In this document: positions 1 to 64,000 of the stretch, one piece after another | Position numbering within the stretch: position 1 is the stretch's first letter | Layout: the number at the start of each line of letters is the position of its first letter | Virus record (IMG/VR): IMGVR_UViG_3300045988_126562 | Length of the DNA: 64,000 nucleotides | Strand: one strand, 5' to 3' | Source of the DNA: a virus | Program-made: the position numbers and the translations under genes | Notes under the pieces: generated by a model | Database searches by the model: none | Seen by the model: the letters and a program-made list of their open reading frames with translations, nothing else | Told to the model about the DNA's origin: nothing

Positions 1-30
1 TTCCATCGAAAACAGGTATCAAATAAGTAT

Positions 31-831
31 TCATTGTTGTTTGATGAAATTATCGAAATCATTAATAACCTTAATCATCTCTTTTGGTAATATTTCCAGA
101 GCGTAGTCTTTCATATCTTCATTCATTTCTTTCCAATAAGCATATGCTATGCTTCCAGATATTGCTCCTATTGTATCTGCATCCCCACCTAAATATATAG
201 CATTTCTAATACAACTCTCATAGCTGGTAGATTCTAGAAAACATCTAATAGCCTGGGGCACAGACCCTTCACAACTAGAGTCAAAGGTATATCCTTTTCT
301 TACTTTTTCAATAGGTGCATCAAAATCATAGTTTGGGTAATATTCAGAAGCAATATCAGTTAATTCTTTCTTTGTGTAACCTTCACGAGCAGACCATATC
401 AAATCAGCTACACAATTAGCTCCTATAATTCCTTTCTTATGATTATGTGTTATTTCTGCTTGTTTGGTAGAAAAATAAAGAACATCCTCATATTCATACA
501 AATATCCGCATGGACTAACCCTCATTGCCGAGCCATTACCATAACTACCATAAGGTTCTTTCTTGTCAGAAACTATCCATTTTTTAAATAATTTGCCGTA
601 TCCAGCATATGGATACTTACTACACCACTTTGATACAAAAGTTGTAAAATCAGGATTCTTTGGATTATGAATAATAGCTTCAGCTACACCTATTGTACAT
701 ACTGTATCATCAGTGAATTTCCCCTTATTTTCGAATAGGTCAAAACATGGACTATTTTGTCTAGATTTTTTAAATTCATAGGGCTGACCAAATATATCTC
801 CTACTATTGCTCCTAATAATAAGTTATTCAT
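31..831 (-). CDS. ADP-ribosylglycohydrolase family protein (ARH/DraG-like)
   Basis: 266-aa ORF with family-type motifs GAIVGDIFG, FTDDT, GNGSAMR and GGDADTIGAISG. Its start overlaps the stop of the upstream gene. Confidence 0.75.
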   Translation of the reverse strand: MNNLLLGAIVGDIFGQPYEFKKSRQNSPCFDLFENKGKFTDDTVCTIGVAEAIIHNPKNPDFTTFVSKWCSKYPYAGYGKLFKKWIVSDKKEPYGSYGNGSAMRVSPCGYLYEYEDVLYFSTKQAEITHNHKKGIIGANCVADLIWSAREGYTKKELTDIASEYYPNYDFDAPIEKVRKGYTFDSSCEGSVPQAIRCFLESTSYESCIRNAIYLGGDADTIGAISGSIAYAYWKEMNEDMKDYALEILPKEMIKVINDFDNFIKQQ

Positions 832-1106
832 GATTGAGTTTTTGCATATTTTAAATAAGACCCTGGAAACCTATACTGTAGTTTATTATAAAATACTATT
901 AAGTCATTTGTATTAGAATCACTACATAATGATGCTCCATTAGTAGCCGTTTCTAGCTTATAGGAATCAGAGTCCAAATCGTACAATATTACTCCTATAA
1001 AATCTCCATTTTTACTAAATACTAGAAATAAACCTTGATCTGCATTTCCATCACATAAATCTACCGTTTCATGAGAATCAGGTAGAACTACATCTAACAT
1101 TTTCAT
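828..1106 (-). CDS. hypothetical protein
   Basis: 92-aa ORF with stop/start overlaps to both neighbours, suggesting an operon. Confidence 0.5.
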   Translation of the reverse strand: MKMLDVVLPDSHETVDLCDGNADQGLFLVFSKNGDFIGVILYDLDSDSYKLETATNGASLCSDSNTNDLIVFYNKLQYRFPGSYLKYAKTQS

Positions 1107-2053
1107 AAGTTGATTTCTTTGATTGGTTTTAGGTTAAATGAGCTGGGAGTTATTTTTACACAATCCTTAGTTAGAATAATATTCTTACTAAGAGATTCTG
1201 CTGGATACATCCAGGTTTTAATTTTATTACTCTTTTCTAGTTGATTAATAAAATGAGCACCAAAGGACACATTTTTATATTTCCAAGGATCTTTATACAG
1301 AACATCTTCTAGATACTCCCATGTTCCTTCTTGTAATCCTTCTTTACTTCTACCAGATGGCATCAGTGGTAATAACACATGATAATAAATATTTTTACCA
1401 TATTCTTCTACCACTTTTAAAAACTCATCCACTGACTTATTATCTGATATAATGTGGTGTATGTTCACTTTTACATCAGATAAAGACAATAAATTGTTTA
1501 CGGCTTTTGTAGCTCTTTCCCTTAAAACCGGGTTACTAAAGCTAACAGCTACTCCACCACAATATTTAGATGTATACTCCAATATATTTCTAGCCAAAGA
1601 AGTAGACTCATCCGATAATACAATTCCGTTAGTAGTATAATTAGGGACTACTCCGCTATCATATACTGTTTTTAGAAACTCACAAAATTGAGGATGAATA
1701 GTAGGTTCTCCAGTAGAACCAATTGCTATTTGAAAAGGTTTCTCTGTAACAATAACATTAGTACTTTCTACCTGTTTATCTTCAGGGAATGTAGCCATCC
1801 ATTTTTTCCATGTTTCACAAATGTCTTGAAAATCAGTTCCTTTATTTGTAGCACTCACATAGCAGAATGGACATTCAGCATTACACCTAGTGTTAATACC
1901 TACGTCATAAAACTCACTTCTGTCAGGTTCCAATTCACTAGCTACCCCTTTACCTAATCTTACTGTTTTAAGATTATGCCAAATAGCATGATAATTCTTG
2001 TTAGGAAATTTTCTTACTTTAATCTTACTAAATAAATCTTCGTGCTTGTTCAT
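1103..2053 (-). CDS. radical SAM domain protein
   Basis: 316 aa with a CxxxCxxC cluster (CNAECPFCY), a GSTGEPT glycine-rich motif and TNG. Confidence 0.7.
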   Translation of the reverse strand: MNKHEDLFSKIKVRKFPNKNYHAIWHNLKTVRLGKGVASELEPDRSEFYDVGINTRCNAECPFCYVSATNKGTDFQDICETWKKWMATFPEDKQVESTNVIVTEKPFQIAIGSTGEPTIHPQFCEFLKTVYDSGVVPNYTTNGIVLSDESTSLARNILEYTSKYCGGVAVSFSNPVLRERATKAVNNLLSLSDVKVNIHHIISDNKSVDEFLKVVEEYGKNIYYHVLLPLMPSGRSKEGLQEGTWEYLEDVLYKDPWKYKNVSFGAHFINQLEKSNKIKTWMYPAESLSKNIILTKDCVKITPSSFNLKPIKEINL

Positions 2054-2057
2054 ATTT

Positions 2058-2426
2058 TTATAAAAAATCTATTGTATAATTTCCTGGTATATTATGAGTT
2101 TTAAGAACAGCTTCTAATCCTGCTCTATAAAAGGTGTCACAGTCTTCATATCCAGAACCATATGGCATTGTTATATCAATCCATGCTTCTGGAAGATTAT
2201 TCCACTCTTCCTCACTATACCATATTTTATCCTCATCCTCCTTCTTTCTATAATCAACTACTGGGTGTATTTCTGAATCACCATCTGTAGGTAAAATCCC
2301 ACTCAGTATTTCATAGATAAATTCGCAGACGTCCTTTTCAGCGCTAATAGTGCAAAATACTTCACTACTACTGTTTGTTATTATGTCTCCGAATGATTGT
2401 ATATTAATGCCGATATTCTGATGCAT
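2058..2426 (-). CDS. ITNSSSE-leader family paralog 1
   Basis: Track ORF 2058..2483 trimmed to Met20 (MHQNIGINIQSFGDIITNSSSEVF) by alignment with the five paralogs. Divergent acidic C-terminus. Confidence 0.6.
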   Translation of the reverse strand: MHQNIGINIQSFGDIITNSSSEVFCTISAEKDVCEFIYEILSGILPTDGDSEIHPVVDYRKKEDEDKIWYSEEEWNNLPEAWIDITMPYGSGYEDCDTFYRAGLEAVLKTHNIPGNYTIDFL

Positions 2427-2775
2427 AGCATTCACTCCTTGCATTGTCATAGACTTCTTCACATGTAGGAAAATGATCCTCAATCTTTACTATGTATAAA
2501 CCCTTTAAAGTATTAAATTCTTCAGAGTTATTATCTACGATTTCATCCCAATCATCAGTTCTCCAATTATATTTTATAGATAAGTAATTGCAGAACAACT
2601 CATCATATTCACTATGACTTTTTATCCAATCTAAATCTCCTATTGCACAAATATCTATGCACTCATCACTTATATTTCTATAATTGTCCACATAATATGG
2701 ATGCATTAGAAATACTTCCGAACTAGAGTTAGTTATCAAGTCACTGAATGATTGTATAGCACTTATAAATTTCAT
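2404..2775 (-). CDS. ITNSSSE-leader family paralog 2
   Basis: N-terminus MKFISAIQSFSDLITNSSSEVF; the rest is unrelated to its paralogs. Confidence 0.65.
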   Translation of the reverse strand: MKFISAIQSFSDLITNSSSEVFLMHPYYVDNYRNISDECIDICAIGDLDWIKSHSEYDELFCNYLSIKYNWRTDDWDEIVDNNSEEFNTLKGLYIVKIEDHFPTCEEVYDNARSECYASEYRH

Positions 2776-3302
2776 TGTTCTATTTTATTACCGTCATCAT
2801 CTACTATATAATCGTCTTCATTCCAGCTCAATAGCTTTACTACTCTCCCCTCTTTGTTTCTCGCTACTGGGCACTCGCAATCTACTACAAACAAATTTTC
2901 CAAAATCCAGTCTATAGTATGTGTAAACCCATGATCAATATCCACACTTATTTCCTTTTCTAGTTCTTCTAAAGGCTTCTTATTACCTATAGCATGTACT
3001 TCCTTAGTATATAAGTGTTTTTTGTTTTCGGGTATATAAGACAAATATTCTTGATAGTAATCATCAAAGGTTTTAACTTCTAATATACCTCCCATCCCTG
3101 AACTAATGTCATATTTTTCTTTTTCTTCATCTGACATTTCTACCCAATTTTCCCAACTTCCATTATACTTAAATTGGGAATGCACCTTCTCTATCAAGGA
3201 CTGTAATTCTTTTTTAGGCATATCAGTCCTAATACTGAATATTTCTGAACTGGAATTAGTTATTACATCTGAAATTGATTGGACTTTTATACTTAGTTGC
3301 AT
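2772..3302 (-). CDS. ITNSSSE-leader family paralog 3
   Basis: N-terminus MQLSIKVQSISDVITNSSSEIFSIRTD. Confidence 0.65.
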   Translation of the reverse strand: MQLSIKVQSISDVITNSSSEIFSIRTDMPKKELQSLIEKVHSQFKYNGSWENWVEMSDEEKEKYDISSGMGGILEVKTFDDYYQEYLSYIPENKKHLYTKEVHAIGNKKPLEELEKEISVDIDHGFTHTIDWILENLFVVDCECPVARNKEGRVVKLLSWNEDDYIVDDDGNKIEQ

Positions 3303-3574
3303 ATCTCTAGTACTTTTAATTGTTTATTTATAAGAGGAAGTTCTTCCTTATCTATAGATACCCAAATAGACCTTTTCAAATCTGACAGAAGAGAATCATA
3401 AGATAAGGAAAAAATTTCTTCAGTGGCTAAGTTCCTCTTACTCTTTTTTACTGAATTTTTATACTTGGAAAACATTTCTCCAAATGTATATGTTATTGGG
3501 GAATATCCTAATAACTCCTTTAGAAGATTTAGAACATTATCACTATACTCAACAATAGCTAGCATCGTAATCAA
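3293..3574 (-). CDS. hypothetical protein
   Basis: 93-aa ORF inside the paralog array; it lacks the shared leader motif. Confidence 0.45.
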   Translation of the reverse strand: MITMLAIVEYSDNVLNLLKELLGYSPITYTFGEMFSKYKNSVKKSKRNLATEEIFSLSYDSLLSDLKRSIWVSIDKEELPLINKQLKVLEICN

Positions 3575-4073
3575 ATAAGCCGTTGATCTTATTCAGGATA
3601 GCTGCATTATGTATGTTACTTGGATCCTTTGATTTAATAACATAGGAAGAATCATAATACCACTCTGGATCTGATTCATTATGTGATTTAGCAAATTCAT
3701 CCAAGCTTAAACTACCACAATTATTTACCATATAGTGGTATATTTTCTCTTCTACATCGGACGCATCACTCCAGAGTCTTTTAGAAACTTTATCATCATA
3801 ATTTTTTAATAATTCCTCAAGATCTGGATGTTTACCAGGATTTTCTTCTATTTCCTCTTTAGCTTCATCAACATACCATCCATCTGTATCTCCAACTTCC
3901 AAATTATATTCCACTTTTATAGTGAATAGATCGTCGCAGGTTAAATCAGATCCAGCAGATTTTAAAACAGCATTTATAATCTCTTTTACAGCTTCTGGGC
4001 TAGTAGCCCAAGTAAAGACGGATGTAGAGCTATTTGTAATTAAGTCTACGTATGATTGTATAATGTATTTCAT
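3549..4073 (-). CDS. ITNSSSE-leader family paralog 4 (variant motif)
   Basis: N-terminus MKYIIQSYVDLITNSSTSVF; acidic C-terminal part. Confidence 0.6.
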   Translation of the reverse strand: MKYIIQSYVDLITNSSTSVFTWATSPEAVKEIINAVLKSAGSDLTCDDLFTIKVEYNLEVGDTDGWYVDEAKEEIEENPGKHPDLEELLKNYDDKVSKRLWSDASDVEEKIYHYMVNNCGSLSLDEFAKSHNESDPEWYYDSSYVIKSKDPSNIHNAAILNKINGLFDYDASYC

Positions 4074-4086
4074 TTTACTTGTGTAT

Positions 4087-4749
4087 TTATCCCAGATGTA
4101 TATGGAATCCGTTTAGTAGTTCTGTGATTATATCAAAGGTATCATAAGGAATAGAATTGTCTTCTGTACTTATTATAAGAATTTTTCCATCTAAGTATTG
4201 TAAAGTTTCTTCTTCCTTTGGATTCCACCATGACGGTAATGGTTTTCCGGATTTTTCATATTCCTGAAAAAAGATTTTGCATTTTTCTAAAGCTCCTGGA
4301 ATTTCCATCACATCATAATAATCACACCCTCTTTTTCCTTCCATTTTATATCCTAATCCCTCTAAAAAATCGAAATATTCTATAAGAAACATATAGGTAT
4401 TTTTATAGTATTTTCCATCAAGATTAGATGCACTCTCCATTCTATACCTCGCTAAAGCGTATTCGTCTTCTAAATCTATAAACCATCCTTCTACTGTGCC
4501 ATAGTAACTTCCATATCCCCAATTTCCTTTATACATTAAAGTGTATGGGTCTGCTGGTCTATTATAAAAAGCCTTTCTGTAGTCATTCAAAGAAAATCTC
4601 ATAGGTTCTTCAAACCCAGTGGTTATTTCTTTAAGAACATTAAATACTTGCTCTTCAGTTAATTTCGTATCAGTTACGAATAATTCTGAAGAAGAATTGG
4701 TCACTACGTCACTAAAGGATTGTACAGGTATAATTAGCAAATTAACCAT
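4087..4749 (-). CDS. ITNSSSE-leader family paralog 5
   Basis: N-terminus MVNLLIIPVQSFSDVVTNSSSELF. Confidence 0.65.
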   Translation of the reverse strand: MVNLLIIPVQSFSDVVTNSSSELFVTDTKLTEEQVFNVLKEITTGFEEPMRFSLNDYRKAFYNRPADPYTLMYKGNWGYGSYYGTVEGWFIDLEDEYALARYRMESASNLDGKYYKNTYMFLIEYFDFLEGLGYKMEGKRGCDYYDVMEIPGALEKCKIFFQEYEKSGKPLPSWWNPKEEETLQYLDGKILIISTEDNSIPYDTFDIITELLNGFHIHLG

Positions 4750-5047
4750 AATATTCAGATGTTATATTTTGTGAGCCAAATATTAATTTAAGTATACTAG
4801 ATATGTCTTCTCCTACATTGCACATAACTGGATAACTTAATATCAATTCTCCAGGAGACTCTTCATAAATATCTCCAAGAATAGTATCATCGTCATCCTC
4901 TATATTATATCCCCATTTTTTAAGTATTTTATTCCATACTTCTCTGAAGGTTTCTGGAGATACGTCTGTGCGTATAGAAAATATTTCGGAACTAGAATTA
5001 GTTATTATATCTGAGACACTTTGTATATTTACTTTAAATCTTGTCAT
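4742..5047 (-). CDS. ITNSSSE-leader family paralog 6
   Basis: N-terminus MTRFKVNIQSVSDIITNSSSEIFSIRTD. Confidence 0.65.
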   Translation of the reverse strand: MTRFKVNIQSVSDIITNSSSEIFSIRTDVSPETFREVWNKILKKWGYNIEDDDDTILGDIYEESPGELILSYPVMCNVGEDISSILKLIFGSQNITSEYYG

Positions 5048-5065
5048 AAATACAAAAAGCTGCCC

Positions 5066-5641
5066 TTATTGGGCAGCTTTAATTAATTGGTAAAAATATT
5101 CTTTAGGAAGGATTACTACTTCCCCCTCACTAGACATATTAACCTGTCCTTCTTTTACATTCTGTTTATTCCAGAATATAACGAGAGGTTTATCTTTTAA
5201 TGGACAAGCCTCTGCTATAGCATGATAAGAAGGAGTAGGTTTAGTACATTTTATTTGAGCATAAAAGGGAAGTCTGCCAGATGGATCTATTAAATCCACC
5301 TTCATGTTATCCATTTTCTTACTTTCTCCAGCCGAAGTTACTAGTTCTGGATATCCCAGTTCTTTTAATTCATTTCTTATTTTATACTCATATGCTCTTC
5401 CCTTATTTTTAGCATATTTTCCTCCTCTTCTTTTGGTTTTTGCTTTTTCCTCATCACATTTAATACATCCGCTTCTTACTAAATGCGATTTTGCTTTTTG
5501 GGTAACTTCCCCATGTATAGGGCAAATAAACGTAAATGGTTCATCTAATCCTTTGTATTCAGAAGAGGAATAGTCATATTTGTCTCCATGTTTTGGTTTA
5601 CATTTTTTCTCGATAAATTCTTCAGTCGTGTATTTAGCCAT
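5066..5641 (-). CDS. putative nuclease with N-terminal Cys/His module
   Basis: 191 aa. N-terminal CPIHGEV...CIKC segment; C-terminal VDLID...QIKCTK resembles a PD-(D/E)XK-like core. Overlaps the primase 3' end by 97 nt. Confidence 0.35.
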   Translation of the reverse strand: MAKYTTEEFIEKKCKPKHGDKYDYSSSEYKGLDEPFTFICPIHGEVTQKAKSHLVRSGCIKCDEEKAKTKRRGGKYAKNKGRAYEYKIRNELKELGYPELVTSAGESKKMDNMKVDLIDPSGRLPFYAQIKCTKPTPSYHAIAEACPLKDKPLVIFWNKQNVKEGQVNMSSEGEVVILPKEYFYQLIKAAQ

Positions 5642-6621
5642 TGTATTCCGTCATTAATTAACTCGATCGTCTTATCTCTTCCATATTTTTTATAAAAATC
5701 TGAAATATCCTTTGCACCATAATGTTTAGGAATAAAAAGACAGTGACATCCGAATTTCTTCTTAATTTTGAACATGTTACTTATACCAGCTGAATCATTA
5801 TCATAAAAGACTACTATGACTTTAAATTTTCTCTTTAGTACTTCATACTGTTCTTCAGTTAAAAATAAGTTTTCAGAATTTGGAGCTATAGCTGTTATGC
5901 CTAATCCATATAAGCACATAACATCCTTCATGCTTTTAGTAATAACGCATAGATCCCCCGATTCAGGTAATTGTTTACTTCCTTGAATTAATTTAGATGG
6001 CCAATTAGATAAGAACCTAAATCTGGTTCTAAAAGGAAAATACATCCTCCATAATTCCATATTATTTTTGGATCCATAGTAATATCCAAAAATAAAATTA
6101 TTAGGAGATGAAGATGTAAAATAACCTCCATTTAGAAAAACTGATTTGCAAGAATATACATTAAATTTGCTCAGGGTAGATTCCTCTACTCCGTAAGATT
6201 TCCACCATTCCAATTCTTTTTTTGTAAATGGCTGTATTTGAGCTTGTAGAATACAAGATTCTGTTTCTTTAAGTATGTTTCCACTGTACTCTATAAGTTT
6301 TTCATGTTTTTTTAAATCCTTTCTATGTATAATTCCAAAATCATTAGCTATAATTTGTAAAGCTTTATGAAATGAACATCCATATTTATACATTACTAAA
6401 TTAAAACAATTTCCATAAAAATCGCCTCTAAAATCTTTAAAGATTAAGTCTCCACGCTTATTTTTAAAAAAAGCACATGTGGGATTTTCATCCTTCCTTA
6501 AAGGAGAACAAAACAACCCTTTGCCAACATGGACACCTAAATAGTGTTCCATAATGGCTTCTTGGGATAGTCTCTGTAATATTAATTCCTTAGTTATTGT
6601 TGGTTCAATTTGTATTTCCAT
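5545..6621 (-). CDS. DNA primase (Toprim-type)
   Basis: 358 aa with an N-terminal Cys segment (CSPLRKDENPTC) and acidic Toprim-like motifs (VITKSMKD, VVFYDNDSAG). Sits in the replication module. Confidence 0.55.
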   Translation of the reverse strand: MEIQIEPTITKELILQRLSQEAIMEHYLGVHVGKGLFCSPLRKDENPTCAFFKNKRGDLIFKDFRGDFYGNCFNLVMYKYGCSFHKALQIIANDFGIIHRKDLKKHEKLIEYSGNILKETESCILQAQIQPFTKKELEWWKSYGVEESTLSKFNVYSCKSVFLNGGYFTSSSPNNFIFGYYYGSKNNMELWRMYFPFRTRFRFLSNWPSKLIQGSKQLPESGDLCVITKSMKDVMCLYGLGITAIAPNSENLFLTEEQYEVLKRKFKVIVVFYDNDSAGISNMFKIKKKFGCHCLFIPKHYGAKDISDFYKKYGRDKTIELINDGIQWLNTRLKNLSRKNVNQNMETNMTIPLLNTKD

Positions 6622-6658
6622 ATACTATCAATTAAACCACAAAGTTACTAAGAAATTT

Positions 6659-7351
6659 TTATAACTCAAAATCTAATGGATCAGAGTCTTCTGCTTGAAC
6701 AGGTTGTCCTACTGCATTTGGTTTACTTGCTCCTGAGTCTAGGGAAGGCATCTTAGTAGGAGTAGCTGTCTCCATATCCTTCTTCCTATCCAGTTCGTAA
6801 GGAGTAAATCCTAGTTTCTGACCAATACAATTATTTGTAATAACTGCTTCTCCACCTGGCTCGAATACAGACAATAAATAAGGAAAACGAGGTTTATTGT
6901 CCTTATCTCCTATTAACTTAATTTTGGTCTGGAAACCAATTTTTGATTTGGTTTCTGATTCTAAGAACTTACATAACTTCTCAAATGTGGTACTTTTCCC
7001 AGATAATTTATTTAAGGCTTCTGGACAAACCTCAGCTAATAAATGTCCAATGGTTTTAGTAAATACCTCTAGATTAGAAGGATTCTCCATTTCATGTCCA
7101 TTGCTGTTTTTACGGGTAGTTCTTTTCTCATCTCCTGGTTTAGGTGCAAACAGAGTATGAGTAAATTGACCTTCATCGTTCTTGAATTTGATTCTAAGAA
7201 CTTCGTACTTCGCAGTAGGATCTTTCTTACCATCAAATTGTGCATATTCTACACCATCAAATTGTACATCGTGAATTTCCCAAGCTTTTAATAAAGGTAA
7301 AGAAGTTGATACATATTTTTCGTTGGCTCCAAATCCAATATTCATTTCCAT
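6659..7351 (-). CDS. hypothetical protein (possible ssDNA-binding protein)
   Basis: 230 aa in the replication module, with an acidic C-terminal tip DSDPLDFEL like SSB-type tails. Confidence 0.4.
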   Translation of the reverse strand: MEMNIGFGANEKYVSTSLPLLKAWEIHDVQFDGVEYAQFDGKKDPTAKYEVLRIKFKNDEGQFTHTLFAPKPGDEKRTTRKNSNGHEMENPSNLEVFTKTIGHLLAEVCPEALNKLSGKSTTFEKLCKFLESETKSKIGFQTKIKLIGDKDNKPRFPYLLSVFEPGGEAVITNNCIGQKLGFTPYELDRKKDMETATPTKMPSLDSGASKPNAVGQPVQAEDSDPLDFEL

Positions 7352-7366
7352 AATTGTGCAAATTTA

Positions 7367-7948
7367 TTAGAGTTCAAATTTAAATTCTTCAGTAATCTCT
7401 TCACTTCCGTCTCCATCTAATGTTGCTTCCATAGGAAGAACTTCTGGAATATCATCTTCAACTACTTTAATCTTTGGATCTACGCGTTTCTTTTTAGAGT
7501 CTTCTACGTAAGGAATATCAACCCCACCGTCCATGATAAATGTATCATTATTTAGTGGAATTAATTTAAATTCTGTACCGTGTTCAGCTAACTTAGTATT
7601 AGCTTTTCCTCTACAAGAAACAGTCTTGCTCTTAGTAAGTTTGTTTCCACTTTTACATCCGAAAACTTCATCCTTACCAATTACAGGAACTAACTTATCT
7701 TCATGTTTTTGGTATATTACAGAAATCCTATCTTCCCATTCTGCCCCTAAAACTTCTACAGCTTTAGAATTAAGAACTAATTTATTCTCTTCCAGAATAA
7801 CTATAGGCTCTGTACTACCATCATCTTTCATTACTGATTTAGCCTTTTTAGGAGTTGCTGCTCCTTCTTCGATTATCTCTCTGCTAATTGGAGTGTAATC
7901 TCCAGTTTCAGGATCAAAATCGAACTCTATCAACATTTTAACCCGCAT
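7367..7948 (-). CDS. hypothetical protein
   Basis: 193 aa, acidic. Its C-terminus EEFKFEL shares the FEL tip with the neighbour. Confidence 0.45.
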   Translation of the reverse strand: MRVKMLIEFDFDPETGDYTPISREIIEEGAATPKKAKSVMKDDGSTEPIVILEENKLVLNSKAVEVLGAEWEDRISVIYQKHEDKLVPVIGKDEVFGCKSGNKLTKSKTVSCRGKANTKLAEHGTEFKLIPLNNDTFIMDGGVDIPYVEDSKKKRVDPKIKVVEDDIPEVLPMEATLDGDGSEEITEEFKFEL

Positions 7949-8633
7949 TATACTCGCGTATTTTCTCTATAACGTATTCTAAATCGTTATCTATGTAAAG
8001 ATCTTCAAAACAACCAAATGGACTTTTGGCTGTATTTGTACCATCACTATTAGTCATAAACTTATATGCAATACCTCCATCATCATTTTTTCCAATGACT
8101 GTATATAAAACATAAGTAAATAAACCTTCTAGTACGATTACATTATCCAACATTTTACCTATGGTTTTAATCTTATAATTTGGATTCATTTCGTCCCCAG
8201 CATTCTCACTGTGAGTACAAACCACAAACATAAGATCATCACGCATATTCATAGCTTCTTTAAACACACTATACATATGTTGAGCCATTTCAGTAAACTT
8301 TTCGTAAGACTTTTCTTTAGCCCTATCCATAGCCTCAAACGACATCAAATACTGCATATCATCCAAAACTATAGTTTTAATATTAGGCATTTTACTATTT
8401 ATTAGCTTTAAAACAGTTCCAATTTTATCCACACTACTGGTTACGTAGTAATTACCTTCCCATGCTTTGGATTCTGGATCTTGCTTTAAGCTTTTATATT
8501 TAGCCTTAAATCCTCTAAACGGAAGAGGTTTACCGGTTGTACTTATGATGAAAGTTTCTTCTGGATTTAAATTACGAATAGAGGTGGATTTTCCACTCCC
8601 AGATGGACCAACGATTGCTATTAATTCAGCCAT
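7938..8633 (-). CDS. P-loop NTPase (AAA/RecA-like ATPase)
   Basis: Walker A GPSGSGKST and Walker B-like IVLDDM. Confidence 0.65.
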   Translation of the reverse strand: MAELIAIVGPSGSGKSTSIRNLNPEETFIISTTGKPLPFRGFKAKYKSLKQDPESKAWEGNYYVTSSVDKIGTVLKLINSKMPNIKTIVLDDMQYLMSFEAMDRAKEKSYEKFTEMAQHMYSVFKEAMNMRDDLMFVVCTHSENAGDEMNPNYKIKTIGKMLDNVIVLEGLFTYVLYTVIGKNDDGGIAYKFMTNSDGTNTAKSPFGCFEDLYIDNDLEYVIEKIREYNAG

Positions 8634-9746
8634 TTACATTACAAATTGATAATTTTTCTCAGAATTATCTATCTCAACTGGAGTATCTTTCTTTATTATT
8701 TCATCTTTTACTTGTTCTGGCCTACCATTTAAGGTTAAATATGGTTCATAATCATTTATTTCTTTACCTCTAGGAAGTTCTTTCCATACTCCTACATTAC
8801 CATAAAATCCATTGCCTATGGATACGTCTGTGTCTCCATATCTATTTTTTAATACTATTATAGCTCTAAAGGTATTTTCCAGCATACCTTTTATTTTATA
8901 GTCTTTATAAGTAACAAGTTTTTCCCTATGAGGATGAAATACAGCTAGTACTATTTCTGCATCTTCACTAGGTCCTCCACTATCTTTTATATCATCTAGT
9001 TGAGGCTCCTGAAATCCAGCATTTCTTCTATCCATAGAAGAACTTCCTCTATTCATTTGCATTAAAATAAGAGGACTTATACCACATCTGTTTCTAAGAG
9101 TAACTAAGTAATTGGAAGCTAAATCTATTTCTTCTTTTTTAGTTCTCCCTTTATCTTTCCTCATTAGTGCAATATGGTCTATTACTACTAAGATAACTTG
9201 ATTCTTATTATTAGGAATATATATTTTTCTGGTATCTGTTTCTTCAAATCGGCCATATTTACCTAGTTCTTTTAGAAGATGAGCATACATTCTATCAGCC
9301 GTTAAGCTTCTATCATATACTGTTATTATTTCTTCTATTCTATCCAACCAGTTTTTGGCATCTTTTACCAGTTCAAAATCCTCTTCAGAAAGAGTTTTAC
9401 CTCTTTTCTTGGAAAGAAGTTCCTTAAATGATAATTCTTTTCCATATTTTTCCCAAAGGTAGATACTTAAAAGTTTCACAAATAAAGCCTCAGCGGACAT
9501 TTCCAGAGAATAATATATAACTTTAAAATTCTCATTGTTTATATTATCCATTAAAGGCTTATATATATATGCATACAGAGCAAATGAAGTTTTTCCACTT
9601 CCAGTGGAGCCAAATATAAGAGAATATGTAGACTGAGTTACTCCGTCTATTACACTTTCTAACTTCGGTAAACCCATAGGTAAACCCCAGTTTTCCCCCT
9701 TCATTCCTTTCTCTATTTGCTCTAATACAGAATTTACTATCGACAT
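8634..9746 (-). CDS. DnaB-like replicative helicase
   Basis: 370 aa with Walker A GSTGSGKTSF and Walker B VVIDHIALM, in a RecA-like C-terminal domain arrangement. Confidence 0.65.
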   Translation of the reverse strand: MSIVNSVLEQIEKGMKGENWGLPMGLPKLESVIDGVTQSTYSLIFGSTGSGKTSFALYAYIYKPLMDNINNENFKVIYYSLEMSAEALFVKLLSIYLWEKYGKELSFKELLSKKRGKTLSEEDFELVKDAKNWLDRIEEIITVYDRSLTADRMYAHLLKELGKYGRFEETDTRKIYIPNNKNQVILVVIDHIALMRKDKGRTKKEEIDLASNYLVTLRNRCGISPLILMQMNRGSSSMDRRNAGFQEPQLDDIKDSGGPSEDAEIVLAVFHPHREKLVTYKDYKIKGMLENTFRAIIVLKNRYGDTDVSIGNGFYGNVGVWKELPRGKEINDYEPYLTLNGRPEQVKDEIIKKDTPVEIDNSEKNYQFVM

Positions 9747-10367
9747 TTATAATGATTTGATAGCATCCATGTTTATCACTTCGCCATCTCCATTTTGCAT
9801 TGCCTCTAAACTAAGCCAAGCTTGGGCTGATACAAATTCTGCCATACCCATATTTATAAGATTGCGTTCCTTGGCCCAGTCAAGTAAGGACATAATCTTT
9901 TTATGTGTTTCTGGATTATGTTTGATTGCTTTACCATATCCAAATTTTAAATCATCCAAATCTTTGAATTTTCTTCCAGGAGTTCTTAGCATGTGAGTTA
10001 CTCCGTTGATAATCATACTAACTGGATAATTATTGAATAAATCATTCCCCAATTCAGCAGAATATTTAAAATAATTATTTAGGAATATTTTATTAAATTC
10101 TACATCAGCGGGATCAAAAGATTGCCCCCTATCGGGAATTTTATAAGATTTGAGAATGACTCCCTTATTTTGAAGAGAAAGCATGACTTCTCTCAAATCT
10201 TGCCTATCAGATGTGGATAAATATCTAGCTAAATATTCTTTATGGTCTTCCTCCGCACTAGCTAGAAACAATAATCTAACAACTAACCACTCTTCAGCTG
10301 TTAGATGATATTTTTCGAGAACAGATAGCTCATTCTCTATAGTTAAACTTAACTTTTCCAAATACAA
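9747..10367 (-). CDS. hypothetical protein
   Basis: 206-aa ORF. The only available start is TTG, directly after an in-frame TAA. Confidence 0.45.
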   Translation of the reverse strand: MYLEKLSLTIENELSVLEKYHLTAEEWLVVRLLFLASAEEDHKEYLARYLSTSDRQDLREVMLSLQNKGVILKSYKIPDRGQSFDPADVEFNKIFLNNYFKYSAELGNDLFNNYPVSMIINGVTHMLRTPGRKFKDLDDLKFGYGKAIKHNPETHKKIMSLLDWAKERNLINMGMAEFVSAQAWLSLEAMQNGDGEVINMDAIKSL

Positions 10368-10479
10368 TTAGTTTAGATATTACAAAGTAATTATCTATCT
10401 AACTGCAATCAATTTATCCTCCTTTCAGAGTGTTGTCTTGCATATAAATTTGGAACCCTCCTATCAAAGTGTTTAGTTC

Positions 10480-10734
10480 CTATATGTCTCTATCACTTAT
10501 ATACATTCTTTTATTTGCCCAGTCAACGGATTTCTTTACTACATCAAGTAAAGAATCAGATTCGATGTACCAACACCTATACCCATCTTGGGTTATAGTA
10601 GCTTGCCAAATGAACTCTTCTGCACATGGGCCATCATAATCTTCCATATAGTCTAGGCAATTGATTCTTATATTCCAATACCCTATAAATCCTAAATCTA
10701 TAGTTATATCAGAATCTAAATCAGCTTGATTCAT
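10480..10734 (-). CDS. hypothetical protein
   Basis: 84-aa ORF ending in TAG. Confidence 0.45.
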   Translation of the reverse strand: MNQADLDSDITIDLGFIGYWNIRINCLDYMEDYDGPCAEEFIWQATITQDGYRCWYIESDSLLDVVKKSVDWANKRMYISDRDI

Positions 10735-10922
10735 AGTATTAGTAGTTGAGATAGTCTATTACAATCTAATTTAAAATCACCTATACTAGCTTCTAATATA
10801 TTGATTTCTCCTATTTCATAGTCTTTAAGTATAGATAAAAATCTATCCACACTAAGTTCTACATCTTCAGACTTAATCCATTCCCCACTACCTACCCTAT
10901 CATAGTATGTACATCTTATCAT
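10731..10922 (-). CDS. hypothetical protein
   Basis: 63-aa ORF with overlapping stop/start codons on both sides. Confidence 0.45.
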   Translation of the reverse strand: MIRCTYYDRVGSGEWIKSEDVELSVDRFLSILKDYEIGEINILEASIGDFKLDCNRLSQLLIL

Positions 10923-12172
10923 TAAAACCTAAATGTCATTTGTGTTTCCTTTTCTCGTTTCGGAGTATATTGTTCTCCAGATAAAAGTTTATCTAATCCC
11001 TCTTCATCAATGGTTATATAATTTCCAGTTGATGAATTTTGATACCATTTTTCTTCTACAGTGTTCTTTATTACTAAGGTAAATATAATAGCTTCCTCTT
11101 TCCCTTCAAAGATTCTTAATACTCTACCTAGTCTTTGTTCTTTTTTAGTTTGAGAACTATCGAATCCAAGTATAACTGCGATAGAAGCCTCTGGGCAGTT
11201 AAAGCCTTCATTTAATTTCATTACTGTATTAATAACTCCAGATCCAGGCTTTAAAAAATCTTCTATAGTAGCTCTACCTTGTTTAGCAGATGTTTTTCCG
11301 CTATAAACTTTTCCATAAGCTATCTTTTCAGCCATTTTTATTGTACTACTAAAGGTAATACATTTTTTGTCTTGATAGTGAGATAGTATTTTATTAGTAA
11401 CTTCTATTTTTCTTTGATGGTTTGCTATGAAAGCCTTTCTTTTTTGAAGATTTTGAGAAAACTGAAAAGTCATAGCTGTTACCTGTTTTCTGTAGTCAGC
11501 TTCTAATGCTTTATTTCTACACCTATCTTTTACTAATTGTTCTCTCTTTTTCCAGCCGTCAGGTCCAATTAAACTCATACATAATGAAAAATCATAATCA
11601 AAAAAGGAAAATGCCTCATAAAACTTCTCATTATATTTGTTATATTCAGATAAGTCTACATCAAGTACTACTTTATATTCTCTGAAGGATGATAGCCATT
11701 TATTCTTAATGGCTTCTTCCTTAGTTACAATATCTACTACTGGACAAAATTGTAATAAATAATTATGCATACCATCAACTCTTATAAGAGTTGCAGTTAG
11801 GCATAACAACATTTTATAGCGTACAACTTTAAATACTCTAATCAGAGTGGGAGCTAATATTTTATGACATTCGTCAATTATTAATAAATCGGTTATTATT
11901 TCTTTAGAATCTTTTGAAGACTCGTTCATGGTTACAACCTCGCAATTATAGCTGAATCCCCAATCCAATATTTCCGCATTCCATTGTTTTAATAATGGCT
12001 CATTTGGTACTACTATTAATACCTTCTTACTAGGATTTTTATTTAGGAATCTTTTAATAGCTAATAAAGCACACCTGGTTTTTCCATAACCAGTACAACC
12101 ATGAATTATTCCTTGACATTTGTTATCTACCCATTTTTGAACACTTAAAGATTGTCTTTCATCCCTTGTCAT
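10922..12172 (-). CDS. SF2 (DEAD/DEAH-like) helicase
   Basis: Motif I GCTGYGKT, motif II DECH, motif III TAT, motif VI QRLGRVLR. Confidence 0.8.
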   Translation of the reverse strand: MTRDERQSLSVQKWVDNKCQGIIHGCTGYGKTRCALLAIKRFLNKNPSKKVLIVVPNEPLLKQWNAEILDWGFSYNCEVVTMNESSKDSKEIITDLLIIDECHKILAPTLIRVFKVVRYKMLLCLTATLIRVDGMHNYLLQFCPVVDIVTKEEAIKNKWLSSFREYKVVLDVDLSEYNKYNEKFYEAFSFFDYDFSLCMSLIGPDGWKKREQLVKDRCRNKALEADYRKQVTAMTFQFSQNLQKRKAFIANHQRKIEVTNKILSHYQDKKCITFSSTIKMAEKIAYGKVYSGKTSAKQGRATIEDFLKPGSGVINTVMKLNEGFNCPEASIAVILGFDSSQTKKEQRLGRVLRIFEGKEEAIIFTLVIKNTVEEKWYQNSSTGNYITIDEEGLDKLLSGEQYTPKREKETQMTFRF

Positions 12173-12378
12173 AATAAAAAATTCTCCCTAACTGCGCTCT
12201 TGTCATTACGACGTGGACCGTATGCACTATTTTAGTTGGCAAGGAGGGCTCAGGTTTGGAGAATGCTTACTATAGCCCTTTATTCAGCATAATGCTAACA
12301 GCATTGTATATTGTTCTGGACTAAATTTATATATTCCAGAACTATAATACAGTAATTTTAATATTAATTTGTATAAAA

Positions 12379-13233
12379 TCATCCTACAAGATCATATCCT
12401 TTTTCGGAAGCAACCATTTCGATTTGCTCCATTCGTGATTCCCACTGAGAGATATGGAATCGAGCTTCATCGCTCAATGCAAATAAGATGACGTTTCTCA
12501 ACGTTTTTAATTGGTCAGTAGTTAACTCAGAATATTTCTTACTTTTAAGTAAGACCATAGCTCTTAATTGAGTATAACTCAGACCTTTAGGAGTAATATA
12601 AATGTTAATAGAAGGTTTTAGACCCAGCCTTTCTTTCACTACTTCAACTCTGTCCCTAGTAGTTCCGTCCTCATTTTTCACAGTTAAGTCTTTCAACTCT
12701 TGAGGTGAAAACCACAATCCTTGTTTCAATACAAAAGTTAAGGTAATATGTTGTTTATTAAATTTGCCAAGTCTGTCTAGGCATCCATCCATTACTAGAC
12801 TGATGGGTAACTCCTTAAATTCATCTGGACAACCACCTACAATAGCAGAAATAGGAACATTCTTTGTATCAGTGATTGAATCCTTATTATTGTCTAGAAT
12901 AGTTCTAATATCAGATAAAAAGTTAAATCTAGGTTTACCTTTTTCCTGCTCTAACCATCTTAGGAATAGCTCACAGTTACACCTTTCTATCTGATCTTTT
13001 ATGATATCAATTAATACATACCTTCCTGGATTTTGTTTGTCTTGATTGTATAACATAGATCTACAGTGAGCATAAAACGATTTTAGCTGACTTTCACTTG
13101 CATCAATCAATCTAATTTCTTCTTGTACTATTTCGCCATTAATTTCTTGTTTTCTACCTTTCCAGATAAAGCTTTTGATATCAGTTTTTTTGGACGCCAT
13201 TGCTTCTTCCAATCTCTCTCTAATTATTGTCAT
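12379..13233 (-). CDS. hypothetical protein
   Basis: 284-aa ORF. Confidence 0.55.
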   Translation of the reverse strand: MTIIRERLEEAMASKKTDIKSFIWKGRKQEINGEIVQEEIRLIDASESQLKSFYAHCRSMLYNQDKQNPGRYVLIDIIKDQIERCNCELFLRWLEQEKGKPRFNFLSDIRTILDNNKDSITDTKNVPISAIVGGCPDEFKELPISLVMDGCLDRLGKFNKQHITLTFVLKQGLWFSPQELKDLTVKNEDGTTRDRVEVVKERLGLKPSINIYITPKGLSYTQLRAMVLLKSKKYSELTTDQLKTLRNVILFALSDEARFHISQWESRMEQIEMVASEKGYDLVG

Positions 13234-13304
13234 ATGTTCTCTACTAAATTTTATTTCATCATTTTTTCATCTTGTTATTAATTAATCATCTTGTTATTAG
13301 TAGG

Positions 13305-13601
13305 TTATATCATTATGGTATCAACAACTACTTGTTTTTCTACAAAATCTATAAATTGATCTGAATCGAATCTATAGGGAACAAATATGTTATTGACTGG
13401 ATCATACCAGGTTTCTTTACCTGCAATTATTTCTTTATATTTCAGGTATCCTACAGCACCTAGTTTTATAGGAGGAGAATCCCAATTAGGAAATTTAGTA
13501 CATAATATATATTCACCAGTATCTATATTTTGAAACACATATTTAGTATAATCTCCCATTTCTCCTCTTCCTGCTAGTAATCTAGCATAAATAGTGTTCA
13601 C
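13305..13601 (-). CDS. hypothetical protein
   Basis: 98-aa ORF. Confidence 0.5.
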   Translation of the reverse strand: MNTIYARLLAGRGEMGDYTKYVFQNIDTGEYILCTKFPNWDSPPIKLGAVGYLKYKEIIAGKETWYDPVNNIFVPYRFDSDQFIDFVEKQVVVDTIMI

Positions 13602-13974
13602 GAACTAACTCATCTTCAGAAATTTCACTATCTTCAGAAGTAGCAACTACTTTGTAGGTAATCCAATTTTCTACTTCTTCATTATATCTTTCTGAAATTG
13701 TCTCTTCATCTTTGTCAGTTAATTCATCATCACAATCAAACCCCAATTCTTCAGCACAATCTTCCCAAGTCATTAGCCCATGAGACCCCTCATACATCTC
13801 ATACTCCTCTCTAGCAAGTTGATAGGCGTATTCTAATGCTTCTTCTTTATTGTCAGCCAAAATAGTAGAATAATATCTACTTCCTCCGAATCCCCCTTCT
13901 AATCCTACATAAATATTAAATTCTGTTTTATTCATCACATTCATATTTTCTACATCCATACTTAGCAAAATCAC
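13582..13974 (-). CDS. hypothetical acidic protein
   Basis: ORF ends in TAG. The real start is probably Met14 (13935), overlapping the upstream stop. Confidence 0.5.
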   Translation of the reverse strand: MILLSMDVENMNVMNKTEFNIYVGLEGGFGGSRYYSTILADNKEEALEYAYQLAREEYEMYEGSHGLMTWEDCAEELGFDCDDELTDKDEETISERYNEEVENWITYKVVATSEDSEISEDELVREHYLC

Positions 13975-14158
13975 ATCTAGTAACCTCTTGCCCTAAGAAA
14001 CATTTATATAATTTACATTTTGTACAACTTCTATCTGGAAATTTCCACTCTTTTCTATGTAAATCAGCTATTTCTTTTTCCTTTGCTTTACCAGTAAGTA
14101 TAACATCATCACTAACCTTTTTAGCCATTTCTCTTTCTTTTCGGTTTATAATTTTCAC
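13928..14158 (-). CDS. hypothetical Cys-rich protein
   Basis: 76-aa ORF. Confidence 0.45.
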   Translation of the reverse strand: MKIINRKEREMAKKVSDDVILTGKAKEKEIADLHRKEWKFPDRSCTKCKLYKCFLGQEVTRCDFAKYGCRKYECDE

Positions 14159-14357
14159 AAAAATTAAGAGCCTCTTCTAATGCTCTACTATAAGAGGTGA
14201 AACTACTAAACGTACATCCTTCATCTTTTTTAGAAAGCCAAGTCATTTTATCTTCCTTTCCTATCCTAACTCCAGCAGTCCACTCATGTTTACCCAAATG
14301 CAAAACTGGGAAAATACCAATTCTAAAGCCTTTTTCAGCCCACTCCTCTATACCCAT
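14121..14357 (-). CDS. hypothetical protein
   Basis: 78-aa ORF. Confidence 0.45.
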   Translation of the reverse strand: MGIEEWAEKGFRIGIFPVLHLGKHEWTAGVRIGKEDKMTWLSKKDEGCTFSSFTSYSRALEEALNFCENYKPKRKRNG

Positions 14358-14359
14358 CT

Positions 14360-14782
14360 TTACTTAATTATTAGCAAAAAAATAAGGGATGCACAAACTG
14401 TGCATCCCCCTATAATAAATAGCTTATTCTGCACTTTATACTTTTTCAACTCACCATCTTTTGCTAGTAAGATAGATTCATTGATATTATTTATCTCGTG
14501 CAGGTTACTTATTTGCTGATCCTTTACTACTAGTGATTGCTGTAGTATCGTGTTTGCTTCTTGTTGTAAACCTATTTTTCTTTCTAACTGTGGAATCTCC
14601 AATTTGAGTTTCTGATGTTCTAGAAAGATTAAATTTGTTTTCTTTAATTGAGTCGGAGTTATTACTATTAACGAATCCTGAGTCAATTTTGGATAGATAG
14701 CTTGAGAAAAACTGGGCATCATCGGCAATAGACTGATTAGTAATACTATCAAGACCTTTCTCATACCAATGATCAATTTCAA
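14360..14782 (-). CDS. membrane/coiled-coil protein
   Basis: Hydrophobic N-terminus, long heptad-like middle and a C-terminal TM segment (LFIIGGCTVCASLIFLLII). Starts inside the upstream ORF in another frame. Confidence 0.4.
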   Translation of the reverse strand: MKLIIGMRKVLIVLLISLLPMMPSFSQAIYPKLTQDSLIVITPTQLKKTNLIFLEHQKLKLEIPQLERKIGLQQEANTILQQSLVVKDQQISNLHEINNINESILLAKDGELKKYKVQNKLFIIGGCTVCASLIFLLIIK

Positions 14783-15014
14783 TTATTATTGAGTCAGATA
14801 CTCCTACTTCTCCTTTTAAACTATCAATCTTACTTGTTAAGTCTATATTTATAGTACTTAATGAGTCATTTACTAGTTTTAAAGAGTCTATTTTGTTTTC
14901 ATAGGGGATGGTATTCTCTACCCTTCCCCAGTTATAGTAACAGTATAAAACTACTACATTAGTTATAGCTAATAAGATAGCTATACTTATAGCAATTTTA
15001 TTAATCTTGCTCAT
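14505..15014 (-). CDS. N-terminally anchored membrane protein
   Basis: N-terminal TM segment IAISIAILLAITNVVVLYCYY. The last ~90 codons overlap 14360..14782 out of frame. Confidence 0.4.
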   Translation of the reverse strand: MSKINKIAISIAILLAITNVVVLYCYYNWGRVENTIPYENKIDSLKLVNDSLSTINIDLTSKIDSLKGEVGVSDSIIIEIDHWYEKGLDSITNQSIADDAQFFSSYLSKIDSGFVNSNNSDSIKENKFNLSRTSETQIGDSTVRKKNRFTTRSKHDTTAITSSKGSANK

Positions 15015-15471
15015 CTACTTTCTTACCTTCTGTATTCTTTTTAAGATAGCGTTCCTCCATCTCATTGTATCCTGGAATATATTTACCAGGAGCATATTGA
15101 ATGTCTGACACTACGCAATCTACAATCTGATGAGCCATTCTCATATTAAGAAGCAAAGAATTGGTACTTGTGAACACACAATTTGCCTTATCTTCCTTCA
15201 GGGCACGACCTTCAGCCAAAGTTTTTCCTAGTTCAGATTTAGCCTGATCATGTTCATGACAGAAAGAGATACCAATACGAAGAGTATTTTCCGGAAATTC
15301 CATGAAATCATCATCTTCCTTATGTCTTTGATTGAGCACTCCGTCTTCATTTTGAACTACTGTAGCCATAGTTACTCCATCTTTTTCATCAAGTAATACT
15401 CCACAGACAGTAAATGAACGTTCATTACCTTTAAAATCCTTAAACTTTGCTTCTTTAAAAATCTTTTTCAT
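15001..15471 (-). CDS. hypothetical protein
   Basis: 156-aa ORF. Confidence 0.55.
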   Translation of the reverse strand: MKKIFKEAKFKDFKGNERSFTVCGVLLDEKDGVTMATVVQNEDGVLNQRHKEDDDFMEFPENTLRIGISFCHEHDQAKSELGKTLAEGRALKEDKANCVFTSTNSLLLNMRMAHQIVDCVVSDIQYAPGKYIPGYNEMEERYLKKNTEGKKVDEQD

Positions 15472-15492
15472 ATCTTTATTTGTTTTAAAATG

Positions 15493-16158
15493 TTATTTTC
15501 TACCTAGTCCATTGTAAAAATCCAATATAGCATTTTCCTTACGGAGCCATGACGCTTCTTCCTTTGCCATATCAGATATAGTTCTGGAAATTGATTCCTC
15601 TTCTACTTGTTCTTTTACAAGTCTTCCTTCTTCCTCACTTTCTCCATTTAACCACTGAAAGGTAGCCCAATCAGCTTCTTTCAGAGCTTGGTCTACAATT
15701 TTGTTTATAGACATTGTAGTTTCTATTTCCCTATCTACTGTAGCCTCAAAAGGCATTATTCTGTCTTTTATATCTACATTAATAGGTGGAACAGGAGGAT
15801 ACTGAAATACAGCATCATTATCAGTTAAATATTTATATATCCATTCATGATGCAAATATTCCTCTTTAGCTCTGCCTATCCAATATATTTCTAATTTGGG
15901 TAAGCCTTCTACTGCAAAATAGTTAGCAAATGTTCTATACAGGCTATGATTAGCTAATTCTGCGGACATTTGTTTTACTAGCATTTCTATCATAGGAGTA
16001 CTTAATGTGCACTCTCTTCTAGACTTATCTATAATTTTGTTAGTGTAAGTCATAGTAGGTTCAGCTGCAACCGTCATTACTCCTTTATTTGGTGTGTCAA
16101 CCTGTATTGGATTTCCTCTTTCGTCTAGTTTTCTCATTAGTATATTCTGTAAAACCAT
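15493..16158 (-). CDS. ferritin-like di-iron carboxylate protein
   Basis: ELANHSLYRTFANYF...GRAKEEYLHHEWIYKYL matches the ferritin E..Y / EE..H helix pattern. The start may lie downstream at 16077. Confidence 0.55.
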   Translation of the reverse strand: MVLQNILMRKLDERGNPIQVDTPNKGVMTVAAEPTMTYTNKIIDKSRRECTLSTPMIEMLVKQMSAELANHSLYRTFANYFAVEGLPKLEIYWIGRAKEEYLHHEWIYKYLTDNDAVFQYPPVPPINVDIKDRIMPFEATVDREIETTMSINKIVDQALKEADWATFQWLNGESEEEGRLVKEQVEEESISRTISDMAKEEASWLRKENAILDFYNGLGRK

Positions 16159-16405
16159 TTGATATTAAATAATCTAGTGGAGCTTCTAACCAAGTAACAT
16201 ACTTAGATAAAATAAATCCATCCATTTTACAAAACTGAGGACTCTTATACTTTACAGGTTTGATAGCCGAAAAAAATCGGCTATCTACTATTTCAGACCT
16301 ATCTTTATAGTCTTTATACAGTGTAACTTCGTATAGAAATCGAGGTCCCACCTTTAACACGAGGTCTCCAGTAGGGGATTTCATTAGGTTGGTAGGTTCT
16401 TCCAT
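16097..16405 (-). CDS. hypothetical protein
   Basis: 102-aa ORF that overlaps both neighbours. Confidence 0.4.
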   Translation of the reverse strand: MEEPTNLMKSPTGDLVLKVGPRFLYEVTLYKDYKDRSEIVDSRFFSAIKPVKYKSPQFCKMDGFILSKYVTWLEAPLDYLISNGFTEYTNEKTRRKRKSNTG

Positions 16406-16751
16406 TCCATTGATATTTCAGTAATTTTCTGTTTGGATCTCTTTTTATCCGTAGCAGAATATCTGGAATATCAGCCTGATTGCACTGTATAGATTTGGTA
16501 TTTTCTCCATATACATAAACAATCAATTTACTGTAAACAGGAATGACTGGCTTTTCCCTAGAAGCCCACTTTTGGTTGTAAAACCCTCTTCCCTCTCTAC
16601 GACGAAGTTTTTTTAATTCACGTTTTTCCTCAGCCGTTTTGCTGAAATCACAAATCACTCTATTTTTAGGATGTAATCCTAAATCAATCATTAATTGCTG
16701 ATCATGTACATTTACTGGATCAAGCTCCTTTTTCTTCTGCTGTTTAGCCAT
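16314..16751 (-). CDS. hypothetical basic protein
   Basis: 145-aa ORF. Confidence 0.5.
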   Translation of the reverse strand: MAKQQKKKELDPVNVHDQQLMIDLGLHPKNRVICDFSKTAEEKRELKKLRRREGRGFYNQKWASREKPVIPVYSKLIVYVYGENTKSIQCNQADIPDILLRIKRDPNRKLLKYQWNGRTYQPNEIPYWRPRVKGGTSISIRSYTV

Positions 16752-16782
16752 AATTAATCTAAAATATTAAACAGTTAATAAG

Positions 16783-16868
16783 CTCGGACGGTAGGATTCG
16801 AACCTACGTGAGAGTTTCCTCTCGGCAGTTTTGGAGACTGCTGGCATTAACCACTCGCCCACGGCCGA
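16783..16868 (-). tRNA. tRNA with CCA anticodon on a class II (Ser-like, long variable arm) scaffold
   Basis: TCGGCCG-TG-GGC/GCC D arm, anticodon arm GCAGT-CTCCAAA-ACTGC, 17-nt variable arm (GAGAG-GAAA-CTCTC), T arm GTAGG-TTCGAAT-CCTAC, discriminator G. Confidence 0.75.
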
Positions 16869-16870
16869 AT

Positions 16871-17143
16871 TTAATCTTCCACCATTTTTTTCAATTCTTC
16901 CACTGCATTTTTATATTCTTTTATATATTCTTTCAATGTAGTAACATCTCCAGTTTTTTTACAAGCTCTATAGTGAGCTATATACTTTAATGCAGTTTCC
17001 AAAGGGATACCGTAACTAGGTTTTCCCATTTCCTCTCTTTCATTTGACTTTCCTTTGTTTACTTTAACAAGTAATTGTAAATCAAAGAAATGTCCTGTGT
17101 CACTAGTAGATTCTAGTATAAAGTCTGATTCTTCTATTCTCAT
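16871..17143 (-). CDS. hypothetical protein
   Basis: 90-aa ORF between two tRNA genes. Confidence 0.5.
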   Translation of the reverse strand: MRIEESDFILESTSDTGHFFDLQLLVKVNKGKSNEREEMGKPSYGIPLETALKYIAHYRACKKTGDVTTLKEYIKEYKNAVEELKKMVED

Positions 17144-17159
17144 ACTTTTAAGTTATTTG

Positions 17160-17232
17160 AGTCCGGGATGGGACTTGAACCCATGATGCAGGTTTTGCAG
17201 ACCTGTGCCTTAACCAACTTGGCGACCCGAAC
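17160..17232 (-). tRNA. tRNA-Cys(GCA)
   Basis: Acceptor GTTCGGG/CCCGGAC, loop CTGCAAA, T loop TTCAAGT, discriminator U. Confidence 0.85.
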
Positions 17233-17267
17233 AAAAGGAGATTGATTTAACAATCTCCAACTAATTT

Positions 17268-18470
17268 TTATTGTTTCATTTTCTTAGCTACATCCATTAG
17301 CATATTCAAACCAACTGCATCCATTGCACTACCGCTTCCAGAATTGTTACCATTCATCATAATTTCTGGAACCCAACGTACATTAGATTTGCTAAGAGCC
17401 TCTGCTACACCTACAGTAGTTTTATATTGCCACTCAGCTGCTTCCTGAGGAGTTAAACCAGCCTGTACTTTAAGACGATTAGCTTCAGCCTCAGCTTTAC
17501 CTTCCTCAATAATTTTCTTAGCTTTTTCAGCTGCTTCTTTTGCTTGTAATTGAGCTACCTCAAATGCTTGCTGAGCTTTTGTCACCTCTACAGCCTTAAT
17601 TTTTTCCTGCTCCCACTTTGCAGATTCTGCGGCTGCTTTACCTTCCTCTGTAATTTGAATTGTACGCTGTACTGCCTCAGCTGCTTTAGCTTTAGCTGTT
17701 ACAATACTCATATCTGCTTCACGCTGTTTAGAAATCTGATCCAGAGTTGCTTTTTCATATTTCAAATCAGCAATAGATACTTGAGCTACACGTAATCCAT
17801 AGAAAGTAAATGGGCTTTCCTCCTGGCGTTTCAAACCATTTAAAGCAGTAGAATCAGATACTGTTTCTGCTACTTTAGTAATTTGTGTTTCATTAGTTAG
17901 AGGATTAATAGTCTCAATTTCTCTAATTGTAGTTTTATAAATACCGGAATTAAGTTGATCTGTAATATACTGATACAAATCGGTTCTTTTCTCACTAACT
18001 GACTCCAATGAACTCATCAAAGGACCACAAGCAATAATAACCTTTCCGATAGTAGGTTTAATTAAGTCGTTTACCAAACGATCCATTGAACCATAATGAA
18101 TTTGGATTCTTTCCAAATATTTAGGTTCAGTAGGCAACTCAATTCTAAGAGAGCCTAAAACATAACCCTTACCCTTGTCATTGTAAGTGATAGGCATTGC
18201 AGGACTTTCTGCATCATCAGGAATGAACAAATTACCGTTCCCATCTTCTGAAATTTGATTGAACCAAATTTGAGAAGTCTTGTCATAAATAGTTACCGTT
18301 CCCATCTTCTGAAATTGGAATCCCCCATTTGTCCAATATTCTAAAGTTCCAGTAAACGGAATTTGATTGATTCCAATTTGTTTCTTATCCATGTCTTCTC
18401 CTAATTTTGGAATCATACATAAAAATGCGAAAACTACTACTGCAATAAGTGCCAATACACCTTTTCTCAT
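17268..18470 (-). CDS. SPFH/band-7-like membrane protein
   Basis: 400 aa with an N-terminal TM segment, a central band-7-like region and a long Ala/Glu/Lys coiled coil (AKAKAAEAVQ...AEKAKKIIEEGKAEAEA). Confidence 0.55.
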   Translation of the reverse strand: MRKGVLALIAVVVFAFLCMIPKLGEDMDKKQIGINQIPFTGTLEYWTNGGFQFQKMGTVTIYDKTSQIWFNQISEDGNGNLFIPDDAESPAMPITYNDKGKGYVLGSLRIELPTEPKYLERIQIHYGSMDRLVNDLIKPTIGKVIIACGPLMSSLESVSEKRTDLYQYITDQLNSGIYKTTIREIETINPLTNETQITKVAETVSDSTALNGLKRQEESPFTFYGLRVAQVSIADLKYEKATLDQISKQREADMSIVTAKAKAAEAVQRTIQITEEGKAAAESAKWEQEKIKAVEVTKAQQAFEVAQLQAKEAAEKAKKIIEEGKAEAEANRLKVQAGLTPQEAAEWQYKTTVGVAEALSKSNVRWVPEIMMNGNNSGSGSAMDAVGLNMLMDVAKKMKQ

Positions 18471-18498
18471 AAATCTTAATGTTTTAAAAAGTTATAAA

Positions 18499-18663
18499 AA
18501 ATATTTATTCAAAAATTACATAATAAAAGGGAATAATAATCCTTCTAAGCTTATATTCTCTATTGGAAATTCTAGGAACTACCCCTCCCATTGATAAAAA
18601 TAACCATACATAATAAATGACTAGTAAAGCCATTAGAAATGGCATTAGAAACTTAAAAATCAT
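18499..18663 (-). CDS. small hydrophobic protein (holin candidate)
   Basis: 54-aa sub-threshold ORF (MIFKFLMPFLMALLVIYYVWLFLSMGG...). ATGA overlap with the upstream stop; two genes away from the glucosaminidase. Confidence 0.35.
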
Positions 18664-18947
18664 AGTAATAATAATTCTATATCATTAATTTTTTCTGAAA
18701 TCATTTTACTATACCAATATTCCTTGGCTTTCTTTAATTCTTCTTGTGTTGTAAGATTACCAAAAATGCAATCTCTACAATACATTCCGCTACATGGAGA
18801 AGAATGCCTATTATTTTCATAGGCTACACTATAGTCAGACTCACCATCAGATTTTAGATTACATCTGACTCCTGTTGTATTGAGAAATTTATATTTTCTT
18901 CTAACTTCTTCAATTACTAATCTTGGACGTCTGTATTCTCTTTCCAT
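18660..18947 (-). CDS. hypothetical Cys-rich protein with C-terminal ELLLL
   Basis: 95-aa ORF. Confidence 0.5.
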   Translation of the reverse strand: MEREYRRPRLVIEEVRRKYKFLNTTGVRCNLKSDGESDYSVAYENNRHSSPCSGMYCRDCIFGNLTTQEELKKAKEYWYSKMISEKINDIELLLL

Positions 18948-19371
18948 ATCTTTTTTCTATTGATTTAACTTTAGCTATATAATTTGGATCCTCTGCATAT
19001 CCTATTCTTTTTAAAAATGCGTAATAGTCTCCTTTTTGATACTTATATTGTACCTTATTTTTATAGGCTTTTACACTAGATTGCCAAGTGTCAAAACGAT
19101 AATATCTCTTATTTCTAGAGTCATATAAACCGAATAGATTATTATGCTTAGTACACCCATCCGACTTATAATGACCAGTTTCTAAGATTGACTGAGCTAC
19201 TACTACATGTGCATGTTGTAATCCATAGTACCTAGCGCATTGATACACTAACTCAGGAGTGGGATTCTTAGCTGTCATAAACTCAGGAACTTTATGTTCC
19301 ATTCTTTTACTATTAGATTGTAAACTGAACATACAAACACATAGTAAAATAGTGAATAAAATTTTCCTCAT
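18910..19371 (-). CDS. N-acetylglucosaminidase-type cell-wall hydrolase (endolysin candidate)
   Basis: Signal-like N-terminus. AQSILETGHY...HNNLFGL...YAEDPNY pattern of the FlgJ/glucosaminidase family. Confidence 0.65.
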   Translation of the reverse strand: MRKILFTILLCVCMFSLQSNSKRMEHKVPEFMTAKNPTPELVYQCARYYGLQHAHVVVAQSILETGHYKSDGCTKHNNLFGLYDSRNKRYYRFDTWQSSVKAYKNKVQYKYQKGDYYAFLKRIGYAEDPNYIAKVKSIEKRYGKRIQTSKISN

Positions 19372-19396
19372 TTTATTTAAGTTAAGTTATATATAG

Positions 19397-19468
19397 TGAT
19401 CCTATCAGGAATCGAACCTGAATTTAAAGTTTAGGAAACTTTTGTTCTATCCATTGAACTATAGGACC
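19397..19468 (-). tRNA. tRNA-Arg(CCU)
   Basis: GGTCCTA/TAGGATC acceptor, loop TTCCTAA, T loop TTCGATT. Confidence 0.85.
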
Positions 19469-19474
19469 AATAAG

Positions 19475-19546
19475 TACCCCAACCAGGAATCGAACCTGGA
19501 CTGATTGCTTAGAAGGCAATTGTTCTATCCATTGAACTATTGGGGC
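19475..19546 (-). tRNA. tRNA-Arg(UCU)
   Basis: GCCCCAA/TTGGGGT acceptor, loop CTTCTAA, T loop TTCGATT. Confidence 0.85.
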
Positions 19547-19912
19547 ATTATATAACACAGAATTGCTACACTAATTTTACTTAGTCCCTGTAGATCTAAT
19601 TGCTAGCATAGGTGCTCTACAGATGTATCTCATTCGATTTATCCGGCCGGATTTACGAACTCTTGAATTGTAAGGTGGGTTTCCTCCCACGCTTCCGTGT
19701 TATAAAAAATAAGTAATTACCTAAGATCTCTAACAGATTAATACACTTGCTGTTAAAGATTACCTTAACCACCTCTACGCTTCCGTACCTTCACACCAGT
19801 GTATTGGTGTGGAAGCCTACCTCATTACTTTATTATATCTGCTTTCACGTATCAGACTAGTTCCTTCTTCTTGAAATCACGCTGAGATTCCACCCCAGAT
19901 GCCGGCTCGGAG
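19547..19912 (-). ncRNA. unassigned structured RNA candidate (366 nt)
   Basis: ORF-free and G+C-richer, flanked directly by tRNAs. Hairpins GTGGG-TTTCCT-CCCAC, CACACC..GGTGTG nested in GCTTCC..GGAAGC, and CTGTAGA..TCTACAG. Confidence 0.4.
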
Positions 19913-19984
19913 TGACCCCACAGGGATTCAAACCCTGATCGACGGATTAAGAGTCCGCAGCTCTAATCGTTGAGCTATGAGGTC
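19913..19984 (-). tRNA. tRNA-Lys(CUU)
   Basis: GACCTCA/TGGGGTC acceptor, loop CTCTTAA, T loop TTTGAAT. Confidence 0.85.
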
Positions 19985-19990
19985 AATTAA

Positions 19991-20137
19991 TCACGTTTCC
20001 ATAAAGGTATATCGTGATCCTATAATTGCCAAAATACTTAGTATTACAGATTTGACAGTTAATTTTTTAAACACATAATATATTAAAGCAAGACATATTA
20101 AACAAACTGTCAAGCATCCTAAAAGATATGTTACCAT
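19991..20137 (-). CDS. small two-TM membrane protein
   Basis: 48-aa sub-threshold ORF MVTYLLGCLTVCLICLALIYYVFKK...SILAIIGSRY between two tRNAs. Confidence 0.35.
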   Translation of the reverse strand: MVTYLLGCLTVCLICLALIYYVFKKLTVKSVILSILAIIGSRYTFMET

Positions 20138-20159
20138 ATAAATTATATTTATTTATTTG

Positions 20160-20230
20160 TTGGGCTACTGCGATTCGAACGCAGAAATACAGAACCAAAA
20201 TCTGTTGTGTTACCATTACACTATAGCCCA
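20160..20230 (-). tRNA. tRNA-Gln(UUG)
   Basis: U1-A72 acceptor TGGGCTA/TAGCCCA, loop TTTTGGT, T loop TTCGAAT. Confidence 0.85.
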
Positions 20231-20239
20231 AAATGGCAA

Positions 20240-20260
20240 GACTTATTTTTGAAATAAGTC
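20240..20260 (-). terminator. hairpin terminator candidate
   Basis: GACTTATTT/AAATAAGTC 9-bp stem followed by a T-rich tract on the minus strand. Confidence 0.45.
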
Positions 20261-20270
20261 CTGCTTTGTA

Positions 20271-20381
20271 TTATTTCTTTAACGATCCAGGTCTAGTAGT
20301 AGACGCTTGGTAATCCTTTGGTTGTTTATCCCACCAATCCTGTCTAGCTTTAAGCCTAGCTACTCTTTTCTTATATTTCAT
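20271..20381 (-). CDS. small basic protein
   Basis: 36-aa ORF MKYKKRVARLKARQDWW... whose ATG overlaps the upstream TGA (ATGA). Confidence 0.3.
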   Translation of the reverse strand: MKYKKRVARLKARQDWWDKQPKDYQASTTRPGSLKK

Positions 20382-21688
20382 CGTACTGCAATTTTATAAG
20401 TTTTATTGTCTACAACTACAAAATAAACTCCAGAATGTACATTTAAATTTACTCTGTCAGAGTCTGATACTTTGTTATAAATAACTCTACCAACAGTATC
20501 TATTACTCTTATGGATTTCTTAGATACATTACTAACCAAAATATTGCCATTAGAACTGACTACAATGACTTCCTGTAAAGTTAATTCTTCATTAGAAGTA
20601 GGAAATTCAGATTTGAATGTAAATGAAGCCGTGATAGTAGTATCATTAGCTACCACTAAACAGTTATACACCCCATCCATATCTGGCTTTACATATTCCG
20701 AAATAGTTAGTACATTTTTATTTGATTTTACTCCTTCTGGGAGAGTTTTCCCATCTTTGTTCCAAGTATAAGTAATTTTAGTAGGATTCAACGTTTCCAG
20801 TATATTCGTTTCTACTTTTAAGGAGACAGAATCATGATTAAATACTTCTACTTCCAAATCTTTAATGTTAGGATTTTCTACAGTAATAGTTTTACCATTA
20901 CTAGAAGTAGAGTAAATTGTATTGGTTACATCGAATTTAGGATAAACTTCTAGTGTCTTAGTCCAAGTAAAAGGATACTCTCCAGTTTTATTTAAAACCA
21001 CCAAATTAATATCTTCAATAGTTTCATCTGGAATCAATTCAAAGTATCCAGAATCAGATTGTGCTATAATTTCATCATTTGATGATAACATATATTTTTG
21101 GATATCCAAGTCATTAACTGCTTTTACTGTAAATTTCGCAGTATCTCCAGAAGTCAATTTGATAACGTTGTCATCCATTCCATTTACTTGGAATGAACTA
21201 ACTAAGTCAGTAGGATTAGAAACCTTATTTAAATCCTTTAATATATGTAACGTAGCTACAGTATCACAAGTAAATCCATCAAATTCATTCCTACTATAAA
21301 AAGTTCCATATTCATCAGTAACGGATTTAGTTTCAATTTTATGAGTATAAAATAATTCTATGGTTCTAATATTCTGCCACGGATTCCATACATCAGGAAT
21401 TTCTTCCATATGTAGTAGTTTAGTTCCATCATCTAGTGTTGTAATAGCCTCTTTAGGTACTTTTTGAGCACATACTACATGCTTTCCTTGAGATTGGAAA
21501 TCTACTTCTAAATCACCAAATCCACAATACCAATTAACTTCTACATCTTTTAGATATGGATACTTCTCCGTATCTACCTTCAATTCATAATTGCCAGGTT
21601 TTCCTGGTTCAAACAACACCGTGTCTACCTGTGCATACGACATTGCAGTCATAAAGACTGCTACTAACATAAGTAAAAACTTCTTCAT
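20378..21688 (-). CDS. secreted repeat protein with T9SS-type C-terminal sorting domain
   Basis: Signal peptide MKKFLLMLVAVFMTAMSYA, Ig-like beta-rich repeats, and a C-terminus IRVIDTVGRVIYNK...GVYFVVVDNKTYKIAVR typical of Por/T9SS CTDs. Confidence 0.6.
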   Translation of the reverse strand: MKKFLLMLVAVFMTAMSYAQVDTVLFEPGKPGNYELKVDTEKYPYLKDVEVNWYCGFGDLEVDFQSQGKHVVCAQKVPKEAITTLDDGTKLLHMEEIPDVWNPWQNIRTIELFYTHKIETKSVTDEYGTFYSRNEFDGFTCDTVATLHILKDLNKVSNPTDLVSSFQVNGMDDNVIKLTSGDTAKFTVKAVNDLDIQKYMLSSNDEIIAQSDSGYFELIPDETIEDINLVVLNKTGEYPFTWTKTLEVYPKFDVTNTIYSTSSNGKTITVENPNIKDLEVEVFNHDSVSLKVETNILETLNPTKITYTWNKDGKTLPEGVKSNKNVLTISEYVKPDMDGVYNCLVVANDTTITASFTFKSEFPTSNEELTLQEVIVVSSNGNILVSNVSKKSIRVIDTVGRVIYNKVSDSDRVNLNVHSGVYFVVVDNKTYKIAVR

Positions 21689-21709
21689 TTAAAATAATTT
21701 AATTAAACC

Positions 21710-22204
21710 TTATTTTCTAATAAATTCCAATAATTTCTTTAAGCTGTCAGATATTTTATTCTCTATAGAATTAATTTGAAATATTACTTCTACATCTACT
21801 AAATATTCTGACGAGTAAGAATCTCCTAAACCAGTAGTACCTTCTAAATATCTAGTTCCTTTGGGAATTATACTTTTTACTACTCTAATATTCTGTCTAA
21901 CATTAGGATGAGGATGTGCAATAACTTGGCTATTACTCAAAATCATCATAATTATACTATCGATATTAGAATAAGTGTGTATTCCATCCCTAGTCTCCAT
22001 TTTATCATTTACATGAATGCCTAAAATATTAAAAGGTTCATTAGATTGCCTCTTTTCCCCTATTCGAGGAGCTTTAACATTTCTAATGGGAGTTACCCAT
22101 CTTCCATCATATCTTTCAATATAGAGTTTATAACACTCTACGTCTTCCTCTGATACTTTGAAAGTATCTTCTGTAAAAGACTCTGCTTTAATCTTTAAAC
22201 ACAT
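21710..22204 (-). CDS. hypothetical protein
   Basis: 164-aa ORF. Confidence 0.55.
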   Translation of the reverse strand: MCLKIKAESFTEDTFKVSEEDVECYKLYIERYDGRWVTPIRNVKAPRIGEKRQSNEPFNILGIHVNDKMETRDGIHTYSNIDSIIMMILSNSQVIAHPHPNVRQNIRVVKSIIPKGTRYLEGTTGLGDSYSSEYLVDVEVIFQINSIENKISDSLKKLLEFIRK

Positions 22205-22263
22205 AGTTTTATCTAGTTAATAATTAGTGGAGGAGGTGGGAGTCGAACCCACATCTCTGGATT

Positions 22264-22734
22264 TCAATAATGTGATGCGTTCTTACCAGAAAAAGTATCG
22301 GTTTGGGAATGACAATTAGGACATAGTAATCTAAGGTTTTCTATTCTATTATCCTTATTATTTCCATTAATATGGTCTAATTGTAATGATAGAGGCTTTT
22401 CTTGCCACTCATTAATACCACATATACTACACTTGTATTCTAGTAAATTAGATTCCAATAGCCTCTTCTTTAGAGAAGTGTTATTGGTGTAAGTAGAATC
22501 TTCTACTAGAATATCTTCTAAGGACTTATACCTTTCAGGTGAGTGATTTTTAGCATATCTATTAAAGTGGGATGTATCTATATCTAGCTCTCCTATCTTA
22601 TCTTTAATTAGTTTAGTAACTCCGCCTCCCTTTGACCTATAACCAAGCTTAAAAGCTATTTCGGAAACTGTCTCAGATTCTTTAACTATATTACTAAACT
22701 CTTCATCACTAAATTTACTTATTAAAGTTCCCAT
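22264..22734 (-). CDS. HNH homing endonuclease
   Basis: Track ORF trimmed to Met22 because the upstream codons translate tRNA-Phe. CSICG...LDHINGNNKDNRIENLRLLCPNCH. Its stop codon lies inside the 3' half of the split tRNA. Confidence 0.8.
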   Translation of the reverse strand: MGTLISKFSDEEFSNIVKESETVSEIAFKLGYRSKGGGVTKLIKDKIGELDIDTSHFNRYAKNHSPERYKSLEDILVEDSTYTNNTSLKKRLLESNLLEYKCSICGINEWQEKPLSLQLDHINGNNKDNRIENLRLLCPNCHSQTDTFSGKNASHY

Positions 22735-22739
22735 ATAGG

Positions 22740-22811
22740 TGGGACAGGAGGGAATTGAACCCCCAACGCCAGGTTCTTCAAACCTGCGCTCTACCATTGA
22801 GCTACTGTCCC
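22740..22811 (-). tRNA. tRNA-Phe(GAA)
   Basis: GGGACAG/CTGTCCC acceptor, loop TTGAAGA, T loop TTCAATT. Lies inside the insertion that splits the flanking tRNA. Confidence 0.85.
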
Positions 22812-22996
22812 TTTTATCTTAAAATCCAGCGCGAACTGACCACCTGCGCTACCCCTCCATTACGAGATCCATACTAATAGCCGACTATATTAGCGGTATC
22901 TCAACCTATCTTCTACTTTGGTCGTTGATAGGATAAAACTCCTCCTCTAGTGTGCATCAATATCCAAATTTAGAGAGGCAGTAGAAGGAAATATTT

Positions 22997-23323
22997 TTAC
23001 CAGCCATGACCATGCTCTCTTCTGTAAGCTTCAATTTGAGATTGCTCTCTTTCTATGCGGCAGTCTTTTATAAAGGTATCTTCTTTATCTTTACTAACAT
23101 TTTGTTCAAAAGTATTATTTTCTGGTAAATCAAGAAGATTTAAATCTATGGGAAAATCTGTACTATCAGCTAACCAATATATGTATTGCAAATCATAAGA
23201 TTTTATCCATCTCAAAGTCCTTCCTTTGTACTTTCCAAATTGAAGAGGCGAATCCAAATACGAAGATTTTAAATTTTTCAACTTATTAATTAGTTGAATA
23301 TATTCTTCTGAAGTAACTCTCAT
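22997..23323 (-). CDS. hypothetical protein with FGKYKGRTL...YIYWL motif
   Basis: Track ORF trimmed to Met22 (ATG just after the upstream stop). Confidence 0.45.
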   Translation of the reverse strand: MRVTSEEYIQLINKLKNLKSSYLDSPLQFGKYKGRTLRWIKSYDLQYIYWLADSTDFPIDLNLLDLPENNTFEQNVSKDKEDTFIKDCRIEREQSQIEAYRREHGHGW

Positions 23324-23324
23324 A

Positions 23325-23552
23325 TTAATGTTTATTACATAGACAATCTGGATCGTGAACTGTACCATAATTCGTTCCAGTAGCATTATTCAGCATGAAA
23401 GTTATATAATGATGTCCATTATAATAAAACTCTCTAGTTGTTGGAGCAGAATACACATTACCTGCTTTTACTGTAGTAAAAGAGTCAGAAATAACTATAT
23501 ACAGCATTAACGCTATTGATAAAGCTATTAATATCTTTAAAATCTTCTTCAT
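23325..23552 (-). CDS. small secreted/membrane protein
   Basis: 75 aa with a hydrophobic N-terminus. Confidence 0.5.
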   Translation of the reverse strand: MKKILKILIALSIALMLYIVISDSFTTVKAGNVYSAPTTREFYYNGHHYITFMLNNATGTNYGTVHDPDCLCNKH

Positions 23553-23577
23553 ATCTTATATATTTTACTAAATTTTG

Positions 23578-23648
23578 TGATTCCAGTCGGACTCGAACCG
23601 ACGTATTTGGTTTTAGGGACCAACGGATAGCCACTCTCCCATGAAATC
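23578..23648 (-). tRNA. suppressor tRNA, anticodon CUA (amber)
   Basis: GATTTCA/TGGAATC acceptor, anticodon arm TTGGT-CCCTAAA-ACCAA (C at position 33), T arm GTCGG-TTCGAGT-CCGAC. Confidence 0.75.
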
Positions 23649-23724
23649 CTGAGGCACTATTTTTGCAGTACAGTGCCAATTCATCTGACTCTTTGGTCAA
23701 CCACTCGCATCCCACCAGTTTGTT

Positions 23725-24036
23725 TCACCTGCCAAAGCCTTGTCCGTTGTAAGAGATTAATTTAAGGTTTTTAAAAAGTTTTCCAGAATCTGTAATTGCT
23801 ATTGCTGTAGTTTTATTATTTAAATCAGGCTCTTTGAATAAAGAAAAATCTCTGTTTAACAAATTTAATTTTTCTTTCCATTCTATTATATTAGCAGACA
23901 GATAGATTAAATACTGATTATTCCATTTTTGGTTAGGATGATCAATAATCCATTGAGCAACGGCATGTCCGCCTTGTACACATCCATATATAGGATTAAG
24001 ATTCTGATCTATCAGAACGTATAATCTCTCCTGCAT
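23725..24036 (-). CDS. PTH2-like peptidyl-tRNA hydrolase candidate
   Basis: 103 aa. YVLIDQNL...GCVQGGHAVAQW and C-terminal ...KEPDLNNKTTAIAI follow the PTH2 pattern (DL..GK.aAQ..HA ... T.laiGP). Confidence 0.45.
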   Translation of the reverse strand: MQERLYVLIDQNLNPIYGCVQGGHAVAQWIIDHPNQKWNNQYLIYLSANIIEWKEKLNLLNRDFSLFKEPDLNNKTTAIAITDSGKLFKNLKLISYNGQGFGR

Positions 24037-24496
24037 ATTTGTCTACTAAACTATTAACCGAATTAATAAACACCTTACCTAAATAAGTTTTTGAAATGTC
24101 AGATTTAGAATCATATGGATCTAAGCCAAAACCATTCCATCCACTTAGCCATTTAGCATGATTAAGAATAGATTTAATATAGTCCTCACTATTCGAAATT
24201 AAGTTATGTTTTAAAATAAAATAAGTGACATACATAACAAATAACTCATCCCTATTCTTCTTTACTTGGTAATCCGCATTAGTTCTAGTTTTATAGTCAT
24301 TCGATTTTCTGTCTGATTTAGCTTTAATTTGCTTAGCTACTAATTCTTTTATTGCTTGTTTCATTGCTTCCATAATAAGTAATTTAAATTGAGTTTTTAC
24401 AACTAATCTATTGATTTTTGATTTCAAAGGTTCAGGTAAAACTCTTATGGAGGCCATAATTTTCGCAGCAACGTCTACATGTGTTTCATCATTCAT
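23996..24496 (-). CDS. hypothetical protein
   Basis: 166-aa ORF. Confidence 0.55.
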   Translation of the reverse strand: MNDETHVDVAAKIMASIRVLPEPLKSKINRLVVKTQFKLLIMEAMKQAIKELVAKQIKAKSDRKSNDYKTRTNADYQVKKNRDELFVMYVTYFILKHNLISNSEDYIKSILNHAKWLSGWNGFGLDPYDSKSDISKTYLGKVFINSVNSLVDKYAGEIIRSDRSES

Positions 24497-24541
24497 AAAT
24501 TTTTAATTGTTTAACATCTGGAAACTAAAAGTTTTAATTTG

Positions 24542-24626
24542 TGTACCCTCTGGGACTCGAACCCAGCGTGGGATTACTCCCTCCGGATTAAAAGTCCGGT
24601 GCAGTAGCCAGCTCTGCTCAGGGTAC
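24542..24626 (-). tRNA. tRNA with UUU anticodon on a class II (long variable arm) scaffold
   Basis: GTACCCT/AGGGTAC acceptor, D arm GCAG-AGCTGGCTA-CTGC, anticodon arm CCGGA-CTTTTAA-TCCGG, 16-nt variable arm (GGG..CCC), T arm CTGGG-TTCGAGT-CCCAG, discriminator A. Confidence 0.75.
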
Positions 24627-24633
24627 AGATTAC

Positions 24634-24699
24634 AGGATTCATATAAACAGTCCAATATATCCCTAATATACTCTAGTTTAAATTTGCTGTAAGAATCCT
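24634..24699 (-). ncRNA. modular RNA unit (mini form)
   Basis: Closing helix AGGATTC/GAATCCT. 5' boundary TTACAGCAAAT, 3' boundary CCTGTAA. Confidence 0.45.
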
Positions 24700-24720
24700 T
24701 ATTTCTTTAATACAGTGATG

Positions 24721-24728
24721 CAAAGGTA
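24721..24728 (-). promoter_or_regulatory. Bacteroidota-type -7 promoter element candidate
   Basis: Minus strand reads TACCTTTG (TAnnTTTG) followed by CATCAC. The same TTTGCATCAC context recurs at 45112. Confidence 0.35.
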
Positions 24729-24811
24729 GTAATTCTTTTTTACTATTCCAAAATTTTCTATAAGATTTTTATACTAATAGTATACGTATATACTAAATAA
24801 GCGACCTATTG

Positions 24812-25237
24812 TTATAAGTCGCCTTTCTTTATTTTTTTATACAAAGAATAAGGAATTTCATTAAAATTTTCCTTCCCTTCTTCTCTTAATGCTATCATTT
24901 TTACTCCATTTCTGTAGAATACAGTAGGATCAGATTCCAATACATAGTTATCTTTTATATGATTCTCATTGCAATATTCATGGGAATTAAGAAACGGCAA
25001 AACAAGCTTAACCATCTCTCTTATAGGAATAGTAACTTCCTGCATCATAGGAATCCAGTTTGCACAGGTATTTACTGTATGAAGTGGAACGTTACTACCA
25101 GATATAGTTTGCATTCCAGAATTACCCATAAATCGTACATAATCATGGGCTACTATAATTCTTTTTTCTCTAGAAAAATCTAGATCTTCTAATTCTACTT
25201 CAAATTTTCTTTCACTAATCTGTTTTGTTATCTTCAT
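24812..25237 (-). CDS. hypothetical protein
   Basis: 141-aa ORF. Confidence 0.55.
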   Translation of the reverse strand: MKITKQISERKFEVELEDLDFSREKRIIVAHDYVRFMGNSGMQTISGSNVPLHTVNTCANWIPMMQEVTIPIREMVKLVLPFLNSHEYCNENHIKDNYVLESDPTVFYRNGVKMIALREEGKENFNEIPYSLYKKIKKGDL

Positions 25238-25253
25238 ATCTTAAAATTTAATG

Positions 25254-25594
25254 TGGACGATGAGGGATTCGAACCCTCGTCCTAACTACTTCTCAATAAC
25301 ATAGTATATGCGAAATTACCTTTTTATAGAAGGCTAACTAGGGGAAGCCGATTGGCATCCACTCCACCACTCCATTATAAGTTGGAGAACTATAGAAACC
25401 AATGGTCATTTCTGTTCCTAAGCTGACTTACACTCGACTCTCTTTGCAATTAAGCAGCGATACGAACTTCGTCGATTTCGCGAGAGAAAGAAATTGCATT
25501 ATTCTTTCCATTTAATTGTTTGTACTTATAAGGTAGTCACAACCTTTTCACCTATGTTACCGTTCGTCATAGCAGTCAAAAGCCTGTATCGCCC
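25254..25594 (-). ncRNA. ssrA: tmRNA (transfer-messenger RNA)
   Basis: The 5' GGGCGAT pairs with the 3' ATCGTCC-A, giving G3:U70 and A73. T arm GAGGG-TTCGAAT-CCCTC. Internal tag frame GCA ATT TCT ... GCT GCT TAA (25450..25497) encodes AISFSREIDEVRIAA. Confidence 0.8.
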
Positions 25595-25897
25595 TTATTT
25601 GCTATAGAATAAAATTTCTCCGTCAATGGTCTTTACTTCCCAACCACTACTTCTATAGAAATTTTCAACATTTCCTTCTTTATTATCCTGGAATGCTTTT
25701 CTTCTTTTATCCTTCTCGTCTCCACTATATTTAGTAAGTACTGCATCCATTATCTCTTCGGTACTTATACTAATAGGAGCTGAATCAGAAAATCTTTTTA
25801 CTAGAAGATCGTTTACTATTGCTATTACTTCATCATTTGCTAATTTAGCACGCAACTCTCTAGCTTTTCCAGGAGTTATAGGATCAACCTTAGCCAT
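25595..25897 (-). CDS. hypothetical protein
   Basis: 100-aa ORF. Confidence 0.55.
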   Translation of the reverse strand: MAKVDPITPGKARELRAKLANDEVIAIVNDLLVKRFSDSAPISISTEEIMDAVLTKYSGDEKDKRRKAFQDNKEGNVENFYRSSGWEVKTIDGEILFYSK

Positions 25898-25898
25898 A

Positions 25899-26297
25899 TT
25901 ATAATTCTTTTTGACTAGCTGTTACAGCCAATTTATCACATCTATTGTTATATTTATCATCTTTATGCCCCTTTACCCAAGTAAAAGTAACCATGTGATG
26001 AAACCTCATTGCCTTATCGAATCTCTTCCATAGGTCTACATTTTTTCTTCTTTGCCAACCCTTGACAGCACATCCAATAACATACTGTGAATCAGTTATT
26101 ATATTTAGAGCAGATGGTTCAGAAATGGATTCCATAGCTACTATACATGCCATCATTTCCATCTGATTATTTGTAGTATTAATATATGTCTTACTATATT
26201 CTAATACTTCATATCCATCTTTATCTACAATAATTAAGCCTATTCCTCCTTGCCCTCTGGCATAGGAATAGGCTCCATCGGTATAAACTGTATACAT
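25899..26297 (-). CDS. rnhA: ribonuclease H (type 1)
   Basis: YTDGA, NNQMEMMA, ITDSQYV and WVKGH...NRCDKLA supply the DEDD catalytic pattern. Confidence 0.85.
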   Translation of the reverse strand: MYTVYTDGAYSYARGQGGIGLIIVDKDGYEVLEYSKTYINTTNNQMEMMACIVAMESISEPSALNIITDSQYVIGCAVKGWQRRKNVDLWKRFDKAMRFHHMVTFTWVKGHKDDKYNNRCDKLAVTASQKEL

Positions 26298-26863
26298 TAG
26301 TAGATTACCAATGCTGATTTGGTCATATCAGAAGTTTGTAATTTATATACCTGCTTAATTGGAAGAATAATATTTCTATCCTCTATGTAAATTTCTGTAG
26401 TTTTGCCACAGTTTTTTCTTACCAAGTATTGTTGATATAGCCCTTCTCCTATGATATGATCAGAAGAAAAATCGGAAGGAGGGACAATAACATGATTAGT
26501 AGCCTGTTTCAACATCTCATTATTATAAGATAGTGAAGCTGATTCATCATATTCTACTACATTTTTAAACAAAGATCTTACTTTGTTTACTTTAGCAGGA
26601 TTAGCTTTATAGCTCACTCCTAGGAATGTAACATTCTCTGGCTCTTTACGCCATATTGTAGATGCCGTGTTCCAGGTAGCTAAATCAATAATCCCAAAGA
26701 GTAATGTAGATACTGGCCTTCTTACTTCGATGATGTTCTCAGAATTAATTCTTCCAGTTTCTGAAAAGAATAGTACATTGTCAAATGTTTTTACTGCAAT
26801 GCCTAGCACTCCAGTTTTAGTTTTTACTAAATCTCCTTGCTTTGCTACTAACTGCTTATTCAT
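26297..26863 (-). CDS. hypothetical protein
   Basis: 188 aa. Shares LGVSY and IGxGLY motifs with the upstream neighbour. Confidence 0.5.
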   Translation of the reverse strand: MNKQLVAKQGDLVKTKTGVLGIAVKTFDNVLFFSETGRINSENIIEVRRPVSTLLFGIIDLATWNTASTIWRKEPENVTFLGVSYKANPAKVNKVRSLFKNVVEYDESASLSYNNEMLKQATNHVIVPPSDFSSDHIIGEGLYQQYLVRKNCGKTTEIYIEDRNIILPIKQVYKLQTSDMTKSALVIY

Positions 26864-26864
26864 A

Positions 26865-27758
26865 TTATTTCTTTATTTTTAATGTTGCGTAATTTTGATA
26901 ATCCTCTCCTCCAATAGGCTGTTTAAATTTAACATATCCGGACACTCCATATATTTCTACTTTTGTATCATTAAAGCATACAACGGATACATCGCCCATA
27001 GAATGATTACTTAAAAATCCAATGAGTTCTGAATATAGTCCTTTTCCTATTGTTCTATTTTCTAGAAAATTCTTAGGAACTACAAGATAGAGTTTATCAC
27101 AAGTTTTAATATTTCTAATATTTTCCTCTTCTGATTTATCTCTATACCATTCTACTACTTCATATCCTTCTTGGGAAAGATAAGTAGCTGTTAAGTCTCT
27201 TCCAAAATACGGAGACATATAACTTACTCCTAAAAAGACTTTCACTTTTTGGATATTCATTCTGCTCCATACTACTTTGTACGAGTCAAATTCTCCAATT
27301 AATACCCCTCCTTCTGGATTTACTACTTTAGTTACTTTCTTCAAAAAGGAATCATTTACAACGGTTACACAATCCTTTGCTGGATTATAAGCCCTGAGCG
27401 TTCCTTTATAAGAGGAGATAACGTAAATACTTCCGTCCTCCAGTTTCACCATTTGTCCCTCAGATATGGAAGGAACATTGTTTTCTACCTCAACATCCCA
27501 AATTCCTTTAACAATCCAAAGAGATGCCTCAATTCCTTTTAAGAAGGAGGATACCATCCACTCCAACCATAAAATATCATCTAGAGTACATGCCATTTCT
27601 CCCTCTTTTAAACGAACGGCTCTTATCTTTTTTCCTAAAGATTTTGCTATAGGAGAAAGAGTTGTTACTATTTCTTCATCATTTTTGCATATGAAGTATT
27701 TACCTTCTAGATGCGTTTTGTAAAATTCTTGTTTAGTCATATTATTTAATTGTATCAT
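26865..27758 (-). CDS. hypothetical protein
   Basis: 297 aa. Its C-terminal part is paralogous to 26297..26863 (FLGVSY, IGKGLY). Confidence 0.5.
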   Translation of the reverse strand: MIQLNNMTKQEFYKTHLEGKYFICKNDEEIVTTLSPIAKSLGKKIRAVRLKEGEMACTLDDILWLEWMVSSFLKGIEASLWIVKGIWDVEVENNVPSISEGQMVKLEDGSIYVISSYKGTLRAYNPAKDCVTVVNDSFLKKVTKVVNPEGGVLIGEFDSYKVVWSRMNIQKVKVFLGVSYMSPYFGRDLTATYLSQEGYEVVEWYRDKSEEENIRNIKTCDKLYLVVPKNFLENRTIGKGLYSELIGFLSNHSMGDVSVVCFNDTKVEIYGVSGYVKFKQPIGGEDYQNYATLKIKK

Positions 27759-27777
27759 AAGTTTCTAATTTGAAAGG

Positions 27778-27864
27778 CGGAGAGCACTGGAATCGAACCA
27801 GACACCCATACGGAGTGCAATCTGCTTAGCAGGCAGTCCCTATCACCATCAAGGATTACTCTCC
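27778..27864 (-). tRNA. tRNA-Ser(GCU)
   Basis: GGAGAGT/GCTCTCC acceptor, loop CTGCTAA, long variable arm, T loop TTCGATT, discriminator G. Confidence 0.85.
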
Positions 27865-27913
27865 AAGTAAATTATGAGGAAAGCATTATTATGCCCCCCC
27901 CCATTTTCTAGAG

Positions 27914-28156
27914 TTACAGCTTAATCATGTCCTCAAACTTTTTAGCCATAGCACGATTGTCAGAGGCAATCTTATTCAGAGCTTCCATTTCTTCCTGAGC
28001 CTTTTTCATCTCTTCTTGCTTCTTAGCTGCCTGAGCTTGAGCTTTATCAGCTAAATTTAACAACTTAGTAATGGTCTTATTAAATATACTTAAGATTGCA
28101 TTACTTTTACTCAGCATATTAGCTGAACTTCTTGAAAACGGATTTGTAAAAATCAT
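27914..28156 (-). CDS. hypothetical coiled-coil protein
   Basis: 80-aa ORF. Confidence 0.5.
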   Translation of the reverse strand: MIFTNPFSRSSANMLSKSNAILSIFNKTITKLLNLADKAQAQAAKKQEEMKKAQEEMEALNKIASDNRAMAKKFEDMIKL

Positions 28157-28344
28157 AATCTTCTCTTACTTGTTAATTATTAGATATTATTTTAAATTTT
28201 TTATCAAAGGATAGACTATGTTTCTTTCTCCACATACTGTATCTATCCGGACAGAATCACTTCCCAGTAGGATATGGAAAGTCTTATATGAGTTCAATTC
28301 TCAAACGAGTCAGCGCTTTAAATTAACTCGTCATAGTCTATAAG
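28157..28344 (-). ncRNA. unassigned structured RNA candidate
   Basis: 10-bp closing inverted repeat ATAGACTATG/CATAGTCTAT enclosing the hairpins ACGAGT..ACTCGT and ACTTTCC..GGGAAGT. No ORF. Confidence 0.3.
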
Positions 28345-28391
28345 TGCCTTCAGTGGGACTCGAACCCACACGGCCGAAGCCACTAGATCCT

Positions 28392-29228
28392 CAAGCTATG
28401 AGTCTTAGCTTCGACTATGTCTTAACCATATCTTTCGACTTAGGTTGCTGGTATATAGTCTGTACACATTTATAAATTGGGTTGGGCGTCAGGTGTCCCT
28501 CCGTTGTTTTCAGCCTATGTTTTCAAGGCATCCTTCTTTTAAAACATACGAACAAAAACGAATGTTCCCAATTTAACTTAGCTCGGCGTTATTTACATTT
28601 ATAAGGCTGTAACCTTCACCGAATTAGCCAGCTTCTACTTCAAGAGTTTCCTCTTGAGCACTCAATACCTTTCCTGAATAATTGTCTGTTTGTGCATGAC
28701 AATTTGGACAAAGAACTTGTAGATTTTCTAAACGATTATCTGTATGAATTCCGTTTAAATGGTGTAATTCAAGTGAAATAGGATGTCCTAACCACTCAGT
28801 TAAACCGCAGCATTCACATTTATGTTCTTTTATTCCTTCAGACAGAAGACGATTACGGATATTATGAGAAGTCCATCCTGAATTTTCAATTAAAATTTCA
28901 GAAATGTCTTTCTTTTTGATTGACGGATGTTCTCCACTTTTTAATCCTTTATTCCATCGTGCTCCTGTAAAATGACTCATATCTAAATTTAATTGTTGTA
29001 TCTTCTTTTTTACTGTATTAAGATTACCTCCTTTTGGAGATATTCCGATAATTCTACACACTTCGGCGTAAGAATGTCCTTCTTTTACAGCATTAATAAA
29101 TTGTTCTTCTGTATATTTTTTACTTGCCATGGTATATTATTTTAATACACTATTATACTAATAAAAATTGTATACACAAAAAATAATTTTAACTTAATAC
29201 TTCCAATTAATTTAGATGTAATTTTTTT
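28392..29228 (-). mobile_element. group I intron with HNH ORF in the tRNA-Leu anticodon loop
   Basis: Exon ends in U and intron ends in G. The 3' non-coding part carries R/S-like elements GTACAGACTATATACC and TAAGACATAGTCGAAG (P7 pairing GACTAT/ATAGTC). Confidence 0.7.
28624..29130 (-). CDS. intron-encoded HNH homing endonuclease
   Basis: Paralog of 22264..22734. CECCG...LHHLNGIHTDNRLENLQVLCPNCH. Confidence 0.8.
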   Translation of the reverse strand: MASKKYTEEQFINAVKEGHSYAEVCRIIGISPKGGNLNTVKKKIQQLNLDMSHFTGARWNKGLKSGEHPSIKKKDISEILIENSGWTSHNIRNRLLSEGIKEHKCECCGLTEWLGHPISLELHHLNGIHTDNRLENLQVLCPNCHAQTDNYSGKVLSAQEETLEVEAG

Positions 29229-29277
29229 AAGTCTAGCGTGTCTACCAATTCCACCATGAAGGCTTTAACTCTTGGGT

Positions 29278-29610
29278 TTACAAGAGTAATAATAAAAATT
29301 CTTCTTCCACCGTATGACTGAAAGATAATTCCAATAGAGCCTTTTTAACTTTTATAAAAGCTTCTGTATCGCTAGAGTTCCATTCTGGCCATGCTCCACC
29401 TCCAGCCCTATATCCATATACTTTACTTAAAAAAGATTGATAGTCTCTTATTCCTAAGTCTTCGAATAATGAACATACTTTTGTACCAGAATGTCCAGTC
29501 ATAATTCTACCATCATTTAGAGTTTTACGCTCAACCACTTCTACGAATACAGACTTCTCCCTTAATTTAAATTCGTAGTGCTTTGTCCTTATTACAAATA
29601 CCTCTTCCAT
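29278..29610 (-). CDS. hypothetical protein with C-terminal EEEFLLLLL
   Basis: 110-aa ORF. Confidence 0.5.
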   Translation of the reverse strand: MEEVFVIRTKHYEFKLREKSVFVEVVERKTLNDGRIMTGHSGTKVCSLFEDLGIRDYQSFLSKVYGYRAGGGAWPEWNSSDTEAFIKVKKALLELSFSHTVEEEFLLLLL

Positions 29611-29626
29611 AAAACATATTATTTGG

Positions 29627-29700
29627 TGTTCCCCACCGGGATTGAACCGATAACCGCCTGATTATGAGTCAGGTGCTCTAACCAATTGAGCTAGGGGAAC
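29627..29700 (-). tRNA. tRNA-Met(CAU), elongator type
   Basis: GTTCCCC/GGGGAAC acceptor, loop CTCATAA, T loop TTCAATC. The 3' CCA is genomically encoded (29624..29626). Confidence 0.8.
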
Positions 29701-29708
29701 TTTAAAAA

Positions 29709-30785
29709 TTACATTATTTCTTTATCACAGTTAAACATAGACAATTCTATTCCTCTGAACTTAGAATATATTGGTTGAAGATCAGAAAAGCTACATTCTT
29801 TTAGATTGTTAATATAAGTTAGTTGGTCTTTGAGATCCCAACAAGTAAAACATATTTTGGAGGAAACGTTTATACCTTCTTTTTCCGTTATAATTCTGTT
29901 ACAATTAATGGAATGGTTAAGAAGATCTAAATCTAATTTAGCGTATTTTAAAGATCCTTGAAACTTATTATATACATTAATTTCTTCAGGATTAACAATG
30001 TTCTCTAGTGGTTCTGATAATATAGGCCCATTTCCATGTCTAGTTATATATATTCTAGATACATAATTTACTATTATATCTTTCACACCAATAGACTTTA
30101 TAATTTTATAAGCATTTTCTCCAGTTGTATTAGAAGGAGTAGTGTGTGGATAGAATCCAAATTTTTGATCTAGTAGTATTCCTTGAGATCCTTCAAATAT
30201 AATATTAGAAAAGCTAGGTTTTAAGAATCCTATTTTATTTCTTTTGAACCAGTTAATATAAGATTCTGCTAATTCTTCTATATTAACACAGGTTTCATTA
30301 TAATACTCTAATATAGAATTTAGCTTGGAGAGCAACACTTTTTTATTTTGACATTCTTCCACTGTAAGGGAGCAGCATTCCATAACTCTTTTAATAGCCG
30401 GCCAATATCCGGTTCCTACGGTTCCATGTTTTAAATTATCCTTATCTTTTCTTTGAAAAGATATATCCATAGGAGTAATTACTTGACATAAGGGATTATA
30501 TATTACCTTTGGAGTTACATTGAACTTTTCTAATAAAATTTTACTTTCAACTATAGCAGACAAGGGGTTTACAAAACAATACTCTGACCAATAAGTAGGA
30601 CATCCTTTAAAAGTTCCACTTCCAAAATTACTGAAAACGTGTTTTTTGTTTCCAGAAATAACTGTATGACCACTTTGTGATCCGCCACTAAATCTTACTA
30701 TAATGGAGTTTGAGTCAGATAGGTTATGCACTATCTGACCCTTGCCCTCGTCTCCAAAAAAGGCTCCTAAAACTATATGTATCAT
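29709..30785 (-). CDS. adenylosuccinate synthetase family protein, short form (PurA/PurZ-like)
   Basis: 358 aa with P-loop GDEGKGQ, RFSGGSQSGHTV, GTVGTGYW, FEGSQG and TRHGNGP. Confidence 0.7.
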   Translation of the reverse strand: MIHIVLGAFFGDEGKGQIVHNLSDSNSIIVRFSGGSQSGHTVISGNKKHVFSNFGSGTFKGCPTYWSEYCFVNPLSAIVESKILLEKFNVTPKVIYNPLCQVITPMDISFQRKDKDNLKHGTVGTGYWPAIKRVMECCSLTVEECQNKKVLLSKLNSILEYYNETCVNIEELAESYINWFKRNKIGFLKPSFSNIIFEGSQGILLDQKFGFYPHTTPSNTTGENAYKIIKSIGVKDIIVNYVSRIYITRHGNGPILSEPLENIVNPEEINVYNKFQGSLKYAKLDLDLLNHSINCNRIITEKEGINVSSKICFTCWDLKDQLTYINNLKECSFSDLQPIYSKFRGIELSMFNCDKEIM

Positions 30786-31675
30786 AAAAACGTGGGAAAA
30801 TCCTCTACTTTTTTAGATATACTTTCTGAATTACAATTTTTAATAGCATTTCCAATAATTTCTGGAATATTTTCTGAGTTAGAAGAAAGAAGATTGTCCC
30901 CTACTAATCTTTCCCATCCGTTCTTTATCCTGCTAAATGGATAACTTCCATCGGTACAGTGAATGTGAAATACGTGATATTGCTCTTGTGCTTTTTCCAA
31001 AGCTTCTTTAGCTGTAATATCACTACATCCATTTTCATATTGTAAATGTCTATGTAGATATGTACTTTTAATGCATTCGTGACAAGGCTCATCACCTATG
31101 GTAAATAAAAATCCTTTCTTTCCTCTTTTGAACCAAGCATCAGTTTCTGTATGATAACCAGCTATAATCCAGGATAAAAGATAACTTTCCCCACCATTTC
31201 CTCCACCACCTCCTTCAATATAGAAGGTCTTAAGAGAATTAACTATTTTTTCACTGTCAATTTCAAATTGGTCTACTTGAATTGGATAAGAGTCAGAATA
31301 ATGGTCTCCAATAGCCATAAATAAAATCTGTGGGTCTTGAACTCCAATTTCTTTTAAATATGACATTAGATGAGGAAATTGATTTTTGATTAGATTTAGA
31401 GGAATCCTACCCATAGATCCAGTTACATCAAAAGCTATAATAATAGGAGTAGTATTAGGATGTTCCTCACTATCTCTACATTCTCTTACTCCTACATTTA
31501 ACATTTCTTTAGGAACAGAAGTATTATGTATCCTGGCTCCCAAATTAAAGTCTGACGATAATTTATTGGTCTGTATATGAGAACTAAAAGTATCTCTGAC
31601 GCTAGAGGATGCAGTAATATTAGCATTCTTTGTAGCCGCCATATATGAGCATTCAGTATAAACTCCGTATCCCAT
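30782..31675 (-). CDS. von Willebrand factor A domain protein
   Basis: MIDAS-like AFDVTGSMG. Overlapping stop/start with the PurA-like gene. Confidence 0.55.
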   Translation of the reverse strand: MGYGVYTECSYMAATKNANITASSSVRDTFSSHIQTNKLSSDFNLGARIHNTSVPKEMLNVGVRECRDSEEHPNTTPIIIAFDVTGSMGRIPLNLIKNQFPHLMSYLKEIGVQDPQILFMAIGDHYSDSYPIQVDQFEIDSEKIVNSLKTFYIEGGGGGNGGESYLLSWIIAGYHTETDAWFKRGKKGFLFTIGDEPCHECIKSTYLHRHLQYENGCSDITAKEALEKAQEQYHVFHIHCTDGSYPFSRIKNGWERLVGDNLLSSNSENIPEIIGNAIKNCNSESISKKVEDFPTFL

Positions 31676-31677
31676 TC

Positions 31678-32010
31678 TTAATCCTCCTCTTTAAACCATT
31701 CATCGTAAGTATCTTGAGCTAACTTTAACTCAATTTCTTTATTTCTTAACTTCACTTTCAAGTTTTGTACTTGACTTACAAACTCTGATGGATTGAATGA
31801 CTTTGAAGCTAAAGTTAAAGAATCAGACGTTCTAACTGATAAATCTGTTAAAGAAGCCAATTCATTTTCTAATCCAAACTTCTCCTTCTTTAAGTTATTT
31901 ACCAGAGATTGTTGTTCCATCTCTACAATTTGAGCAATCTGATCTGCTCTTTTTACTAGCAAGGCATTGCCAGTTTCTGATAACATCTGCTTAAAATTTC
32001 CCATATTCAT
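31678..32010 (-). CDS. hypothetical coiled-coil protein
   Basis: 110-aa ORF. Confidence 0.5.
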   Translation of the reverse strand: MNMGNFKQMLSETGNALLVKRADQIAQIVEMEQQSLVNNLKKEKFGLENELASLTDLSVRTSDSLTLASKSFNPSEFVSQVQNLKVKLRNKEIELKLAQDTYDEWFKEED

Positions 32011-32153
32011 TTAATTATTATATAATTCCTATGACCTTTAAAAGTTGTATACCATATTATAACAGTATTCTTTTCTGTTATATCTACATATGGTCTTAAT
32101 ATTATATGTATATATAGCAAAATTACTATTAATATACAGAAAAGTACTATCAT
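32007..32153 (-). CDS. small hydrophobic protein
   Basis: 48-aa sub-threshold ORF MIVLFCILIVILLYIHIIL... whose stop overlaps the next ATG. Confidence 0.35.
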   Translation of the reverse strand: MIVLFCILIVILLYIHIILRPYVDITEKNTVIIWYTTFKGHRNYIIIK

Positions 32154-32158
32154 ATTTC

Positions 32159-32446
32159 TTATTTTCTAGAATATTTAACTTGTGACTCTTTAAAATATTC
32201 TTCATATTCCTCTGGATCTTTTATATATCTACTTTGACTTTTGAATCTATAGTCTAATATATAATCACACCAATCCCAATCGTTTACCAGCACTTTTGGA
32301 TGAGGAAGTTCGTAAGAATCTTTATCAATCAAATTTATTATATCTCTAACTTTTTGCCTAATTCTTCTTTTTATCTTTCTTCTAAACTCATTGTGACGAG
32401 CTATACCATGATCCTTATAAATAGGAACTTTTTTACTTTTAGACAT
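32159..32446 (-). CDS. hypothetical basic protein
   Basis: 95-aa ORF. Confidence 0.5.
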   Translation of the reverse strand: MSKSKKVPIYKDHGIARHNEFRRKIKRRIRQKVRDIINLIDKDSYELPHPKVLVNDWDWCDYILDYRFKSQSRYIKDPEEYEEYFKESQVKYSRK

Positions 32447-32467
32447 AAAGAAACAGATTTTAAGATG

Positions 32468-32539
32468 TAGCGACAGAAGGACTTGAACCTTCGACCAAGA
32501 GTTTATGATTCTCCTACTCTACCACTGAGCTATGTCGCC
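32468..32539 (-). tRNA. tRNA with CAU anticodon (Ile2/lysidine-type or Met)
   Basis: GGCGACA/TGTCGCT acceptor, loop ATCATAA, TTGGTC-GAAGG-TTCAAGT-CCTTC. Third CAU tRNA in the window. Confidence 0.7.
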
Positions 32540-32645
32540 ATACATAAGATGTAATATCAGTTTTAACCCTACCTTGGAACGGGAAAGTTTCCTTTCCCGT
32601 TGCTATTATTAGCACGCATGCGCTTTACACCTTAGTATTAACTTT

Positions 32646-33200
32646 TTATGAACACCAGCTGTATTTCAATATACCTCCATAGATGGCATCGAAATAGAGC
32701 TTTTTGAACTGCTCGCTAAAATAGTCTGCTATTTCTCTACTCCGGCAAGCGAAGCCGATACCGGCATCAGAACCGCTAGAATCATAATAAGCATCGAAAC
32801 AAGCGACGCCGCCATTATCATCGGCAGAAACATTAGAGCGCAGCCGGTATTTTTTACCTTCATAAAGAAATAGAGGATTACTTTCTATCTTATACTCTTT
32901 AGGAGTACTAGATTCTAGATATATTTTTAGCCAAGGATAATACCAAGCACCCTCTGTAAGATGGAATTTATGATCCCCATTCAATGCTCTTAAGATAGTC
33001 TCACATTTGATTCTTGCAGCTAGATGTTTGGGCATGTCATCAACATAGGATGGTCTTTCTTCTCCCAAGACTTTAAGTGCGTCCTCGTAGGTTTTAACTC
33101 TTTCTCTAATGTCAGAGTCTACAAAATCAATACTTTGAGTACTTTCGTTGTAAACTGGAATTTTACCCTCTGGGGCATTAATTGTAATTTGATAATTCAT
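32646..33200 (-). CDS. hypothetical protein
   Basis: 184-aa ORF. Confidence 0.55.
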   Translation of the reverse strand: MNYQITINAPEGKIPVYNESTQSIDFVDSDIRERVKTYEDALKVLGEERPSYVDDMPKHLAARIKCETILRALNGDHKFHLTEGAWYYPWLKIYLESSTPKEYKIESNPLFLYEGKKYRLRSNVSADDNGGVACFDAYYDSSGSDAGIGFACRSREIADYFSEQFKKLYFDAIYGGILKYSWCS

Positions 33201-33201
33201 A

Positions 33202-33408
33202 TTATTTAAGTTCTTTAAGTATGTCTTCGAATAAATTAGTAAATACTGCTTTTCTTAAACAGAATATAGTATTAATTACAGGAGTAAGAGCTATAATTAC
33301 TCTTGGAAGAGTTGGTCTTCCTAATTCTGTTTCTTCACGACACATATAATAACCAATAGTTCCCATTACAGATAATATCCATATAAAAAAAATAATTAAT
33401 CCTATCAT
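33202..33408 (-). CDS. small membrane protein
   Basis: 68 aa with two hydrophobic segments. Confidence 0.5.
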   Translation of the reverse strand: MIGLIIFFIWILSVMGTIGYYMCREETELGRPTLPRVIIALTPVINTIFCLRKAVFTNLFEDILKELK

Positions 33409-33432
33409 GTTTATTTTTGTTTTGCTAATTAG

Positions 33433-33506
33433 AGCCTCCTGTCAGACTCGAACTGACAACATCTTCATTACAAGTGAAGTGCAACTACCAATTGTGCTAA
33501 GGAGGC
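33433..33506 (-). tRNA. tRNA-Thr(UGU)
   Basis: GCCTCCT/AGGAGGC acceptor, loop CTTGTAA, T loop TTCGAGT. Confidence 0.85.
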
Positions 33507-34048
33507 AAGCTAGGCTAATTATACGGGTTAGCCTTTGATCCCTTTATAGTTTTTCGTCACGTGGAAACTACTAAACCCGGCATCCTGTCTTATATACCGC
33601 GTGAGCTGGCGGTCTATATATAGTATTGTAAAGAGTGTGCTGTTACACCAAATGCTCTAAGGGCGATTATTGACATTGAACGTATGTGCACAGTGACTTA
33701 ATGTATGCACTAGCTGACTTTCGTTCTCCTACTAACAGCTAAGGTATCACGTACCTCCCAATCTTAATTCCAGGCTCCTCCCGTACTATTGGAACTTATC
33801 AATAATTGGCTCCGACACTTAATATCACATTGAGCAACGTATAGGAACCCTTGTCATTTCAGACTTGGAATACTACTCTCCGAGATTAATGCTTGTACCT
33901 CCCTGCGGTTCTACGGAAGGACTAGTAAGTCCTATACCTTCACGCTTGTCCACATCATGTTAGCTATACATGACTTAAGGATATACCATAACTTCCGCTC
34001 GCAACTCTTTAAATGATGGCTACTTCCAAGCCTACATCCTCATTACAA
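33507..34048 (-). ncRNA. large unassigned structured RNA candidate (542 nt)
   Basis: No ORF of 60 aa or more on either strand. G+C-richer than its surroundings, with many local helices. Abuts a tRNA 5' end. Confidence 0.45.
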
Positions 34049-34318
34049 TTACTCTTCTATTTCTACTCTTGTTTCACTATAATTATCATTGAAAAGATCA
34101 CTATCAAGATCGATTCCTTGATCCCTGGCAAATAGAGATCCGTTAAATTTTAAGAAGTTTTTGATTGCTTCTTCATTCCAAACTTCGGGCAGATCCCAAT
34201 CCTCTGGAACTCCATCGTCAAGAGATGTTAAATCACTATTTTCAATACATTCTGCACAAGCAGCTGCTAAACCCTCTAAGGATTCAAAATCTAATACTGT
34301 ACTTAGTACTACTTTCAT
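34049..34318 (-). CDS. hypothetical acidic protein
   Basis: 89-aa ORF. Confidence 0.5.
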   Translation of the reverse strand: MKVVLSTVLDFESLEGLAAACAECIENSDLTSLDDGVPEDWDLPEVWNEEAIKNFLKFNGSLFARDQGIDLDSDLFNDNYSETRVEIEE

Positions 34319-34350
34319 CTTTAATTTAAAATTTTTGTTGTTATAAAAAC

Positions 34351-34480
34351 AAGTTAGTTTTACCAGAATAGGACTCGAACCTATAACCTCTTGATAAAAT
34401 TCAAGGCTCTACCAATTGAGCTATACGTCTCTGGATTTAAGTTGGTAGACGTAAATTTTTTATATTGCTGTTCCTAACTT
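34351..34480 (-). ncRNA. modular RNA unit with tRNA-like domain (non-canonical order)
   Basis: Closing helix AAGTTAG/CTAACTT and boundary GAACAGCAAT. Inside: acceptor-type hairpin TACGTCT..AGACGTA, D arm TA-GCTC-AATTGGTA-GAGC, hairpin CTTGA-ATTTTA-TCAAG, T arm ATAGG-TTCGAGT-CCTAT. Confidence 0.45.
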
Positions 34481-34641
34481 TATGTAATAAAAAATATGTA
34501 GAACAACGACTTAACATAAAAGCATAAGGACTTTTAGTCCAAAATCTAAGCTCCTTAAATTTGAATTTCTACAAATATTCCACTTTTTACGAGTTACATT
34601 TATCCTTGCCAGGCTAGGGTCAAAATATTTTATTTAAACAG

Positions 34642-34845
34642 TTAATCCCAATACCATATTTCTCTGCTCATAGCAAATCTCATAGATATTTTACCTTCTA
34701 AAGTCTTGAACCACTTTTTATGTCTAAAAAATTGGAATCTGCATTTTCCTTTTCTTCCTCCACAAACTTTATATTTCCATCTTCTGCTATGTGGGTTTCT
34801 TCCAATTTGTTTTCTAGTCATTTTCCATTTTTTACCGTAGCTCAT
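34642..34845 (-). CDS. small basic protein
   Basis: Track ORF 34642..34983 trimmed to Met47 because the upstream codons translate tRNA-Ser. Confidence 0.4.
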   Translation of the reverse strand: MSYGKKWKMTRKQIGRNPHSRRWKYKVCGGRKGKCRFQFFRHKKWFKTLEGKISMRFAMSREIWYWD

Positions 34846-34864
34846 AATTTCATTGATTTGGTAG

Positions 34865-34956
34865 AGGAGGAAGTCGGACTCGAACCGACACATCACTTTT
34901 ACATGATTACTGGGAGTTTTCAAGACTCCTGCCTTACCAATTAGGCTTATTCCTCC
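34865..34956 (-). tRNA. tRNA-Ser(UGA)
   Basis: GGAGGAA/TTCCTCC acceptor, arm GGAGT-CTTGAAA-ACTCC, long variable arm, T arm GTCGG-TTCGAGT-CCGAC. Confidence 0.85.
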
Positions 34957-35044
34957 ATTTGTGGACTCAACCGTAGTCCACATGGTGCGATAAGTGTTTT
35001 ATATTTTGCAGGGGCGCACTTTCCACTAACCCCGAACGGTAATT

Positions 35045-35344
35045 TTATGCCGCATACTCAAGTATACCTTCTCTTATTAAGTCTTTAGATTTTTGTCTTT
35101 CCTTTTTAATTTCTCTGTGATTATCCATTTGATCAGATACATAAGAGTTTGTTACAGCCGTTTTCTTTAATAATTTAGAAAACTTAACTTTATCCAAAAA
35201 ATCTGTAATAGATTCGCATCTTTTTCCTATTCTATTTCTTTTACTTGGATTGTCTTGATACCAGTAAGAGTAAGAATAATAAATTTTTCTAGCTCTTGAT
35301 AGCCATTTTCTTTTGGCTAATTCTCTTCTTTGCTCTCTATTCAT
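35045..35344 (-). CDS. hypothetical basic protein
   Basis: 99-aa ORF. Confidence 0.5.
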   Translation of the reverse strand: MNREQRRELAKRKWLSRARKIYYSYSYWYQDNPSKRNRIGKRCESITDFLDKVKFSKLLKKTAVTNSYVSDQMDNHREIKKERQKSKDLIREGILEYAA

Positions 35345-35369
35345 ATTGATAAAGTTTAAAAAAATTAAC

Positions 35370-35472
35370 AGAAGACTATGCCGACTTGCACTTACGGCTG
35401 GATTTGAACCAGTTTAATTTGAATTTCAGTCAAATTTGTGAACCATTTTATTTGATTTGCTGTAAGTCTTCT
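35370..35472 (-). ncRNA. modular RNA unit with T-loop hairpin
   Basis: Closing helix AGAAGACT/AGTCTTCT. Boundaries TACAGCAAAT and TCTGTTA. Inside: TTTGA-CTGAAAT-TCAAA and CTGG-TTCAAAT-CCAG hairpins. Confidence 0.45.
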
Positions 35473-35480
35473 TATAAATC

Positions 35481-35584
35481 AGGATACCTAAACTCAATTG
35501 TGCTCCAAATAGCAATTCTCCACATTGGTGAATATAAGACTCGAACTTATTATAACTAGTTACTGAATTTGCTGTCTGTATCCT
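35481..35584 (-). ncRNA. modular RNA unit with circularly permuted tRNA-like domain
   Basis: Closing helix AGGATAC/GTATCCT. Order: T arm ATAAG-TTCGAGT-CTTAT, acceptor hairpin ATTCACC-AATGT-GGAGAAT, D arm GCT-ATTTGG-AGC. Confidence 0.55.
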
Positions 35585-35734
35585 TGTTTGATGGATGCCA
35601 GCCGTTTCTATTCCATCATTGCGTACTACGTTGCTGGCTAACGTCTAAGACTTCCATGTCCTCACGTTATCTTAGAATTAGTGTGATTATTATTGCCTAG
35701 CTAATTTCTTAGCTGGGAGGATTACGCTAAAGAG

Positions 35735-35807
35735 TACCCCCAACGGGATTCGAACCCGTGACTTCACATCGAAAGTGTGACGACTTAAACCACTTGTCGA
35801 TAGGGGC
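35735..35807 (-). tRNA. tRNA-Glu(UUC)
   Basis: GCCCCTA/TGGGGGT acceptor, arm TCACA-CTTTCGA-TGTGA, T arm ACGGG-TTCGAAT-CCCGT. Confidence 0.85.
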
Positions 35808-35875
35808 ATATATAGGTTACTAATCTCACGATCCATAACCTATTAAATTTATTATGAACACTTTTTATTGTGTTT

Positions 35876-36973
35876 TTAATCCTGAGGAATACTCATCATA
35901 ATTGTAGCACGATTCCAATTATTTTCCTCATATTGTTGTACTTTATCTCCTTCAGCACTGACTACCAAACGAGATTCCTCTACTCCATATTTTACTAATA
36001 CCTCTTTCACTGATTCAGCTCTCTTTTTACTTAATTCCATATTATATTCTGGAGTTCCTGTATCAGCGTCTGCATATCCAGTAATAGAAATACGTATATC
36101 TTTATTATCCTTCAAATAAGTAGCTATGTTCTCTAAATTTGCCATTTGATCATCAGCTATCTTAGATGAATTGATAGTAAATCTTACTGTAGTAGGAGCC
36201 ACCTCTTTTAAAACAACAATATTTTCTACTGTTACAGTATCAATAGTGGTTACGACCTTTGGAGCTTTTTCACATTCCTGTCTAAGTTTATTGATTTCCT
36301 CATTTAGAGCGTCAATATCCTCTTGATCATAAGATGGGATGTATGTGAATCCTCTAGTCCCATCATGATTTTTAAACTTATATGTGATGCCAGCTGTTAA
36401 ATTACACATTCCATCATATCTAGCTCCTCCTACTACTCCGTCGAACTTATCATTAAGAGCAGACATATTTCCTTCTATATTAAGCTGAATAGATTTAGAT
36501 AGATCAACATTTACCTGAACTCCTACTCTAGGAACTACATAATCTCCTATTGGTAGTACTCCATTATCAAATGTATGTGCATAACCTACTCCTCCTATCA
36601 ATACTAAGTTAACTGGTCTGTCATAATTCTGAGAGAATAAATTTAACGGATTCAGCATTGCATCTAAGTAAAATCCATATCTGTTAATAACAGAAATTTC
36701 ATTTGTAGGAACAACATGATTCTGTCCCCACTCTCCTTGAATACGAGTTCCCAAAACTGGAGTCCAATATTTATTAAGGGAAACATTTACCGTTGGACCA
36801 AAAATTCTCTTTGTGTCCACTGATTTGTAATTATCCCCAAATGTGGCATTAGTTCCAGCTCCTACACTGATAGACCAATTATCAGTGAATTTATACTTCG
36901 GCATTCTTAACTCTTGTGCATTTAAGCACATAACGCTCATAAGAGCAATTAAAAGAAATAATACTTTCTTCAT
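35876..36973 (-). CDS. OmpA-family outer-membrane protein
   Basis: Signal peptide, beta-barrel-like N-terminal half and a C-terminal OmpA-like domain (ITGYADADTGTPEYNMELSKKRAESV). Confidence 0.75.
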   Translation of the reverse strand: MKKVLFLLIALMSVMCLNAQELRMPKYKFTDNWSISVGAGTNATFGDNYKSVDTKRIFGPTVNVSLNKYWTPVLGTRIQGEWGQNHVVPTNEISVINRYGFYLDAMLNPLNLFSQNYDRPVNLVLIGGVGYAHTFDNGVLPIGDYVVPRVGVQVNVDLSKSIQLNIEGNMSALNDKFDGVVGGARYDGMCNLTAGITYKFKNHDGTRGFTYIPSYDQEDIDALNEEINKLRQECEKAPKVVTTIDTVTVENIVVLKEVAPTTVRFTINSSKIADDQMANLENIATYLKDNKDIRISITGYADADTGTPEYNMELSKKRAESVKEVLVKYGVEESRLVVSAEGDKVQQYEENNWNRATIMMSIPQD

Positions 36974-37000
36974 CTTACTTGTTTAATTTAAAAAAAATAT

Positions 37001-37435
37001 TTATATACACTGTAGAAATTTTTCAATTTCCTCAACTATTTTATCATATTCTTCTTTAGATATTTCCTTTGCTATATCACTTTGTCCATAAGTTATATAA
37101 GGATTATTAAACCACAAAGGATTTATATGTCTATGCTTTTCTATAGACACCGAAATTTTATCTCTGCTTTTATACTTTTCATATAAAGTGTACCCAGAAT
37201 CAAAGTTTCTACTGTTTTGCTCAAATAGAGATTTGTCTATATAAACAAATCCAGTAACTTCAAAATTGAATTTCAGAATAAAATATTTCCCTATTAGATT
37301 TTCATACCATTTATTTTTATTTTCTTCTAGCTGCTCTAATTCTTTCTTTCTTTTCTTAGATTCCTCTTCTTCAGCTTCAATATATTCTTTTAGAGAGGCA
37401 TCTGGATGTATTCTGTAATAATCTTTCACATTCAT
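37001..37435 (-). CDS. hypothetical protein
   Basis: 144-aa ORF. Confidence 0.55.
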   Translation of the reverse strand: MNVKDYYRIHPDASLKEYIEAEEEESKKRKKELEQLEENKNKWYENLIGKYFILKFNFEVTGFVYIDKSLFEQNSRNFDSGYTLYEKYKSRDKISVSIEKHRHINPLWFNNPYITYGQSDIAKEISKEEYDKIVEEIEKFLQCI

Positions 37436-37456
37436 AGTAAAAATTCATTAATATTG

Positions 37457-37528
37457 TGGACACGGCGGGACTCGAACCCGATCCTCCTGAGTGCAAATCA
37501 AGCGCATTCCCAATTATGCTACCGGCCC
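37457..37528 (-). tRNA. tRNA-Ala(UGC)
   Basis: GGGCCGG 5' end with a G3:U70 pair, loop TTTGCAC, T loop TTCGAGT. Two mismatches in the acceptor stem. Confidence 0.7.
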
Positions 37529-37541
37529 ATAAAGCTGGATT

Positions 37542-37895
37542 TTACACCAGCAAAAGATCTTCTTCATTAGGAATATCCAGCACTATTGGATCAATTCCGA
37601 AATCAGAATACTCTATAATACTCATTGGAAGCCAACAGTTAGGTAAACAATCAAGATCTACCCTAAAAGAAGAATCACTAGTATCTACTTCTTCAATATC
37701 AGATAGTGTTAAAGGTGTAGATAATTCTAGAATATCAACATCTATACCTACTTCTTCGTCTTCATGTTCAAGCTCACAGCCTGCATATTCCCAACCTTCT
37801 TCTAATAATTCTTCCTCTGTCTTGATTCTAAATTTTCCAGATTCAATCAAAGCCAGAAATTCCGTTTCATTCAGATCTTTAACTTTCTTTCTCAT
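37542..37895 (-). CDS. hypothetical acidic protein with C-terminal EEDLLLV
   Basis: Track ORF 37542..37958 trimmed to Met22 because the upstream codons translate a tRNA. Confidence 0.5.
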   Translation of the reverse strand: MRKKVKDLNETEFLALIESGKFRIKTEEELLEEGWEYAGCELEHEDEEVGIDVDILELSTPLTLSDIEEVDTSDSSFRVDLDCLPNCWLPMSIIEYSDFGIDPIVLDIPNEEDLLLV

Positions 37896-37916
37896 ATTTA
37901 TAATATTGTGAATTTG

Positions 37917-38003
37917 CGCACGCGGAAGGGTTCGAACCTTCGATGGGGCTTTCGCCACGGTAGATTAACAGTCTACTGCCTTCGACCACTCGGCCACACG
38001 TAC
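37917..38003 (-). tRNA. tRNA with GUU anticodon on a class II (Ser-like, long variable arm) scaffold
   Basis: GTACGTG/CGCGTGC acceptor, Ser-type D arm GCC-GAGTGGTCGAA-GGC, arm GTAGA-CTGTTAA-TCTAC, 18-nt variable arm, T arm GAAGG-TTCGAAC-CCTTC, discriminator G. Confidence 0.75.
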
Positions 38004-38010
38004 TAGTAAC

Positions 38011-38076
38011 AGAATACTTTGTTTAGCTTGATAATTTAAAAGATTATTGCTTAAAATAAATTGCTGTAAGTATTCT
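38011..38076 (-). ncRNA. modular RNA unit (mini form)
   Basis: Closing helix AGAATACTT/AAGTATTCT. Boundaries ACAGCAAT and TCTGTTA. Confidence 0.45.
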
Positions 38077-38081
38077 TATAC

Positions 38082-38205
38082 AGATAACCATTGTTTTATA
38101 AACTGGCGCTCTACCAACTGAGCTATTACTAAGGCACTTCTTAGTAAATGAGGCTCGAACTCATGACTTCTAGTTGGGACAAACATAATTTGCTGTCGGT
38201 TATCT
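38082..38205 (-). ncRNA. modular RNA unit with circularly permuted tRNA-like domain
   Basis: Closing helix AGATAACC/GGTTATCT. Order: ACTAG-AAGTC-ATGAG-TTCGAGC-CTCAT, acceptor hairpin TTACTAA-GAAGTGCC-TTAGTAA, D arm TA-GCTC-AGTTGGTA-GAGC, then CCAGT. Confidence 0.6.
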
Positions 38206-38227
38206 AAATATTATTAACTTAACCGAG

Positions 38228-38302
38228 TAGGCTGCCCCAGATTTGAACTGGGAACCTTCTGAGTATCAGTCAGATGCTCTGACCAAGTTGAGCTAACAGC
38301 CT
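38228..38302 (-). tRNA. tRNA-Ile(GAU)
   Basis: AGGCTGT/GCAGCCT acceptor, loop CTGATAC, T loop TTCAAAT. Confidence 0.85.
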
Positions 38303-38309
38303 ATCTTCA

Positions 38310-38513
38310 TCAAGGAATATACTCCCTGATATTTCCTATTGCTACTTCACATTCTGAAGATGCAATATGTTTAGAATAATTAGCATCTTTTGCTAATGCT
38401 TCTCTACAATCTCTATCACAAGGGAACTTCGAGCATTCAAGTCTGCAAGTTCCTAAAAGCCTGCTGTGGTGAGATTTATCCCAAATCCACACGTCAAAAA
38501 TAAAATGTCTCAT
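38310..38513 (-). CDS. hypothetical Cys-rich protein
   Basis: 67-aa ORF. Confidence 0.45.
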   Translation of the reverse strand: MRHFIFDVWIWDKSHHSRLLGTCRLECSKFPCDRDCREALAKDANYSKHIASSECEVAIGNIREYIP

Positions 38514-38533
38514 TTTGCCAATATTTAAAGTTT

Positions 38534-38824
38534 TTATTTATATTTTTCTTTCCATTTTTCGCATTTGCGTTTCACTGACTTACCAAGTAAAGAAGGAAAT
38601 TCATCACCATACGTTAATCTTCCCAAATCTACTATATTTATTAATGTGTCTGCTAATTCATCACACAAATCCATTTCATTTATTTTCTTATAGCTAGATA
38701 ATCCTGTGATAGTACTGATAGCTCCCATCACTTCTCCAGACTCTTCTGCCAGTTTAATCGCAACATCCTGTATAGTCCTCCCATTTTTAATAGAAGAGCC
38801 TACTTCCATAATTTCTTTGATCAT
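38534..38824 (-). CDS. MazG-like nucleotide pyrophosphohydrolase (small)
   Basis: 96 aa. KLAEESGEVMGAI ... CDELADTLINIVDL matches the EExGE...ExxD pattern. Confidence 0.55.
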   Translation of the reverse strand: MIKEIMEVGSSIKNGRTIQDVAIKLAEESGEVMGAISTITGLSSYKKINEMDLCDELADTLINIVDLGRLTYGDEFPSLLGKSVKRKCEKWKEKYK

Positions 38825-39093
38825 TCTTCGATTATTCCTTTTTTAGGTACTGGTATTTTTACTATCCCAGTTCCATTACATGTTTCACATTCTGTTTCAT
38901 CACATAGTAAGCCCATCCCTAACGTACAAATGGCTAATCCAGCTTTCTGGCCCGTACTCATTTCTACACTCCCTGTTCCTTTACATTTTGGACAAATTTC
39001 TTCTACATATTGTCTTTTTGGAGTAGTTGGATTACTATGTGGGCAGTTTCCTGTACAGGAAACAGATAACAGGATAAATAACAAATATTTCAT
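38821..39093 (-). CDS. lipoprotein with DnaJ-type CxxCxGxG zinc-finger repeats
   Basis: Lipobox-like LLSVSC; CPKCKGTG and CETCNGTG. Confidence 0.5.
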   Translation of the reverse strand: MKYLLFILLSVSCTGNCPHSNPTTPKRQYVEEICPKCKGTGSVEMSTGQKAGLAICTLGMGLLCDETECETCNGTGIVKIPVPKKGIIEE

Positions 39094-39488
39094 ATTAATT
39101 TCAAATATAATGGTTTGTCTTTATTTTTTGCTACTTTAAATCCAATAGGAATTAGGGATCTTTCATATATTCTTCTAAGTCTATTGTTAGCTGGATATAC
39201 CAATAATACTTTTCCCTTTAAAAAATTCTTCCATATGTTATTGTTAATAAAGTTCATTAAACATTGTTTAGCCCAAGATAATGACTTCATTCCATCCTTT
39301 CCAACTATTAAGTTTTCTTGAAATCCATTCTTTCGTTTAGTAGCAATGTAAAAGGTGACGTTCATAAACCCTGGTTTTTTATATATTTCATAGATTTCCA
39401 AAGTTATTATTTGTCCATATTCATTCTTAGATTTGTAATAATATGAGTTTACATGCTCTCTATCTTTTTGTAGATCAATATCATACAT
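39090..39488 (-). CDS. hypothetical protein
   Basis: 132-aa ORF. Confidence 0.55.
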   Translation of the reverse strand: MYDIDLQKDREHVNSYYYKSKNEYGQIITLEIYEIYKKPGFMNVTFYIATKRKNGFQENLIVGKDGMKSLSWAKQCLMNFINNNIWKNFLKGKVLLVYPANNRLRRIYERSLIPIGFKVAKNKDKPLYLKLI

Positions 39489-39493
39489 ATTAA

Positions 39494-39970
39494 CTATCTA
39501 TTATTAATAATGTAATTTAGAGTTCCTTTACTAGAAATATTGTATTTATACATTAACTCCTTATAAGACATTCCATTTTGCCTATCCATTTGTATTTTAA
39601 GTACAGTGTCATCAGAGTATTTTTTATTAGCATTTGAAGATTTTTCTTGTCTTACTTTTTCTGAAATATCCATCATATTATCGGAACTCGTACCAATGTC
39701 TATATTTGAAATAGAATTATTTAGTAGGTTTCCATCTAAATGCCTAACTACTATATTATCATTATATATTTTTTCTCCGAATTTGCTATATGCTTGGAAT
39801 CTATGAAAATAAACTTTTATGATTTTTCCTTCTATTCTAAATGAAAAATATTTGTATTTACTCTTACCACTAGTTCCTACTGATTTATTATGTTTATTAT
39901 AAACTATTCCATCAGGAGTTATTGTATAACCTCTTTCTTTAGCTACTATTTCAAATTTACTGTAATCCAT
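39494..39970 (-). CDS. free-standing HNH (HNH_3-type) homing endonuclease
   Basis: FHRFQAY...VVRHLDGNLLNNSISNIDIGTSSDN plus a C-terminal HTH-like tail. Ends in TAG; lies next to tRNA-fMet. Confidence 0.65.
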   Translation of the reverse strand: MDYSKFEIVAKERGYTITPDGIVYNKHNKSVGTSGKSKYKYFSFRIEGKIIKVYFHRFQAYSKFGEKIYNDNIVVRHLDGNLLNNSISNIDIGTSSDNMMDISEKVRQEKSSNANKKYSDDTVLKIQMDRQNGMSYKELMYKYNISSKGTLNYIINNR

Positions 39971-40033
39971 GTATTATTAATAGAATTAGTTGATTATCCA
40001 GCTACACCACGTGGAGGTTTCTATTATGTAGCC

Positions 40034-40105
40034 TTGCGGAGGCAGGATTCGAACCTGCGACTTTCAGCTTATGAGGCTGACGAGCTACCTCTGCTCTACT
40101 CCGCG
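40034..40105 (-). tRNA. initiator tRNA-fMet(CAU)
   Basis: C1xA72 mismatch (CGCGGAG/CTCCGCA), loop CTCATAA, and close overall resemblance to the bacterial initiator layout. Confidence 0.8.
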
Positions 40106-40333
40106 ATGTTTGGTAGCTAATTTATATCCGCTACCCAGGGATATCTCTCTTACCAGTGAGACACGGACTCTTCTAACCGTAGAGCACGGCTGGTTACTGA
40201 CGCTCCAGACACGGCATTTAGACTGAAAATGTCGAAACAGTAATTGAAAGCCTACAATGGGAGGTCATTACTCTCCCACTTTCTAGTTGTTACCCTAGAT
40301 GTGCAATTCTACACCACATTGTGTCTTTCCTAG
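40106..40333 (-). ncRNA. unassigned structured RNA candidate (228 nt)
   Basis: G+C-rich and ORF-free, filling the exact gap between two tRNAs. Hairpins GGGAGAG..CTCCC and GGTAGC..GCTACC. Confidence 0.4.
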
Positions 40334-40405
40334 AGTCGGTAATGGGAATCGAACCCACATCTCCAGTTTGGAAGACTGGAGCACTAACCGTTGTGCTATA
40401 CCGAC
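40334..40405 (-). tRNA. tRNA-Gly(UCC)
   Basis: GTCGGTA/TACCGAC acceptor, loop CTTCCAA, discriminator U. Confidence 0.85.
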
Positions 40406-40490
40406 GATTTAATTAGTTTATAAACTGAAACGCACACTACTACTATGAAAGAAAACAATATAGACCATAAAAATACTCTAAACAGAAATA

Positions 40491-40736
40491 TTAACCATTC
40501 CATACTTTTCCAGATCGTATTTTAGAATATACTTTACTTAAAGCTTCATTTTTATATTTTGTAAGTTTCATTCTAGTTATAGCATTTGCAAATTCAGTTG
40601 GTCCCACCTTACTATAGAAATGAAAAGAACCATCTTTCCACTGAACCACAATTATAGAGCCTACTTTATAGGCTGTTTTAATTGGGCTTTTGAATGAGAA
40701 TTTAATATAAGATTTAATCTTGTTTATAACATTCAT
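40491..40736 (-). CDS. hypothetical protein
   Basis: 81-aa ORF. Confidence 0.5.
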   Translation of the reverse strand: MNVINKIKSYIKFSFKSPIKTAYKVGSIIVVQWKDGSFHFYSKVGPTEFANAITRMKLTKYKNEALSKVYSKIRSGKVWNG

Positions 40737-40751
40737 ATTAATAACAATTTG

Positions 40752-40826
40752 TGCTCCTTGTAAGATTCGAACTTACGACCACTTGAATGTAAGTCAAGCA
40801 CTCTAAACCAACTGAGCTAAAGGAGC
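40752..40826 (-). tRNA. tRNA-Val(UAC)
   Basis: GCTCCTT/AAGGAGC acceptor, loop CTTACAT, T loop TTCGAAT. Confidence 0.85.
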
Positions 40827-40834
40827 GATTAAGC

Positions 40835-40992
40835 AAGAGACCACCTTTTTTATTTGTTTTAAATCCAGGCTAAACTACTAACTTCTAGGTATTTCAGAAA
40901 GTTAGATAAGGATTCGAACCTTATTTCTTTGTCTAATTGAAATTTAATTAAAACTATAAAGATTAAGAAAATAATCTTGCTGTATGTCTCTT
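40835..40992 (-). ncRNA. modular RNA unit with circularly permuted tRNA-like domain
   Basis: Closing helix AAGAGAC/GTCTCTT and boundary ATACAGCAAG. Order: T arm TAAGG-TTCGAAT-CCTTA, extended acceptor hairpin TCTAACT..AGTTAGT, D arm TTTA-GCCTGGATT-TAAA. Confidence 0.55.
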
Positions 40993-41001
40993 TATAATAA
41001 C

Positions 41002-41119
41002 AGAAGACCTTTAAATACGTTGCTCTACCAATTGAGCTAAAATGAGTAAACTCATCTACAGGACTCGAACCTATAACCCACGGCTTACCAGGCTAAATAT
41101 ATATTGCTGCTAGTCTTCT
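41002..41119 (-). ncRNA. modular RNA unit: circularly permuted tRNA-Thr(GGU)-like gene
   Basis: Closing helix AGAAGAC/GTCTTCT. Order: GC-CTGGTAA-GCCGT-GGGTT-ATAGG-TTCGAGT-CCTGT-AGATGAG-T-TTA-CTCATTT-TA-GCTC-AATTGGTA-GAGC-A-ACG. Confidence 0.65.
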
Positions 41120-41125
41120 TTTACT

Positions 41126-41279
41126 TGGGAGAATTTCCTATCTCCCGCAATAAAGTGCTAAGGTATCATAATGAAATGAGGCTCAGCGGTTTCGACTTTA
41201 CTAGGATAGTTCACGATGTTTTGGCAATCATCTAACTATTGTCAACCTATTATTATGCCAAATTGTAGTTGACTTGTTG
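41126..41279 (-). ncRNA. unassigned structured RNA candidate
   Basis: Hairpins GGGAGA..TCTCCC, GTCAAC..GTTGAC and TTGGCA..TGCCAA. No ORF. Confidence 0.3.
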
Positions 41280-41352
41280 GGGAGAAGCTAAGAATCGAAC
41301 TTAGTCCTTTATATCCACAGTATAACGTTCTAGCCGTTAAACTACAACTCCC
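41280..41352 (-). tRNA. tRNA-His(GUG) with encoded G-1
   Basis: G(-1) opposite C73, loop CTGTGGA, T arm CTAAG-TTCGATT-CTTAG. Two U-U mismatches in the acceptor. Confidence 0.75.
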
Positions 41353-41537
41353 ATTTATATTGAAATGAAAACGACAGTTCTGCAAGAGGAAGAAAAGGTA
41401 GCTTACCTATTTATGATAGGTAATATACCCGTAGGAAGCATTCTGGGATCCATTTTCTCTAAGAATTTCCCAATTTTCCTAATTACTTTCTTCATAAACT
41501 GTAAAAATTTAGTTAAACATATAATTTATCTATGTAG

Positions 41538-41610
41538 CCGAAAGCGGGGGACTCGAACCCCAAACTCCACAGTGACAGTGTGGTATTATGCCAATTTCAC
41601 TACGCCTCCG
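41538..41610 (-). tRNA. tRNA-Asp(GUC)
   Basis: CGGAGGC/GCTTTCG acceptor (two G:U pairs), arm CCACA-CTGTCAC-TGTGG, discriminator G. Confidence 0.75.
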
Positions 41611-41722
41611 TTGTTGTAGCATCTATCCTCACGAACCAATGCTACTTTTATTTATTATCATGGCAAAATGATATACTTCACCTCAAAGTTTGATATTTCT
41701 ATCAGGGACAATGAGGGATTTG

Positions 41723-41816
41723 TGGGCCGAGAGAGATTCGAACTCCCCTACCGCAAAGTCCATACGACTATTTGTTAAAGCGGGGTGGATTTACAGTCCA
41801 CTGCCGTTATCGACCC
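41723..41816 (-). tRNA. atypical 94-nt tRNA-like gene with Tyr (GUA) anticodon arm
   Basis: GGGTCGA/TCGGCCC acceptor, perfect arm GTGGA-CTGTAAA-TCCAC, T arm GGGAG-TTCGAAT-CTCTC. Only 8 nt stand where the D arm should be, and the variable insert is ~35 nt. Confidence 0.5.
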
Positions 41817-41824
41817 ATTAATAC

Positions 41825-41891
41825 AGAGTGCAAAGATAGTTATTTTATTCCCAATAATAAAATTTAAATTGTTAATTGCTGTTAACACTCT
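41825..41891 (-). ncRNA. modular RNA unit (mini form)
   Basis: Closing helix AGAGTG/CACTCT. Boundaries TTAACAGCAAT and TCTGTAT. Confidence 0.4.
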
Positions 41892-41900
41892 TATTTTTAC

Positions 41901-41963
41901 AGAAACCTTTTGTGGTTATGTTCATTAATGGTAAACATTTATAAAATTTGCTGTTAGGCTTCT
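41901..41963 (-). ncRNA. modular RNA unit (mini form)
   Basis: Closing helix AGAAGCC/GGTTTCT. Boundaries TAACAGCAAAT and TCTGTAA. Confidence 0.4.
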
Positions 41964-42018
41964 TGTTTTTGGATTTATGCCTTATAGTGTCTTATAATTT
42001 TATTAGCTTCCGAATTAC

Positions 42019-42126
42019 GGGGCACTCTTCCACTTTTTATTATTTATATTCTACTATAATACATAAATCCGATAATTTAAATTAAAAGTAATGATAGATG
42101 TATGAAAAATTTGCTGTTTGTGCCCC
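42019..42126 (-). ncRNA. modular RNA unit (AT-rich insert)
   Basis: Closing helix GGGGCAC/GTGCCCC. Boundaries AAACAGCAAAT and CCCGTAA. Confidence 0.4.
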
Positions 42127-42147
42127 AAACGTCATCAAGATAATTTG

Positions 42148-42223
42148 TAGGGTAAGCGGGATTCGAACCCGCGATCTCTTGCTCCCAAAGCAAGCGCCCT
42201 AGACCGGACTGGACCACTACCCT
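42148..42223 (-). tRNA. tRNA-Pro(UGG)
   Basis: AGGGTAG/TTACCCT acceptor, arm CTTGC-TTTGGGA-GCAAG, T arm GCGGG-TTCGAAT-CCCGC. The 5' end overlaps the upstream TAG stop. Confidence 0.85.
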
Positions 42224-42911
42224 ATTGTTTATTTGTATAAACTTTAGCCTTGTCTACTATATTTCGTAAATCTGAAAACGAAGAAGCTTGCTCTATAAGC
42301 CAACCAAAATATACTTTTCTTTGTTTACTCATATTATTCTCTATTAGCTTATCTATTCTGTCACTAGTCTTAAGTTTCATCAAAGTGGACTTAGTTTCTT
42401 TAAAGCGGGCATCTATAATATCAGAAAGTTCTTTTTTCATTGCATTCTTTCTCTCTTGTAAAGATGCGCCAGAAATAGCAAATGCTGTCCTCACCTTTTT
42501 CTTTTCTCTATTAGTAAGACGACTAACGTCAAAACCATTATCAATAAGAAATTGATCATTATTTATATTAGCACTCCAAGATGCCACTTCTCTATCATCT
42601 ATTTTATTCTCCTCTGGCACATTAAGCAAAGTACTTAGAGTAGAATTAAATTTCTTTGCTGTTTTCAATAAGAGTAAGACTTCTGAATATGTGCAAAGTT
42701 GTACTGTTCTGCCCCAACAAACAGTGTATAGATTTTTCCGGTTGTTATGAGTAAGAATATATAAATGATTACTATGACAGGCCATTTCATTACTTGTATG
42801 ATCACTAACTCTCACTCTAAGCATTCCTATTACAAAGTATTCAGAGTTAGTATTTTGAGCCTTACTAGATTTAGAAGAAAGCTTTCTTAAAGCGTCATAA
42901 ATTTTGTCCAT
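42222..42911 (-). CDS. hypothetical protein
   Basis: 229-aa ORF ending in TAG, between the Ro-like gene and the RNA array. Confidence 0.55.
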   Translation of the reverse strand: MDKIYDALRKLSSKSSKAQNTNSEYFVIGMLRVRVSDHTSNEMACHSNHLYILTHNNRKNLYTVCWGRTVQLCTYSEVLLLLKTAKKFNSTLSTLLNVPEENKIDDREVASWSANINNDQFLIDNGFDVSRLTNREKKKVRTAFAISGASLQERKNAMKKELSDIIDARFKETKSTLMKLKTSDRIDKLIENNMSKQRKVYFGWLIEQASSFSDLRNIVDKAKVYTNKQ

Positions 42912-42926
42912 GATAATTTATATTAC

Positions 42927-42944
42927 GGGAGTCCGAAGACTCCC
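42927..42944 (-). terminator. strong hairpin (terminator/attenuator candidate)
   Basis: GGGAGTC-TTCG-GACTCCC immediately after the stop of 42950..44653. Confidence 0.45.
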
Positions 42945-42949
42945 AATTA

Positions 42950-44653
42950 CTAAATTGTTATCAGATTTAACAGTTCCTGATTCATAGCTGCCTCAAACAA
43001 CTCTCTAGCTGTTTTAGGTGTACTAGGTTCAGGATTTTCTGGAGTAGGTTCTTGTCCTAAAAGAAAAGCAATTCCTGAAGGATCTAAACCTCCCATATAG
43101 AAGAATCCCGGAGTATCTGCATACCCCTCGAATTTAGGTCTAATTTCTCTGCTGTAGGAACTGTTAGGTATATCCCACAGAACAATCTTGAAATCATCAA
43201 CATAGTCTTTAGGGAATCCAGCGTCTAGCAACTTTTTCTTGAATAAGGCAAAGTTCGTCTTTGATTCTTGTGTAGAATCTTGATAGCCATATCCATAATA
43301 TGACTGCCCTCTGTTAAATTCTCCATCGCTTACACATAACAATCCTTTTGGGAACTGATTAATAGGAGTTCCTTTTCTGAAAATTTCGACAAATAAGTCA
43401 GCGATTCCTAAGAAGTTAGTACTTCCATAAGATTCTGCCCTATCATTGAAATACTTCTCAGTAGGAGTTTTACCATTCCACAATCTCAATGTAGGTTTGC
43501 TAGCAAACTCCACATATCCACTCGCAAATGGCCCTTCTAACAAGTAAGAGAAGTAGAGAGCAATAGCTTTGGCAACGTCGTTACTTGATACATTAGTCCC
43601 ATTTACATTTGAACTCATAGACCCAGAGGTATCTCTCGCAACTAAGAAAGTTGACTTAGTATTCATTCCTTTCTTTGCTGTTTCAATAAGTCCTCCAAAC
43701 TGTTTATCTACAGTCATTTTCTTGTAAGTAGGACTATTATATTCAATTCCTTTGAATAACTCATATACATATCCAGTAAACTTGGCTACTGGTTGTTTTA
43801 GAATCCATTCTTCGTATGCGGTTTCTAAGTTATTATTCTTTAGGAAATTTCCAGAAACTAGCAAAGCCAGAGCACGACCATGCACAGTAGAAAAGTTTAT
43901 ATTCAACTTTCCCCTTGAGATTTGCTGTTGCCATTGATGAGCCGTTCCTGACACTTTCAATTGACGATATTGCTTATAGTTGAGAGAGTGATACTGGTCA
44001 GCCTTAAACTGTCCCTTACCAAACAATCTATGTGCAATATACTTTCCAATAATCGTATCCGCCTGTGCTTCCAAAGTACGGGCTTTAGAACGAGCTTTAA
44101 TAGTAGGAAGATATTTCTTTACTAAATTGCAAGTATTAGGATTTTCCAGACCAGCTAGAATAAAATCACCTAATGCTTTCCAATCTAGCACTTTTCCTTT
44201 CCACCCATGAAATTGAATATCATAGGACATCATTTGGAAAATATCCTTCCAACAACCAGCTGCTACAAACAAAGGAAGATTGTTATAGAATACTTCAGGG
44301 TAATTTATAGCCACCCAAATCATTCTCATAATCCCTTCATGCTTCATTCCCTGCCCTCGCTGAACAGAAGTGGTTTCTGAACCATCTAATAATTCAACCT
44401 TTCGAGTTACCAAACGAATATAGAATACCAATTTCATTGCATCAAGCTGATTGATATTCCATAATGTACGCATATCCTTATCAATATCAGCATAAGGACG
44501 CAACTGCCTGTACTGAGAAATTAAAGAAAACTGGTCTGTAAATGGATCTCCTGTAGAAGTTAATTTTACAGCACCATTGCCACTCAAAGTGATTTCTGCA
44601 ATACTCTTTACTGGTTCGTTGCCAAACAGATAGCTTTGTTTCTTGTCAAACAT
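42950..44653 (-). CDS. Ro60-like architecture protein: helical N-terminal domain + C-terminal vWA (MIDAS)
   Basis: 567 aa. N-terminal STGDPFTDQF...MKLVFYIRL...GCWKDIF pattern, which I recall from DUF2828-type proteins. C-terminal VARDTSGSMSS DxSxS MIDAS motif. Confidence 0.55.
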   Translation of the reverse strand: MFDKKQSYLFGNEPVKSIAEITLSGNGAVKLTSTGDPFTDQFSLISQYRQLRPYADIDKDMRTLWNINQLDAMKLVFYIRLVTRKVELLDGSETTSVQRGQGMKHEGIMRMIWVAINYPEVFYNNLPLFVAAGCWKDIFQMMSYDIQFHGWKGKVLDWKALGDFILAGLENPNTCNLVKKYLPTIKARSKARTLEAQADTIIGKYIAHRLFGKGQFKADQYHSLNYKQYRQLKVSGTAHQWQQQISRGKLNINFSTVHGRALALLVSGNFLKNNNLETAYEEWILKQPVAKFTGYVYELFKGIEYNSPTYKKMTVDKQFGGLIETAKKGMNTKSTFLVARDTSGSMSSNVNGTNVSSNDVAKAIALYFSYLLEGPFASGYVEFASKPTLRLWNGKTPTEKYFNDRAESYGSTNFLGIADLFVEIFRKGTPINQFPKGLLCVSDGEFNRGQSYYGYGYQDSTQESKTNFALFKKKLLDAGFPKDYVDDFKIVLWDIPNSSYSREIRPKFEGYADTPGFFYMGGLDPSGIAFLLGQEPTPENPEPSTPKTARELFEAAMNQELLNLITI

Positions 44654-44667
44654 TGTTTTATCTAATT

Positions 44668-44982
44668 TTATATTAAAAGTAAATATTCTTCATCATAACT
44701 TACAGAATCTGCAGAAGAGATTCCCAATTCCAAAACAAAATCATTCAGTGAACCAATTGTTACTCTTCTGTTTAGATCTGTCCACCTCCATTCCTCCGCA
44801 AATTTTCTAGAACCTGTAAGATAACTAGGCTCACATCCCGGAATTACAAGTACTGTTATTCCTTTTTCAAACCTGTTTTCTCCGATGTGTTCAAATCTTC
44901 TAAGTTTTAACTTAGTTTCTCTGATTTCCTCAAGATATTCAAATTCTTTCTTATCTCTACAATAAACAGCTTCTATAATCAT
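44668..44982 (-). CDS. hypothetical protein with C-terminal EEYLLLI
   Basis: Track ORF 44668..45078 trimmed to Met33 because the upstream codons translate tRNA-Leu. Confidence 0.5.
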   Translation of the reverse strand: MIIEAVYCRDKKEFEYLEEIRETKLKLRRFEHIGENRFEKGITVLVIPGCEPSYLTGSRKFAEEWRWTDLNRRVTIGSLNDFVLELGISSADSVSYDEEYLLLI

Positions 44983-44998
44983 AATATTTAAATTTATG

Positions 44999-45084
44999 TA
45001 CCGAGAGCGGGATTCGAACCCGCACAGCCCTTCCGGACTATCGGATTTTAAGTCCGATGCGTCTACCAGTTCCGCCATCTCGGC
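44999..45084 (-). tRNA. tRNA-Leu(UAA)
   Basis: GCCGAGA/TCTCGGT acceptor, arm TCGGA-CTTAAAA-TCCGA, long variable arm, discriminator A. Confidence 0.85.
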
Positions 45085-45111
45085 ATTAAGTTCTATTTGA
45101 ATTTAGTGATG

Positions 45112-45119
45112 CAAAATTA
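45112..45119 (-). promoter_or_regulatory. Bacteroidota-type -7 promoter element candidate
   Basis: Minus strand TAATTTTG (TAnnTTTG) followed by CATCAC, ~28 nt upstream of the tRNA-Leu 5' end. Confidence 0.35.
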
Positions 45120-45260
45120 CTACAAATTTTTTATATTCACAAGTAATTTACAGAAATTATTTTCCTTAATGCTTAACAAGTAAGAAGTTTTCCTTCCAAA
45201 TTTAAAATCGGATGTACTATATCTTCTTACTTGGTAGTTGATACTTATGGGATACAAAAA

Positions 45261-45626
45261 TTATAATTTAGTGATTTTCAATTCACACATAGATTTTTTC
45301 TCTATTAAAGATAACACTCCAAATATATCAGCAGCTACTCCTACTCCTGCTGATGAATCCCATACGTAATAAAGCTGAGGAAGGGACATTGTAGGATCTT
45401 CCTTGTTGTCCGTTTCCTGCAAAGGATCTTTTGACTCCCATATCTTCTTTACTGGATTCCAAGTCCAAGAATCAATATCCTTTTCTTCTACCATTAATGT
45501 GCCTTTTGGAATTTCTCCATCTGTCTTATCCATGTAGTCCTGTATAGCTTCTTCCTTAGTTAAAGCTCCAGACAGAAATTTTTTACAGATGCCATCAGGT
45601 GTTAATACAAAATACGTTTGATTCAT
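45261..45626 (-). CDS. hypothetical protein
   Basis: 121-aa ORF. Confidence 0.55.
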   Translation of the reverse strand: MNQTYFVLTPDGICKKFLSGALTKEEAIQDYMDKTDGEIPKGTLMVEEKDIDSWTWNPVKKIWESKDPLQETDNKEDPTMSLPQLYYVWDSSAGVGVAADIFGVLSLIEKKSMCELKITKL

Positions 45627-45627
45627 T

Positions 45628-45984
45628 TTACCATTTATATTTAGGTAAGTTAGTAATTACATAAATAAATTCTCCTAATGAGAAAACTGTTGATGATTTG
45701 TTTATACTGAACTCAGCCTGTCTTCCATCACTTGCAACAGTTTTAATAATAGTGCCATTTTTTCCTTCGTAGATTTTTACTACGTAGAACATAATACTGT
45801 TCCCTTCAAATACGAGTTGTATTGCCTCTAACTCTTCAATGAAGTTTAGCACTACAGGATCCACATTAACTCTAGTATATGATTCTATTGACTGATTCGC
45901 TTTGCCAGAATACATATAATTAAATGATTCTGCTTTTATTGTAAAACTAACAAGTAAACAGAATAAGATCAGTATCTTTTTCAT
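45628..45984 (-). CDS. secreted hypothetical protein
   Basis: 118 aa with an N-terminal signal-like segment. Confidence 0.55.
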   Translation of the reverse strand: MKKILILFCLLVSFTIKAESFNYMYSGKANQSIESYTRVNVDPVVLNFIEELEAIQLVFEGNSIMFYVVKIYEGKNGTIIKTVASDGRQAEFSINKSSTVFSLGEFIYVITNLPKYKW

Positions 45985-46209
45985 AACAACAATAATTCTT
46001 CTTCTACATTGTCATTAGGAGCTATCCAAACTTCACTCCATGTGTAGTGATTGCCTTTCAATTTGTATCCTTCCTCCGCCACAAATTTCAGATATAGTAG
46101 ATGTCACTCCTACGTACTTTTCCATATCAGGATTCCAATATAAATCATATAAGTGTTTTGGAACCTGAGTATATCCTACAATTTTAACTTTGTCACCTAT
46201 TTTAAACAT
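45981..46209 (-). pseudogene. frameshifted small gene (two sub-threshold ORFs)
   Basis: MFKIGDKVKIVGYTQ...SEICGGG (frame 1, stop at 46033) continues plausibly as ...AEEGYKLKGNHYTWSEVWIAPNDNVEEELLLL in the +1 frame to 45981. Confidence 0.35.
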
Positions 46210-46249
46210 ATAGTTATAATGGGAGGATTTTCACCTCCCTATTGTAACA

Positions 46250-46654
46250 TTATTCTTCTGTTTCTTTGTCCGCCACTTCTTCTTTGCCAGAAATGTCTTT
46301 GATCATTTCTAGATCTTCGGAATCCAAGCCTTCAACCATATTGGTTGGGAACATTTTGTTATGAACATTCACACAGATTTGTATTTTGCTAGCCACAACA
46401 CTCATTTTAATCACAATGTTGTATAACTCTTTTACCCATGAAGAAGGATCTTTCATATCTACTGTAAGAGAATTACTGTCTCTTTGACCCAAATCAGTGT
46501 GTTCGAACAATTTACTTTGAAGATTCCTAAATTCTTGCTTGTAGGATTCTACCTCCTGACGTGAGGTAGCTGATGTGTTACGGATTACGTTCTTTACTCT
46601 GGCTTCTAATGCTTTAGATCCAGTCAAGCCAATCATTGCTTCAAATGTTCTCAT
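46250..46654 (-). CDS. hypothetical protein
   Basis: 134-aa ORF. Confidence 0.55.
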   Translation of the reverse strand: MRTFEAMIGLTGSKALEARVKNVIRNTSATSRQEVESYKQEFRNLQSKLFEHTDLGQRDSNSLTVDMKDPSSWVKELYNIVIKMSVVASKIQICVNVHNKMFPTNMVEGLDSEDLEMIKDISGKEEVADKETEE

Positions 46655-46664
46655 ATTTTTCTTT

Positions 46665-46883
46665 TTAAAATGTTAATATTTTATTCTTACAAGATTGATA
46701 AATATCATCATCAACTAATTCTCTATAAATTTCCATAGAGTCCATGATTTCATAGAGTCTTTCCTCTTCGCAATATTTTATCTCTTCTTGCCATCGTTTG
46801 TTTCTCTCGTTTATTGATTCATTAGGTGACGTTATCCAAGTAAGAAGGATAATCGCCACCAATCCCAAAATAACTTTTTTCAT
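46665..46883 (-). CDS. small membrane-anchored protein
   Basis: 72 aa with an N-terminal TM segment. Confidence 0.5.
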   Translation of the reverse strand: MKKVILGLVAIILLTWITSPNESINERNKRWQEEIKYCEEERLYEIMDSMEIYRELVDDDIYQSCKNKILTF

Positions 46884-47110
46884 ATAGCAAGAATAGTTAT
46901 TTTGAGCCTCTCTTCAATAGATAAAGGAATGAATATTCCATTTATCCATACTTTCTCGATTTTGCCGTTCATAAAGTCCAATTGAATAGTATTGCCTTCA
47001 GTTGTTTTTACTGTGAGCAAATTACTTTCTATACTAGTGTATAGCGGAATGCCATATAAGATATTATCTTTTATAGCTGCCTCAAGCAAAAAATAAACAA
47101 ATGCAAACAT
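46880..47110 (-). CDS. hypothetical protein
   Basis: 76-aa ORF. Confidence 0.45.
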   Translation of the reverse strand: MFAFVYFLLEAAIKDNILYGIPLYTSIESNLLTVKTTEGNTIQLDFMNGKIEKVWINGIFIPLSIEERLKITILAI

Positions 47111-47304
47111 TATAAGTCGGATAATTCGTTAATTCTCTCAGAATCAACTTCTTGTATTGTTTCTAACTCGCCCATCAGAGCATTTTTTCTCTCAATAACA
47201 GATTTAGTACAGGGAAGTTCTCCTAAGTAAGCTATCTGTTCTTTTAAATACTGTATTCTACGAGAACGCTCATAAGAACCTATTCTCAACGAAATAACAT
47301 TCAT
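47110..47304 (-). CDS. hypothetical protein
   Basis: 64-aa ORF. Confidence 0.45.
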   Translation of the reverse strand: MNVISLRIGSYERSRRIQYLKEQIAYLGELPCTKSVIERKNALMGELETIQEVDSERINELSDL

Positions 47305-47531
47305 AATTTAATTATTTGAGGTTTGTCACATTTGATACTTTCCCTGGTTAGGTCATTTAATATGATTCCAGGAATGTCTTTGAGATTAGATTCTTCAGAA
47401 TAGTCTCTATCATAGTCTAGTTTTAAAGACTTATGCTTTAGAACTGTTCCTTTAGAATCCATGAATAGGTAGTTTACATAAATAAACAACTGAGAACAAT
47501 CTACTTCGGTATGATAGATTACTGTTTCCAT
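47301..47531 (-). CDS. hypothetical protein
   Basis: 76-aa ORF. Confidence 0.45.
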   Translation of the reverse strand: METVIYHTEVDCSQLFIYVNYLFMDSKGTVLKHKSLKLDYDRDYSEESNLKDIPGIILNDLTRESIKCDKPQIIKL

Positions 47532-47662
47532 TTCTCAATCTTGTTGTCAATTTTTGTATACCATTCTCCTTTTAGGAAAAATTTACAATTTCCATTTATT
47601 GTTTTACCTACCACTGCAAGCATAGTTGCATCTGGCAAGCTATCAAATTCCTTTTGAGTCAT
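47522..47662 (-). CDS. small hypothetical protein
   Basis: 46-aa sub-threshold ORF MTQKEFDSLPDATML... that fills the gap, with ATGA overlap to the upstream stop. Confidence 0.35.
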
Positions 47663-48066
47663 TCTCTTGATTTTAAAATCTTATTAATTTCAATAGATAG
47701 ATCTGCTAACTCATCATTTGACATATTTTCTAAGTTTATTTTCTTAGAATCAGATAAAGATACAGAAGACATCCAAGTAGGATTCCATAATACTCTATAT
47801 GTGAGACCGTAGCATTCTACTTTTACAAAAGGATGAGTATATGTGTTATCCAAGAATTTAATCTTTTCCACAAACGGCTCAGATACTATAGTACATTCTG
47901 GAGACACTGTTTCGTAAACTGGGCCAAATAGGTTGTTTCCTATAGGCTTATCTCCTCTACTAACTAATTGTCCTCCTTCGGATAGATTACCTTCACTATC
48001 ATAAATTCCTATATAGGAATTATCTTTTGGGTAATATAAATTACCTACTATACTTTTCTTATTCAT
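47659..48066 (-). CDS. hypothetical protein
   Basis: 135-aa ORF. Confidence 0.55.
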   Translation of the reverse strand: MNKKSIVGNLYYPKDNSYIGIYDSEGNLSEGGQLVSRGDKPIGNNLFGPVYETVSPECTIVSEPFVEKIKFLDNTYTHPFVKVECYGLTYRVLWNPTWMSSVSLSDSKKINLENMSNDELADLSIEINKILKSRE

Positions 48067-48337
48067 ATTCTTTGTACTCCGTTACATCTAACAAATCTAC
48101 TAATTCACCTTTTAACTTTCCATTAACAGCATATCCTATTCTGTCTTGGAAGTAAAATACTTCTATGTCTCCATATTTCTTTATGAGTTTTACTTTGTTT
48201 ATATGATCTCCAAAATCTACTACAATTTCGTTATCAAATGAAACAAAAAGTCTAGTTACCCATAAGATTACTGAAGCTATACATAATCCTAATATTAGAG
48301 AATCCATTATTTCCAACTGATTATGAATGAAACCCAA
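48059..48337 (-). CDS. membrane-anchored hypothetical protein
   Basis: 92 aa with TM segment LILGLCIASVILWVTRLFV. Confidence 0.5.
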   Translation of the reverse strand: MGFIHNQLEIMDSLILGLCIASVILWVTRLFVSFDNEIVVDFGDHINKVKLIKKYGDIEVFYFQDRIGYAVNGKLKGELVDLLDVTEYKEYE

Positions 48338-48447
48338 ATTAACGCAATGCCAAACTGAGTAGAGTCTACTCCTATAGCTACCATAGGAAAATCAGGCTGG
48401 CTAATAGTCAGCCTGATATTTTTGTATATTTTACATGTCATATTTTC

Positions 48448-48996
48448 TTAGAGCTTGATTAGACCAGAAATCATATTATCTCCAGAATCTCGATACTGAA
48501 TAAGATATGGATTTAATATTTTTAAGTATCTCCTGTCTCCAAAGTTATAGGAAACTGCGTTGGGAAGTATTGTAGTTTTGCATTCTGGAATATTAGATGA
48601 TAACCATTTGATGGTATCTTCCAATCCAGTTCTTCTAAGAGAAAAAGTAAAAGCTATATACTTATTGCGAACTGTATTCTTCTTCATTTTATTGTAAATG
48701 TAAAGAAGATCGTCACCATTACTTTTATAGGATTTACAGAAATCACAATCTACAAATGTAACCAAAGCTCTTTCCTGAAGCAGCAAATCAAATTCTCCTA
48801 TTATAGAATTTCTTCTAATAAATGGATTGACTGGATTAAAATCTACTAAAATTGTTCTTTGATTAATTGGAAGTATTTTTATGTATTCTTCTGGATGAGT
48901 TCCAGCTAATCCTAAAACTACTTTTGTAGATTTGATGTGTGAAAACAGATATTTCTGTACTGTTCTTTTTACTATTGCATTTAAATATTGTTCCAT
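48448..48996 (-). CDS. hypothetical protein
   Basis: 182-aa ORF. Confidence 0.55.
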   Translation of the reverse strand: MEQYLNAIVKRTVQKYLFSHIKSTKVVLGLAGTHPEEYIKILPINQRTILVDFNPVNPFIRRNSIIGEFDLLLQERALVTFVDCDFCKSYKSNGDDLLYIYNKMKKNTVRNKYIAFTFSLRRTGLEDTIKWLSSNIPECKTTILPNAVSYNFGDRRYLKILNPYLIQYRDSGDNMISGLIKL

Positions 48997-49041
48997 AATT
49001 TCTAACAGTTATTAATTTAACTAACGAAATTTATACAGTTA

Positions 49042-49296
49042 TCATTGATATGTAAAAATATGGTCTTTATATTGTGCAAGGGCACGATACATAGTACTTA
49101 ATGCCCAAGAAAGACCAATATCTTTTGTTTTCTGTGAGTCTTCTACTATTTCCTGTTTATAAATAACTTTTACAGAATTTTCTGATTCTTTCGCAAAAGC
49201 TATATTATTGTAAGAAAAACGGTCTTGAGTCATTTGGATATTTTCGAGAATAATACTTCTCTCAACAGTATTAAGTCTAAATTTTAATGTATCCAT
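49042..49296 (-). CDS. hypothetical protein
   Basis: 84-aa ORF. Confidence 0.5.
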   Translation of the reverse strand: MDTLKFRLNTVERSIILENIQMTQDRFSYNNIAFAKESENSVKVIYKQEIVEDSQKTKDIGLSWALSTMYRALAQYKDHIFTYQ

Positions 49297-49298
49297 AA

Positions 49299-49466
49299 TT
49301 ATATGATATTAAATCCAAATTCCTTCAACTGATTATAGTACCATCCATAATCAATTGATTCTTCATTTTTAACTGTATTATAGTAGTTTGCCAGAGTAAT
49401 CTTTTTAGCACTATTTGTAGTGCTATGATAAGCTCTTTCAATTTCTTTTAGTAATTTTTCTTTCAT
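49299..49466 (-). CDS. small hypothetical protein
   Basis: 55-aa sub-threshold ORF MKEKLLKEIERAYHS... Confidence 0.4.
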   Translation of the reverse strand: MKEKLLKEIERAYHSTTNSAKKITLANYYNTVKNEESIDYGWYYNQLKEFGFNII

Positions 49467-49628
49467 TTCTCTTATATGATTTGCACCTGAGACTTATTCT
49501 ACTACCTCCTCTATCATGTAATTATCCTCCCAAGGAGTAATCCCTATAGTATTTTAGATTACAATTATATTTAGTAAAATGAATAAGAAACAGGTGAATG
49601 CCGTAATTGTCAAATTGACAATTAGATT

Positions 49629-49865
49629 TTACTTTGTTCTAACTACATAACCATTCTCTTTCAAGAAATCTATGCAAGCTTTAATTGATTTTTGTTTCTC
49701 ACAAGATGCTGCGCATATGATTCCTTTTGCAGATGATATATTCCAGTTATTAAGATTAAATACACAATCTGTGCTATTTGTTATTCTTAAAACCCCAAAG
49801 ATTGTCATTGCTTTTGGAATGAACTCAGCATTCTCTAAATTTTGTTGTTTAAAAAATGAAATCAA
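49629..49865 (-). CDS. hypothetical protein (uncertain start)
   Basis: 78-aa ORF with only a TTG start. A 13-codon ATG mini-ORF just upstream in another frame suggests a frameshift. Confidence 0.35.
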   Translation of the reverse strand: MISFFKQQNLENAEFIPKAMTIFGVLRITNSTDCVFNLNNWNISSAKGIICAASCEKQKSIKACIDFLKENGYVVRTK

Positions 49866-49999
49866 GAAGCGTCATTTCCTTTTACTTCTAAAATTGTTGC
49901 CATGATTATTATATTTTATGAGTTAATAAAATTCAATTAAATAATCCTCTATATTTTCACAAACGAGAGGATTTAACAAAATGCAAACTTTAAAAAATG

Positions 50000-50070
50000 T
50001 TAGGAACAGTGGATTCGAACCACTAACCTCACCTTATCAGTGTGACGCTCTACCATTGAGCTAGTCCCTA
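50000..50070 (-). tRNA. tRNA-Ile(GAU), second copy
   Basis: TAGGGAC/GTTCCTA acceptor, loop CTGATAA, T arm AGTGG-TTCGAAT-CCACT. Confidence 0.8.
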
Positions 50071-50533
50071 AAAGTTCATATAAACCTTTCCCTACAGATG
50101 GGAATAGGACTTAGAAACTTAGAACTTGATAGACGAATTTGTACTTCATTCATCCAAGTTTTTTACTCCCAATTAGGAAGATTTTAGCTGGTGATTGCCT
50201 TATATAATAGTATCCAAGATTCACCACTTCAAGGATTATTGCCTCATTTTTACTAGTATTAATGAGGTCTTAAAGATATGAAAACGTTATATAGCTACCT
50301 AAAAAGATGTGGTTTTTAATTATGTATTTTGGATTCAAATAGCTAAATATATTCTATTTTCGAGAAAATGAGTATGGTCAGGATTTTAATAGGAATCGGG
50401 AGGGAGAATCACTCTGACATCCCGCAGCCTCCTCACTCTTACCTTGACCATGAAGATCATATACCTCACATTTCATTCTGCTCTCAAACTTCTATGTGAG
50501 TATCTAATCTTCATCTTAACTCATTTTATTATA

Positions 50534-50707
50534 TCAGAAAAAATCCACTACATAGATTCTATTATCTCGTCTCAAGATTTGAATGTATGTATAGGGAATA
50601 TCTCTATTAAACTGGTTATATTGCAGTATCTCCTGCTTACCATTATGATAGAGTACATTATTTTGGATTTTTCCAAACACTGTTTCAAGTTTTGGCTTTG
50701 AGTTCAT
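50534..50707 (-). CDS. small hypothetical protein
   Basis: 57-aa sub-threshold ORF MNSKPKLETVFGKIQNN..., more protein-like than the opposing plus-strand track ORF. Confidence 0.4.
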   Translation of the reverse strand: MNSKPKLETVFGKIQNNVLYHNGKQEILQYNQFNRDIPYTYIQILRRDNRIYVVDFF

Positions 50708-50738
50708 AGTTTTTATTTAGTGCTACATAAAAAAGATT

Positions 50739-50762
50739 GAAAGAGGGATTAATCCCTCTTTC
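50739..50762 (-). terminator. rho-independent terminator
   Basis: GAAAGAGGGA-TTAA-TCCCTCTTTC followed by a T run on the minus strand. Confidence 0.6.
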
Positions 50763-50868
50763 CTTCACCTTCTAACAATACCATACCATAGGCATTTACT
50801 TTGTACGGTTTATTTAACATAGGTTTAACACTTGTTTTCTTTTCTGTATTCTTTTTAGTCGTTTTCAT
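50749..50868 (-). CDS. small basic protein
   Basis: 39-aa ORF MKTTKKNTEKKTSVKP... ending inside the terminator hairpin. Confidence 0.3.
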   Translation of the reverse strand: MKTTKKNTEKKTSVKPMLNKPYKVNAYGMVLLEGEGKRD

Positions 50869-50937
50869 ATCTTTATATTTTTTAATAGTTTATACTTTGT
50901 TTATTGGCGGTTATACGATACCGCCAAACGAACTAAT

Positions 50938-51474
50938 TTAGTTTTTTGCTAAATCGGTTTTAATTGTTTCAGGAATAGCAACAATATCAAAGAAAGGATA
51001 ATCTTTTTTTGTCATGTTGCTAAAATCCATTTTATTAGCTGCTGCAATATAATCGGGTGCGCACATTGGTTTAATTTGTCCAACTTTAATACACAGACCA
51101 TTTTCAACCAATTTTTTCACCGCCTCAACCGCCGTATTTCCGTGTTTGTCAATACCGGTAATTTGATATTCCGGTGCGGTTGCATCATTTGTATTTGGGT
51201 ACAATTGGCGCAAAATTGCATTTGTTGAAACTGTGCCCTCTTTAACAAATTTTCCGTTTTCGTCATACAAGAAAGATACAAAAACTGCACCCTCTCGCGT
51301 ACTCCCGTTAATGTTGTAAGTTTTTCCGTAAACCTTTGCCGACGGAATAACGGTAAAACCATTACGATACAAGCCCGCACCGACGTTTGAAATAGGGCGA
51401 TTTGCTTTGTTTAACGTTTCTTCACTCGGATTTGCGTTTAAACCTTCTGCTTTGATAATTTTCAAAATTTCCAT
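50938..51474 (-). CDS. hypothetical protein in a G+C-rich island
   Basis: 178-aa ORF. Local composition is visibly richer in G+C than the rest of the window. Confidence 0.55.
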   Translation of the reverse strand: MEILKIIKAEGLNANPSEETLNKANRPISNVGAGLYRNGFTVIPSAKVYGKTYNINGSTREGAVFVSFLYDENGKFVKEGTVSTNAILRQLYPNTNDATAPEYQITGIDKHGNTAVEAVKKLVENGLCIKVGQIKPMCAPDYIAAANKMDFSNMTKKDYPFFDIVAIPETIKTDLAKN

Positions 51475-51673
51475 AAAAATAAATCTTTTTGTTGTTTGTA
51501 AATCTATTAGTTGAATTTGTGAGAATTTTTGTTTTTCTCTCGCTTCCTGGTGGGGGCCTTAAAGGGTAGTGTACTCCCCCTACCCCAACATATATTATTT
51601 CATTTTTTGAGAGTAGGTGGGGGGGGGATTATAAATCATCTATTGAACATTTGGAAATATGGAAAATATTTAC

Positions 51674-51681
51674 TATATTTG
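51674..51681 (+). promoter_or_regulatory. Bacteroidota-type -7 promoter element candidate
   Basis: TATATTTG (TAnnTTTG) 26 nt upstream of the ATG at 51707, at the strand-switch region. Confidence 0.35.
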
Positions 51682-51706
51682 CAGATAATTAAAACCAAAA
51701 ATAAAT

Positions 51707-52150
51707 ATGGCAGCAGAAAGGTACACAAGTAACATAAGTACTACAATTAACAAGGAGGTACATTCTTTATTGTGCCTAGTAGTTTATGAGTTAGAAAATA
51801 TGAAAACTTGTAAACTTACTAATGAGAGAGAGAAAAACTCACAGATTCTTTTATTAACTCCAGAGGAATTAAATATTGATGCCATCTGGAAGAAACTTAA
51901 TATTAACGAAGATTACTTAATTAGTAAAGTCATTACTTCTATACAAGTAATAGAGAAAGATGTAACTATTACGAATGTAGGTACAGCTGATGATTATGAA
52001 AACTACAACGTACATGTAGATGACGGACATATAAATGTAGATAATAATGTAGAAACAACTGTAACTAACAATGTAGATGTAAGTGTTACTAATAAGCCAC
52101 AAGTTTCACTTGACGAACCTATTGATGTAAGAGTAACTAATTTACCATGA
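51707..52150 (+). CDS. hypothetical protein
   Basis: 147-aa ORF; first gene of the plus-strand block. Confidence 0.55.
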   Translation: MAAERYTSNISTTINKEVHSLLCLVVYELENMKTCKLTNEREKNSQILLLTPEELNIDAIWKKLNINEDYLISKVITSIQVIEKDVTITNVGTADDYENYNVHVDDGHINVDNNVETTVTNNVDVSVTNKPQVSLDEPIDVRVTNLP

Positions 52151-52533
52151 AAAAACTAGAAATCTTAAATAAAGTTTCTTCTATGAGAGTTTCTGAATTA
52201 TTAGATTTTGTAAATGAATATGATATTTTATATGAGGATTACAAATTCTATTTTGAAAATTTGCTAGATGAAGGCATACTAGAGACTCCAGTAGAAAAAG
52301 TATGTACATTCTTAGAATTGTGTGATATATCCAATTTTATTGGGAATCAGAAAAAGTCTGATATTCCTCTTACTTGTAAATTCAGAATAGAAAAAATAGA
52401 TAAGTCTATACTTACTGTAGAAAAATTTACAGAAATTTATAAAGAAGATAAATCAAAAGCCGAAAAATTATTATATGCAGCTATGTTTGTAGATGATACT
52501 TTAAGTGCATACAAGAAAACATTTAATATATAA
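52147..52533 (+). CDS. hypothetical protein
   Basis: 128-aa ORF. Confidence 0.55.
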   Translation: MKKLEILNKVSSMRVSELLDFVNEYDILYEDYKFYFENLLDEGILETPVEKVCTFLELCDISNFIGNQKKSDIPLTCKFRIEKIDKSILTVEKFTEIYKEDKSKAEKLLYAAMFVDDTLSAYKKTFNI

Positions 52534-52541
52534 AAAGAAAA

Positions 52542-52575
52542 AGCCTGACACCTACAAATAGTGCCAGGCTTTTTT
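52542..52575. terminator. bidirectional rho-independent terminator
   Basis: AGCCTGaCAC..GTGcCAGGCT hairpin with A and T runs on both sides, between convergent genes. Confidence 0.65.
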
Positions 52576-53455
52576 ATTGTGTTGCTAATACTGGTTTATA
52601 ATTTCTAAATAAAGATTGTGTCATATTTAGTAACTCTCTACCAACTGTAGTTCTGTATTCATTAGCTTTATTATACGCTTCTATTATTCTTTTTGATAAA
52701 TTAGGATCTTTTGGAGACTCCATTCCTTTTATAGGATAGTTATACTCATCTATATAATTTTTCATTTGAGGACCATTAAACCTCCTTTGAGTTTTTACAG
52801 TCTTTTCTGGCTGTAATAGAACTTCTCCACTTAGAACTCCATCATATCCTTTAGATTTGGAATGTTTTATACCTTCATCGTACAATACATTAGATAGTCC
52901 CTTTCCTTGTTCAGTTTTAGCTACATTAATATATTCTGGCCTCATCCATTTTCTTCCAAATTCCTCTGCTGGACTCAATTCTATATCGGCTATTACTCCT
53001 TTCTTAGGAGTAGATAAAGATATTTTATCAATCCCAAACTTCTCTTTAGTTATAGTTTTAACTATATCATCAGCCTCAGATAGAGGAAGTTTTAGTGCTT
53101 TTATATTAATATACGGTAATGCCTCAAATGCTGCGGAACTCATAGCTTTCTTTAACAGAGCTTTATTTCCAGTTTTCTTATAATTAGAAGCAGCAGCTCC
53201 AATTCTTCCCATAGCTAATGCTGGAGATAATGGAGAGAAATCTAAAGCTGTTTCAGCAACTCTTATAATTGGCCTAGCTACTTTACTAGTTCCATTTCTA
53301 ACTACCTGTCCTAGATCTAAATTATTTCTTGGAGTTATAAGAACTTCTGGAAGGGATACTTCATAAGTATCTCCATTATAAGAATTAACTACTTGATTAT
53401 TTTCGTAGGCTTCTTTATATTCTCTAGTTCCGTATTTAATCTTTTTTGGATTCAT
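52574..53455 (-). CDS. hypothetical protein with GNAT-like C-terminal segment
   Basis: 293 aa. EQGKGLSNVLYDEGIKHSKSKGYDGV resembles acetyltransferase motif A. Confidence 0.4.
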   Translation of the reverse strand: MNPKKIKYGTREYKEAYENNQVVNSYNGDTYEVSLPEVLITPRNNLDLGQVVRNGTSKVARPIIRVAETALDFSPLSPALAMGRIGAAASNYKKTGNKALLKKAMSSAAFEALPYINIKALKLPLSEADDIVKTITKEKFGIDKISLSTPKKGVIADIELSPAEEFGRKWMRPEYINVAKTEQGKGLSNVLYDEGIKHSKSKGYDGVLSGEVLLQPEKTVKTQRRFNGPQMKNYIDEYNYPIKGMESPKDPNLSKRIIEAYNKANEYRTTVGRELLNMTQSLFRNYKPVLATQ

Positions 53456-53696
53456 TAGAATTTGTTTGTTTAAAAGGATTCCTATTTCTAAATGCAGATG
53501 TTACTGAATCAATTCCTAGTAATGCACAGCTAGACCAAAATAACATTTCAACTATATCAGGACTAGGTATAGCATGAAATAATGCCACAGCAGCAGATAT
53601 TAAACATAATATCCACCCTAAACATCCAGCCACTCTTTTACTAGAAGGATTTTTGCCTTCAGAAACAGTATCCCATATAAAAGTTTTAAAATCCAT
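53436..53696 (-). CDS. small membrane protein
   Basis: 86 aa with two TM segments. Confidence 0.5.
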   Translation of the reverse strand: MDFKTFIWDTVSEGKNPSSKRVAGCLGWILCLISAAVALFHAIPSPDIVEMLFWSSCALLGIDSVTSAFRNRNPFKQTNSNESKKD

Positions 53697-53697
53697 T

Positions 53698-55224
53698 TTA
53701 GAAATTGTACCTTCTAATTTGATTTTCCATATCTATTCCTTTTCCTTCTGGATTCCAATGCTTATCGGAAGAGTTTATGTTTTGTAATAAATATTTTCTC
53801 AACCCTCCATTTCCTCCTAACCAAGCTCCACCTAACATACCCCATCTGCTTATGCCTTTCGATTTAGCCGCCTCTATATCTTCTTTAGTGAAACCTTTTT
53901 CCATAGCTTTAGCTAAATTAATAGCTGCACGTATCTGTAATTTTGGATTGTTTAGGAATGTTTGAGTATCTACTCCTGCATAAGACTTAATATTATTATA
54001 CTTATTATCATCTTGCATAAATTGAAAATATCCCCATGCTGGGGCATATTTATTTTTTGCCTTACTATCAAACCCACTTTCATACTTAGCTACTGTAGTT
54101 AAGAAATCTCGATATTCAGCAGCATCGGGCATTTCAAATATTAATTCATCATATATCTTATTAAATGCATCATTACCTTTACTTGGGTTAGCCAGAGGAG
54201 TTTTTTTAACAATAGGCTCTTCTTTACTTACAGGAATTTCTTTTTGATCTTGTTTTTCTTCCTGTTCTTTGGGATTACCAAGTAAGTTGATAGATGCCGA
54301 ATTTTCTGTTCTTTCAAGGAACCTATCCAAATTGGATTTAGGAGTATAGTCTACTTCTGGCAATTTTATATTGGAAGTAGAAATATTATTCCAAGATACA
54401 AATATACTAGGATCAATGGATAATACTCCCCCACTCTGATTCTTTTTTACTCTATTATTAGTATATGTAGGTCTATCACTTTTGATAAACTTTTTTCTCA
54501 TATCCCTTTTAGAGTTTTGCTCCTCAGCATTCTTAACTAACTTGGATTTTTTTGGAGTAAATCTTCCTCCAAATTTATATTTATGATCTCTAAATAAAAA
54601 TGCAATCACGTTGGAATATTCTGCTCTTTTATCTAATGACACATTACTTTTAGGCCTCAATATATGTTCTCCTAATGCCTTAGTTTTATCAGTTATAGAG
54701 GAATTTGGATCCATGAATACATTTTTAGCTATTTGACCTCTTAAAGGTTCTCCATTTTTATTTGCCCAAGGAGTCCAGTTTGTAATAGTTACAGTTTGTT
54801 TTCCATTCTTATCTGGTTTTGTCAGATGCAATATTTCATCGTTAGCCTCTCCTATTATAAAATCGGTTTGAGATTCCGGAGTATTTCCATTTTTTTGAAT
54901 AAAATCACTATAGTCATTCCATCTATATTTATTCTCTTCTGTATTATCTATTTGGTAAATTCCATTTCCTCCTCCTTTTTTTGTTATAGTGTGATCCAAC
55001 CTACTTTCTTCTACTCCATTTCCTAAATAAGACACGTTATTTTTAAACGAAGTACTAACAGTAGGATTGTTTTTATGCAATAATTTTATATGAGAAAAGA
55101 TTCTAACTAAATTATTTATATTAACTCCTTTTTTTCCAAGAGCAGCATCGAGACTCCTATAAGGTATTAAATTTATATCAACTTCTTTCCTATTAGGAAA
55201 TTCTATTGGTTTTAATGGTTCCAT
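53698..55224 (-). CDS. protein with C-terminal lytic transglycosylase (SLT-like) domain
   Basis: 508 aa. VAKYESGFDSKAKNKYAPAWGYFQFM matches the ES...GxxQ transglycosylase motif. Confidence 0.6.
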   Translation of the reverse strand: MEPLKPIEFPNRKEVDINLIPYRSLDAALGKKGVNINNLVRIFSHIKLLHKNNPTVSTSFKNNVSYLGNGVEESRLDHTITKKGGGNGIYQIDNTEENKYRWNDYSDFIQKNGNTPESQTDFIIGEANDEILHLTKPDKNGKQTVTITNWTPWANKNGEPLRGQIAKNVFMDPNSSITDKTKALGEHILRPKSNVSLDKRAEYSNVIAFLFRDHKYKFGGRFTPKKSKLVKNAEEQNSKRDMRKKFIKSDRPTYTNNRVKKNQSGGVLSIDPSIFVSWNNISTSNIKLPEVDYTPKSNLDRFLERTENSASINLLGNPKEQEEKQDQKEIPVSKEEPIVKKTPLANPSKGNDAFNKIYDELIFEMPDAAEYRDFLTTVAKYESGFDSKAKNKYAPAWGYFQFMQDDNKYNNIKSYAGVDTQTFLNNPKLQIRAAINLAKAMEKGFTKEDIEAAKSKGISRWGMLGGAWLGGNGGLRKYLLQNINSSDKHWNPEGKGIDMENQIRRYNF

Positions 55225-55502
55225 TTTCTAGCATTGGCTGCGAATGTGGCTCTTTTTCTGATTGCTGGGTTAGGACTGTTCTTTCCTTTAGAAATACACT
55301 CAGAAGTTACTTTACCTCCACAATAATCAGTAAATTTGCCTCTATTCTCTTTTTTAATATGTATCTTATTTTTTCCTCCCTTTTCTAGCAATCTTTTCAC
55401 CGGGCCACCCTTTTTAAGGTACATAATCTCTTCCGAAGATAATTTACTAATGCGGTCCTTCAGAGCAGCCGCAATACGTTCATAAGACTTTTCGTTATAC
55501 AT
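55212..55502 (-). CDS. hypothetical basic protein
   Basis: 96-aa ORF. Confidence 0.5.
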   Translation of the reverse strand: MYNEKSYERIAAALKDRISKLSSEEIMYLKKGGPVKRLLEKGGKNKIHIKKENRGKFTDYCGGKVTSECISKGKNSPNPAIRKRATFAANARKWNH

Positions 55503-55660
55503 CGTTATTAAGTATTTTAAGGTTTTACTTTTTATGCTACGAAATTAGTCGTAAATTTGCACATAAACAAATGAATCTTAGATAACTGGAAAATGGAGGA
55601 ACTATAGAAGTAGTGAATTGTTAAACTAACTATATATTAACCCAAAAACAAAATAATTAG

Positions 55661-56350
55661 ATGGTATTAGATCTTTTTACAAAACTGTATTCGCTCGTAT
55701 CTCAATTAAGCTCGAATACTAAAAATCTCATTATTGTAGTGATGTTTTTCGTCATATCAATAATAGCTTATGAAGATTTAGGCAATAGAATAGTAGACGA
55801 TACAGTTAAAACTACTCTTGAGCTAAAAACAAAAGCGGAGAATTACTCTAAAGAGATGACACCTGCTATAAACGGACATGTATATCATATCTTAATGAGT
55901 GATCCGGATGCCTGTAATGTTATACTTTTAAGTTATCATAATTCCCAAACAAGCTCACAGGGATTCTCTTACTTGTATATTACTGGACTTACGGAGGAAG
56001 GAAGATGGGACATAACTAAGCCATATATAAGTAATTGGCATGAATTAAGTGCTATCAATTACGGCAATGAGCTAGATAGAATCCACAAACTCGAATATTT
56101 ACGAGTTGATAGTGTAGAAAATATGAAGGAGGAATATCCTAAGTTATATTTTAAGCTAAAAGAATGTGATGCATCTAGTGCGGCTTTTTATCCTATTCAA
56201 AGCAGGACTAACACCGCTGGTATGTTAGTAATGTTATACAAAAATACTAAGAAGTATGAATTAGGTTATTATATGAAAACTATAGAACCTTGTATGACTG
56301 AATTATATGACATACTTGACTACATGAAGAAACAAGAAAATATGAAATAA
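55661..56350 (+). CDS. membrane-anchored hypothetical protein
   Basis: 229 aa with an N-terminal TM segment. Confidence 0.55.
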   Translation: MVLDLFTKLYSLVSQLSSNTKNLIIVVMFFVISIIAYEDLGNRIVDDTVKTTLELKTKAENYSKEMTPAINGHVYHILMSDPDACNVILLSYHNSQTSSQGFSYLYITGLTEEGRWDITKPYISNWHELSAINYGNELDRIHKLEYLRVDSVENMKEEYPKLYFKLKECDASSAAFYPIQSRTNTAGMLVMLYKNTKKYELGYYMKTIEPCMTELYDILDYMKKQENMK

Positions 56351-56351
56351 T

Positions 56352-57272
56352 ATGAAGGTTGATAAAAGAAATGGTGAATGTTTGTACAATGATTTAGAAC
56401 ATGTGTACTGGAAAGAGAGTACTAATGAAAAGTATATCTCAGTGACTACCTTAATAGGTAGGTTTGAGGCTAAGTTTGATAAGGATTTTTGGTCCAAATA
56501 TAAAGCCTTAGAAAGGATATTAGGAAAAGAAAGATTCGCTTTAGAAAAAACTAAACTATTAAAGACTCATAAATTTGATATAGGAGTCTTAAGTGTATAT
56601 GACATTTCTGAAAAGGACTTTCTTAGTGTACAACAAGATATTCTTGATGAATGGGAACAAACTAACAAAGAGTCTTGTGAACGAGGAACAGCTATTCACG
56701 CACAATTAGAAGCCTATAGTAAAGGTGGAAAATTCAAGGAAAAAATAGTTCCTAAATTAAACAAGGACTTCGATAACTTTAATTGTTATGTTAATCCAGA
56801 TAAGAATGAACTTGTTAAGTCTATAGACAGAGGTATTCTTCCAGAATATTTAGTTTATAGAGAATCTGATGATGGGGTACTAAAAATAGCTGGTCAAATA
56901 GACCTTCTTATTAAAGACGGTAATGACATTTATATTGTAGACTATAAGACTAACAAAGAAATAAAAATGAAATCCGGATTTGATACTTCTACTAAAAGAA
57001 ACGCTATGATGCAGTATCCATTAAATAATCTTATGGATTGCAATTATATTCATTATACTCTACAATTAAGTACATATGCTTGGATGCTCCAAAAAATAAA
57101 TCCAGAATATAATGTAAAGGGTTTAATACTGGTTCACTATGATCACAATGGAAACGTCACTACATATCAACTTGATTATCTAAAATCTGATGTAGAAAGG
57201 ATGTTAGCTTATTACAAAACAGTAAGGAAAAGGGAGTTAGCAGAAGAACAAAGAAAAAGAATAGAATTTTAA
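56352..57272 (+). CDS. PD-(D/E)XK nuclease (RecB/Cas4-like exonuclease)
   Basis: GTAIHAQLE, GQIDLLIKDG..IYIVDYKT and YTLQLSTYAWML motifs. Confidence 0.6.
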   Translation: MKVDKRNGECLYNDLEHVYWKESTNEKYISVTTLIGRFEAKFDKDFWSKYKALERILGKERFALEKTKLLKTHKFDIGVLSVYDISEKDFLSVQQDILDEWEQTNKESCERGTAIHAQLEAYSKGGKFKEKIVPKLNKDFDNFNCYVNPDKNELVKSIDRGILPEYLVYRESDDGVLKIAGQIDLLIKDGNDIYIVDYKTNKEIKMKSGFDTSTKRNAMMQYPLNNLMDCNYIHYTLQLSTYAWMLQKINPEYNVKGLILVHYDHNGNVTTYQLDYLKSDVERMLAYYKTVRKRELAEEQRKRIEF

Positions 57273-57383
57273 CTACGGCAAGCATAGTAATAATAAAATA
57301 TGAATGGAGACGAAATTATTTATATTTCACACATTAAAACAGACCAGAATACTATATAATGCCGTAGTTAATAATTTTAAGTT

Positions 57384-57590
57384 ATGGACAAGTTAGTAGA
57401 AGAAAGGCTAAAACTTTGTAGAAAATGTCCACTATACAACAACGGAGTATGTAATCAACGTTTGTTTTACAATCCTCAAACGGGAGATGTAAGTAGTACA
57501 CCAAAAGGAGGATATACTTCTGGATGTGGATGTGTAATAAAATACAAAGTTAAATCTAGAGTAGAAAGATGCCCGGTAGGCAAATGGTAA
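57384..57590 (+). CDS. Cys-rich small protein
   Basis: 68 aa. LCRKCP...GCGCVIKYK...RCPVGKW; paralog of the next gene. Confidence 0.5.
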   Translation: MDKLVEERLKLCRKCPLYNNGVCNQRLFYNPQTGDVSSTPKGGYTSGCGCVIKYKVKSRVERCPVGKW

Positions 57591-57596
57591 GGATGT

Positions 57597-57815
57597 ATGA
57601 AGATACTAAGGAAATTTAGAAATATTATTATAGGAAACATAAATAATATTTTTAACTTAAACAAGGAAGTCAGTAATCCTAGAATGGATATATGTAATAG
57701 ATGTGAGTATGCTAAGGAGATATTAAAATTAGGTAAAATCTGTACGCAATGCGGATGTATATTAAAAGCAAAAACAACAGTAAAAGAAGAGCATTGTGTA
57801 TTAAATAAATGGTAA
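57597..57815 (+). CDS. Cys-rich small protein (paralog)
   Basis: 72 aa. ICNRCE...QCGCILKAK...HCVLNKW. Confidence 0.5.
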   Translation: MKILRKFRNIIIGNINNIFNLNKEVSNPRMDICNRCEYAKEILKLGKICTQCGCILKAKTTVKEEHCVLNKW

Positions 57816-57822
57816 TAAAATT

Positions 57823-58386
57823 ATGAATAATGGACAAATGAATTATGTAATGGGAGGAAACTCAGTAGCTATGTCAGGAGCTGAAACTATATCTGAAATG
57901 ACTAAAAAAGAAGCAGTTAGGGCGTTTAATGAAGCTAATAAAAAGGCTGAAGATGCTTATAGAAAAAATATTGATGCTCAAATAGCCAAGTCCAATGAGA
58001 ACAAAAAGAAAGCAGAGGATCTAGAAATTATGCCAGTAGGCCCATATATATTATTTAAATTATATACAGAAAATCCCTACGAACAAATAATTCAAACAGA
58101 CTCTGGATTAATTTTACCTTCTTTTGATGGAAGAGAATTAACTAAAGAAACAGGACAGTTAGAAAAACAACCAAAAGCTGTAGAAATAGGACATGTAATA
58201 GAAGTTGGGCCAGAAGTGGTAAATATTAAACCTGGAGATGACATAATGTTAAGAGCGGGAATGATATTACCTGTTCCATTTTTAAGACAGGGTTTTTGGA
58301 TTACTGGACAAAACAATGTACTAGTAGTAATTAATAAGGGATTAACTGACCGTTTTGACGAATATAAGAATAAAAAATTAAATTAA
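57823..58386 (+). CDS. GroES-like co-chaperonin candidate
   Basis: The C-terminal ~100 aa follow the Cpn10 pattern (MPVGPYILFK...TDSGLILP...GHVIEVGPEV...IKPGDDIML). Confidence 0.5.
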   Translation: MNNGQMNYVMGGNSVAMSGAETISEMTKKEAVRAFNEANKKAEDAYRKNIDAQIAKSNENKKKAEDLEIMPVGPYILFKLYTENPYEQIIQTDSGLILPSFDGRELTKETGQLEKQPKAVEIGHVIEVGPEVVNIKPGDDIMLRAGMILPVPFLRQGFWITGQNNVLVVINKGLTDRFDEYKNKKLN

Positions 58387-58628
58387 TGAAAATGGAAGAA
58401 AAAATATTTTTTAAGCCGGGTGATACAGTTATTCTGAAACAAAATATACCTAATAGACCAAAAATGGTAGTAGTTTGCAAGGTATCTTCTTACTTGAGGG
58501 ATCCTAAAAGTAATTATTTTAGAGGAATCAAGTGCAGATGGTTCAATAGCAACATGGAATTACAAGAAGCAGTTTTTAATACTAAAGACCTTCTTATAGT
58601 TGAATCAGCAGAAAATAGTAATAATTAA
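58386..58628 (+). CDS. hypothetical protein
   Basis: 80-aa ORF. Confidence 0.5.
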   Translation: MKMEEKIFFKPGDTVILKQNIPNRPKMVVVCKVSSYLRDPKSNYFRGIKCRWFNSNMELQEAVFNTKDLLIVESAENSNN

Positions 58629-58667
58629 ATATATAGGAAGGCATCAAAAGTGTCTTCCTTTTCGTAT

Positions 58668-59390
58668 ATGAAGGAATTGGATTCTAAGCAGAGAGCGTTC
58701 GTCCTGTATGCTGCTAAGATATTAAGATGCAAAGATGGGGACGAACTAAATAAGAAGATTCAAGCATTGTCAACAGATGAGCTTAATCAACTAACAACAT
58801 CATTCGATAAAATTTATAATCAACAAATGGAAAATAGTACATTAATGGCTAGGTTAGGCACTAAACTTAATTATATTAAAAAGCTTAACAACAGGTGTCC
58901 AGAAGGATATGAAGTAGAAGTATTTAGAGCAGGAGGTAAACCTTGCATGAGATGTAAAAAAATACAAGGGGCTATTCCAGTGGCTGCTCATAAAAATGGG
59001 AAAACTATTAATGATATTAAGTCAGAGATAGCTAAAGATAAATGTGGCAGCAAGATGAAAAAGAAAAAAATGGAATGTGGAGGGAAAACCAAATCAATGT
59101 GCGGAGGCTCGAAAATGCAAAATGGAGGCAAAGCGTATGATTCAAAAGAACATGAAAAATTGGTAAAAGATTATCAATCTGGTAAAATAAAACAAGGAAG
59201 CCCCCAGCATAGAAGGCTACAGGAATTAAACAGAAGTTCAGAAGCTGCTCATGACGAGGACAGAATAAGTAGACCTTCAAATTCAGGAAAGAAAACATTA
59301 ATGGAAAAGAATAAGAAAGCTATAAGATATAGAAAGCACGAAAACGGAGGAACTCTTACAGAAAATTTTAGAAATACTTATTTTAAATAA
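58668..59390 (+). CDS. hypothetical basic protein
   Basis: Track ORF 58650..59390 begins at GTG; the first ATG is Met7 at 58668. Confidence 0.5.
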   Translation: MKELDSKQRAFVLYAAKILRCKDGDELNKKIQALSTDELNQLTTSFDKIYNQQMENSTLMARLGTKLNYIKKLNNRCPEGYEVEVFRAGGKPCMRCKKIQGAIPVAAHKNGKTINDIKSEIAKDKCGSKMKKKKMECGGKTKSMCGGSKMQNGGKAYDSKEHEKLVKDYQSGKIKQGSPQHRRLQELNRSSEAAHDEDRISRPSNSGKKTLMEKNKKAIRYRKHENGGTLTENFRNTYFK

Positions 59391-59418
59391 GTAAATATAA
59401 ATAAATTAATGGACTAAT

Positions 59419-60000
59419 ATGAATGTGTTTACGTTTAATCATCAATTAAACAGAGTAGAAATTAATGAGGCAGAAATATTGCTAATTAAGGAATTTGCTC
59501 TTTTATTTGGGTTAGAGAGAAATAAAACTAAAGAGGATCCAACTGGAGTTAAAAAAACTAGAGCATTTAGAGAATTTACTTATATATGGCTTATGCTAGA
59601 TTGGAAATCTCCATATTCTGATTATCCAGAACAAGCCAGACATAAAGATGTAATGGTAGATGCAGGTTTAACTCAAGAAGAGTTTGATGATCCTATCTTC
59701 AGAGCAGCATGTAGAAAATATAGAGAGTTGCAAGAATCATCCATAACAGTAAAAATGTTTCAAGCTGCTCAAAATACAGTTATAAAATTTATAGATTACT
59801 TCAACAGTATTGATCCACAGGAAAGAGATCCAGTGACCGGTAAACCTATATTTAAAGTAAAGGATATTATGCTTGAAGTAAAAGGTTTATCTGAGGTAAA
59901 TGAAAATCTCAAAGCATTAGAATTACAAGTTAAAAAAGAACAATCTGGAGGAGAAGATGATGTTTTAGGAGATGTTAGAAGTGGAACTTTTGACGATTAA
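59419..60000 (+). CDS. terminase small subunit candidate
   Basis: 193-aa ORF immediately upstream of the large terminase. Assigned by position only. Confidence 0.35.
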   Translation: MNVFTFNHQLNRVEINEAEILLIKEFALLFGLERNKTKEDPTGVKKTRAFREFTYIWLMLDWKSPYSDYPEQARHKDVMVDAGLTQEEFDDPIFRAACRKYRELQESSITVKMFQAAQNTVIKFIDYFNSIDPQERDPVTGKPIFKVKDIMLEVKGLSEVNENLKALELQVKKEQSGGEDDVLGDVRSGTFDD

Positions 60001-60002
60001 TT

Positions 60003-62324
60003 ATGGCTAGAGGCAGAAAGAAAGGTTCTAAGTTAATAGAAGGAAAAGTAACTGAAGCTATTAATGAAGCTTTACCTGATAATATAAACCTTACTAAGGT
60101 AGGATTAGGATACAATATCCAAGTAAATGATGAGGCTTTAGAAGGATTTAGCTTGGTAACTAAAGAAAGTGTTGAGGAGGCTAGAAAACAGAATAGTCCT
60201 ATTATGTCTTCCAAAATAAATTGGGATGTTCCAATAGACCAAGAAATATCATACTTCGATTCTGATTTATCTTATGAACTTACTAAATATAGGCCAGTAA
60301 ATGAAACACAAGGATTAGATTTCAATCCTGATTGGTTTACTGAAGTTAGAGATTTGAAAGTTTCTTCTGGTCATTATACCCAATATAAACCTGGAACTAA
60401 ATCTCATAGAGATTTTTGGTCTGAGCAATATAGGAGGTGTATAGAGGGATATGAAGTAAATGGATATAGAATAACAGGAGATAACTACTTCTTTTTGAAC
60501 TTTTATAGGTTAATGAATGTAACAGACGTAAAAGTCGCTGGTAGTGGTCGTGAAGTAAGTTTTCCAAGATTTTTTTCTAAACAATATGAGTATTTTCATT
60601 ATATAGACTTATGCGAACATCTAAAAAAAGATGTATGTGCTTTAAAAGCTCGTGGAGTAGGATTTAGTGAAATAGCCGCATCATTAGGAGTTAGACTGTA
60701 TACAGTAAAAAGGGACATGCACATTATATATTCTGCGTATGCTGAAGGTAAGTTAAAACCACTATTAAAGAAATGTTGGGAACAGTTAGAATTCTTGAAT
60801 GTGGAAACAGAAGATGGAATGCGTCACGTACGGCAAAGATATAATAATGATATGCACAAAAAAGCCTCTAAGTTAAATAAACAGCGTGAAGAGTATGGAT
60901 GGAAATCTGATATACTAGGTATTGTAGTAGATAACCCAAATAAACTTAGAGGTGAGCGTGTGGACCGATTATTCTTTGAAGAAGCTGGTTCTAATCCTGC
61001 TTTATTAAAAACTTATATACAGGCTAATGCTCTTGTAGAAATATTAGGTAATAAGTTTGGTACAAGATTTGTATGGGGTACTGGAGGAGATAGTGGTCCA
61101 GCTTTAGCTGGATTATCAAAAATGTTTTATAATCCCAAGGGATATAATGTATTACCCCATAAACATAGATACTCTAAAACTGGTGATCCTGTAGAAACTG
61201 GGTATTTTATTCCAGCTTTTACTTTTGTAGCAGGAGATGGATATATTGATGATAGAGGAGTAACTCTAACTGAGAAAGCTAAGGCATACTATAATGAAAA
61301 GAAAAATGCTCTCGCAGAAAATGCTAAAGAGTATATAATGTTCTGTGCAGAGTATTGTTTTACTCCAGAAGATGCTTTAGCATTAGAAGGTGATAATCTA
61401 TTTAATAGAGAATTATTAGCTAATCAAAAAGCTGCTATAGAGTTACATAAAAGAGGCCCCAAACCAGTAAATGGGTATTTAGAGTATAAATTTAAAAATA
61501 ACGAACATGCTCAAGAAAATATAGAAGGATTTAAATTTATACCAAGTAATAATAGTAAATTACAAATATTGGAACATCCGATTAAGGGAGAAGATAATTC
61601 TATATTTAGAAATTTATATGTGGCTGGTATAGACGGTATAGACTTAGGGCAAAAAGAGACCTCCGACGCTACTAAAGATCCTTCTGATTTCTGTATAATA
61701 ATTCTTAAAAGAATGCAAGGAGTAAATCCTCCCATGCCAGTGGCTTATTATAAAGATAGACCACAGGACGTGAGAGAAGCATATAGAATTGCACTAAAAC
61801 TATTAGAATACTACAATTGCAAAGCAGTTCTTGAGTTTTCAAAGATAGGCTTTAAGAACTTTCTTGTAGACAAAAATATAGAACATAAGTGGTTAATGAG
61901 AAGAACAAGGGCCACTTTAGATGATCCTAACTCCGTTAGTAAACAATATGGAGTTCCAGCTAATGAAAAAACTATTCAACATCAATTAGAATTAATAGCT
62001 TCATTTGTAGAGGATTGGTGCGAACATATATGGTTTATAGATTTAATAAATGAATTACTAGAATATTCCTACGAGAATAAAAGAAAATTCGATGCTGTAG
62101 CAGCCTTTGGAATGTGTATGCTAGCAGATGAAGAGTTAATAGGAGTATTGCCAAGAGCTGATGAAGTTGTAAATAAAAAGTGGAGAAATGTTGGATGGTA
62201 TACAGATGAAAGAGGATATAAGAAATTTGGAGTAATTCCAGATAAGGACCAAATTACTCAGACAAATATAAGAAACGAATATGACCCATCAAGAGATAGA
62301 AGCAGCCGTCCTAGATACAATTGA
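60003..62324 (+). CDS. terL: terminase large subunit
   Basis: 773 aa with ATPase-like KARGVGFSE and DRLFFEEAG (Walker B plus catalytic Glu) and a nuclease-like VAGIDGIDLG. A portal-like gene follows. Confidence 0.7.
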   Translation: MARGRKKGSKLIEGKVTEAINEALPDNINLTKVGLGYNIQVNDEALEGFSLVTKESVEEARKQNSPIMSSKINWDVPIDQEISYFDSDLSYELTKYRPVNETQGLDFNPDWFTEVRDLKVSSGHYTQYKPGTKSHRDFWSEQYRRCIEGYEVNGYRITGDNYFFLNFYRLMNVTDVKVAGSGREVSFPRFFSKQYEYFHYIDLCEHLKKDVCALKARGVGFSEIAASLGVRLYTVKRDMHIIYSAYAEGKLKPLLKKCWEQLEFLNVETEDGMRHVRQRYNNDMHKKASKLNKQREEYGWKSDILGIVVDNPNKLRGERVDRLFFEEAGSNPALLKTYIQANALVEILGNKFGTRFVWGTGGDSGPALAGLSKMFYNPKGYNVLPHKHRYSKTGDPVETGYFIPAFTFVAGDGYIDDRGVTLTEKAKAYYNEKKNALAENAKEYIMFCAEYCFTPEDALALEGDNLFNRELLANQKAAIELHKRGPKPVNGYLEYKFKNNEHAQENIEGFKFIPSNNSKLQILEHPIKGEDNSIFRNLYVAGIDGIDLGQKETSDATKDPSDFCIIILKRMQGVNPPMPVAYYKDRPQDVREAYRIALKLLEYYNCKAVLEFSKIGFKNFLVDKNIEHKWLMRRTRATLDDPNSVSKQYGVPANEKTIQHQLELIASFVEDWCEHIWFIDLINELLEYSYENKRKFDAVAAFGMCMLADEELIGVLPRADEVVNKKWRNVGWYTDERGYKKFGVIPDKDQITQTNIRNEYDPSRDRSSRPRYN

Positions 62325-62595
62325 AAAGGCATATTGTGCTAAGTATGTAGGCAAAATAAAAGTAGAGAATTTAGTAGATTGTAATAAAAATATAATTGGA
62401 TACAAGCTTACTCTTGGATTGAATAATATAGAAAGACCTCTTACTATTCAAATGGAAGGAAATGTAGATCAGTTTCTTAAATATATAGAGAAAGAGCTAA
62501 GAAGTAGACATCTACATTACACTTCTTTTTATACTGGATATCAGATTATTCCGGAAGAGTGTAATATGGATACATCATGTGATTGTAAAAAATGA
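62281..62595 (+). CDS. hypothetical protein
   Basis: 104-aa ORF that overlaps the terL 3' end by 44 nt. Confidence 0.4.
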   Translation: MTHQEIEAAVLDTIEKAYCAKYVGKIKVENLVDCNKNIIGYKLTLGLNNIERPLTIQMEGNVDQFLKYIEKELRSRHLHYTSFYTGYQIIPEECNMDTSCDCKK

Positions 62596-64000
62596 AAAAG
62601 AAAACTGAGGATGAAATGATTGCCTGTATAAATAAGGCAATTACTGAATTAGTTTATCCTAAGTATAAATTACAAAAAGCTTATAACTATTACAATGGTG
62701 TAAGGGATGCTGAGCAATTTAGAGCTTTGGAAGAGAATTTTGGATTAGGTAATCCTACTTCTATAGAGTTTATACCTTTGATAAGGAAACATATAGATGC
62801 CTTAATTGGAGAATATTTAGAAACTCCTATTCTTCCAAAAGTTACTTGCAAAGATACTGGTACACTAACTAATATAGCTAGGGATAAACATCTTAAAATA
62901 GTAAAAGAAGTATTTAATTATTTAAAGGCTCACCTTAATAATTCTATACTAGCTTTTGTAGATGGAAAGAATATAACAGATAAAGCAGTGGAATCTCAAC
63001 TAAAAAAGATAATATCTGATATAGATAAAAATTATATATCAGAGTATGAGATAGCTGCACAAAATGTTTTAGAATATATAATGCAATCCAGAAATACAGA
63101 CTTAACGGAAAAGCTAAAAACTTTATTTAAGGATCTACTTATAACTGGATATGCTTACTATAGAGTAAAACCTTCTCCAGAAGGAAATAATATAGATATA
63201 GAAGTTCTTAATCCGTTAAATGTATTTATAGATAAAAACCCTGAATCTATATACATTAAAAATAGCTATAGAGCTGTAGTAAGAAAATGGCTGTCTAAGA
63301 CTCAAATACTTAATAAGTATGGAGAAATAATGGATAAAGATACTATAAAAGAATTAGAAGATTTATATGAAGGGATATATGATAATTCTACATATTATGT
63401 AAGAACATTTACTAACCAAGCTACTGGATATCCAGCTACAGATGGAATAGATGCAGGACAAGAAATAGTTCCTGGTTTCCCAGCTGATGAATACAGAGTA
63501 ACTAATTATAAACTTATTCCAGTATATGAAGTAGAATGGACTGAAACTAGAAAAGAAGATGGTAAGTTCGTAATGGATAGATATGAAGGAGTTAGGATAG
63601 GAGAAAGTATTTTCATACATTCGGATATATCTCAAAATGTTGTGAGAACTAAAGATAACCCTTCATTTTGTACTTTATCTACTAGTGGTATATATTATTC
63701 TACTAGAAGTGCTGAAGCCTATTCTTTAGTACTAGCTTGTGCTAATCTACAAGATAAGTATGATGTTCTCCACTTCTATAGGGATTCTCTAATTGCTAAT
63801 AGTGGTACTTCTGGAGACTGGCTAGATTTATCTATGCTACCGACTGTTCTTGGGGCAGATGTTCCCGAAAGATTGCAAAAATGGCTGGGATATAAGAAGG
63901 GAGGAGTAGCTTTAATAGACACCTCACAAGAAGGAAGGGCATTTAATAACAATACCTCCTTCGCAGGATTTGATGATACTATTAAAGCCCCAACTATACA
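62592..64000 (+). CDS. portal protein candidate (partial, runs off the window)
   Basis: ATG at 62592 overlaps the upstream TGA. I read no in-frame stop through position 64000, so it is absent from the track only because it is incomplete. Confidence 0.55.
   Translation, partial: MKKKTEDEMIACINKAITELVYPKYKLQKAYNYYNGVRDAEQFRALEENFGLGNPTSIEFIPLIRKHIDALIGEYLETPILPKVTCKDTGTLTNIARDKHLKIVKEVFNYLKAHLNNSILAFVDGKNITDKAVESQLKKIISDIDKNYISEYEIAAQNVLEYIMQSRNTDLTEKLKTLFKDLLITGYAYYRVKPSPEGNNIDIEVLNPLNVFIDKNPESIYIKNSYRAVVRKWLSKTQILNKYGEIMDKDTIKELEDLYEGIYDNSTYYVRTFTNQATGYPATDGIDAGQEIVPGFPADEYRVTNYKLIPVYEVEWTETRKEDGKFVMDRYEGVRIGESIFIHSDISQNVVRTKDNPSFCTLSTSGIYYSTRSAEAYSLVLACANLQDKYDVLHFYRDSLIANSGTSGDWLDLSMLPTVLGADVPERLQKWLGYKKGGVALIDTSQEGRAFNNNTSFAGFDDTIKAPTI

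Follow-up and report, generated by a model that had tools for sequence, protein, structure and literature searches.

Why would a phage encode, side by side, six acidic proteins that look unrelated to one another except for a shared beginning, and why should these genes run directly into a gene for a radical SAM (rSAM) enzyme? The question arises from one end of a 64,000-nucleotide stretch of viral DNA (IMG/VR record IMGVR_UViG_3300045988_126562; hereafter the window), where the initial annotation had described six tandem paralogs sharing only an N-terminal motif of about 20 amino acids, in an operon with an rSAM enzyme and an ADP-ribosylglycohydrolase (ARH). The features of the locus, all on the minus strand, are as follows.

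5056-5080 (-): terminator-like hairpin (10-bp stem followed by a T-rich tail) between the DUF723-like endonuclease gene and p6, found by a consensus scan only, which may mark the start of a separate transcription unit.
4742-5047 (-): p6, tagged protein of 101 aa (pI 4.2), the minimal form (tag, strand-helix, short acidic insert, strand-helix-strand), with a subfamily that recurs in 14 sequences.
4087-4749 (-): p5, tagged protein of 220 aa, class A, with a C-terminus reading ...DNSIPY...HLG; it or the related HLG-ending class c4 is usually the first gene of arrays.
3549-4073 (-): p4, tagged protein of 174 aa, class B, with a C-terminus reading ...LFDYDASYC.
3293-3574 (-): 93-aa ORF without the tag, conserved (64% identity) only in the closest phage lineage.
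2772-3302 (-): p3, tagged protein of 176 aa.
2404-2775 (-): p2, tagged protein of 123 aa.
2058-2426 (-): p1, tagged protein of 122 aa, usually the last gene before the rSAM; we take the ATG at 2426 by comparison with orthologues, whereas the mechanical ORF call starts further upstream, at a TTG at 2483.
1103-2053 (-): rSAM enzyme, 316 aa.
828-1106 (-): 92-aa acidic ORF downstream of the rSAM, conserved only in the closest lineage, possibly an accessory gene.
31-831 (-): ARH gene.

The observation itself holds. All six proteins start with [QHK]-S-h-x-D-h-I-T-N-S-S-[ST]-E-h-[FY], and this full pattern occurs six times in the six-frame translation of the window, each time at one of these genes, against 0 occurrences in 200 block shuffles; the loose core D..[TS]N[ST]S was observed 6 times against a shuffle mean of 0.26. 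The corresponding 49-nt coding repeat is only 60-80% identical and uses different Ser codons, so that conservation is at the protein level and does not stem from recent duplication or gene conversion. All six proteins are acidic (pI 4.1-4.6), and starts and stops overlap or nearly abut through to the rSAM, the 92-aa ORF and the ARH gene. Three details of the original description required correction. First, the 93-aa ORF sits inside the array; the apparent resemblance of its N-terminus to the tag is not conserved in orthologues. Second, the conserved module spans about 45 aa (strand, polar loop, strand, helix) rather than about 20 aa. Third, the claim that the proteins diverge completely beyond the motif holds for sequence and profile comparison (after trimming of the tag, hhalign gives at most 40% probability between classes, except for one homologous pair, p4 and the related class c2, at 99.6%), but all six keep the same layout of tag, strand-helix, variable insert, strand-helix and C-terminal tail.

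What, then, are these proteins? The initial annotation did not recognize the family, and our searches agree. The family, which we call TNSS-box proteins, is very large (about 1,900 clusters at 50% identity) and essentially restricted to viruses. It returned no hits in Pfam, PHROGs or NCBIfam (nor did the 93-aa and 92-aa ORFs), and PDB profile searches gave E-values of 0.027 or worse. AlphaFold2 models of p5 and p4 have mean pLDDT values of 81.5 and 87.4, yet Foldseek retrieved no fold match for either, with best E-values against PDB of 0.29 (p5) and 0.26 (p4) and of 1.3 against BFVD (p5). In both independent and otherwise confident models, the most conserved residues are the least confident, residues 1-18 of p5 and 1-15 of p4 falling below a pLDDT of 50, such that the tag appears as an unpacked N-terminal tail, although low pLDDT may reflect shallow alignments rather than true flexibility. 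The conserved segment behaves as a separate module. By contrast, the bodies are not the freely variable payloads of a diversifying effector set, as had been envisioned; they fall into anciently diverged orthologous classes kept in a fairly constant order.

The partner enzyme belongs to the radical SAM superfamily. Its single CxxxCxxC motif (C57, C61 and C64), which ligates the [4Fe-4S] cluster, is invariant in 16 diverse homologues, although a few homologues have variant spacing, and no other Cys is conserved. The window protein scores 25.9 bits against PF04055, below the 29.5-bit cut-off, but 15 of 16 family members match this profile (best E-value 1.2e-12), and the best PDB profile match, Tes at 8.5e-10, covers the rSAM core only. 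No SPASM domain was detected by Pfam, and NCBIfam hits are core-only and far below their cut-offs. Pfam likewise detected no RRE (the RiPP leader-recognition element) in 16 homologues, in a family that carries a specific, conserved N-terminal extension of about 50 aa (R14, N20, Y21, K29, T30, R32, E47-D50) of unknown fold.

Is the association with the rSAM conserved? Co-occurrence across related genomes had been set in advance as a test, and it strongly supports the link. Of 76 loci found through the motif, 72 hold an rSAM homologue, usually starting where the last tagged ORF ends, and at least three of the four without one are short or truncated at that point (locus L020 ends at 11.7 kb, L034 is 4.5 kb and L057 is 2.1 kb). 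Conversely, all 159 loci found through the rSAM, in two sets of 80 and 79 from two rSAM clades, hold at least one tagged ORF beside it. This linkage holds in crAss-like phages of about 180 kb and in jumbo-phage contigs of 212-508 kb in which the neighbouring genes are otherwise different. The ARH gene is a genuine member of its family (PF03747 at 1.5e-35, 123.7 bits against a cut-off of 26.2; phrog_6572 at 7.4e-59) and is start/stop-coupled in this phage, but it occurs in only 2 of the 76 loci, both near-identical to the window, and gave no tblastn match in related loci L001-L005. It is a neighbour rather than a component.

Copy number varies from one to six tagged genes per rSAM, and arrays in which only one class could be typed occur, which fits one enzyme with many substrates and argues against a fixed-composition complex. 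In addition, the first position of the tag is Q, H or K and tends to be the same in all paralogs of a genome: among non-redundant arrays, 31 are all-Q, 7 all-H, 3 all-K and 7 mixed, and class A and class B members of one array are Q/Q in 20 cases, H/H in 6 and discordant in 3. Together with the lack of recent gene conversion in the window, this concerted change suggests a common reader. T, N, S and S were unchanged in all 176 unique tags, although the extraction pattern already required N and the last S and limited the other two positions to T/S and S/T/A.

A sister family, including Ma-LMM01 gp130 and Salmonella phage Arash gp146c, carries a TNSSS box next to, or fused to, a related rSAM. In gp146c and 726 homologues the box-containing domain is fused N-terminally to the rSAM; of the top 120, 115 carry ..R.G.ATNSSS[ST]HS.. 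at the N-terminus and have CxxxCxxC at about residue 200-220. The gp130-type domain is conserved along its full length, like an enzyme, with invariant residues including H19, D106, H107, N140 and D141. Homology to the window-type family is not demonstrable beyond the pentapeptide: hhalign probability is at most 22%, alignments anchored at the N-terminus cover little beyond TNSSS, and HMM searches in both directions are not significant. The relationship rests only on the pentapeptide, its position and the related rSAM neighbour.

Of the three interpretations initially offered (a targeting or packaging leader, a recognition leader for the rSAM, or a shared active-site or binding motif), the second is favoured by the conserved synteny, nothing favours the first, and the third is not excluded and gains weight from the sister family in which a TNSSS-box domain is fused to the rSAM; the original interpretation is partly supported. 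Two main models can be envisioned, and our preference for the first is tentative. Under the 'tag modification' model, the tag is the element that the rSAM reads: it would insert as an extended peptide into the lateral opening of the rSAM barrel, possibly held by the N-terminal extension, and the 5'-deoxyadenosyl radical would abstract a hydrogen from one of the invariant T-N-S-S residues, leaving a post-translational modification (candidate chemistries are a formylglycine-type Ser oxidation, an epimerisation or a cross-link) that matures each partner protein. One enzyme would serve one to six co-transcribed protein substrates, expressed with the replication genes. The family, its restriction to viruses, the reciprocal and near-obligate gene linkage, the unpacked tag in the models and the concerted change of a tag position emerge directly from our analysis, whereas physical docking, modification of the tag, its chemistry and the biological role of the matured proteins are inferred from sequences and models alone. 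Several observations weigh against this model: the enzyme-like conservation of the gp130 type; its fusion to the rSAM in more than 700 proteins, fusion being more typical of partner domains or sequential enzymes than of substrates; the lack of SPASM/twitch cysteines and of a detectable RRE, unlike most peptide-modifying rSAMs; and the absence of a conserved protease or exporter in the neighbourhoods. If correct, this would be a phage-specific maturation system in which a minimal, SPASM-less rSAM modifies an N-terminal ITNSS tag on several unrelated-looking whole proteins and, in a sister lineage, acts on its own fused N-terminal domain; leader-guided rSAM chemistry would be applied to folded proteins rather than to peptides, in a system widespread in crAss-like and jumbo phages and so far invisible to every annotation library.

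Conversely, in the 'two-component enzyme' model, which is nearly as likely but equally short of firm, TNSS-box proteins are not substrates but partner subunits or adaptors of the rSAM, the box forming part of a composite active site or binding a cofactor or substrate, and the different bodies directing the enzyme to a third substrate, for example a nucleotide, DNA or RNA. This model draws on the fusion and the enzyme-like conservation in the sister family, on the lack of SPASM and detectable RRE domains, and on the location of the module among replication or nucleic-acid genes: next to primase here, near primase and a Holliday-junction resolvase in Ma-LMM01, and near DNA polymerase or RNA ligase genes in Arash and in locus L249. 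Against it, in the window-type family nothing but the tag and the following helix is conserved between classes, copy number is variable, arrays in which only one class could be typed exist, the tag is not packed against the body in either model, and homology with the gp130 type remains undemonstrated beyond the pentapeptide.

It appears unlikely that the box is the catalytic or ligand-binding loop of small independent enzymes or binding proteins, that is, ordinary but very divergent paralogs acting in the same pathway as the rSAM without direct contact. The invariant residues are polar (T, N, S, S, D and E), as in phosphate- or metal-binding loops that follow a first beta strand, and all paralogs share one overall layout. 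However, neither structural model places the loop in a pocket, no known fold is matched, no second conserved motif is shared between classes, and both the concerted change of the flanking residue and the fusion to the rSAM imply direct coupling. A capsid-targeting or packaging signal, cleaved after S-x-E by a prohead protease and resembling the targeting sequences of T4 internal proteins or the phiKZ inner-body proteins, is very unlikely: the segment is N-terminal and shared by otherwise dissimilar small proteins, and SSE followed by a hydrophobic residue may resemble the S/A/G-x-E protease sites of phiKZ-like phages, but the array lies in the replication module on the replication strand, is linked near-obligately to an rSAM and not to head or protease genes, and in the sister family the box heads the rSAM enzyme itself. 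ADP-ribosylation of the tag serines, reversed by the coupled ARH enzyme, is least likely of all, given that ARH is absent from 74 of 76 related loci and from L001-L005 and that no ADP-ribosyltransferase was seen in the module.

Among known systems, RiPP precursor arrays with a conserved leader and an rSAM maturase (for example, NHLP/Nif11-leader precursors and SCIFF/rSAM-SPASM systems) similarly consist of tandem, variable-number genes that share an N-terminal segment, are otherwise dissimilar and sit directly beside one rSAM gene. Here, however, the partners are folded acidic proteins of 100-290 aa in old orthologous classes rather than short hypervariable cores, the rSAM has a single Fe-S motif with no SPASM/twitch domain and no detectable RRE, no leader peptidase or exporter is present, the invariant residues lie inside the 'leader', and the system is found only in phages (the tagged family being essentially virus-restricted). 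The anaerobic sulfatase-maturating enzyme (anSME/AtsB) also acts on a short Ser-containing motif near the N-terminus of whole proteins, with one maturase serving several paralogous substrates, but its C/S-x-P-x-R motif is different, it carries two auxiliary clusters in a SPASM domain, and sulfatases share one large fold, whereas the bodies here cannot be aligned with each other. Glycyl-radical-enzyme activases (PflA and NrdG) are small, SPASM-less, single-cluster rSAMs acting on a folded protein partner encoded next to them, but their target is a Gly in an RVxG motif near the C-terminus, whereas here there is no conserved Gly and the conserved element is N-terminal. The uncharacterized Ma-LMM01 gp130/gp128, Arash gp146c and Vibrio phage D479 VPHD479_0110 (phrog_28997 and phrog_7397, with rSAM phrog_16999 and phrog_7293) share an N-terminal strand followed by [TS]NSSS, the same replication-module context and an adjacent or fused rSAM of about 290-400 aa, scoring 39-79 bits against the window-type rSAM profile, compared with at most 41 bits for any PDB rSAM; yet they are single-copy and conserved along their full length with extra invariant His/Asp/Asn residues, and their box reads G-h-[AE]-T-N-S-S-S-[ST]-H-S and lacks the QS..D part. 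Finally, the capsid-targeting sequences of T4 internal proteins are likewise short N-terminal segments shared by otherwise unrelated small phage proteins, but T4 shows no enzyme linkage, whereas here the linkage to an rSAM is near-obligate and the genes lie in the replication module.

The region 31-5047 of the window holds ten minus-strand open reading frames (ORFs) whose starts and stops overlap or nearly abut, six of which share an N-terminal motif (the tag, or TNSS box). The initial annotation had described six tandem genes with a common N-terminal motif here, and this observation is confirmed. The features concerned are:

4742-5047, minus strand, tagged paralog p6
4087-4749, minus strand, tagged paralog p5
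3549-4073, minus strand, tagged paralog p4
3293-3574, minus strand, 93-aa ORF without the motif, inside the array
2772-3302, minus strand, tagged paralog p3
2404-2775, minus strand, tagged paralog p2
2058-2426, minus strand, tagged paralog p1
1103-2053, minus strand, radical SAM (rSAM) gene
5056-5080, terminator-like hairpin separating the array from the upstream endonuclease gene

The full pattern occurs six times in the six-frame translation of the 64-kb window, only at these genes, and zero times in 200 shuffles, whereas a loose five-residue core was observed 6 times against a shuffle mean of 0.26. The DNA encoding the motif is only 60-80% identical between copies and uses different serine codons, indicating that selection acts on the protein and ruling out recent duplication or gene conversion as the cause of the repeat. 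All six proteins are acidic (pI 4.1-4.6). The possibility that the 93-aa ORF is a decayed paralog was rejected because its resemblance to the tag is absent from its orthologues.

Upstream of the array, in the direction of transcription, lie genes for a helicase, a DnaB-like helicase, a Sak4-like protein, a primase and a DUF723-like endonuclease, and the array is therefore part of the replication module. The primase ORF ends in TAG and overlaps the start of the DUF723-like endonuclease ORF by 97 nt (5066-6621), and in a phage with an amber suppressor this stop may be read through. The window carries 26 tRNA genes scattered among small ORFs on the minus strand (16782-50070), including an amber-suppressor tRNA (anticodon CTA, 23577-23648) and a tmRNA-like gene (25253-25594) with the tag peptide GKNNAISFSREIDEVRIAA. 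Coding strand and GC skew switch sign near 55.5-56 kb (about 55.3-56.4 kb of the window), and the plus-strand block contains a large terminase gene (60003-62324; phrog_6681, 3.2e-75) that is crAss-like, at 29% identity to crAss-like phages and 60% to an unannotated gut phage contig. Related contigs are 173-190 kb. Both features, the contig size and the tRNA complement with its suppressor, fit what has been described for Zeta crAss-like phages (PMC12386605), although this assignment remains tentative. Megablast searches with the first 12 kb, and tblastn searches with the rSAM and with p5, found no match in the GenBank phage collection. In L003, a related locus, a DnaB_C helicase ORF (301 aa) is followed immediately by a LAGLIDADG_2 endonuclease ORF and then a 78-aa ORF (2161-4183), suggesting a mobile insertion in the replicative helicase gene of a relative.

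No paralog matches Pfam, PHROGs or NCBIfam. A word-indexed search nevertheless found 1,879 relatives, none with a Pfam domain, and an exhaustive HMM search with a 42-column N-terminal profile found 1,941 clusters at 50% identity (E <= 0.001), in proteins of 35-279 aa with the match almost always at residues 1-45. Only 10 loci turned up among 185,579 bacterial and archaeal species genomes, all on metagenome-assembled genome contigs of at most 41 kb, and the family is therefore essentially viral. The residue preferences of 176 unique tags are summarized below; the complete conservation of T-N-S-S is partly by construction, because the pattern used to extract the tags already required N and the last S and limited the other two positions to T/S and S/T/A.

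Table. Consensus of 176 unique tags (position relative to T; residues and frequency)
-7: Q 67%, H 18%, K 6%
-6: S 95%
-3: D 94%
-1: I 93%
0 to +3: T-N-S-S 100%
+4: S 70%, T 27%
+5: E 87%
+7: F or Y 97%

We next asked whether the portions that follow the tag are related. After the tag was trimmed off, profile-profile comparison detected homology only between p4 and a related class, c2 (99.6%), and weakly linked p5 to another class, c4, which shares its C-terminal ...HLG (40%), whereas all other pairs scored below 25%, mostly only over the 20-30 residues that follow the tag. The statement in the initial annotation that the proteins diverge completely beyond a motif of about 20 aa is therefore correct at the sequence level, although the conserved module is about 45 aa. 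However, the proteins are not a freely diversifying set. Specifically, each paralog has orthologues at 40-57% identity in related phages, in the same gene order; arrays in distant phages usually contain one class-A member (p5/c4, HLG end) and one class-B member (p4/c2, ...F-DY-A-YC end); and all paralogs share one layout of tag, strand-helix, variable insert, strand-helix and short C-terminal tail. The AlphaFold2 models of p5 (pLDDT 81.5) and p4 (87.4) are confident except for the tag, with residues 1-18 of p5 and 1-15 of p4 below pLDDT 50. In Foldseek searches neither model matches any PDB fold, and the p5 model matches nothing in BFVD; PDB sequence-profile searches with p5 and p4 likewise gave no meaningful match. 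The flavodoxin/NrdI FMN loop, the PRPP loop of phosphoribosyltransferases, HAD motif I, the PP-loop, SGNH blocks I, III and V, Toprim, metallophosphoesterase motifs and the AdoMetDC self-cleavage site were all considered and rejected as family assignments, as the motifs do not match residue for residue and the two confident models show none of those common folds.

Some members depart from this organization. In the IMG/VR contigs L006 and L007, whose rSAM is 99% identical to that of the window, the p5 orthologue (10001-10660) has a different start and is frameshifted after ...YKGNW, representing either a real pseudogene or an assembly error; stop-codon recoding was considered for the truncated p5 of L006, but translation shows a frameshift instead. 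A metagenomic protein, P0112 (251 aa), has two TNSS boxes in a single ORF, at about residues 6 and 116, and looks like a fusion of a truncated p4-like protein to a p3-like protein, so that the box can be internal, unless this is a sequencing artefact.

The decisive result is the linkage to the rSAM gene. Of 76 loci retrieved through the motif, 75 contain tagged ORFs, mostly 3-4 (range 1-6), and of these loci 72 contain a homologue of the rSAM, nearly always starting where the last tagged ORF ends and on the same strand, while at least three of the four without one are short or truncated at that point. The arrangement of one or more tagged genes followed by the rSAM also holds in contigs of 212-508 kb that lack the crAss-like neighbours. 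The reverse test agrees: all 80 loci retrieved with the rSAM profile have at least one tagged ORF beside the rSAM, and so do all 79 new loci retrieved with a profile of a distant rSAM clade. Three short ORFs (P0185, P0223 and P0230) join a TNSS-box N-terminus to the C-terminal end of the rSAM; these are apparent deletion chimeras or assembly chimeras, and they also attest to the adjacency of the two genes. In the related loci L001 (12585-15059) and L009, the rSAM orthologue is split into residues 1-113 and 113-316 by an insert of about 1.45 kb that carries a GIY-YIG/NUMOD1 homing endonuclease, yet both halves are intact and the insert looks intron-like, and several other loci (L048, L050, L058 and L060-L063) show two or three rSAM fragments. 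By contrast, the ADP-ribosylglycohydrolase (ARH) gene, which the initial annotation had placed in one operon with the array and the rSAM, occurs in only two loci, both near-identical to the window, and the 92-aa and 93-aa ORFs are confined to the closest lineage.

The rSAM family has one invariant CxxxCxxC and no other conserved cysteine, a conserved extension of about 50 aa at the N-terminus, and conserved motifs throughout. PF04055 matches 15 of 16 members, whereas NCBIfam and PDB profile hits cover the core only and are far below family cut-offs, the best PDB hits being Tes, SuiB, TYW1, CteB and SkfB. No SPASM/twitch domain or RRE (RiPP leader-recognition) domain is detectable.

The residue at the Q position of the tag differs between phage lineages (Q, H, K, L or D) but is mostly the same in all paralogs of one array, with 31 all-Q, 7 all-H, 3 all-K and 7 mixed cases among non-redundant arrays. 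In arrays that contain both of the anciently separated classes, A/B pairs are Q/Q in 20, H/H in 6 and discordant in 3, with classes typed using profiles that exclude the tag. As the DNA in the window shows no gene conversion, this pattern argues that all tags in a genome are read by one common partner.

A distant rSAM query revealed a sister module in cultured phages, hitting Salmonella phage Arash gp146c, Vibrio phage D479 and the Microcystis phages. Arash gp146c (476 aa; OQ632216.1, positions 4431-5861 of the retrieved locus) begins MYLTQIRYGFATNSSSSHSVIL; its first 141 residues or so are homologous to Ma-LMM01 gp130 (MLSIQVRQGVFETNSSSTHSISI), and its C-terminal part is an rSAM (PF04055 at 1.9e-13, phrog_16999 at 5e-29), so that its annotation as a 'methyltransferase' is probably wrong. 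In Microcystis phage Ma-LMM01, gp130 lies one gene upstream of the rSAM gp128, close to the primase, and in D479 a 132-aa protein that begins MKIRNGFVSNSSSSSFVI lies 1.4 kb upstream of an rSAM. The gp130 family has 1,082 relatives and no Pfam domain, the weak hits in its members (InPase, DUF5680) all being below threshold and uninformative, and a PDB profile search gave no meaningful match. It is conserved along its full length, with invariant R7, F11, T13-S17, H19, S20, D106, H107, G139, N140 and D141, and in contigs of 375-485 kb it is followed directly by an rSAM of about 292 aa. The fused form has 726 relatives; of the top 120, 115 carry ...R.G.ATNSSS[ST]HS... at the N-terminus, with the Fe-S motif at about residue 200-220. 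These rSAMs score 39-79 bits against the window-type rSAM profile, higher than nearly any solved rSAM (at most 41 bits). Profile methods do not detect homology between gp130-type and window-type proteins beyond TNSSS, and the relationship is therefore inferred from the shared pentapeptide, its N-terminal position and the related rSAM neighbour.

What the analysis establishes is a two-part phage module made of an rSAM clade and one to six proteins with an N-terminal ITNSS box; any docking, modification or catalysis is inferred. Under the best-supported mechanism, which we advance only tentatively, the box is the element on which the rSAM acts, that is, a docking and modification site on whole proteins. 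In favour of this model, one enzyme is paired with a variable number of partners that share only the box, the box is unpacked in both models, the flanking position changes in concert across paralogs, and the residues that never vary in the sample carry hydroxyl or amide groups. Nearly as likely, and equally provisional, is an alternative model in which the box proteins are partner subunits or adaptors of a composite enzyme acting on a third substrate, perhaps a nucleic acid, as suggested by the widespread fusion to the rSAM, the enzyme-like conservation of the gp130 type, the location in the replication module and the lack of detectable SPASM and RRE domains in the rSAM. Independent small enzymes sharing a catalytic loop appear unlikely, and a capsid-targeting leader or an ADP-ribosylation cycle with ARH very unlikely. 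The interpretation in the initial annotation, which had proposed a capsid-targeting or packaging signal, a recognition leader for the neighbouring rSAM or a shared active-site or binding motif, is partly supported.

The module, none of whose parts has a name or a known function, is abundant, with about 1,900 clusters of the window type, about 1,100 of the gp130 type and over 700 fused forms, and occurs in abundant human-gut crAss-like phages and in environmental jumbo phages. Its gene linkage is about as strict as comparative genomics can show and thus gives a directly testable enzyme-partner pair with a short conserved peptide amenable to synthesis and assay, while the presence of the sister module in cultured phages (Arash and Ma-LMM01) makes experiments feasible. 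If the tag is modified, this would extend radical SAM 'leader logic' from peptides to full proteins and reveal a new phage post-translational modification. Conversely, if the tag forms part of a composite enzyme, it would define a new rSAM partner domain, probably acting in nucleic-acid metabolism. Among the libraries and papers that could be searched, none describes the tag, the protein family or this rSAM clade, no paper mentions the motif or an rSAM in these phages, and the Ma-LMM01 transcriptome paper does not mention gp128-gp130 in its main text. The logic of the module resembles leader-guided rSAM maturation and the maturation of sulfatases by anSME, but it fails the defining features of both, and there is a substantial chance that it is something more distinct than a variation on these two systems.

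What the first reader, a model, noticed from the sequence alone, without database searches (positions are those of the whole stretch)
16783..38003. Three class II (long variable arm) tRNA scaffolds carry CCA, UUU and GUU anticodons
The three genes are:
- 16783..16868: loop CTCCAAA, discriminator G73
- 24542..24626: loop CTTTTAA, discriminator A73
- 37917..38003: loop CTGTTAA, discriminator G73

All have 16-18-nt variable arms. The first and third also have Ser-type D arms (GGC/GCC, GCC-GAGTGGTCGAA-GGC). In bacteria, long variable arms are normally restricted to Ser, Leu and Tyr tRNAs.

CCA is one base away from a Ser anticodon (CGA), and GUU is one base away from another (GCU). SerRS and LeuRS do not read the anticodon. 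These tRNAs could therefore insert Ser or Leu at UGG, AAA/G and AAY codons.

Alternatively they could be charged by anticodon-reading TrpRS, LysRS and AsnRS. Their discriminators fit that reading too. They are the only Trp, Asn and UUU decoders in the window.

Either outcome is unusual: deliberate recoding, or class-switched scaffolds, perhaps to escape host anticodon nucleases.
Basis: partly seen in the sequence, partly recalled or inferred. Interest (0 to 1): 0.7.

Follow-up and report, generated by a model that had tools for sequence, protein, structure and literature searches.

The report
Phage Trp, Lys, Asn tRNAs with extra arm
A gut phage encodes tryptophan, lysine and asparagine tRNAs that carry an extra hairpin normally seen only in Ser/Leu/Tyr tRNAs; they look like ordinary decoders with an added arm, and they belong to a large phage-wide family (also in phiKZ and phiCbK) that I could not find described.

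Summary
Three tRNA genes sit at the stated coordinates, but on the minus strand. They have CCA, UUU and GUU anticodons and 16-18-nt variable arms forming 4-5-bp hairpins capped by GNRA loops.

The recoding interpretation is not supported:
- None of the three has the bacterial Ser marks (G1-C72/G2-C71, 1-nt spacer after the arm). The phage's own Ser tRNAs have them.
- Each has the discriminator of its anticodon's amino acid: G73 for Trp, A73 for Lys, G73 for Asn.
- The phage's UGG, AAA and AAY codons align with W, K and N in relatives. Catalytic Walker-A lysines are encoded by AAA.
- A 99%-identical genome lacks the long-arm tRNA-Lys(UUU) and has a normal tRNA-Lys(UUU). In the window that normal gene carries a single wobble change, to CUU.

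The three are not oddities. Capped scans of viral contigs gave at least 102, 109 and 90 loci with long-arm Trp, Asn and Lys tRNAs. Each family keeps its own identity marks and shows strong covariation in the extra stem. phiKZ, 4MG, phiCbK and XacN1 carry examples.

Long arms favour isotypes whose synthetases read the whole anticodon. Why phages add the arm is unknown; evasion of tRNA-targeting defences is plausible but untested.

The parts
16783..16868 (-). Long-arm tRNA-Trp (anticodon CCA). U1-A72, C5xU68 mismatch, G73, class-II-type D arm (GGCG/UGCC, loop AGUGGUUAA). No encoded CCA end.
   Evidence: ARAGORN; Rfam 48.7 bits; model R1 75.8 bits; fold. Identical in L001-L004. A homologue in L016 has different stems.
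16808..16824 (-). Variable arm of tRNA-Trp: C-GAGAG-GAAA-CUCUC-AC. 5-bp stem, GNRA loop, 2-nt 3' spacer.
   Evidence: Family covariation of the V stem.
24542..24626 (-). Long-arm tRNA-Lys (anticodon UUU). G1-C72, A73, G8 instead of U8, 4-bp D stem.
   Evidence: 52.4 bits; z = -3.8. Homologues L035 and L078 carry compensatory changes in the acceptor, anticodon and V stems.
24567..24582 (-). Variable arm of tRNA-Lys: A-GGGA-GUAA-UCCC-ACG. 4-bp stem, GNRA loop, 3-nt 3' spacer.
   Evidence: In L035/L078 the stem is GGAA/UUCC, a double-sided change.
37917..38003 (-). Long-arm tRNA-Asn (anticodon GUU). G1-C72, U2.G71, G73, D arm GCC-GAGUGGUCGAA-GGC.
   Evidence: (53.9 bits). Homologues in L020 and L158, and in cultured phages phiKZ and 4MG.
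37942..37959 (-). Variable arm of tRNA-Asn: C-GUGGC-GAAA-GCCCC-AUC. 5-bp stem with one UxC mismatch, GNRA loop, 3-nt 3' spacer.
19912..19984 (-). Ordinary (class I) tRNA-Lys with anticodon CUU. It is the same gene as the tRNA-Lys(UUU) of the 99%-identical genome L003, apart from the wobble base.
   Evidence: (alignment A1).
22251..25252 (.). 3.0-kb window-specific insertion. It brought in tRNA-Phe, suppressor tRNA-CUA, the long-arm tRNA-Lys(UUU) and an HNH endonuclease gene.
   Evidence: blastn of the window against L001/L003; tRNAs; HNH.
22264..22797 (-). HNH homing endonuclease gene inside the 3-kb insertion. Relatives lie next to long-arm tRNAs in 46 unrelated phage loci.
   Evidence: Pfam HNH/HNH_3; blastp recurrence.

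Best explanation
**What they are.** The three genes are working elongator tRNAs for Trp, Lys and Asn. They are members of three large, phage-borne tRNA families.

**Architecture.** A normal 7/5 cloverleaf carries an added variable-arm hairpin. Typically this is 3-5 bp, often GNRA-capped, followed by a 2-4-nt spacer. That geometry resembles bacterial tRNA-Tyr or tRNA-Leu, not tRNA-Ser.

**Charging (inferred).** TrpRS, LysRS and AsnRS take their specificity from the anticodon triplet plus the discriminator, and for Trp also the first pair. The body can therefore change class without changing amino-acid identity. The host enzymes should charge these tRNAs with the cognate amino acid, and they should decode UGG, AAA/AAG and AAY normally. 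This AT-rich phage uses AAA and AAU heavily.

**Mobility (shown).** The genes sit in a tRNA region that is reshuffled by cassettes associated with HNH homing endonucleases.

**Shown:**
- the structure and the covariation of the extra stem;
- the identity marks;
- the absence of codon reassignment;
- the family distribution;
- the UUU/CUU exchange between the two Lys genes.

**Inferred:**
- actual charging by the host enzymes;
- the purpose of the arm.

**Favoured purpose (about 1 in 3).** The arm makes the phage copy structurally unlike the host's class I tRNA. It would then escape proteins that inactivate host tRNAs, either host defence nucleases and toxins or a phage-made one.

**Main alternative for the arm.** It is a tolerated or stabilising insertion with no specific target.
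For: **Structure.** ARAGORN and Rfam calls. The MFE folds contain the extra hairpin.

**Covariation.** On 107 distinct long-arm tRNAs the three V-stem pairs are paired in 87-90% of cells. Each has 39-43 double-sided changes and all Watson-Crick pair types.

**Identity marks in the window.** G73, A73 and G73. None of the three has G2-C71 (15).

**Identity marks family-wide** (28, 43, 69, 70):
- long-arm Trp: G73 in 72/78; A1-U72 or G1.U72 in 64/78
- long-arm Asn: G73 in 99/117; U1-A72 in 62 and G1-C72 in 44
- long-arm Lys: A73 in 85/99
- long-arm Cys: U73
- long-arm His: G-1/C73

**Published identity rules.** Asn is set by the anticodon plus G73 and is transplantable into another body. Lys is set by the anticodon plus A73. 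Trp is set by the anticodon, G73 and the 1:72 pair (review PMC9976931).

**Arm geometry in the same phage loci** (70):
- Ser: 4-6-bp stem, 1-nt spacer, G1G2 in 88%
- Leu: 2-nt spacer, A73
- Tyr: 3-bp stem, 3-nt spacer, A73
- long-arm Trp/Asn/Lys: 3-4-bp stem, 3-4-nt spacer

**Codon test** (51). Window TGG aligns with W in 74% of cases (next F, Y). AAA aligns with K (52%), AAG with K (58%), AAT with N (45%) and AAC with N (51%). The Walker-A lysines of DnaB and the helicase are AAA.

**Lys exchange.** The window has the long-arm Lys-UUU plus a class I Lys-CUU. The 99%-identical L003 has only a class I Lys-UUU, which differs by the wobble base alone.

**Nearest neighbours.** They are long-arm tRNAs with the same anticodon from other phages; for Lys, class I Lys tRNAs come next.

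**Independent origins.** Some long-arm Trp tRNAs are a plain bacterial tRNA-Trp body with a GNRA hairpin inserted.

**Isotype bias.** 11% of tRNAs from isotypes read by the full anticodon have a long arm, against 4% of the others (88, with 86).

**Cultured phages.** phiKZ, 4MG, CcrBL9, phiCbK and XacN1.
Against: - No charging, expression or modification data exist for any of these tRNAs.
- G73 plus a long arm is part of Ser identity. The window's Trp tRNA has the most Ser-like arm of the three (5-bp stem, 2-nt spacer), so some serylation cannot be excluded.
- The Lys tRNA combines A73, U35 and a Tyr-like arm, which are partial TyrRS determinants.
- It also has G8 where U8 is nearly universal: 84 of 91 long-arm Lys tRNAs have U8.
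- The Trp tRNA has a C5xU68 mismatch and U1-A72 rather than the commoner A1-U72.
- The codon test shows what the codons mean in evolution. It cannot detect a few per cent of misincorporation by the phage tRNA.
- The alignment used for the covariation count was fitted to the model.
- The anti-defence purpose has no direct support in the window. No tRNA nuclease, ligase or synthetase gene was recognised.
Confidence: 0.7

Rival explanations
1. **Deliberate recoding or mistranslation.** SerRS, LeuRS or TyrRS ignores the anticodon and charges these class-II-shaped tRNAs. The phage would then insert Ser, Leu or Tyr at UGG, AAA/G and AAY codons.
For: - The long arm is the main Ser determinant, and G73 favours Ser.
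- Precedents exist: nev-tRNAs are charged with Leu, allo-tRNAs insert Ser or Ala, and Ser-bodied tRNAs with a CCA anticodon occur in cellular genomes.
- The window's Trp tRNA has a 5-bp V stem and G73.
Against: - All three lack G1-C72/G2-C71 and the 1-nt spacer that this phage's Ser tRNAs carry.
- LeuRS needs A73, which is absent from the Trp and Asn tRNAs.
- TyrRS needs A73 plus G34 and U35. No single tRNA here has all of them.
- The discriminators track the anticodon's amino acid across hundreds of family members.
- Codon tallies show W, K and N, and catalytic lysines are AAA.
- Acquisition of the long-arm UUU tRNA coincides with the resident Lys-UUU becoming CUU.
Confidence: 0.06
2. **Dual identity.** The tRNAs are mainly charged with the cognate amino acid but are also partly serylated or tyrosylated. 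The result would be low-level statistical mistranslation during infection.
For: - The features are mixed: G73 plus a long arm on Trp and Asn; A73, U35 and a Tyr-like arm on Lys.
- Nothing in the sequence rules out a few per cent of mischarging.
Against: - The short V stems and 3-4-nt spacers differ systematically from the Ser tRNAs in the same genomes. That looks like selection against SerRS recognition.
- The acceptor stems lack the Ser determinants.
- Mistranslating very frequent codons (AAA, AAU) would be costly.
Confidence: 0.1
3. **Not translation substrates.** The genes are decoys that soak up tRNA-targeting nucleases, tRNA-like regulatory RNAs, or decaying duplicates.
For: - About one third of loci with a long-arm Asn or Lys-UUU tRNA also hold a normal tRNA with the same anticodon. 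The long-arm copy could therefore have another role.
- The window's Lys tRNA has G8 and its Trp tRNA has an acceptor mismatch.
Against: - In the window they are the only phage-encoded Trp, Asn and UUU decoders.
- All four canonical stems, the T loop, G18G19, U33 and the identity nucleotides are conserved with covariation.
- The UUU/CUU exchange implies a decoding role.
- The families are old and widespread, which is unlike pseudogenes.
Confidence: 0.07
4. **Same identity as in the best explanation, but the arm has no specific function.** The variable region is the one place where a tRNA tolerates insertions. Fast-evolving, recombining phage tRNA genes picked up stable hairpins that are neutral, or that merely stabilise poorly modified tRNAs.
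For: - The arm has multiple independent origins, including plain hairpin insertions into a normal tRNA-Trp body.
- Other embellishments exist, such as the 13-nt D-loop insert in 4MG tRNA-Lys.
- The isotype bias fits 'tolerated where the synthetase reads only the anticodon'.
- GNRA loops are simply very stable caps.
Against: - The arm is maintained by compensatory substitutions over long divergence.
- Geometry is convergent (3-4 bp, 3-4-nt spacer) across isotypes.
- A third of the phages with a long-arm Asn or Lys-UUU tRNA keep both a long and a short tRNA with the same anticodon. That is hard to explain if the two are equivalent.
- In the genome scan, real long-arm Trp genes were few and about half sat in phage-like tRNA arrays.
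Confidence: 0.3

Closest known systems
Canonical bacterial class II tRNAs (Ser, Leu, Tyr), especially tRNA-Tyr
   Same: - 7/5 cloverleaf with a helical variable arm.
- Many members have the class-II-type D arm (3-bp stem, 11-nt loop GAGUGGUCGAA).
- Arm geometry (3-5-bp stem, 2-4-nt 3' spacer) matches phage Tyr and Leu tRNAs.
   Different: - The anticodons are CCA, UUU and GUU.
- The discriminators are those of Trp, Lys and Asn.
- There is no G1-G2 Ser acceptor.
- No member has the A73 + G34 + U35 combination of Tyr.
nev-tRNAs: nematode V-arm tRNAs with Gly or Ile anticodons, charged with Leu (Hamashima 2012, PMC3333845)
   Same: Class II scaffold carrying an anticodon outside the Ser/Leu/Tyr set.
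   Different: - nev-tRNAs keep Leu identity elements, derive from tRNA-Leu and are charged with Leu.
- The phage tRNAs carry the identity marks of their anticodon's amino acid.
- They form isoacceptor-specific families.
- They decode abundant rather than rare codons.
allo-tRNAs and (8/4) phage tRNA-His/tRNA-Ser (Mukai 2017, PMC5389517)
   Same: - Non-canonical tRNA shapes with long V arms and diverse anticodons.
- Some occur in phage tRNA clusters.
   Different: - allo-tRNAs have 8/4 or 9/3 acceptor/T branches, tRNA-Sec-like D arms and G73/U73 Ser-like identity.
- The tRNAs here are standard 7/5 with cognate discriminators.
Phage tRNAs that evade host tRNA nucleases through anticodon-stem-loop changes (T5 tRNA-Lys versus PARIS AriB, PMC11464382; van den Berg 2023, PMC10264068)
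   Same: - Phage-encoded copies of the tRNAs that defences target, including Lys.
- The copies differ structurally from the host tRNA.
- They are carried in mobile tRNA clusters rich in homing endonucleases.
   Different: - The known cases are point changes in the anticodon stem-loop, with resistance demonstrated.
- Here the difference is a whole extra arm, and resistance has not been tested.
Annotated tRNA-Asn of Pseudomonas phage phiKZ (PHIKZ_t02) and of Escherichia phage 4MG; tRNA-Lys of Caulobacter phages phiCbK and CcrBL9
   Same: Same architecture and the same isoacceptors: long-arm Asn-GUU with G73, and long-arm Lys with a GNRA-capped V hairpin.
   Different: - Sequence identity to the window's genes is only about 72-80%.
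- The records name them by anticodon only.
- I found no paper commenting on the arm.

Membership tests
tRNA (Rfam RF00005), canonical 7/5 cloverleaf | Score above the Rfam gathering threshold; 7-bp acceptor, 5-bp T stem, 5-bp anticodon stem, 7-nt anticodon loop with U33, T loop UUCGAAU/UUCGAGU/UUCGAAC, G18G19 | tested here: met
   48.7, 52.4 and 53.9 bits against a gathering score of 29. ARAGORN cloverleaves. Exceptions: Trp has one C5xU68 mismatch and Lys has G8.
Class II (long variable arm) tRNA architecture | Variable region longer than 10 nt that forms a helix | tested here: met
   17, 16 and 18 nt with 5-, 4- and 5-bp stems. Covariation of the stem across 107 sequences.
Bacterial tRNA-Ser identity | G1-C72 and G2-C71 acceptor pairs (conserved in most bacterial tRNA-Ser; PMC9976931) | tested here: not met
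   - Trp: U1-A72 / C2-G71.
- Lys: G1-C72 / U2-A71.
- Asn: G1-C72 / U2.G71.
- 88% of phage Ser tRNAs start with GG, against 5-39% of the long-arm Trp, Asn and Lys tRNAs.
Bacterial tRNA-Ser identity | Large variable arm with Ser-type orientation (in these phages: 4-6-bp stem and a 1-nt 3' spacer) | tested here: not met
   Spacers in the window are 2, 3 and 3 nt. Ser tRNAs have a 1-nt spacer in 118/173 cases, while the long-arm families mostly have 3-4 nt. The Trp tRNA (5 bp, 2 nt) comes closest.
Bacterial tRNA-Ser identity | Discriminator G73 | tested here: inconclusive
   G73 is present in the Trp and Asn tRNAs, but it is also the Trp and Asn determinant. The Lys tRNA has A73.
Bacterial tRNA-Leu identity | Discriminator A73 (crucial in E. 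coli; PMC9976931) | tested here: not met
   Trp and Asn have G73. Only Lys has A73, which is also the Lys determinant.
Bacterial tRNA-Tyr identity | A73 together with U35 (and G34) | tested here: not met
   Asn has G34 and U35 but G73. Lys has A73 and U35 but U34. Trp has neither.
tRNA-Trp identity (bacterial) | Anticodon CCA, discriminator G73, first base pair (A1-U72 in model bacteria) | tested here: inconclusive
   CCA and G73 are met. The first pair is U1-A72 in the window. Across the family it is A-U in 43, G.U in 21 and U-A in 5 of 78. The requirements of the host (Bacteroidota-type) TrpRS are unknown.
tRNA-Lys identity (bacterial) | Anticodon UUU plus discriminator A73 | tested here: met
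   Family A73 in 85/99. Rule from PMC9976931. Actual charging was not testable here.
tRNA-Asn identity (bacterial) | Anticodon GUU plus discriminator G73 | tested here: met
   Family G73 in 99/117. Rule from PMC9976931. Actual charging was not testable here.
allo-tRNA / tRNA-Sec-like | 8/4, 9/3 or 8/5 acceptor/T branch | tested here: not met
   All three are 7/5. Rfam assigns them to RF00005.
Anti-defence phage tRNA (nuclease-resistant copy) | Demonstrated resistance to a host tRNA-targeting nuclease that cleaves the host isoacceptor | not testable with these tools
   Only circumstantial evidence. Lys and Asn are known nuclease targets (own knowledge; Lys). Long and short copies co-occur. The cassettes are associated with HNH endonucleases.

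The most novel reading that the evidence does not exclude
Phages across many hosts have repeatedly 'class-II-ised' those tRNAs whose synthetases read only the anticodon and discriminator: Trp, Asn, Lys, Cys, His, Met, Thr and Ile. This creates a parallel tRNA set with the same meaning but a different shape.

The extra arm would be a general counter-defence. It would sterically block tRNA-targeting immune nucleases or toxins, or spare phage tRNAs from a phage-made nuclease that destroys host tRNAs. HNH homing endonucleases would spread these resistant tRNAs as cassettes.
Probability: 0.3. Interest if true: 0.8.

Novelty: new variant of a known kind. Interest (0 to 1): 0.62.

Why it matters
Textbooks restrict the long variable arm in bacteria to Ser, Leu and Tyr tRNAs.

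Hundreds of phage tRNAs break that rule while keeping the identity marks of Trp, Asn, Lys, Cys, His and other amino acids. This suggests three things:
- tRNA class is not tied to amino-acid identity where the synthetase reads the anticodon.
- Isotype-versus-anticodon 'inconsistencies' reported for phage tRNAs may partly reflect this architecture rather than recoding.
- There may be an unrecognised layer in the arms race over tRNAs between phages and bacterial immunity.

The architecture occurs in tractable phages (phiKZ, 4MG, phiCbK, XacN1), so the question can be tested directly.

For genome annotation, it warns against reading such tRNAs as evidence of an altered genetic code.

Tried and rejected
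**Close annotated relatives.** A megablast of 24.5 kb of the window found only two short hits of about 40 bp, no relative. By TerL the phage is only a distant crAss-like relative, at 29% identity to crAss-like phages.

**Origin from the phage's own Ser, Leu or Tyr genes by a recent anticodon mutation.** Rejected. The nearest neighbours are long-arm tRNAs with the same anticodon in other phages.

**MAFFT alignment for covariation.** It misplaced the longer V stems. I replaced it with a covariance-model alignment.

**Helper gene in the window (synthetase, tRNA nuclease, RNA ligase).** None was recognised among about 45 ORFs. Most have no family match.

**Proteins recurring next to long-arm tRNAs in 360 viral loci.** Only HNH endonucleases recurred broadly. 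The Ro60/TROVE-like protein recurred almost only in loci whose proteins are 34-57% identical to the window's, so it is uninformative.

**TAG recoding linked to the suppressor tRNA.** Reading TAG as sense gives 49 long frames against 46, so there is no support within this window.

**4MG's 84-nt 'tRNA-Lys' as a long-arm example.** Rejected. Its extra length is a 13-nt D-loop insert.

**Scan of cellular genomes.** Most of the 120 hits were chance matches. Only 17 were real long tRNA-Trp genes.

**Literature.** Seven full-text searches found no description of this architecture in phages.

Full report
**1. The observation.**

ARAGORN finds 26 tRNAs and a tmRNA in the window, all on the minus strand. 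Three of them lie at 16782/3-16868, 24541/2-24626 and 37916/7-38003. They have anticodons CCA, UUU and GUU and lengths of 86, 85 and 87 nt.

Rfam's tRNA model scores them at 48.7, 52.4 and 53.9 bits against a gathering score of 29.

Read in the RNA sense, each is a 7/5 cloverleaf with an extra hairpin between the anticodon and T arms:
- Trp: C-GAGAG-GAAA-CUCUC-AC
- Lys: A-GGGA-GUAA-UCCC-ACG
- Asn: C-GUGGC-GAAA-GCCCC-AUC

The discriminators are G, A and G. The hairpin is part of the minimum-free-energy fold of all three.

They are the only Trp, Asn and UUU decoders in the window. The strand was not given. The D arms are of the generic class II type rather than specifically Ser-type, and the Lys tRNA has a class-I-like 4-bp D stem and an unusual G8.

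**2. Context.**

The window is phage DNA. It encodes a large terminase, a primase, a DnaB-like helicase, a PurZ-like enzyme and a lysozyme/transglycosylase. GC content is 32%.

TerL is only about 29% identical to those of crAss-like phages of Bacteroides and Flavobacterium hosts. The best hits are unannotated human-gut phage contigs.

No synthetase, tRNA nuclease or RNA-repair gene was recognised among about 45 ORFs tested. Charging would therefore depend on host enzymes, or on genes outside the window.

**3. Relatives show that this is a conserved architecture, not an accident.**

Loci syntenic with the 400-aa protein next to tRNA-Trp were fetched from IMG/VR at 100% down to 29% protein identity.

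They contain further long tRNAs with anticodons outside the Ser/Leu/Tyr set:
- a tRNA-Trp (L016)
- a tRNA-Asn (L020, with a D loop identical to the window's)
- tRNA-Thr, tRNA-His and tRNA-Met

Their stems differ from the window's by compensatory changes.

Structure-aware pattern scans of IMG/VR used the anticodon loop, a spacer of 21-30 nt and the T loop. ARAGORN confirmed real long-arm tRNAs in most of them:
- Trp: 102 loci, 78 unique sequences
- Asn: 109 of 117 loci
- Lys-UUU: 90 of 113 loci

The contigs come from a great many different metagenome samples.

A covariance model built from 11 long-arm Trp tRNAs aligned 136 long-arm tRNAs, 107 of them distinct. The three V-stem pairs are paired in 87-90% of sequences. 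Each has 39-43 double-sided substitutions and all Watson-Crick pair types. One caveat applies: the alignment is fitted to the model.

Cultured phages carry the same thing, annotated simply by anticodon:
- phiKZ tRNA-Asn
- Escherichia phage 4MG and Cronobacter GAP31 tRNA-Asn
- Caulobacter CcrBL9 and phiCbK tRNA-Lys
- Xanthomonas XacN1 tRNA-Lys and an 86-nt tRNA-Gly

In the collection of 185,579 cellular genomes the Trp pattern mostly gave chance matches. Only 17 of 120 hits were real. About half of those lie in dense tRNA arrays on short MAG contigs, which is a phage-like context.

**4. Which amino acid?**

*(a) Identity marks.* According to the Giege-Eriani review:
- Asn identity is the anticodon plus G73, and can be transplanted into another tRNA body.
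- Lys identity is the anticodon plus A73.
- Trp identity is the anticodon, G73 and the first base pair.
- Bacterial Ser relies on the size and orientation of the arm, with conserved G1-C72 and G2-C71.
- Leu needs A73.
- Tyr needs A73 and U35.

The window's tRNAs have G73 (Trp), A73 (Lys) and G73 (Asn), and none has G2-C71.

The same holds family-wide:
- G73 in 72/78 long-arm Trp, with A1-U72 or G1.U72 in 64/78
- G73 in 99/117 long-arm Asn
- A73 in 85/99 long-arm Lys
- U73 in long-arm Cys
- G-1/C73 in long-arm His

*(b) Arm geometry.* The phages' own canonical tRNAs give the yardstick.

| tRNA | V stem | 3' spacer | Other |
|---|---|---|---|
| Ser | 4-6 bp | 1 nt in 118/173 | G1G2 in 88% |
| Leu | 3-5 bp | 2 nt | A73 |
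| Tyr | 3 bp | 3 nt | A73 |
| long-arm Trp/Asn/Lys/Cys/His/Thr | 3-4 bp | 3-4 nt | see (a) |

The window's three have 5, 4 and 5 bp with spacers of 2, 3 and 3 nt. By contrast, the isolated CCA-anticodon tRNAs in cellular genomes (Pelagibius, Saccharibacteria and others) do have full Ser bodies. This shows what a real 'Ser at UGG' candidate looks like.

*(c) Codons.* In tblastn alignments with relatives at 30-85% identity:

| Window codon | Commonest aligned residue | Share |
|---|---|---|
| TGG | W (next F, Y) | 74% |
| AAA | K | 52% |
| AAG | K | 58% |
| AAT | N | 45% |
| AAC | N | 51% |

There is no Ser, Leu or Tyr enrichment. The catalytic Walker-A lysines of DnaB and of the SF2 helicase are encoded by AAA.

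*(d) A natural experiment.* A 99%-identical genome (L001/L003) lacks a 3.0-kb segment, 22251-25252. That segment carries tRNA-Phe, a suppressor tRNA-CUA, the long-arm tRNA-Lys(UUU) and an HNH endonuclease. L003 has an ordinary tRNA-Lys(UUU). In the window the same gene differs only at the wobble base, giving CUU. The simplest reading is that the long-arm tRNA took over UUU-type Lys decoding.

Together these points make deliberate recoding unlikely. I cannot exclude minor mischarging, especially of the Trp tRNA, which has G73, a 5-bp arm and a 2-nt spacer.

**5. Origin and distribution across isotypes.**

Each window tRNA is most similar to long-arm tRNAs with the same anticodon in other phages: 72-78% for Trp, 77-93% for Lys and 72-83% for Asn. 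For Lys, ordinary Lys tRNAs come next. None is closest to the phage's own Ser or Leu tRNAs.

Some long-arm Trp tRNAs are a typical bacterial tRNA-Trp body with a GNRA hairpin simply inserted. Others have class-II-type D arms. The arm therefore arose more than once.

In loci chosen through a different isotype, a long variable region (10 nt or more) occurs at these rates:

| Isotype | Share with a long arm |
|---|---|
| Cys | 30% |
| His, Met | 14% |
| Ile, Thr, Asn, Lys | 13% |
| Trp | 9% |
| Ala, Gly, Val, Pro, Arg, Glu, Asp, Gln, Phe | 2-5% |

The enriched set is 8 of the 11 identities that, according to the review, use the complete anticodon as a determinant. The pooled figures are 11% against 4%, odds ratio 2.8, p about 2e-8. 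The sequences are not independent, so the p-value is only indicative.

My inference is that the body plan can change class where the synthetase looks mainly at the anticodon and discriminator. Phe, Gln and Asp are also on the review's list but are not enriched. That remains unexplained.

**6. What the arm is for.**

This is not shown. Three facts bear on it:
- The arm is kept by compensatory evolution, and its geometry is similar across isotypes.
- About a third of loci with a long-arm Asn (35/109) or Lys-UUU (33/90) also hold a normal tRNA with the same anticodon. That would be redundant if the two forms were equivalent.
- The tRNA region is mobile. All three window-specific insertions carry HNH endonucleases, and relatives of these endonucleases lie next to long-arm tRNAs in dozens of unrelated phages.

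Phage tRNAs are known to rescue infection from tRNA-cleaving defences. T5 tRNA-Lys resists PARIS AriB, which cuts host tRNA-Lys at positions 40/41, next to the variable region. From my own knowledge, Lys and Asn are classic nuclease targets (PrrC, colicin E5).

A shape change that blocks such proteins is therefore my favoured purpose, at roughly one chance in three. A tolerated or stabilising insertion is the main alternative.

**7. Comparison with known systems and novelty.**

The nearest described cases are these:
- nev-tRNAs, which are class II tRNAs with Gly or Ile anticodons but are charged with Leu.
- allo-tRNAs and the 8/4 phage tRNA-His and tRNA-Ser, which have a different acceptor/T geometry and Ser-like identity.

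The tRNAs here are 7/5 and keep cognate identity marks.

Seven full-text searches found no description of this architecture in phages. One paper notes unexplained isotype-versus-anticodon inconsistencies in phage tRNAs. The genes themselves are already in GenBank records of well-known phages.

I therefore rate the finding a new variant of a known kind. It is ordinary in meaning, since no recoding is involved. It is unexpected in form and breadth, and it can be tested directly in phiKZ, 4MG and phiCbK.

**8. Verdict.**

- Observation: confirmed.
- Recoding reading: not supported.
- 'Class-switched scaffold with cognate identity' reading: supported, at about 0.7.
- Purpose of the arm: open.
- Interest: 0.62.

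Noticed in passing
window 28399-29227 (intron hit 28391-28687, ORF 28624-29130, minus strand): An 830-bp window-specific insertion sits exactly in the anticodon loop of a tRNA-Leu(UAG) gene. That gene is intact in the 99%-identical genome L003 (3002-3084). The insertion scores as a group I intron (Rfam Intron_gpI, 39 bits, E = 3e-8, below the gathering score). It carries an HNH endonuclease (phrog_10822, E = 2e-49). Neither ARAGORN nor Rfam calls this split tRNA in the window.
   Followed up: partly
window 23577-23648 (minus strand): A suppressor tRNA with anticodon CUA, which ARAGORN labels 'Pyl'. It arrived with the 3-kb insertion and is absent from the 99%-identical relative. Reading TAG as sense hardly lengthens the ORFs in the window (49 long frames against 46), so there is no sign of TAG recoding here. 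Late genes outside the window were not examined.
   Followed up: partly
window 39497-40033 (ORF 39494-39970, minus strand): A third window-specific insertion, 537 bp, carrying an HNH_3 endonuclease. It lies directly next to tRNA-Met (40033-40106).
   Followed up: partly
window 25251-25594 (minus strand): A phage-encoded tmRNA with tag peptide GKNNAISFSREIDEVRIAA. Several relatives (L017, L020, L023 and others) also encode tmRNAs, with different tags.
   Followed up: no
window 29709-30785 (minus strand): A PurZ-like adenylosuccinate-synthetase homologue (Pfam Adenylsucc_synt 8e-39; phrog_1211 'aminooxy adenylosuccinate synthetase'). It hints at a 2-aminoadenine (Z) DNA genome.
   Followed up: no
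window 42950-44653 (minus strand): A Ro60/TROVE-like RNA-binding protein (DUF7788/DUF2828, phrog_850) lying between tRNA-Pro and tRNA-Leu. Homologues were found in 12 of the 360 viral loci, most of them 34-57% identical. No Y-RNA-like partner was looked for.
   Followed up: partly
window, whole; and 34367-34424 (minus strand): The 26-tRNA set has no tRNA-Tyr, although relatives L013, L016 and L032 have one. There is also a partial tRNA-like Rfam hit (34.7 bits, model positions 7-64) that ARAGORN does not call.
   Followed up: no
L231 (Pelagibius sp.), L243 (Saccharibacteria), L248 (Agrobacterium sp.), L265, L271 and L254: positions as listed: Isolated tRNA genes in cellular genomes have a full Ser-type body (G1G2 acceptor, 5-6-bp V stem, 1-nt spacer, G73) but a CCA anticodon loop. 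They are candidates for genuine Ser-at-UGG mistranslating tRNAs, or for mutated tRNA-Ser(CGA).
   Followed up: no
L519 368-458 (Caulobacter phage phiCbK JX163858.1, between the annotated tRNA-Lys-CUU and tRNA-Leu-CAG): A 91-nt long-arm tRNA-Lys(UUU) that ARAGORN finds but the GenBank record does not annotate. It sits directly after the annotated long-arm tRNA-Lys(CUU).
   Followed up: no
L166 2737-2820 (Escherichia phage 4MG): The annotated 84-nt tRNA-Lys(UUU) owes its length to a 13-nt insertion in the D loop, not to a variable arm. This is another kind of structural embellishment in a phage tRNA.
   Followed up: partly
viral loci L035-L517: Long variable arms are strongly biased by isotype. 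Cys, His, Met, Ile, Thr, Asn, Lys and Trp are at 9-30%; all other isotypes are at 2-5%. The enriched isotypes mostly decode ANN and UNN codons. They also overlap the list of identities read through the full anticodon, yet Phe, Gln and Asp are on that list and are not enriched.
   Followed up: partly
window 24619 (position 8 of tRNA-Lys-UUU): G8 replaces the near-universal U8. It is conserved in the close homologues L035 and L078 but is rare in the family: U8 in 84 of 91 long-arm Lys tRNAs.
   Followed up: partly

Follow-up and report, generated by a model that had tools for sequence, protein, structure and literature searches.

Within the tRNA cluster of an uncultivated phage from the human gut, the anticodon loop of a tRNA-Phe(GAA) gene has given way to an insertion that holds a second, intact tRNA-Phe(GAA) gene and a gene for an HNH endonuclease. 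We regard it as probable, at about 80%, that a free-standing homing-endonuclease cassette has here broken up its target tRNA gene and supplied a presumably cleavage-resistant replacement. Judging from the loci compared here, further phage lineages have the same architecture, built from other tRNA-Phe types. The DNA analysed, hereafter the window, is a stretch of 64 kb from a phage of ~175 kb whose tRNA cluster comprises 26 minus-strand tRNA genes and a tmRNA gene. When the window was compared by blastn with 50,697 GenBank phage records, matches were limited to the conserved 3′ portion of the HNH gene, and among these records the phage appears to have no close cultured relative.

Ten sister contigs were retrieved through the protein encoded by the downstream neighbour gene (21710..22204). 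Five of them (L004 and L006-L009) have no HNH gene and carry at the same site, between identical flanks, an uninterrupted 76-nt tRNA, that is, an empty allele; L002, L003, L005 and L010 carry the filled one. The empty allele reads GGAGGGGTAGCGCAGGTGGTCAGTTCGCGCTGGA-CTGAAAA-TCCAGAGATGTGGGTTCGACTCCCACCTCCTCCA, is a tRNA-Phe(GAA) (Rfam, 60.8 bits) and lies at 9903..9978 in L004. Compared with this intact allele, the resident tRNA-Phe of the window has had its 7-nt anticodon loop swapped for 563 nt. The locus is laid out as follows, the letters A and D referring to tRNA-Phe sequence types that are described further on.

22858..22825, minus strand: 5′ remnant of the resident tRNA-Phe(GAA), type A, tRNA positions 1-31, GGAGGGGTAGCGCAGGTGGTCAGTTCGCGCTGGA; 34 of 34 nt identical to the intact L004 tRNA.
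22824..22812, minus strand: left junction and spacer, TTTTAAGATAAAA, 13 nt; missing from empty alleles.
22811..22740, minus strand: cargo tRNA-Phe(GAA), type D, anticodon loop UUGAAGA; Rfam 70.7 bits and ARAGORN call.
Between the cargo tRNA and the HNH ATG, minus strand: CCTAT, 5 nt, read from the sequence.
22734..22264, minus strand: HNH endonuclease gene, 156 codons; its ATG lies 5 nt past the cargo tRNA and its TGA abuts the 3′ remnant.
22263..22228, minus strand: 3′ remnant of the resident tRNA-Phe, two loop As plus positions 39-76, from comparison with the intact allele.

The portion TCCAGAGATGTGGGTTCGACTCCCACCTCCTCCA of the 3′ remnant (22261..22228) is likewise identical to the intact allele at 34 of 34 nt, and only 18 bases of the insertion are neither coding nor part of a tRNA. 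An earlier note on this DNA had described a tRNA split by an intact tRNA-Phe and an HNH gene, and the 34/34-nt matches to the uninterrupted sister tRNA bear this description out. Its anticodon stem, TGGAT/ATCCA, was one base off and partly made by the junction (the true stem is CTGGA/TCCAG), and the spacer that it counted as 12 nt has 13. Two features had escaped it: the broken tRNA is also a tRNA-Phe, and the arrangement recurs in several phage lineages. Because the broken tRNA is also a tRNA-Phe, the cargo is a like-for-like replacement.

Whichever junction was tried, ARAGORN accepted the joined remnants as a tRNA. The intron mode of the program reported the split tRNA once the cargo had been deleted, and then for the window lineage only; with the cargo in place there is no such report because the nested tRNA takes precedence. 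Given these limits we wrote our own half-finder, based on T-arm and acceptor complementarity. According to ARAGORN, the 64-kb window has no intact tRNA-Phe besides the cargo. A second tRNA-Phe was also looked for, and not found, in the remaining tRNA cluster of nine relatives, a biased sample obtained through another HNH gene (39494..39970); the cassette is present on two of these nine contigs as well (those of L186/L199 and L187/L197). On this evidence, the window phage and, as far as their remaining cluster is concerned, the nine relatives would each have one working tRNA-Phe per genome. One sister contig, L001, is without the entire 2.5-kb segment, tRNA-Phe included, so a phage-encoded tRNA-Phe would be useful, though not indispensable, and there is accordingly less reason to hold that the cargo has to compensate for the loss of the resident gene.

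Comparison of the locus in related phages, which the earlier note had called for, yielded empty and filled alleles of the same site, with identical flanks, in four phage lineages. Exact-pattern scans of IMG/VR recovered intact stand-alone genes of types A and B, and three empty alleles among them match filled sites and share identical flanks with them. In the second lineage, the empty site of L240 is filled twice, by cargo B in L013 and by cargo C in L015/L016, with different junctions. In the third, the empty alleles L216/L217 correspond to the filled alleles L019/L020, where the loop CTGAAAA is exactly replaced; in the fourth, the empty L223/L224 correspond to the filled L190/L191. An exact search for both halves of the split tRNA in the IMG/VR collection, from which the window's own phage is absent, gave no match. 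The alignments show presence or absence of a cassette at one and the same site in near-identical genomes. The window lineage has its filled alleles on three or more flank haplotypes, with empty alleles interspersed. We count this as a sign of mobility, although ordinary recombination instead of homing could produce the pattern. The exact HNH ORF is indexed in 95 blocks, compared with 481 for its neighbour gene, and is therefore a minority, polymorphic allele.

The remnants of the split gene are decaying. Nine of the 13 filled alleles of the window lineage combine an A31G change in the 5′ remnant with a longer spacer, and most filled alleles have the 28-nt TTTTAAAAAGGAAAAAGGAAAAAGAAGA in place of the 13-nt TTTTAAGATAAAA; the right junction is identical in all 13. 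Elsewhere, the 5′ remnant is truncated (L015, L026) or absent (L017, L190), point defects occur in the halves of L005, L013 and L018, among them a 1-nt insertion in the 5′ remnant of L013 and a G1-A72 mismatch in L018, and both remnants are missing from L014, which retains the tRNA and HNH pair. The halves are thus not conserved in relatives as those of a split tRNA of the Nanoarchaeum type, or of a protein-spliced tRNA intron, would be. For L011 we had entertained CGGTT/AACTG as the anticodon stem; this was rejected when the empty allele L240 showed the native stem to be GCGGA/TCCGT, with 11 native nt missing.

The filled allele L190 connects two of the lineages. Its phage differs from that of the window, yet its HNH gene is 98% identical to the window's, though frameshifted, and both cassettes have the right junction CATTATT[A/G]AAATCCAGAGAT. 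In L190 the type D tRNA starts exactly at the start of the native gene, and the native 3′ remnant is kept downstream. It looks as if the window cassette moved to this other lineage by recombination within tRNA sequence, after which the endonuclease gene decayed.

Four tRNA-Phe sequence types, A to D, can be distinguished among resident and cargo genes. Resident and cargo belong to the same tRNA species and differ greatly in sequence; the anticodon arm reads CTGGA-CTGAAAA-TCCAG in type A and CAGGT-TTGAAGA-ACCTG in type D, and in L014 and L190 near-identical type D tRNAs immediately precede related HNH genes. A type A gene is split by cargo D in the window, by cargo B in L011-L013 and by cargo C in L015/L016; cargo C also splits type B (L018-L020), and cargo B splits type D (L026). 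The endonucleases that split type A are 76-88% identical among themselves, and the HNH protein of the remnant-less L014 is 72-78% identical to them. Those that split type B (L018/L020) are 65-66% identical to the type A splitters and group with the HNH protein of L017 at 80%; the type D splitter is ~50% identical to all others. HNH similarity therefore tracks the type that is split, whereas cargo type does not follow the HNH groups, cargo C being paired with A- and B-splitters and cargo B with A- and D-splitters. In addition, the window and L223 lineages have identical type A anticodon arms and host near-identical HNH genes. These patterns are signs that each endonuclease may target the tRNA-Phe type that it splits.

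The 156-aa ORF matches the Pfam families HNH and HNH_3 and PHROG 10822. Across 26 homologues, the residues of a CxxC...CxxC pattern and of the H-N-H signature (C102, C105, C138, C141, H121, N133 and H142) are invariant or nearly so (at least 90%), as in the beta-beta-alpha-metal HNH motif with zinc-binding cysteines. A structure model (pLDDT 86) places a helical domain at the N-terminus and the HNH domain at the C-terminus, and searches of the PDB by sequence and by fold yielded weak matches only, confined to the HNH domain. The gene also shows two marks of a homing-endonuclease gene, a disrupted target and presence or absence at one site among close relatives. Relatives of the protein number in the thousands. 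For all of the closest ones (51-81% identity), an intact tRNA-Phe(GAA) lies 1-17 nt upstream of the gene, and most are bracketed by both remnants of a different tRNA-Phe; a metagenome scan added relatives of at most 58% identity among the matches listed. A survey of 190 HNH ORFs showed nesting of this kind for tRNA-Phe only. More distant members of the family are found within tRNA introns of ~980 nt or immediately downstream of intact tRNA genes, which fits the idea that tRNA genes are the natural substrates of the family. Rhodococcus phage Dorin carries a tRNA and HNH pair free of flanking remnants, as L014 does, so linkage of tRNA and HNH genes does not in itself imply that a target was disrupted.

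Could the insertion be an ordinary or degenerate self-splicing intron that is excised from the precursor to restore the original tRNA-Phe? Group I introns of bacterial and phage tRNA genes classically sit in the anticodon loop, and related HNH genes do occupy tRNA introns, including the tRNA-Leu intron of the window, whose HNH gene (28624..29130) encodes a protein 43% identical to the one studied here. That intron served as a control. Rfam detects it as group I (39.2 bits, E=3e-8), in agreement with the earlier reading of it as a true intron, and its exons (…CTAGACTT | AGGATCTAG…) join to give exactly the intron-less allele of sister genomes. At the tRNA-Phe locus, in contrast, a scan of 21900-23200 gave no match to Intron_gpI at E<=10. 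A group I core within the ORF, with its conserved P3-P9 elements, had been named as the finding that would make this an ordinary intron; none appeared, and a mere 18 bases lie outside the ORF and the cargo tRNA. The insertion is not precise either: the site has lost C32, U33, G34 and A35 and keeps only CTGGA...AAA-TCCAG, so no splice can rebuild the GAA loop. Synonymous variation among seven HNH genes runs evenly along the ORF with no zone of suppression, and hence there is no sign of RNA structure hidden in it; decay or absence of the remnants in relatives also tells against splicing. Together, these comparisons uphold the earlier view that the insertion does not self-splice as a group I intron and indicate that it is not an intron, a possibility to which we give next to no weight. 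Hardly more credible is a split tRNA that still functions, or a novel route of excision: RNase P and RNase Z, for instance, would free the halves by processing the embedded tRNA, and pairing or ligation would follow. Complementarity of the acceptor stem is intact, a 6-bp stem can close the insertion, and a protein with a tRNA-ligase CPD domain is encoded close to the locus in some related phages. The complementarity is, all the same, simply inherited from the intact ancestor allele, and no junction provides a 7-nt loop with GAA at positions 34-36, since the possible joins read UUG, UAG or UAA. Moreover, the 3′ half would stay fused to a 470-nt mRNA that offers no defined cut site, L015, L017, L026 and L190 have a shortened 5′ half or none, and the cassette always supplies an intact tRNA-Phe. 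Both the split tRNA and the RNase P/Z route had been put forward by the earlier note; processing of the cargo by these enzymes would merely sever the two halves from each other. The resident tRNA-Phe gene is, on this reading of the sequence, destroyed beyond restoration by any splice. The stop codon of the ORF belongs to the same question. The note had seen the TGA as lying in the 3′ half of the loop, and it does abut two or three surviving loop As; we considered whether it might be the U33-G34-A35 of the old loop and dropped the idea, given that the 98%-identical L190 copy has TAA there and that exchange of TAA and TGA in a stop codon belonging to the ORF itself is therefore the simpler account.

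A different objection accepts the broken gene and denies the homing. The tRNA and HNH pair would have been inserted by chance illegitimate recombination, the HNH protein would not target tRNA-Phe, and the polymorphism would stem from recombination of the ordinary sort, from deletion, or from selection acting on the tRNA variant, which might for instance evade a host nuclease that cuts tRNA-Phe. Phage tRNA clusters are indeed recombination hot spots of variable content, as the deletion in L001 and a swap of Tyr and Asp tRNAs in L182 illustrate. The tRNA-Phe types differ, besides, in the anticodon arm and at position 37, differences that could matter for host tRNA-targeting defences (background in PMC13096335). 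Chance insertion, on the other hand, would hardly strike the anticodon-loop region in three target types with at least five junction variants, nor would it explain why HNH clades track the type that is split. The same cassette with the same right junction stands in two unrelated flank contexts, and the rest of the family is intron-borne or adjacent to tRNA genes, as known homing endonucleases are. We consider passive insertion unlikely and retain the reading that the earlier note had listed as a tRNA killed by a homing-endonuclease cassette with a tRNA as cargo, for which the empty and filled alleles, the lost loop nucleotides, the lack of a ribozyme and the decay of the remnants all speak.

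If the insertion is such a homing cassette, the HNH protein would introduce a cut or a nick within or close to the anticodon-loop DNA of the intact type A gene in co-infecting phages that are free of the cassette. The break would be repaired from the cassette-bearing genome, with the tRNA halves and the flanks serving as homology, and repair would copy the endonuclease gene in along with its cargo. The carrier genome would itself be immune, because its target is interrupted and the divergent cargo differs throughout the anticodon arm. The cargo would render the insertion nearly free of cost, as self-splicing does for an intron-borne endonuclease. Later decay of the endonuclease gene and of the remnants would leave nothing except a swapped tRNA-Phe. 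A nested origin needs non-homologous insertion, and more than once: the first nested insertion in each case would have been a transposition-like, non-homologous event at the break, of a kind with the 'transposition-like' insertions of endonuclease genes described in T4-type phages (PMC2988022). A donor with the exact spacer was looked for and not found.

By analogy, the nearest phage precedent appears to be SegB of T4, and the nearest in logic the endonuclease ORFs of fungal mitochondria. SegB is a free-standing endonuclease encoded in a phage tRNA cluster that recognises tRNA-gene DNA and spreads itself and neighbouring tRNA genes, excluding the markers of a rival phage (PMC2330249, PMC2988022, PMC13096335). 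Other precedents of such 'intronless homing' are SegF with gene 56, SegG with gene 32, and F-TflI/II/IV in the tRNA region of T5. SegB is a GIY-YIG enzyme whose gene lies between genes and whose target is a T-arm motif, whereas the window has an HNH gene and a tRNA inside a disrupted isoacceptor gene, inserted at the anticodon loop with both remnants kept; the cassette would thus act in a SegB-like way from outside the SegB family. The mitochondrial mORFs (Allomyces atp6; Glomus atp6, atp9, cox2 and nad3) make 'gene hybrids', in which the mORF carries a foreign copy of the interrupted part of the gene and this copy takes over, leaving the native relic downstream (PMC3630166). The layout of L190, with cargo, HNH gene and native 3′ remnant, matches theirs exactly. 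The mORFs concern protein-coding genes, replace no more than the 3′ end, in frame, encode LAGLIDADG or GIY-YIG enzymes and reside in organelles, whereas the phage cassette supplies a whole RNA gene and is usually nested between both remnants, so we take it as an analogue of the group and not as a member.

Endonucleases of tRNA group I introns, including that of the window's tRNA-Leu(UAG) intron (~28389..29225), share with the cassette the anticodon-loop site, the HNH family and the presence/absence polymorphism; unlike them, the cassette has neither ribozyme nor precise exon junction, and rescue would come from a spare gene and not from splicing. Free-standing HNH genes have also inserted into protein-coding genes and left them in two pieces, as mobE did in nrdA of Aeh1 and mobA in gene 39/60 of T4 (PMC2988022). 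In those cases the protein pieces reassemble and function, which a tRNA cut at the anticodon loop cannot do; the window cassette brings a substitute. The literature that we searched held no account of a tRNA and an endonuclease gene nested inside a split isoacceptor.

Selfish endonuclease genes are usually rendered harmless by residence in self-splicing introns or inteins, by insertion at intergenic sites or, rarely, by reassembly of the halves of a protein gene. The present locus suggests a further solution, suited to an RNA gene: break the gene and supply a spare. On balance we lean towards the broader proposition that phage homing endonucleases can invade an RNA gene free of any ribozyme by carrying a cleavage-immune isoacceptor as rescue, and that they may thereby cause at least four sequence types of tRNA-Phe to displace one another in series in these gut phages (D, B and C over A; C over B; B over D), with specificity of every endonuclease clade for the type that it destroys. 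If this is true, an allele-replacement arms race would be under way on a tRNA gene. For annotation, tRNA fragments that surround a tRNA and HNH pair would be read as relics, neither as split genes nor as introns. The triples of endonuclease, target and immune allele form a natural test set and could yield nucleases specific for tRNA genes. The pattern points to a recurrent system and not a one-off; phage tRNA repertoires can, on this evidence, turn over by whole-gene replacement, which would offer a mechanism for the diversity of tRNA-Phe within one phage group.

The tRNA-Leu(UAG) gene of the window is also interrupted, and the relevant features are the following:

28343..29263, minus strand: tRNA-Leu(UAG) interrupted by a group I intron (Rfam, 39.2 bits)
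28624..29130, minus strand: HNH ORF inside this intron

The group I intron is genuine and separates U34 from A35; joining of its exons reproduces the intron-less allele exactly. Among the sister-genome contigs, the intron is carried by L002, as in the window, and is missing in L001 and L003-L010. The HNH protein that it encodes shares 43% identity with that of the cassette splitting tRNA-Phe.

We found a third endonuclease gene directly 3′ of a tRNA-Met gene, together with two further candidates for broken tRNA genes:

39494..39970, minus strand: third endonuclease gene (HNH_3), 62 nt downstream of tRNA-Met (40033..40106)
34367..34424, minus strand: partial match to the Rfam tRNA model (positions 7-64, 34.7 bits)
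L152 (metagenome contig AUXO011516195.1), about 1462..2020: HNH ORF, 45% identical

The HNH_3 gene belongs to a different PHROG family, and no tRNA remnants were evident in its flanks. Because its exact protein is listed in 89 index blocks versus 481 for a conserved neighbour gene, it is probably another polymorphic mobile gene. The match at 34367..34424, whose acceptor stem is poor and whose anticodon loop is odd, may be one more degenerate tRNA. The ORF of L152 apparently sits straight between tRNA-like 5′ and 3′ pieces, with no cargo tRNA and no room for a ribozyme, and may represent a tRNA gene disrupted by an ORF alone.

The tRNA-Phe cassettes are bracketed by short direct repeats, both in the relatives L013 and L019/L020 and in the window lineage and L190, a relative with a nearly identical HNH gene. 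In L013 and L019/L020, TAATTA(A) stands right after the 5′ remnant and again at the end of the HNH ORF, while the long-spacer alleles of the window lineage and L190 carry TTAAAA at either cassette end. These repeats may stem from the way in which the cassettes were inserted or from their excision out of tandem tRNA-HNH units, or they may have arisen by chance because the sequence is AT-rich. Near the cassette, two relatives also encode the following protein:

L019 3962..4369 and L020 4201..4608: 135-aa protein matching the tRNA-ligase cyclic phosphodiesterase domain (PF08302)

It adjoins an AAA protein and may belong to an RNA repair module. As for the cargo tRNA-Phe (22740..22811), it has G37 (loop UUGAAGA), whereas position 37 is A, as is usual in bacteria, in the resident type (L004 9903..9978) as well as in types B and C (loop CUGAAAA). 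This difference could alter tRNA-Phe modification or sensitivity to anticodon nucleases.

The window also encodes an amber suppressor:

23577..23648: tRNA with anticodon CUA (labelled 'Pyl' by ARAGORN)

In the HNH genes of relatives L017, L018 and L020, TAG codons stand in frame where glutamine is conserved (e.g. CHS*TE and SL*LDH), which points to TAG-to-Gln recoding in a subset of related phages. Outside the Phe site, too, the set of tRNAs in the cluster varies between genomes: L182 has a class II tRNA-Tyr(GUA) (8006..8088) in place of the tRNA-Asp(GUC) of the others (window 41537..41610), and there is no tRNA-Tyr in the window. Finally, comparison of L001 (9637..10001) with L004 (7168..10001) revealed that L001 lacks ∼2.5 kb of the interval separating the tmRNA gene from a 164-aa gene, and with it tRNA-Lys(UUU), the CUA suppressor tRNA and tRNA-Phe. 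A tRNA-Phe of its own is thus dispensable for the phage.
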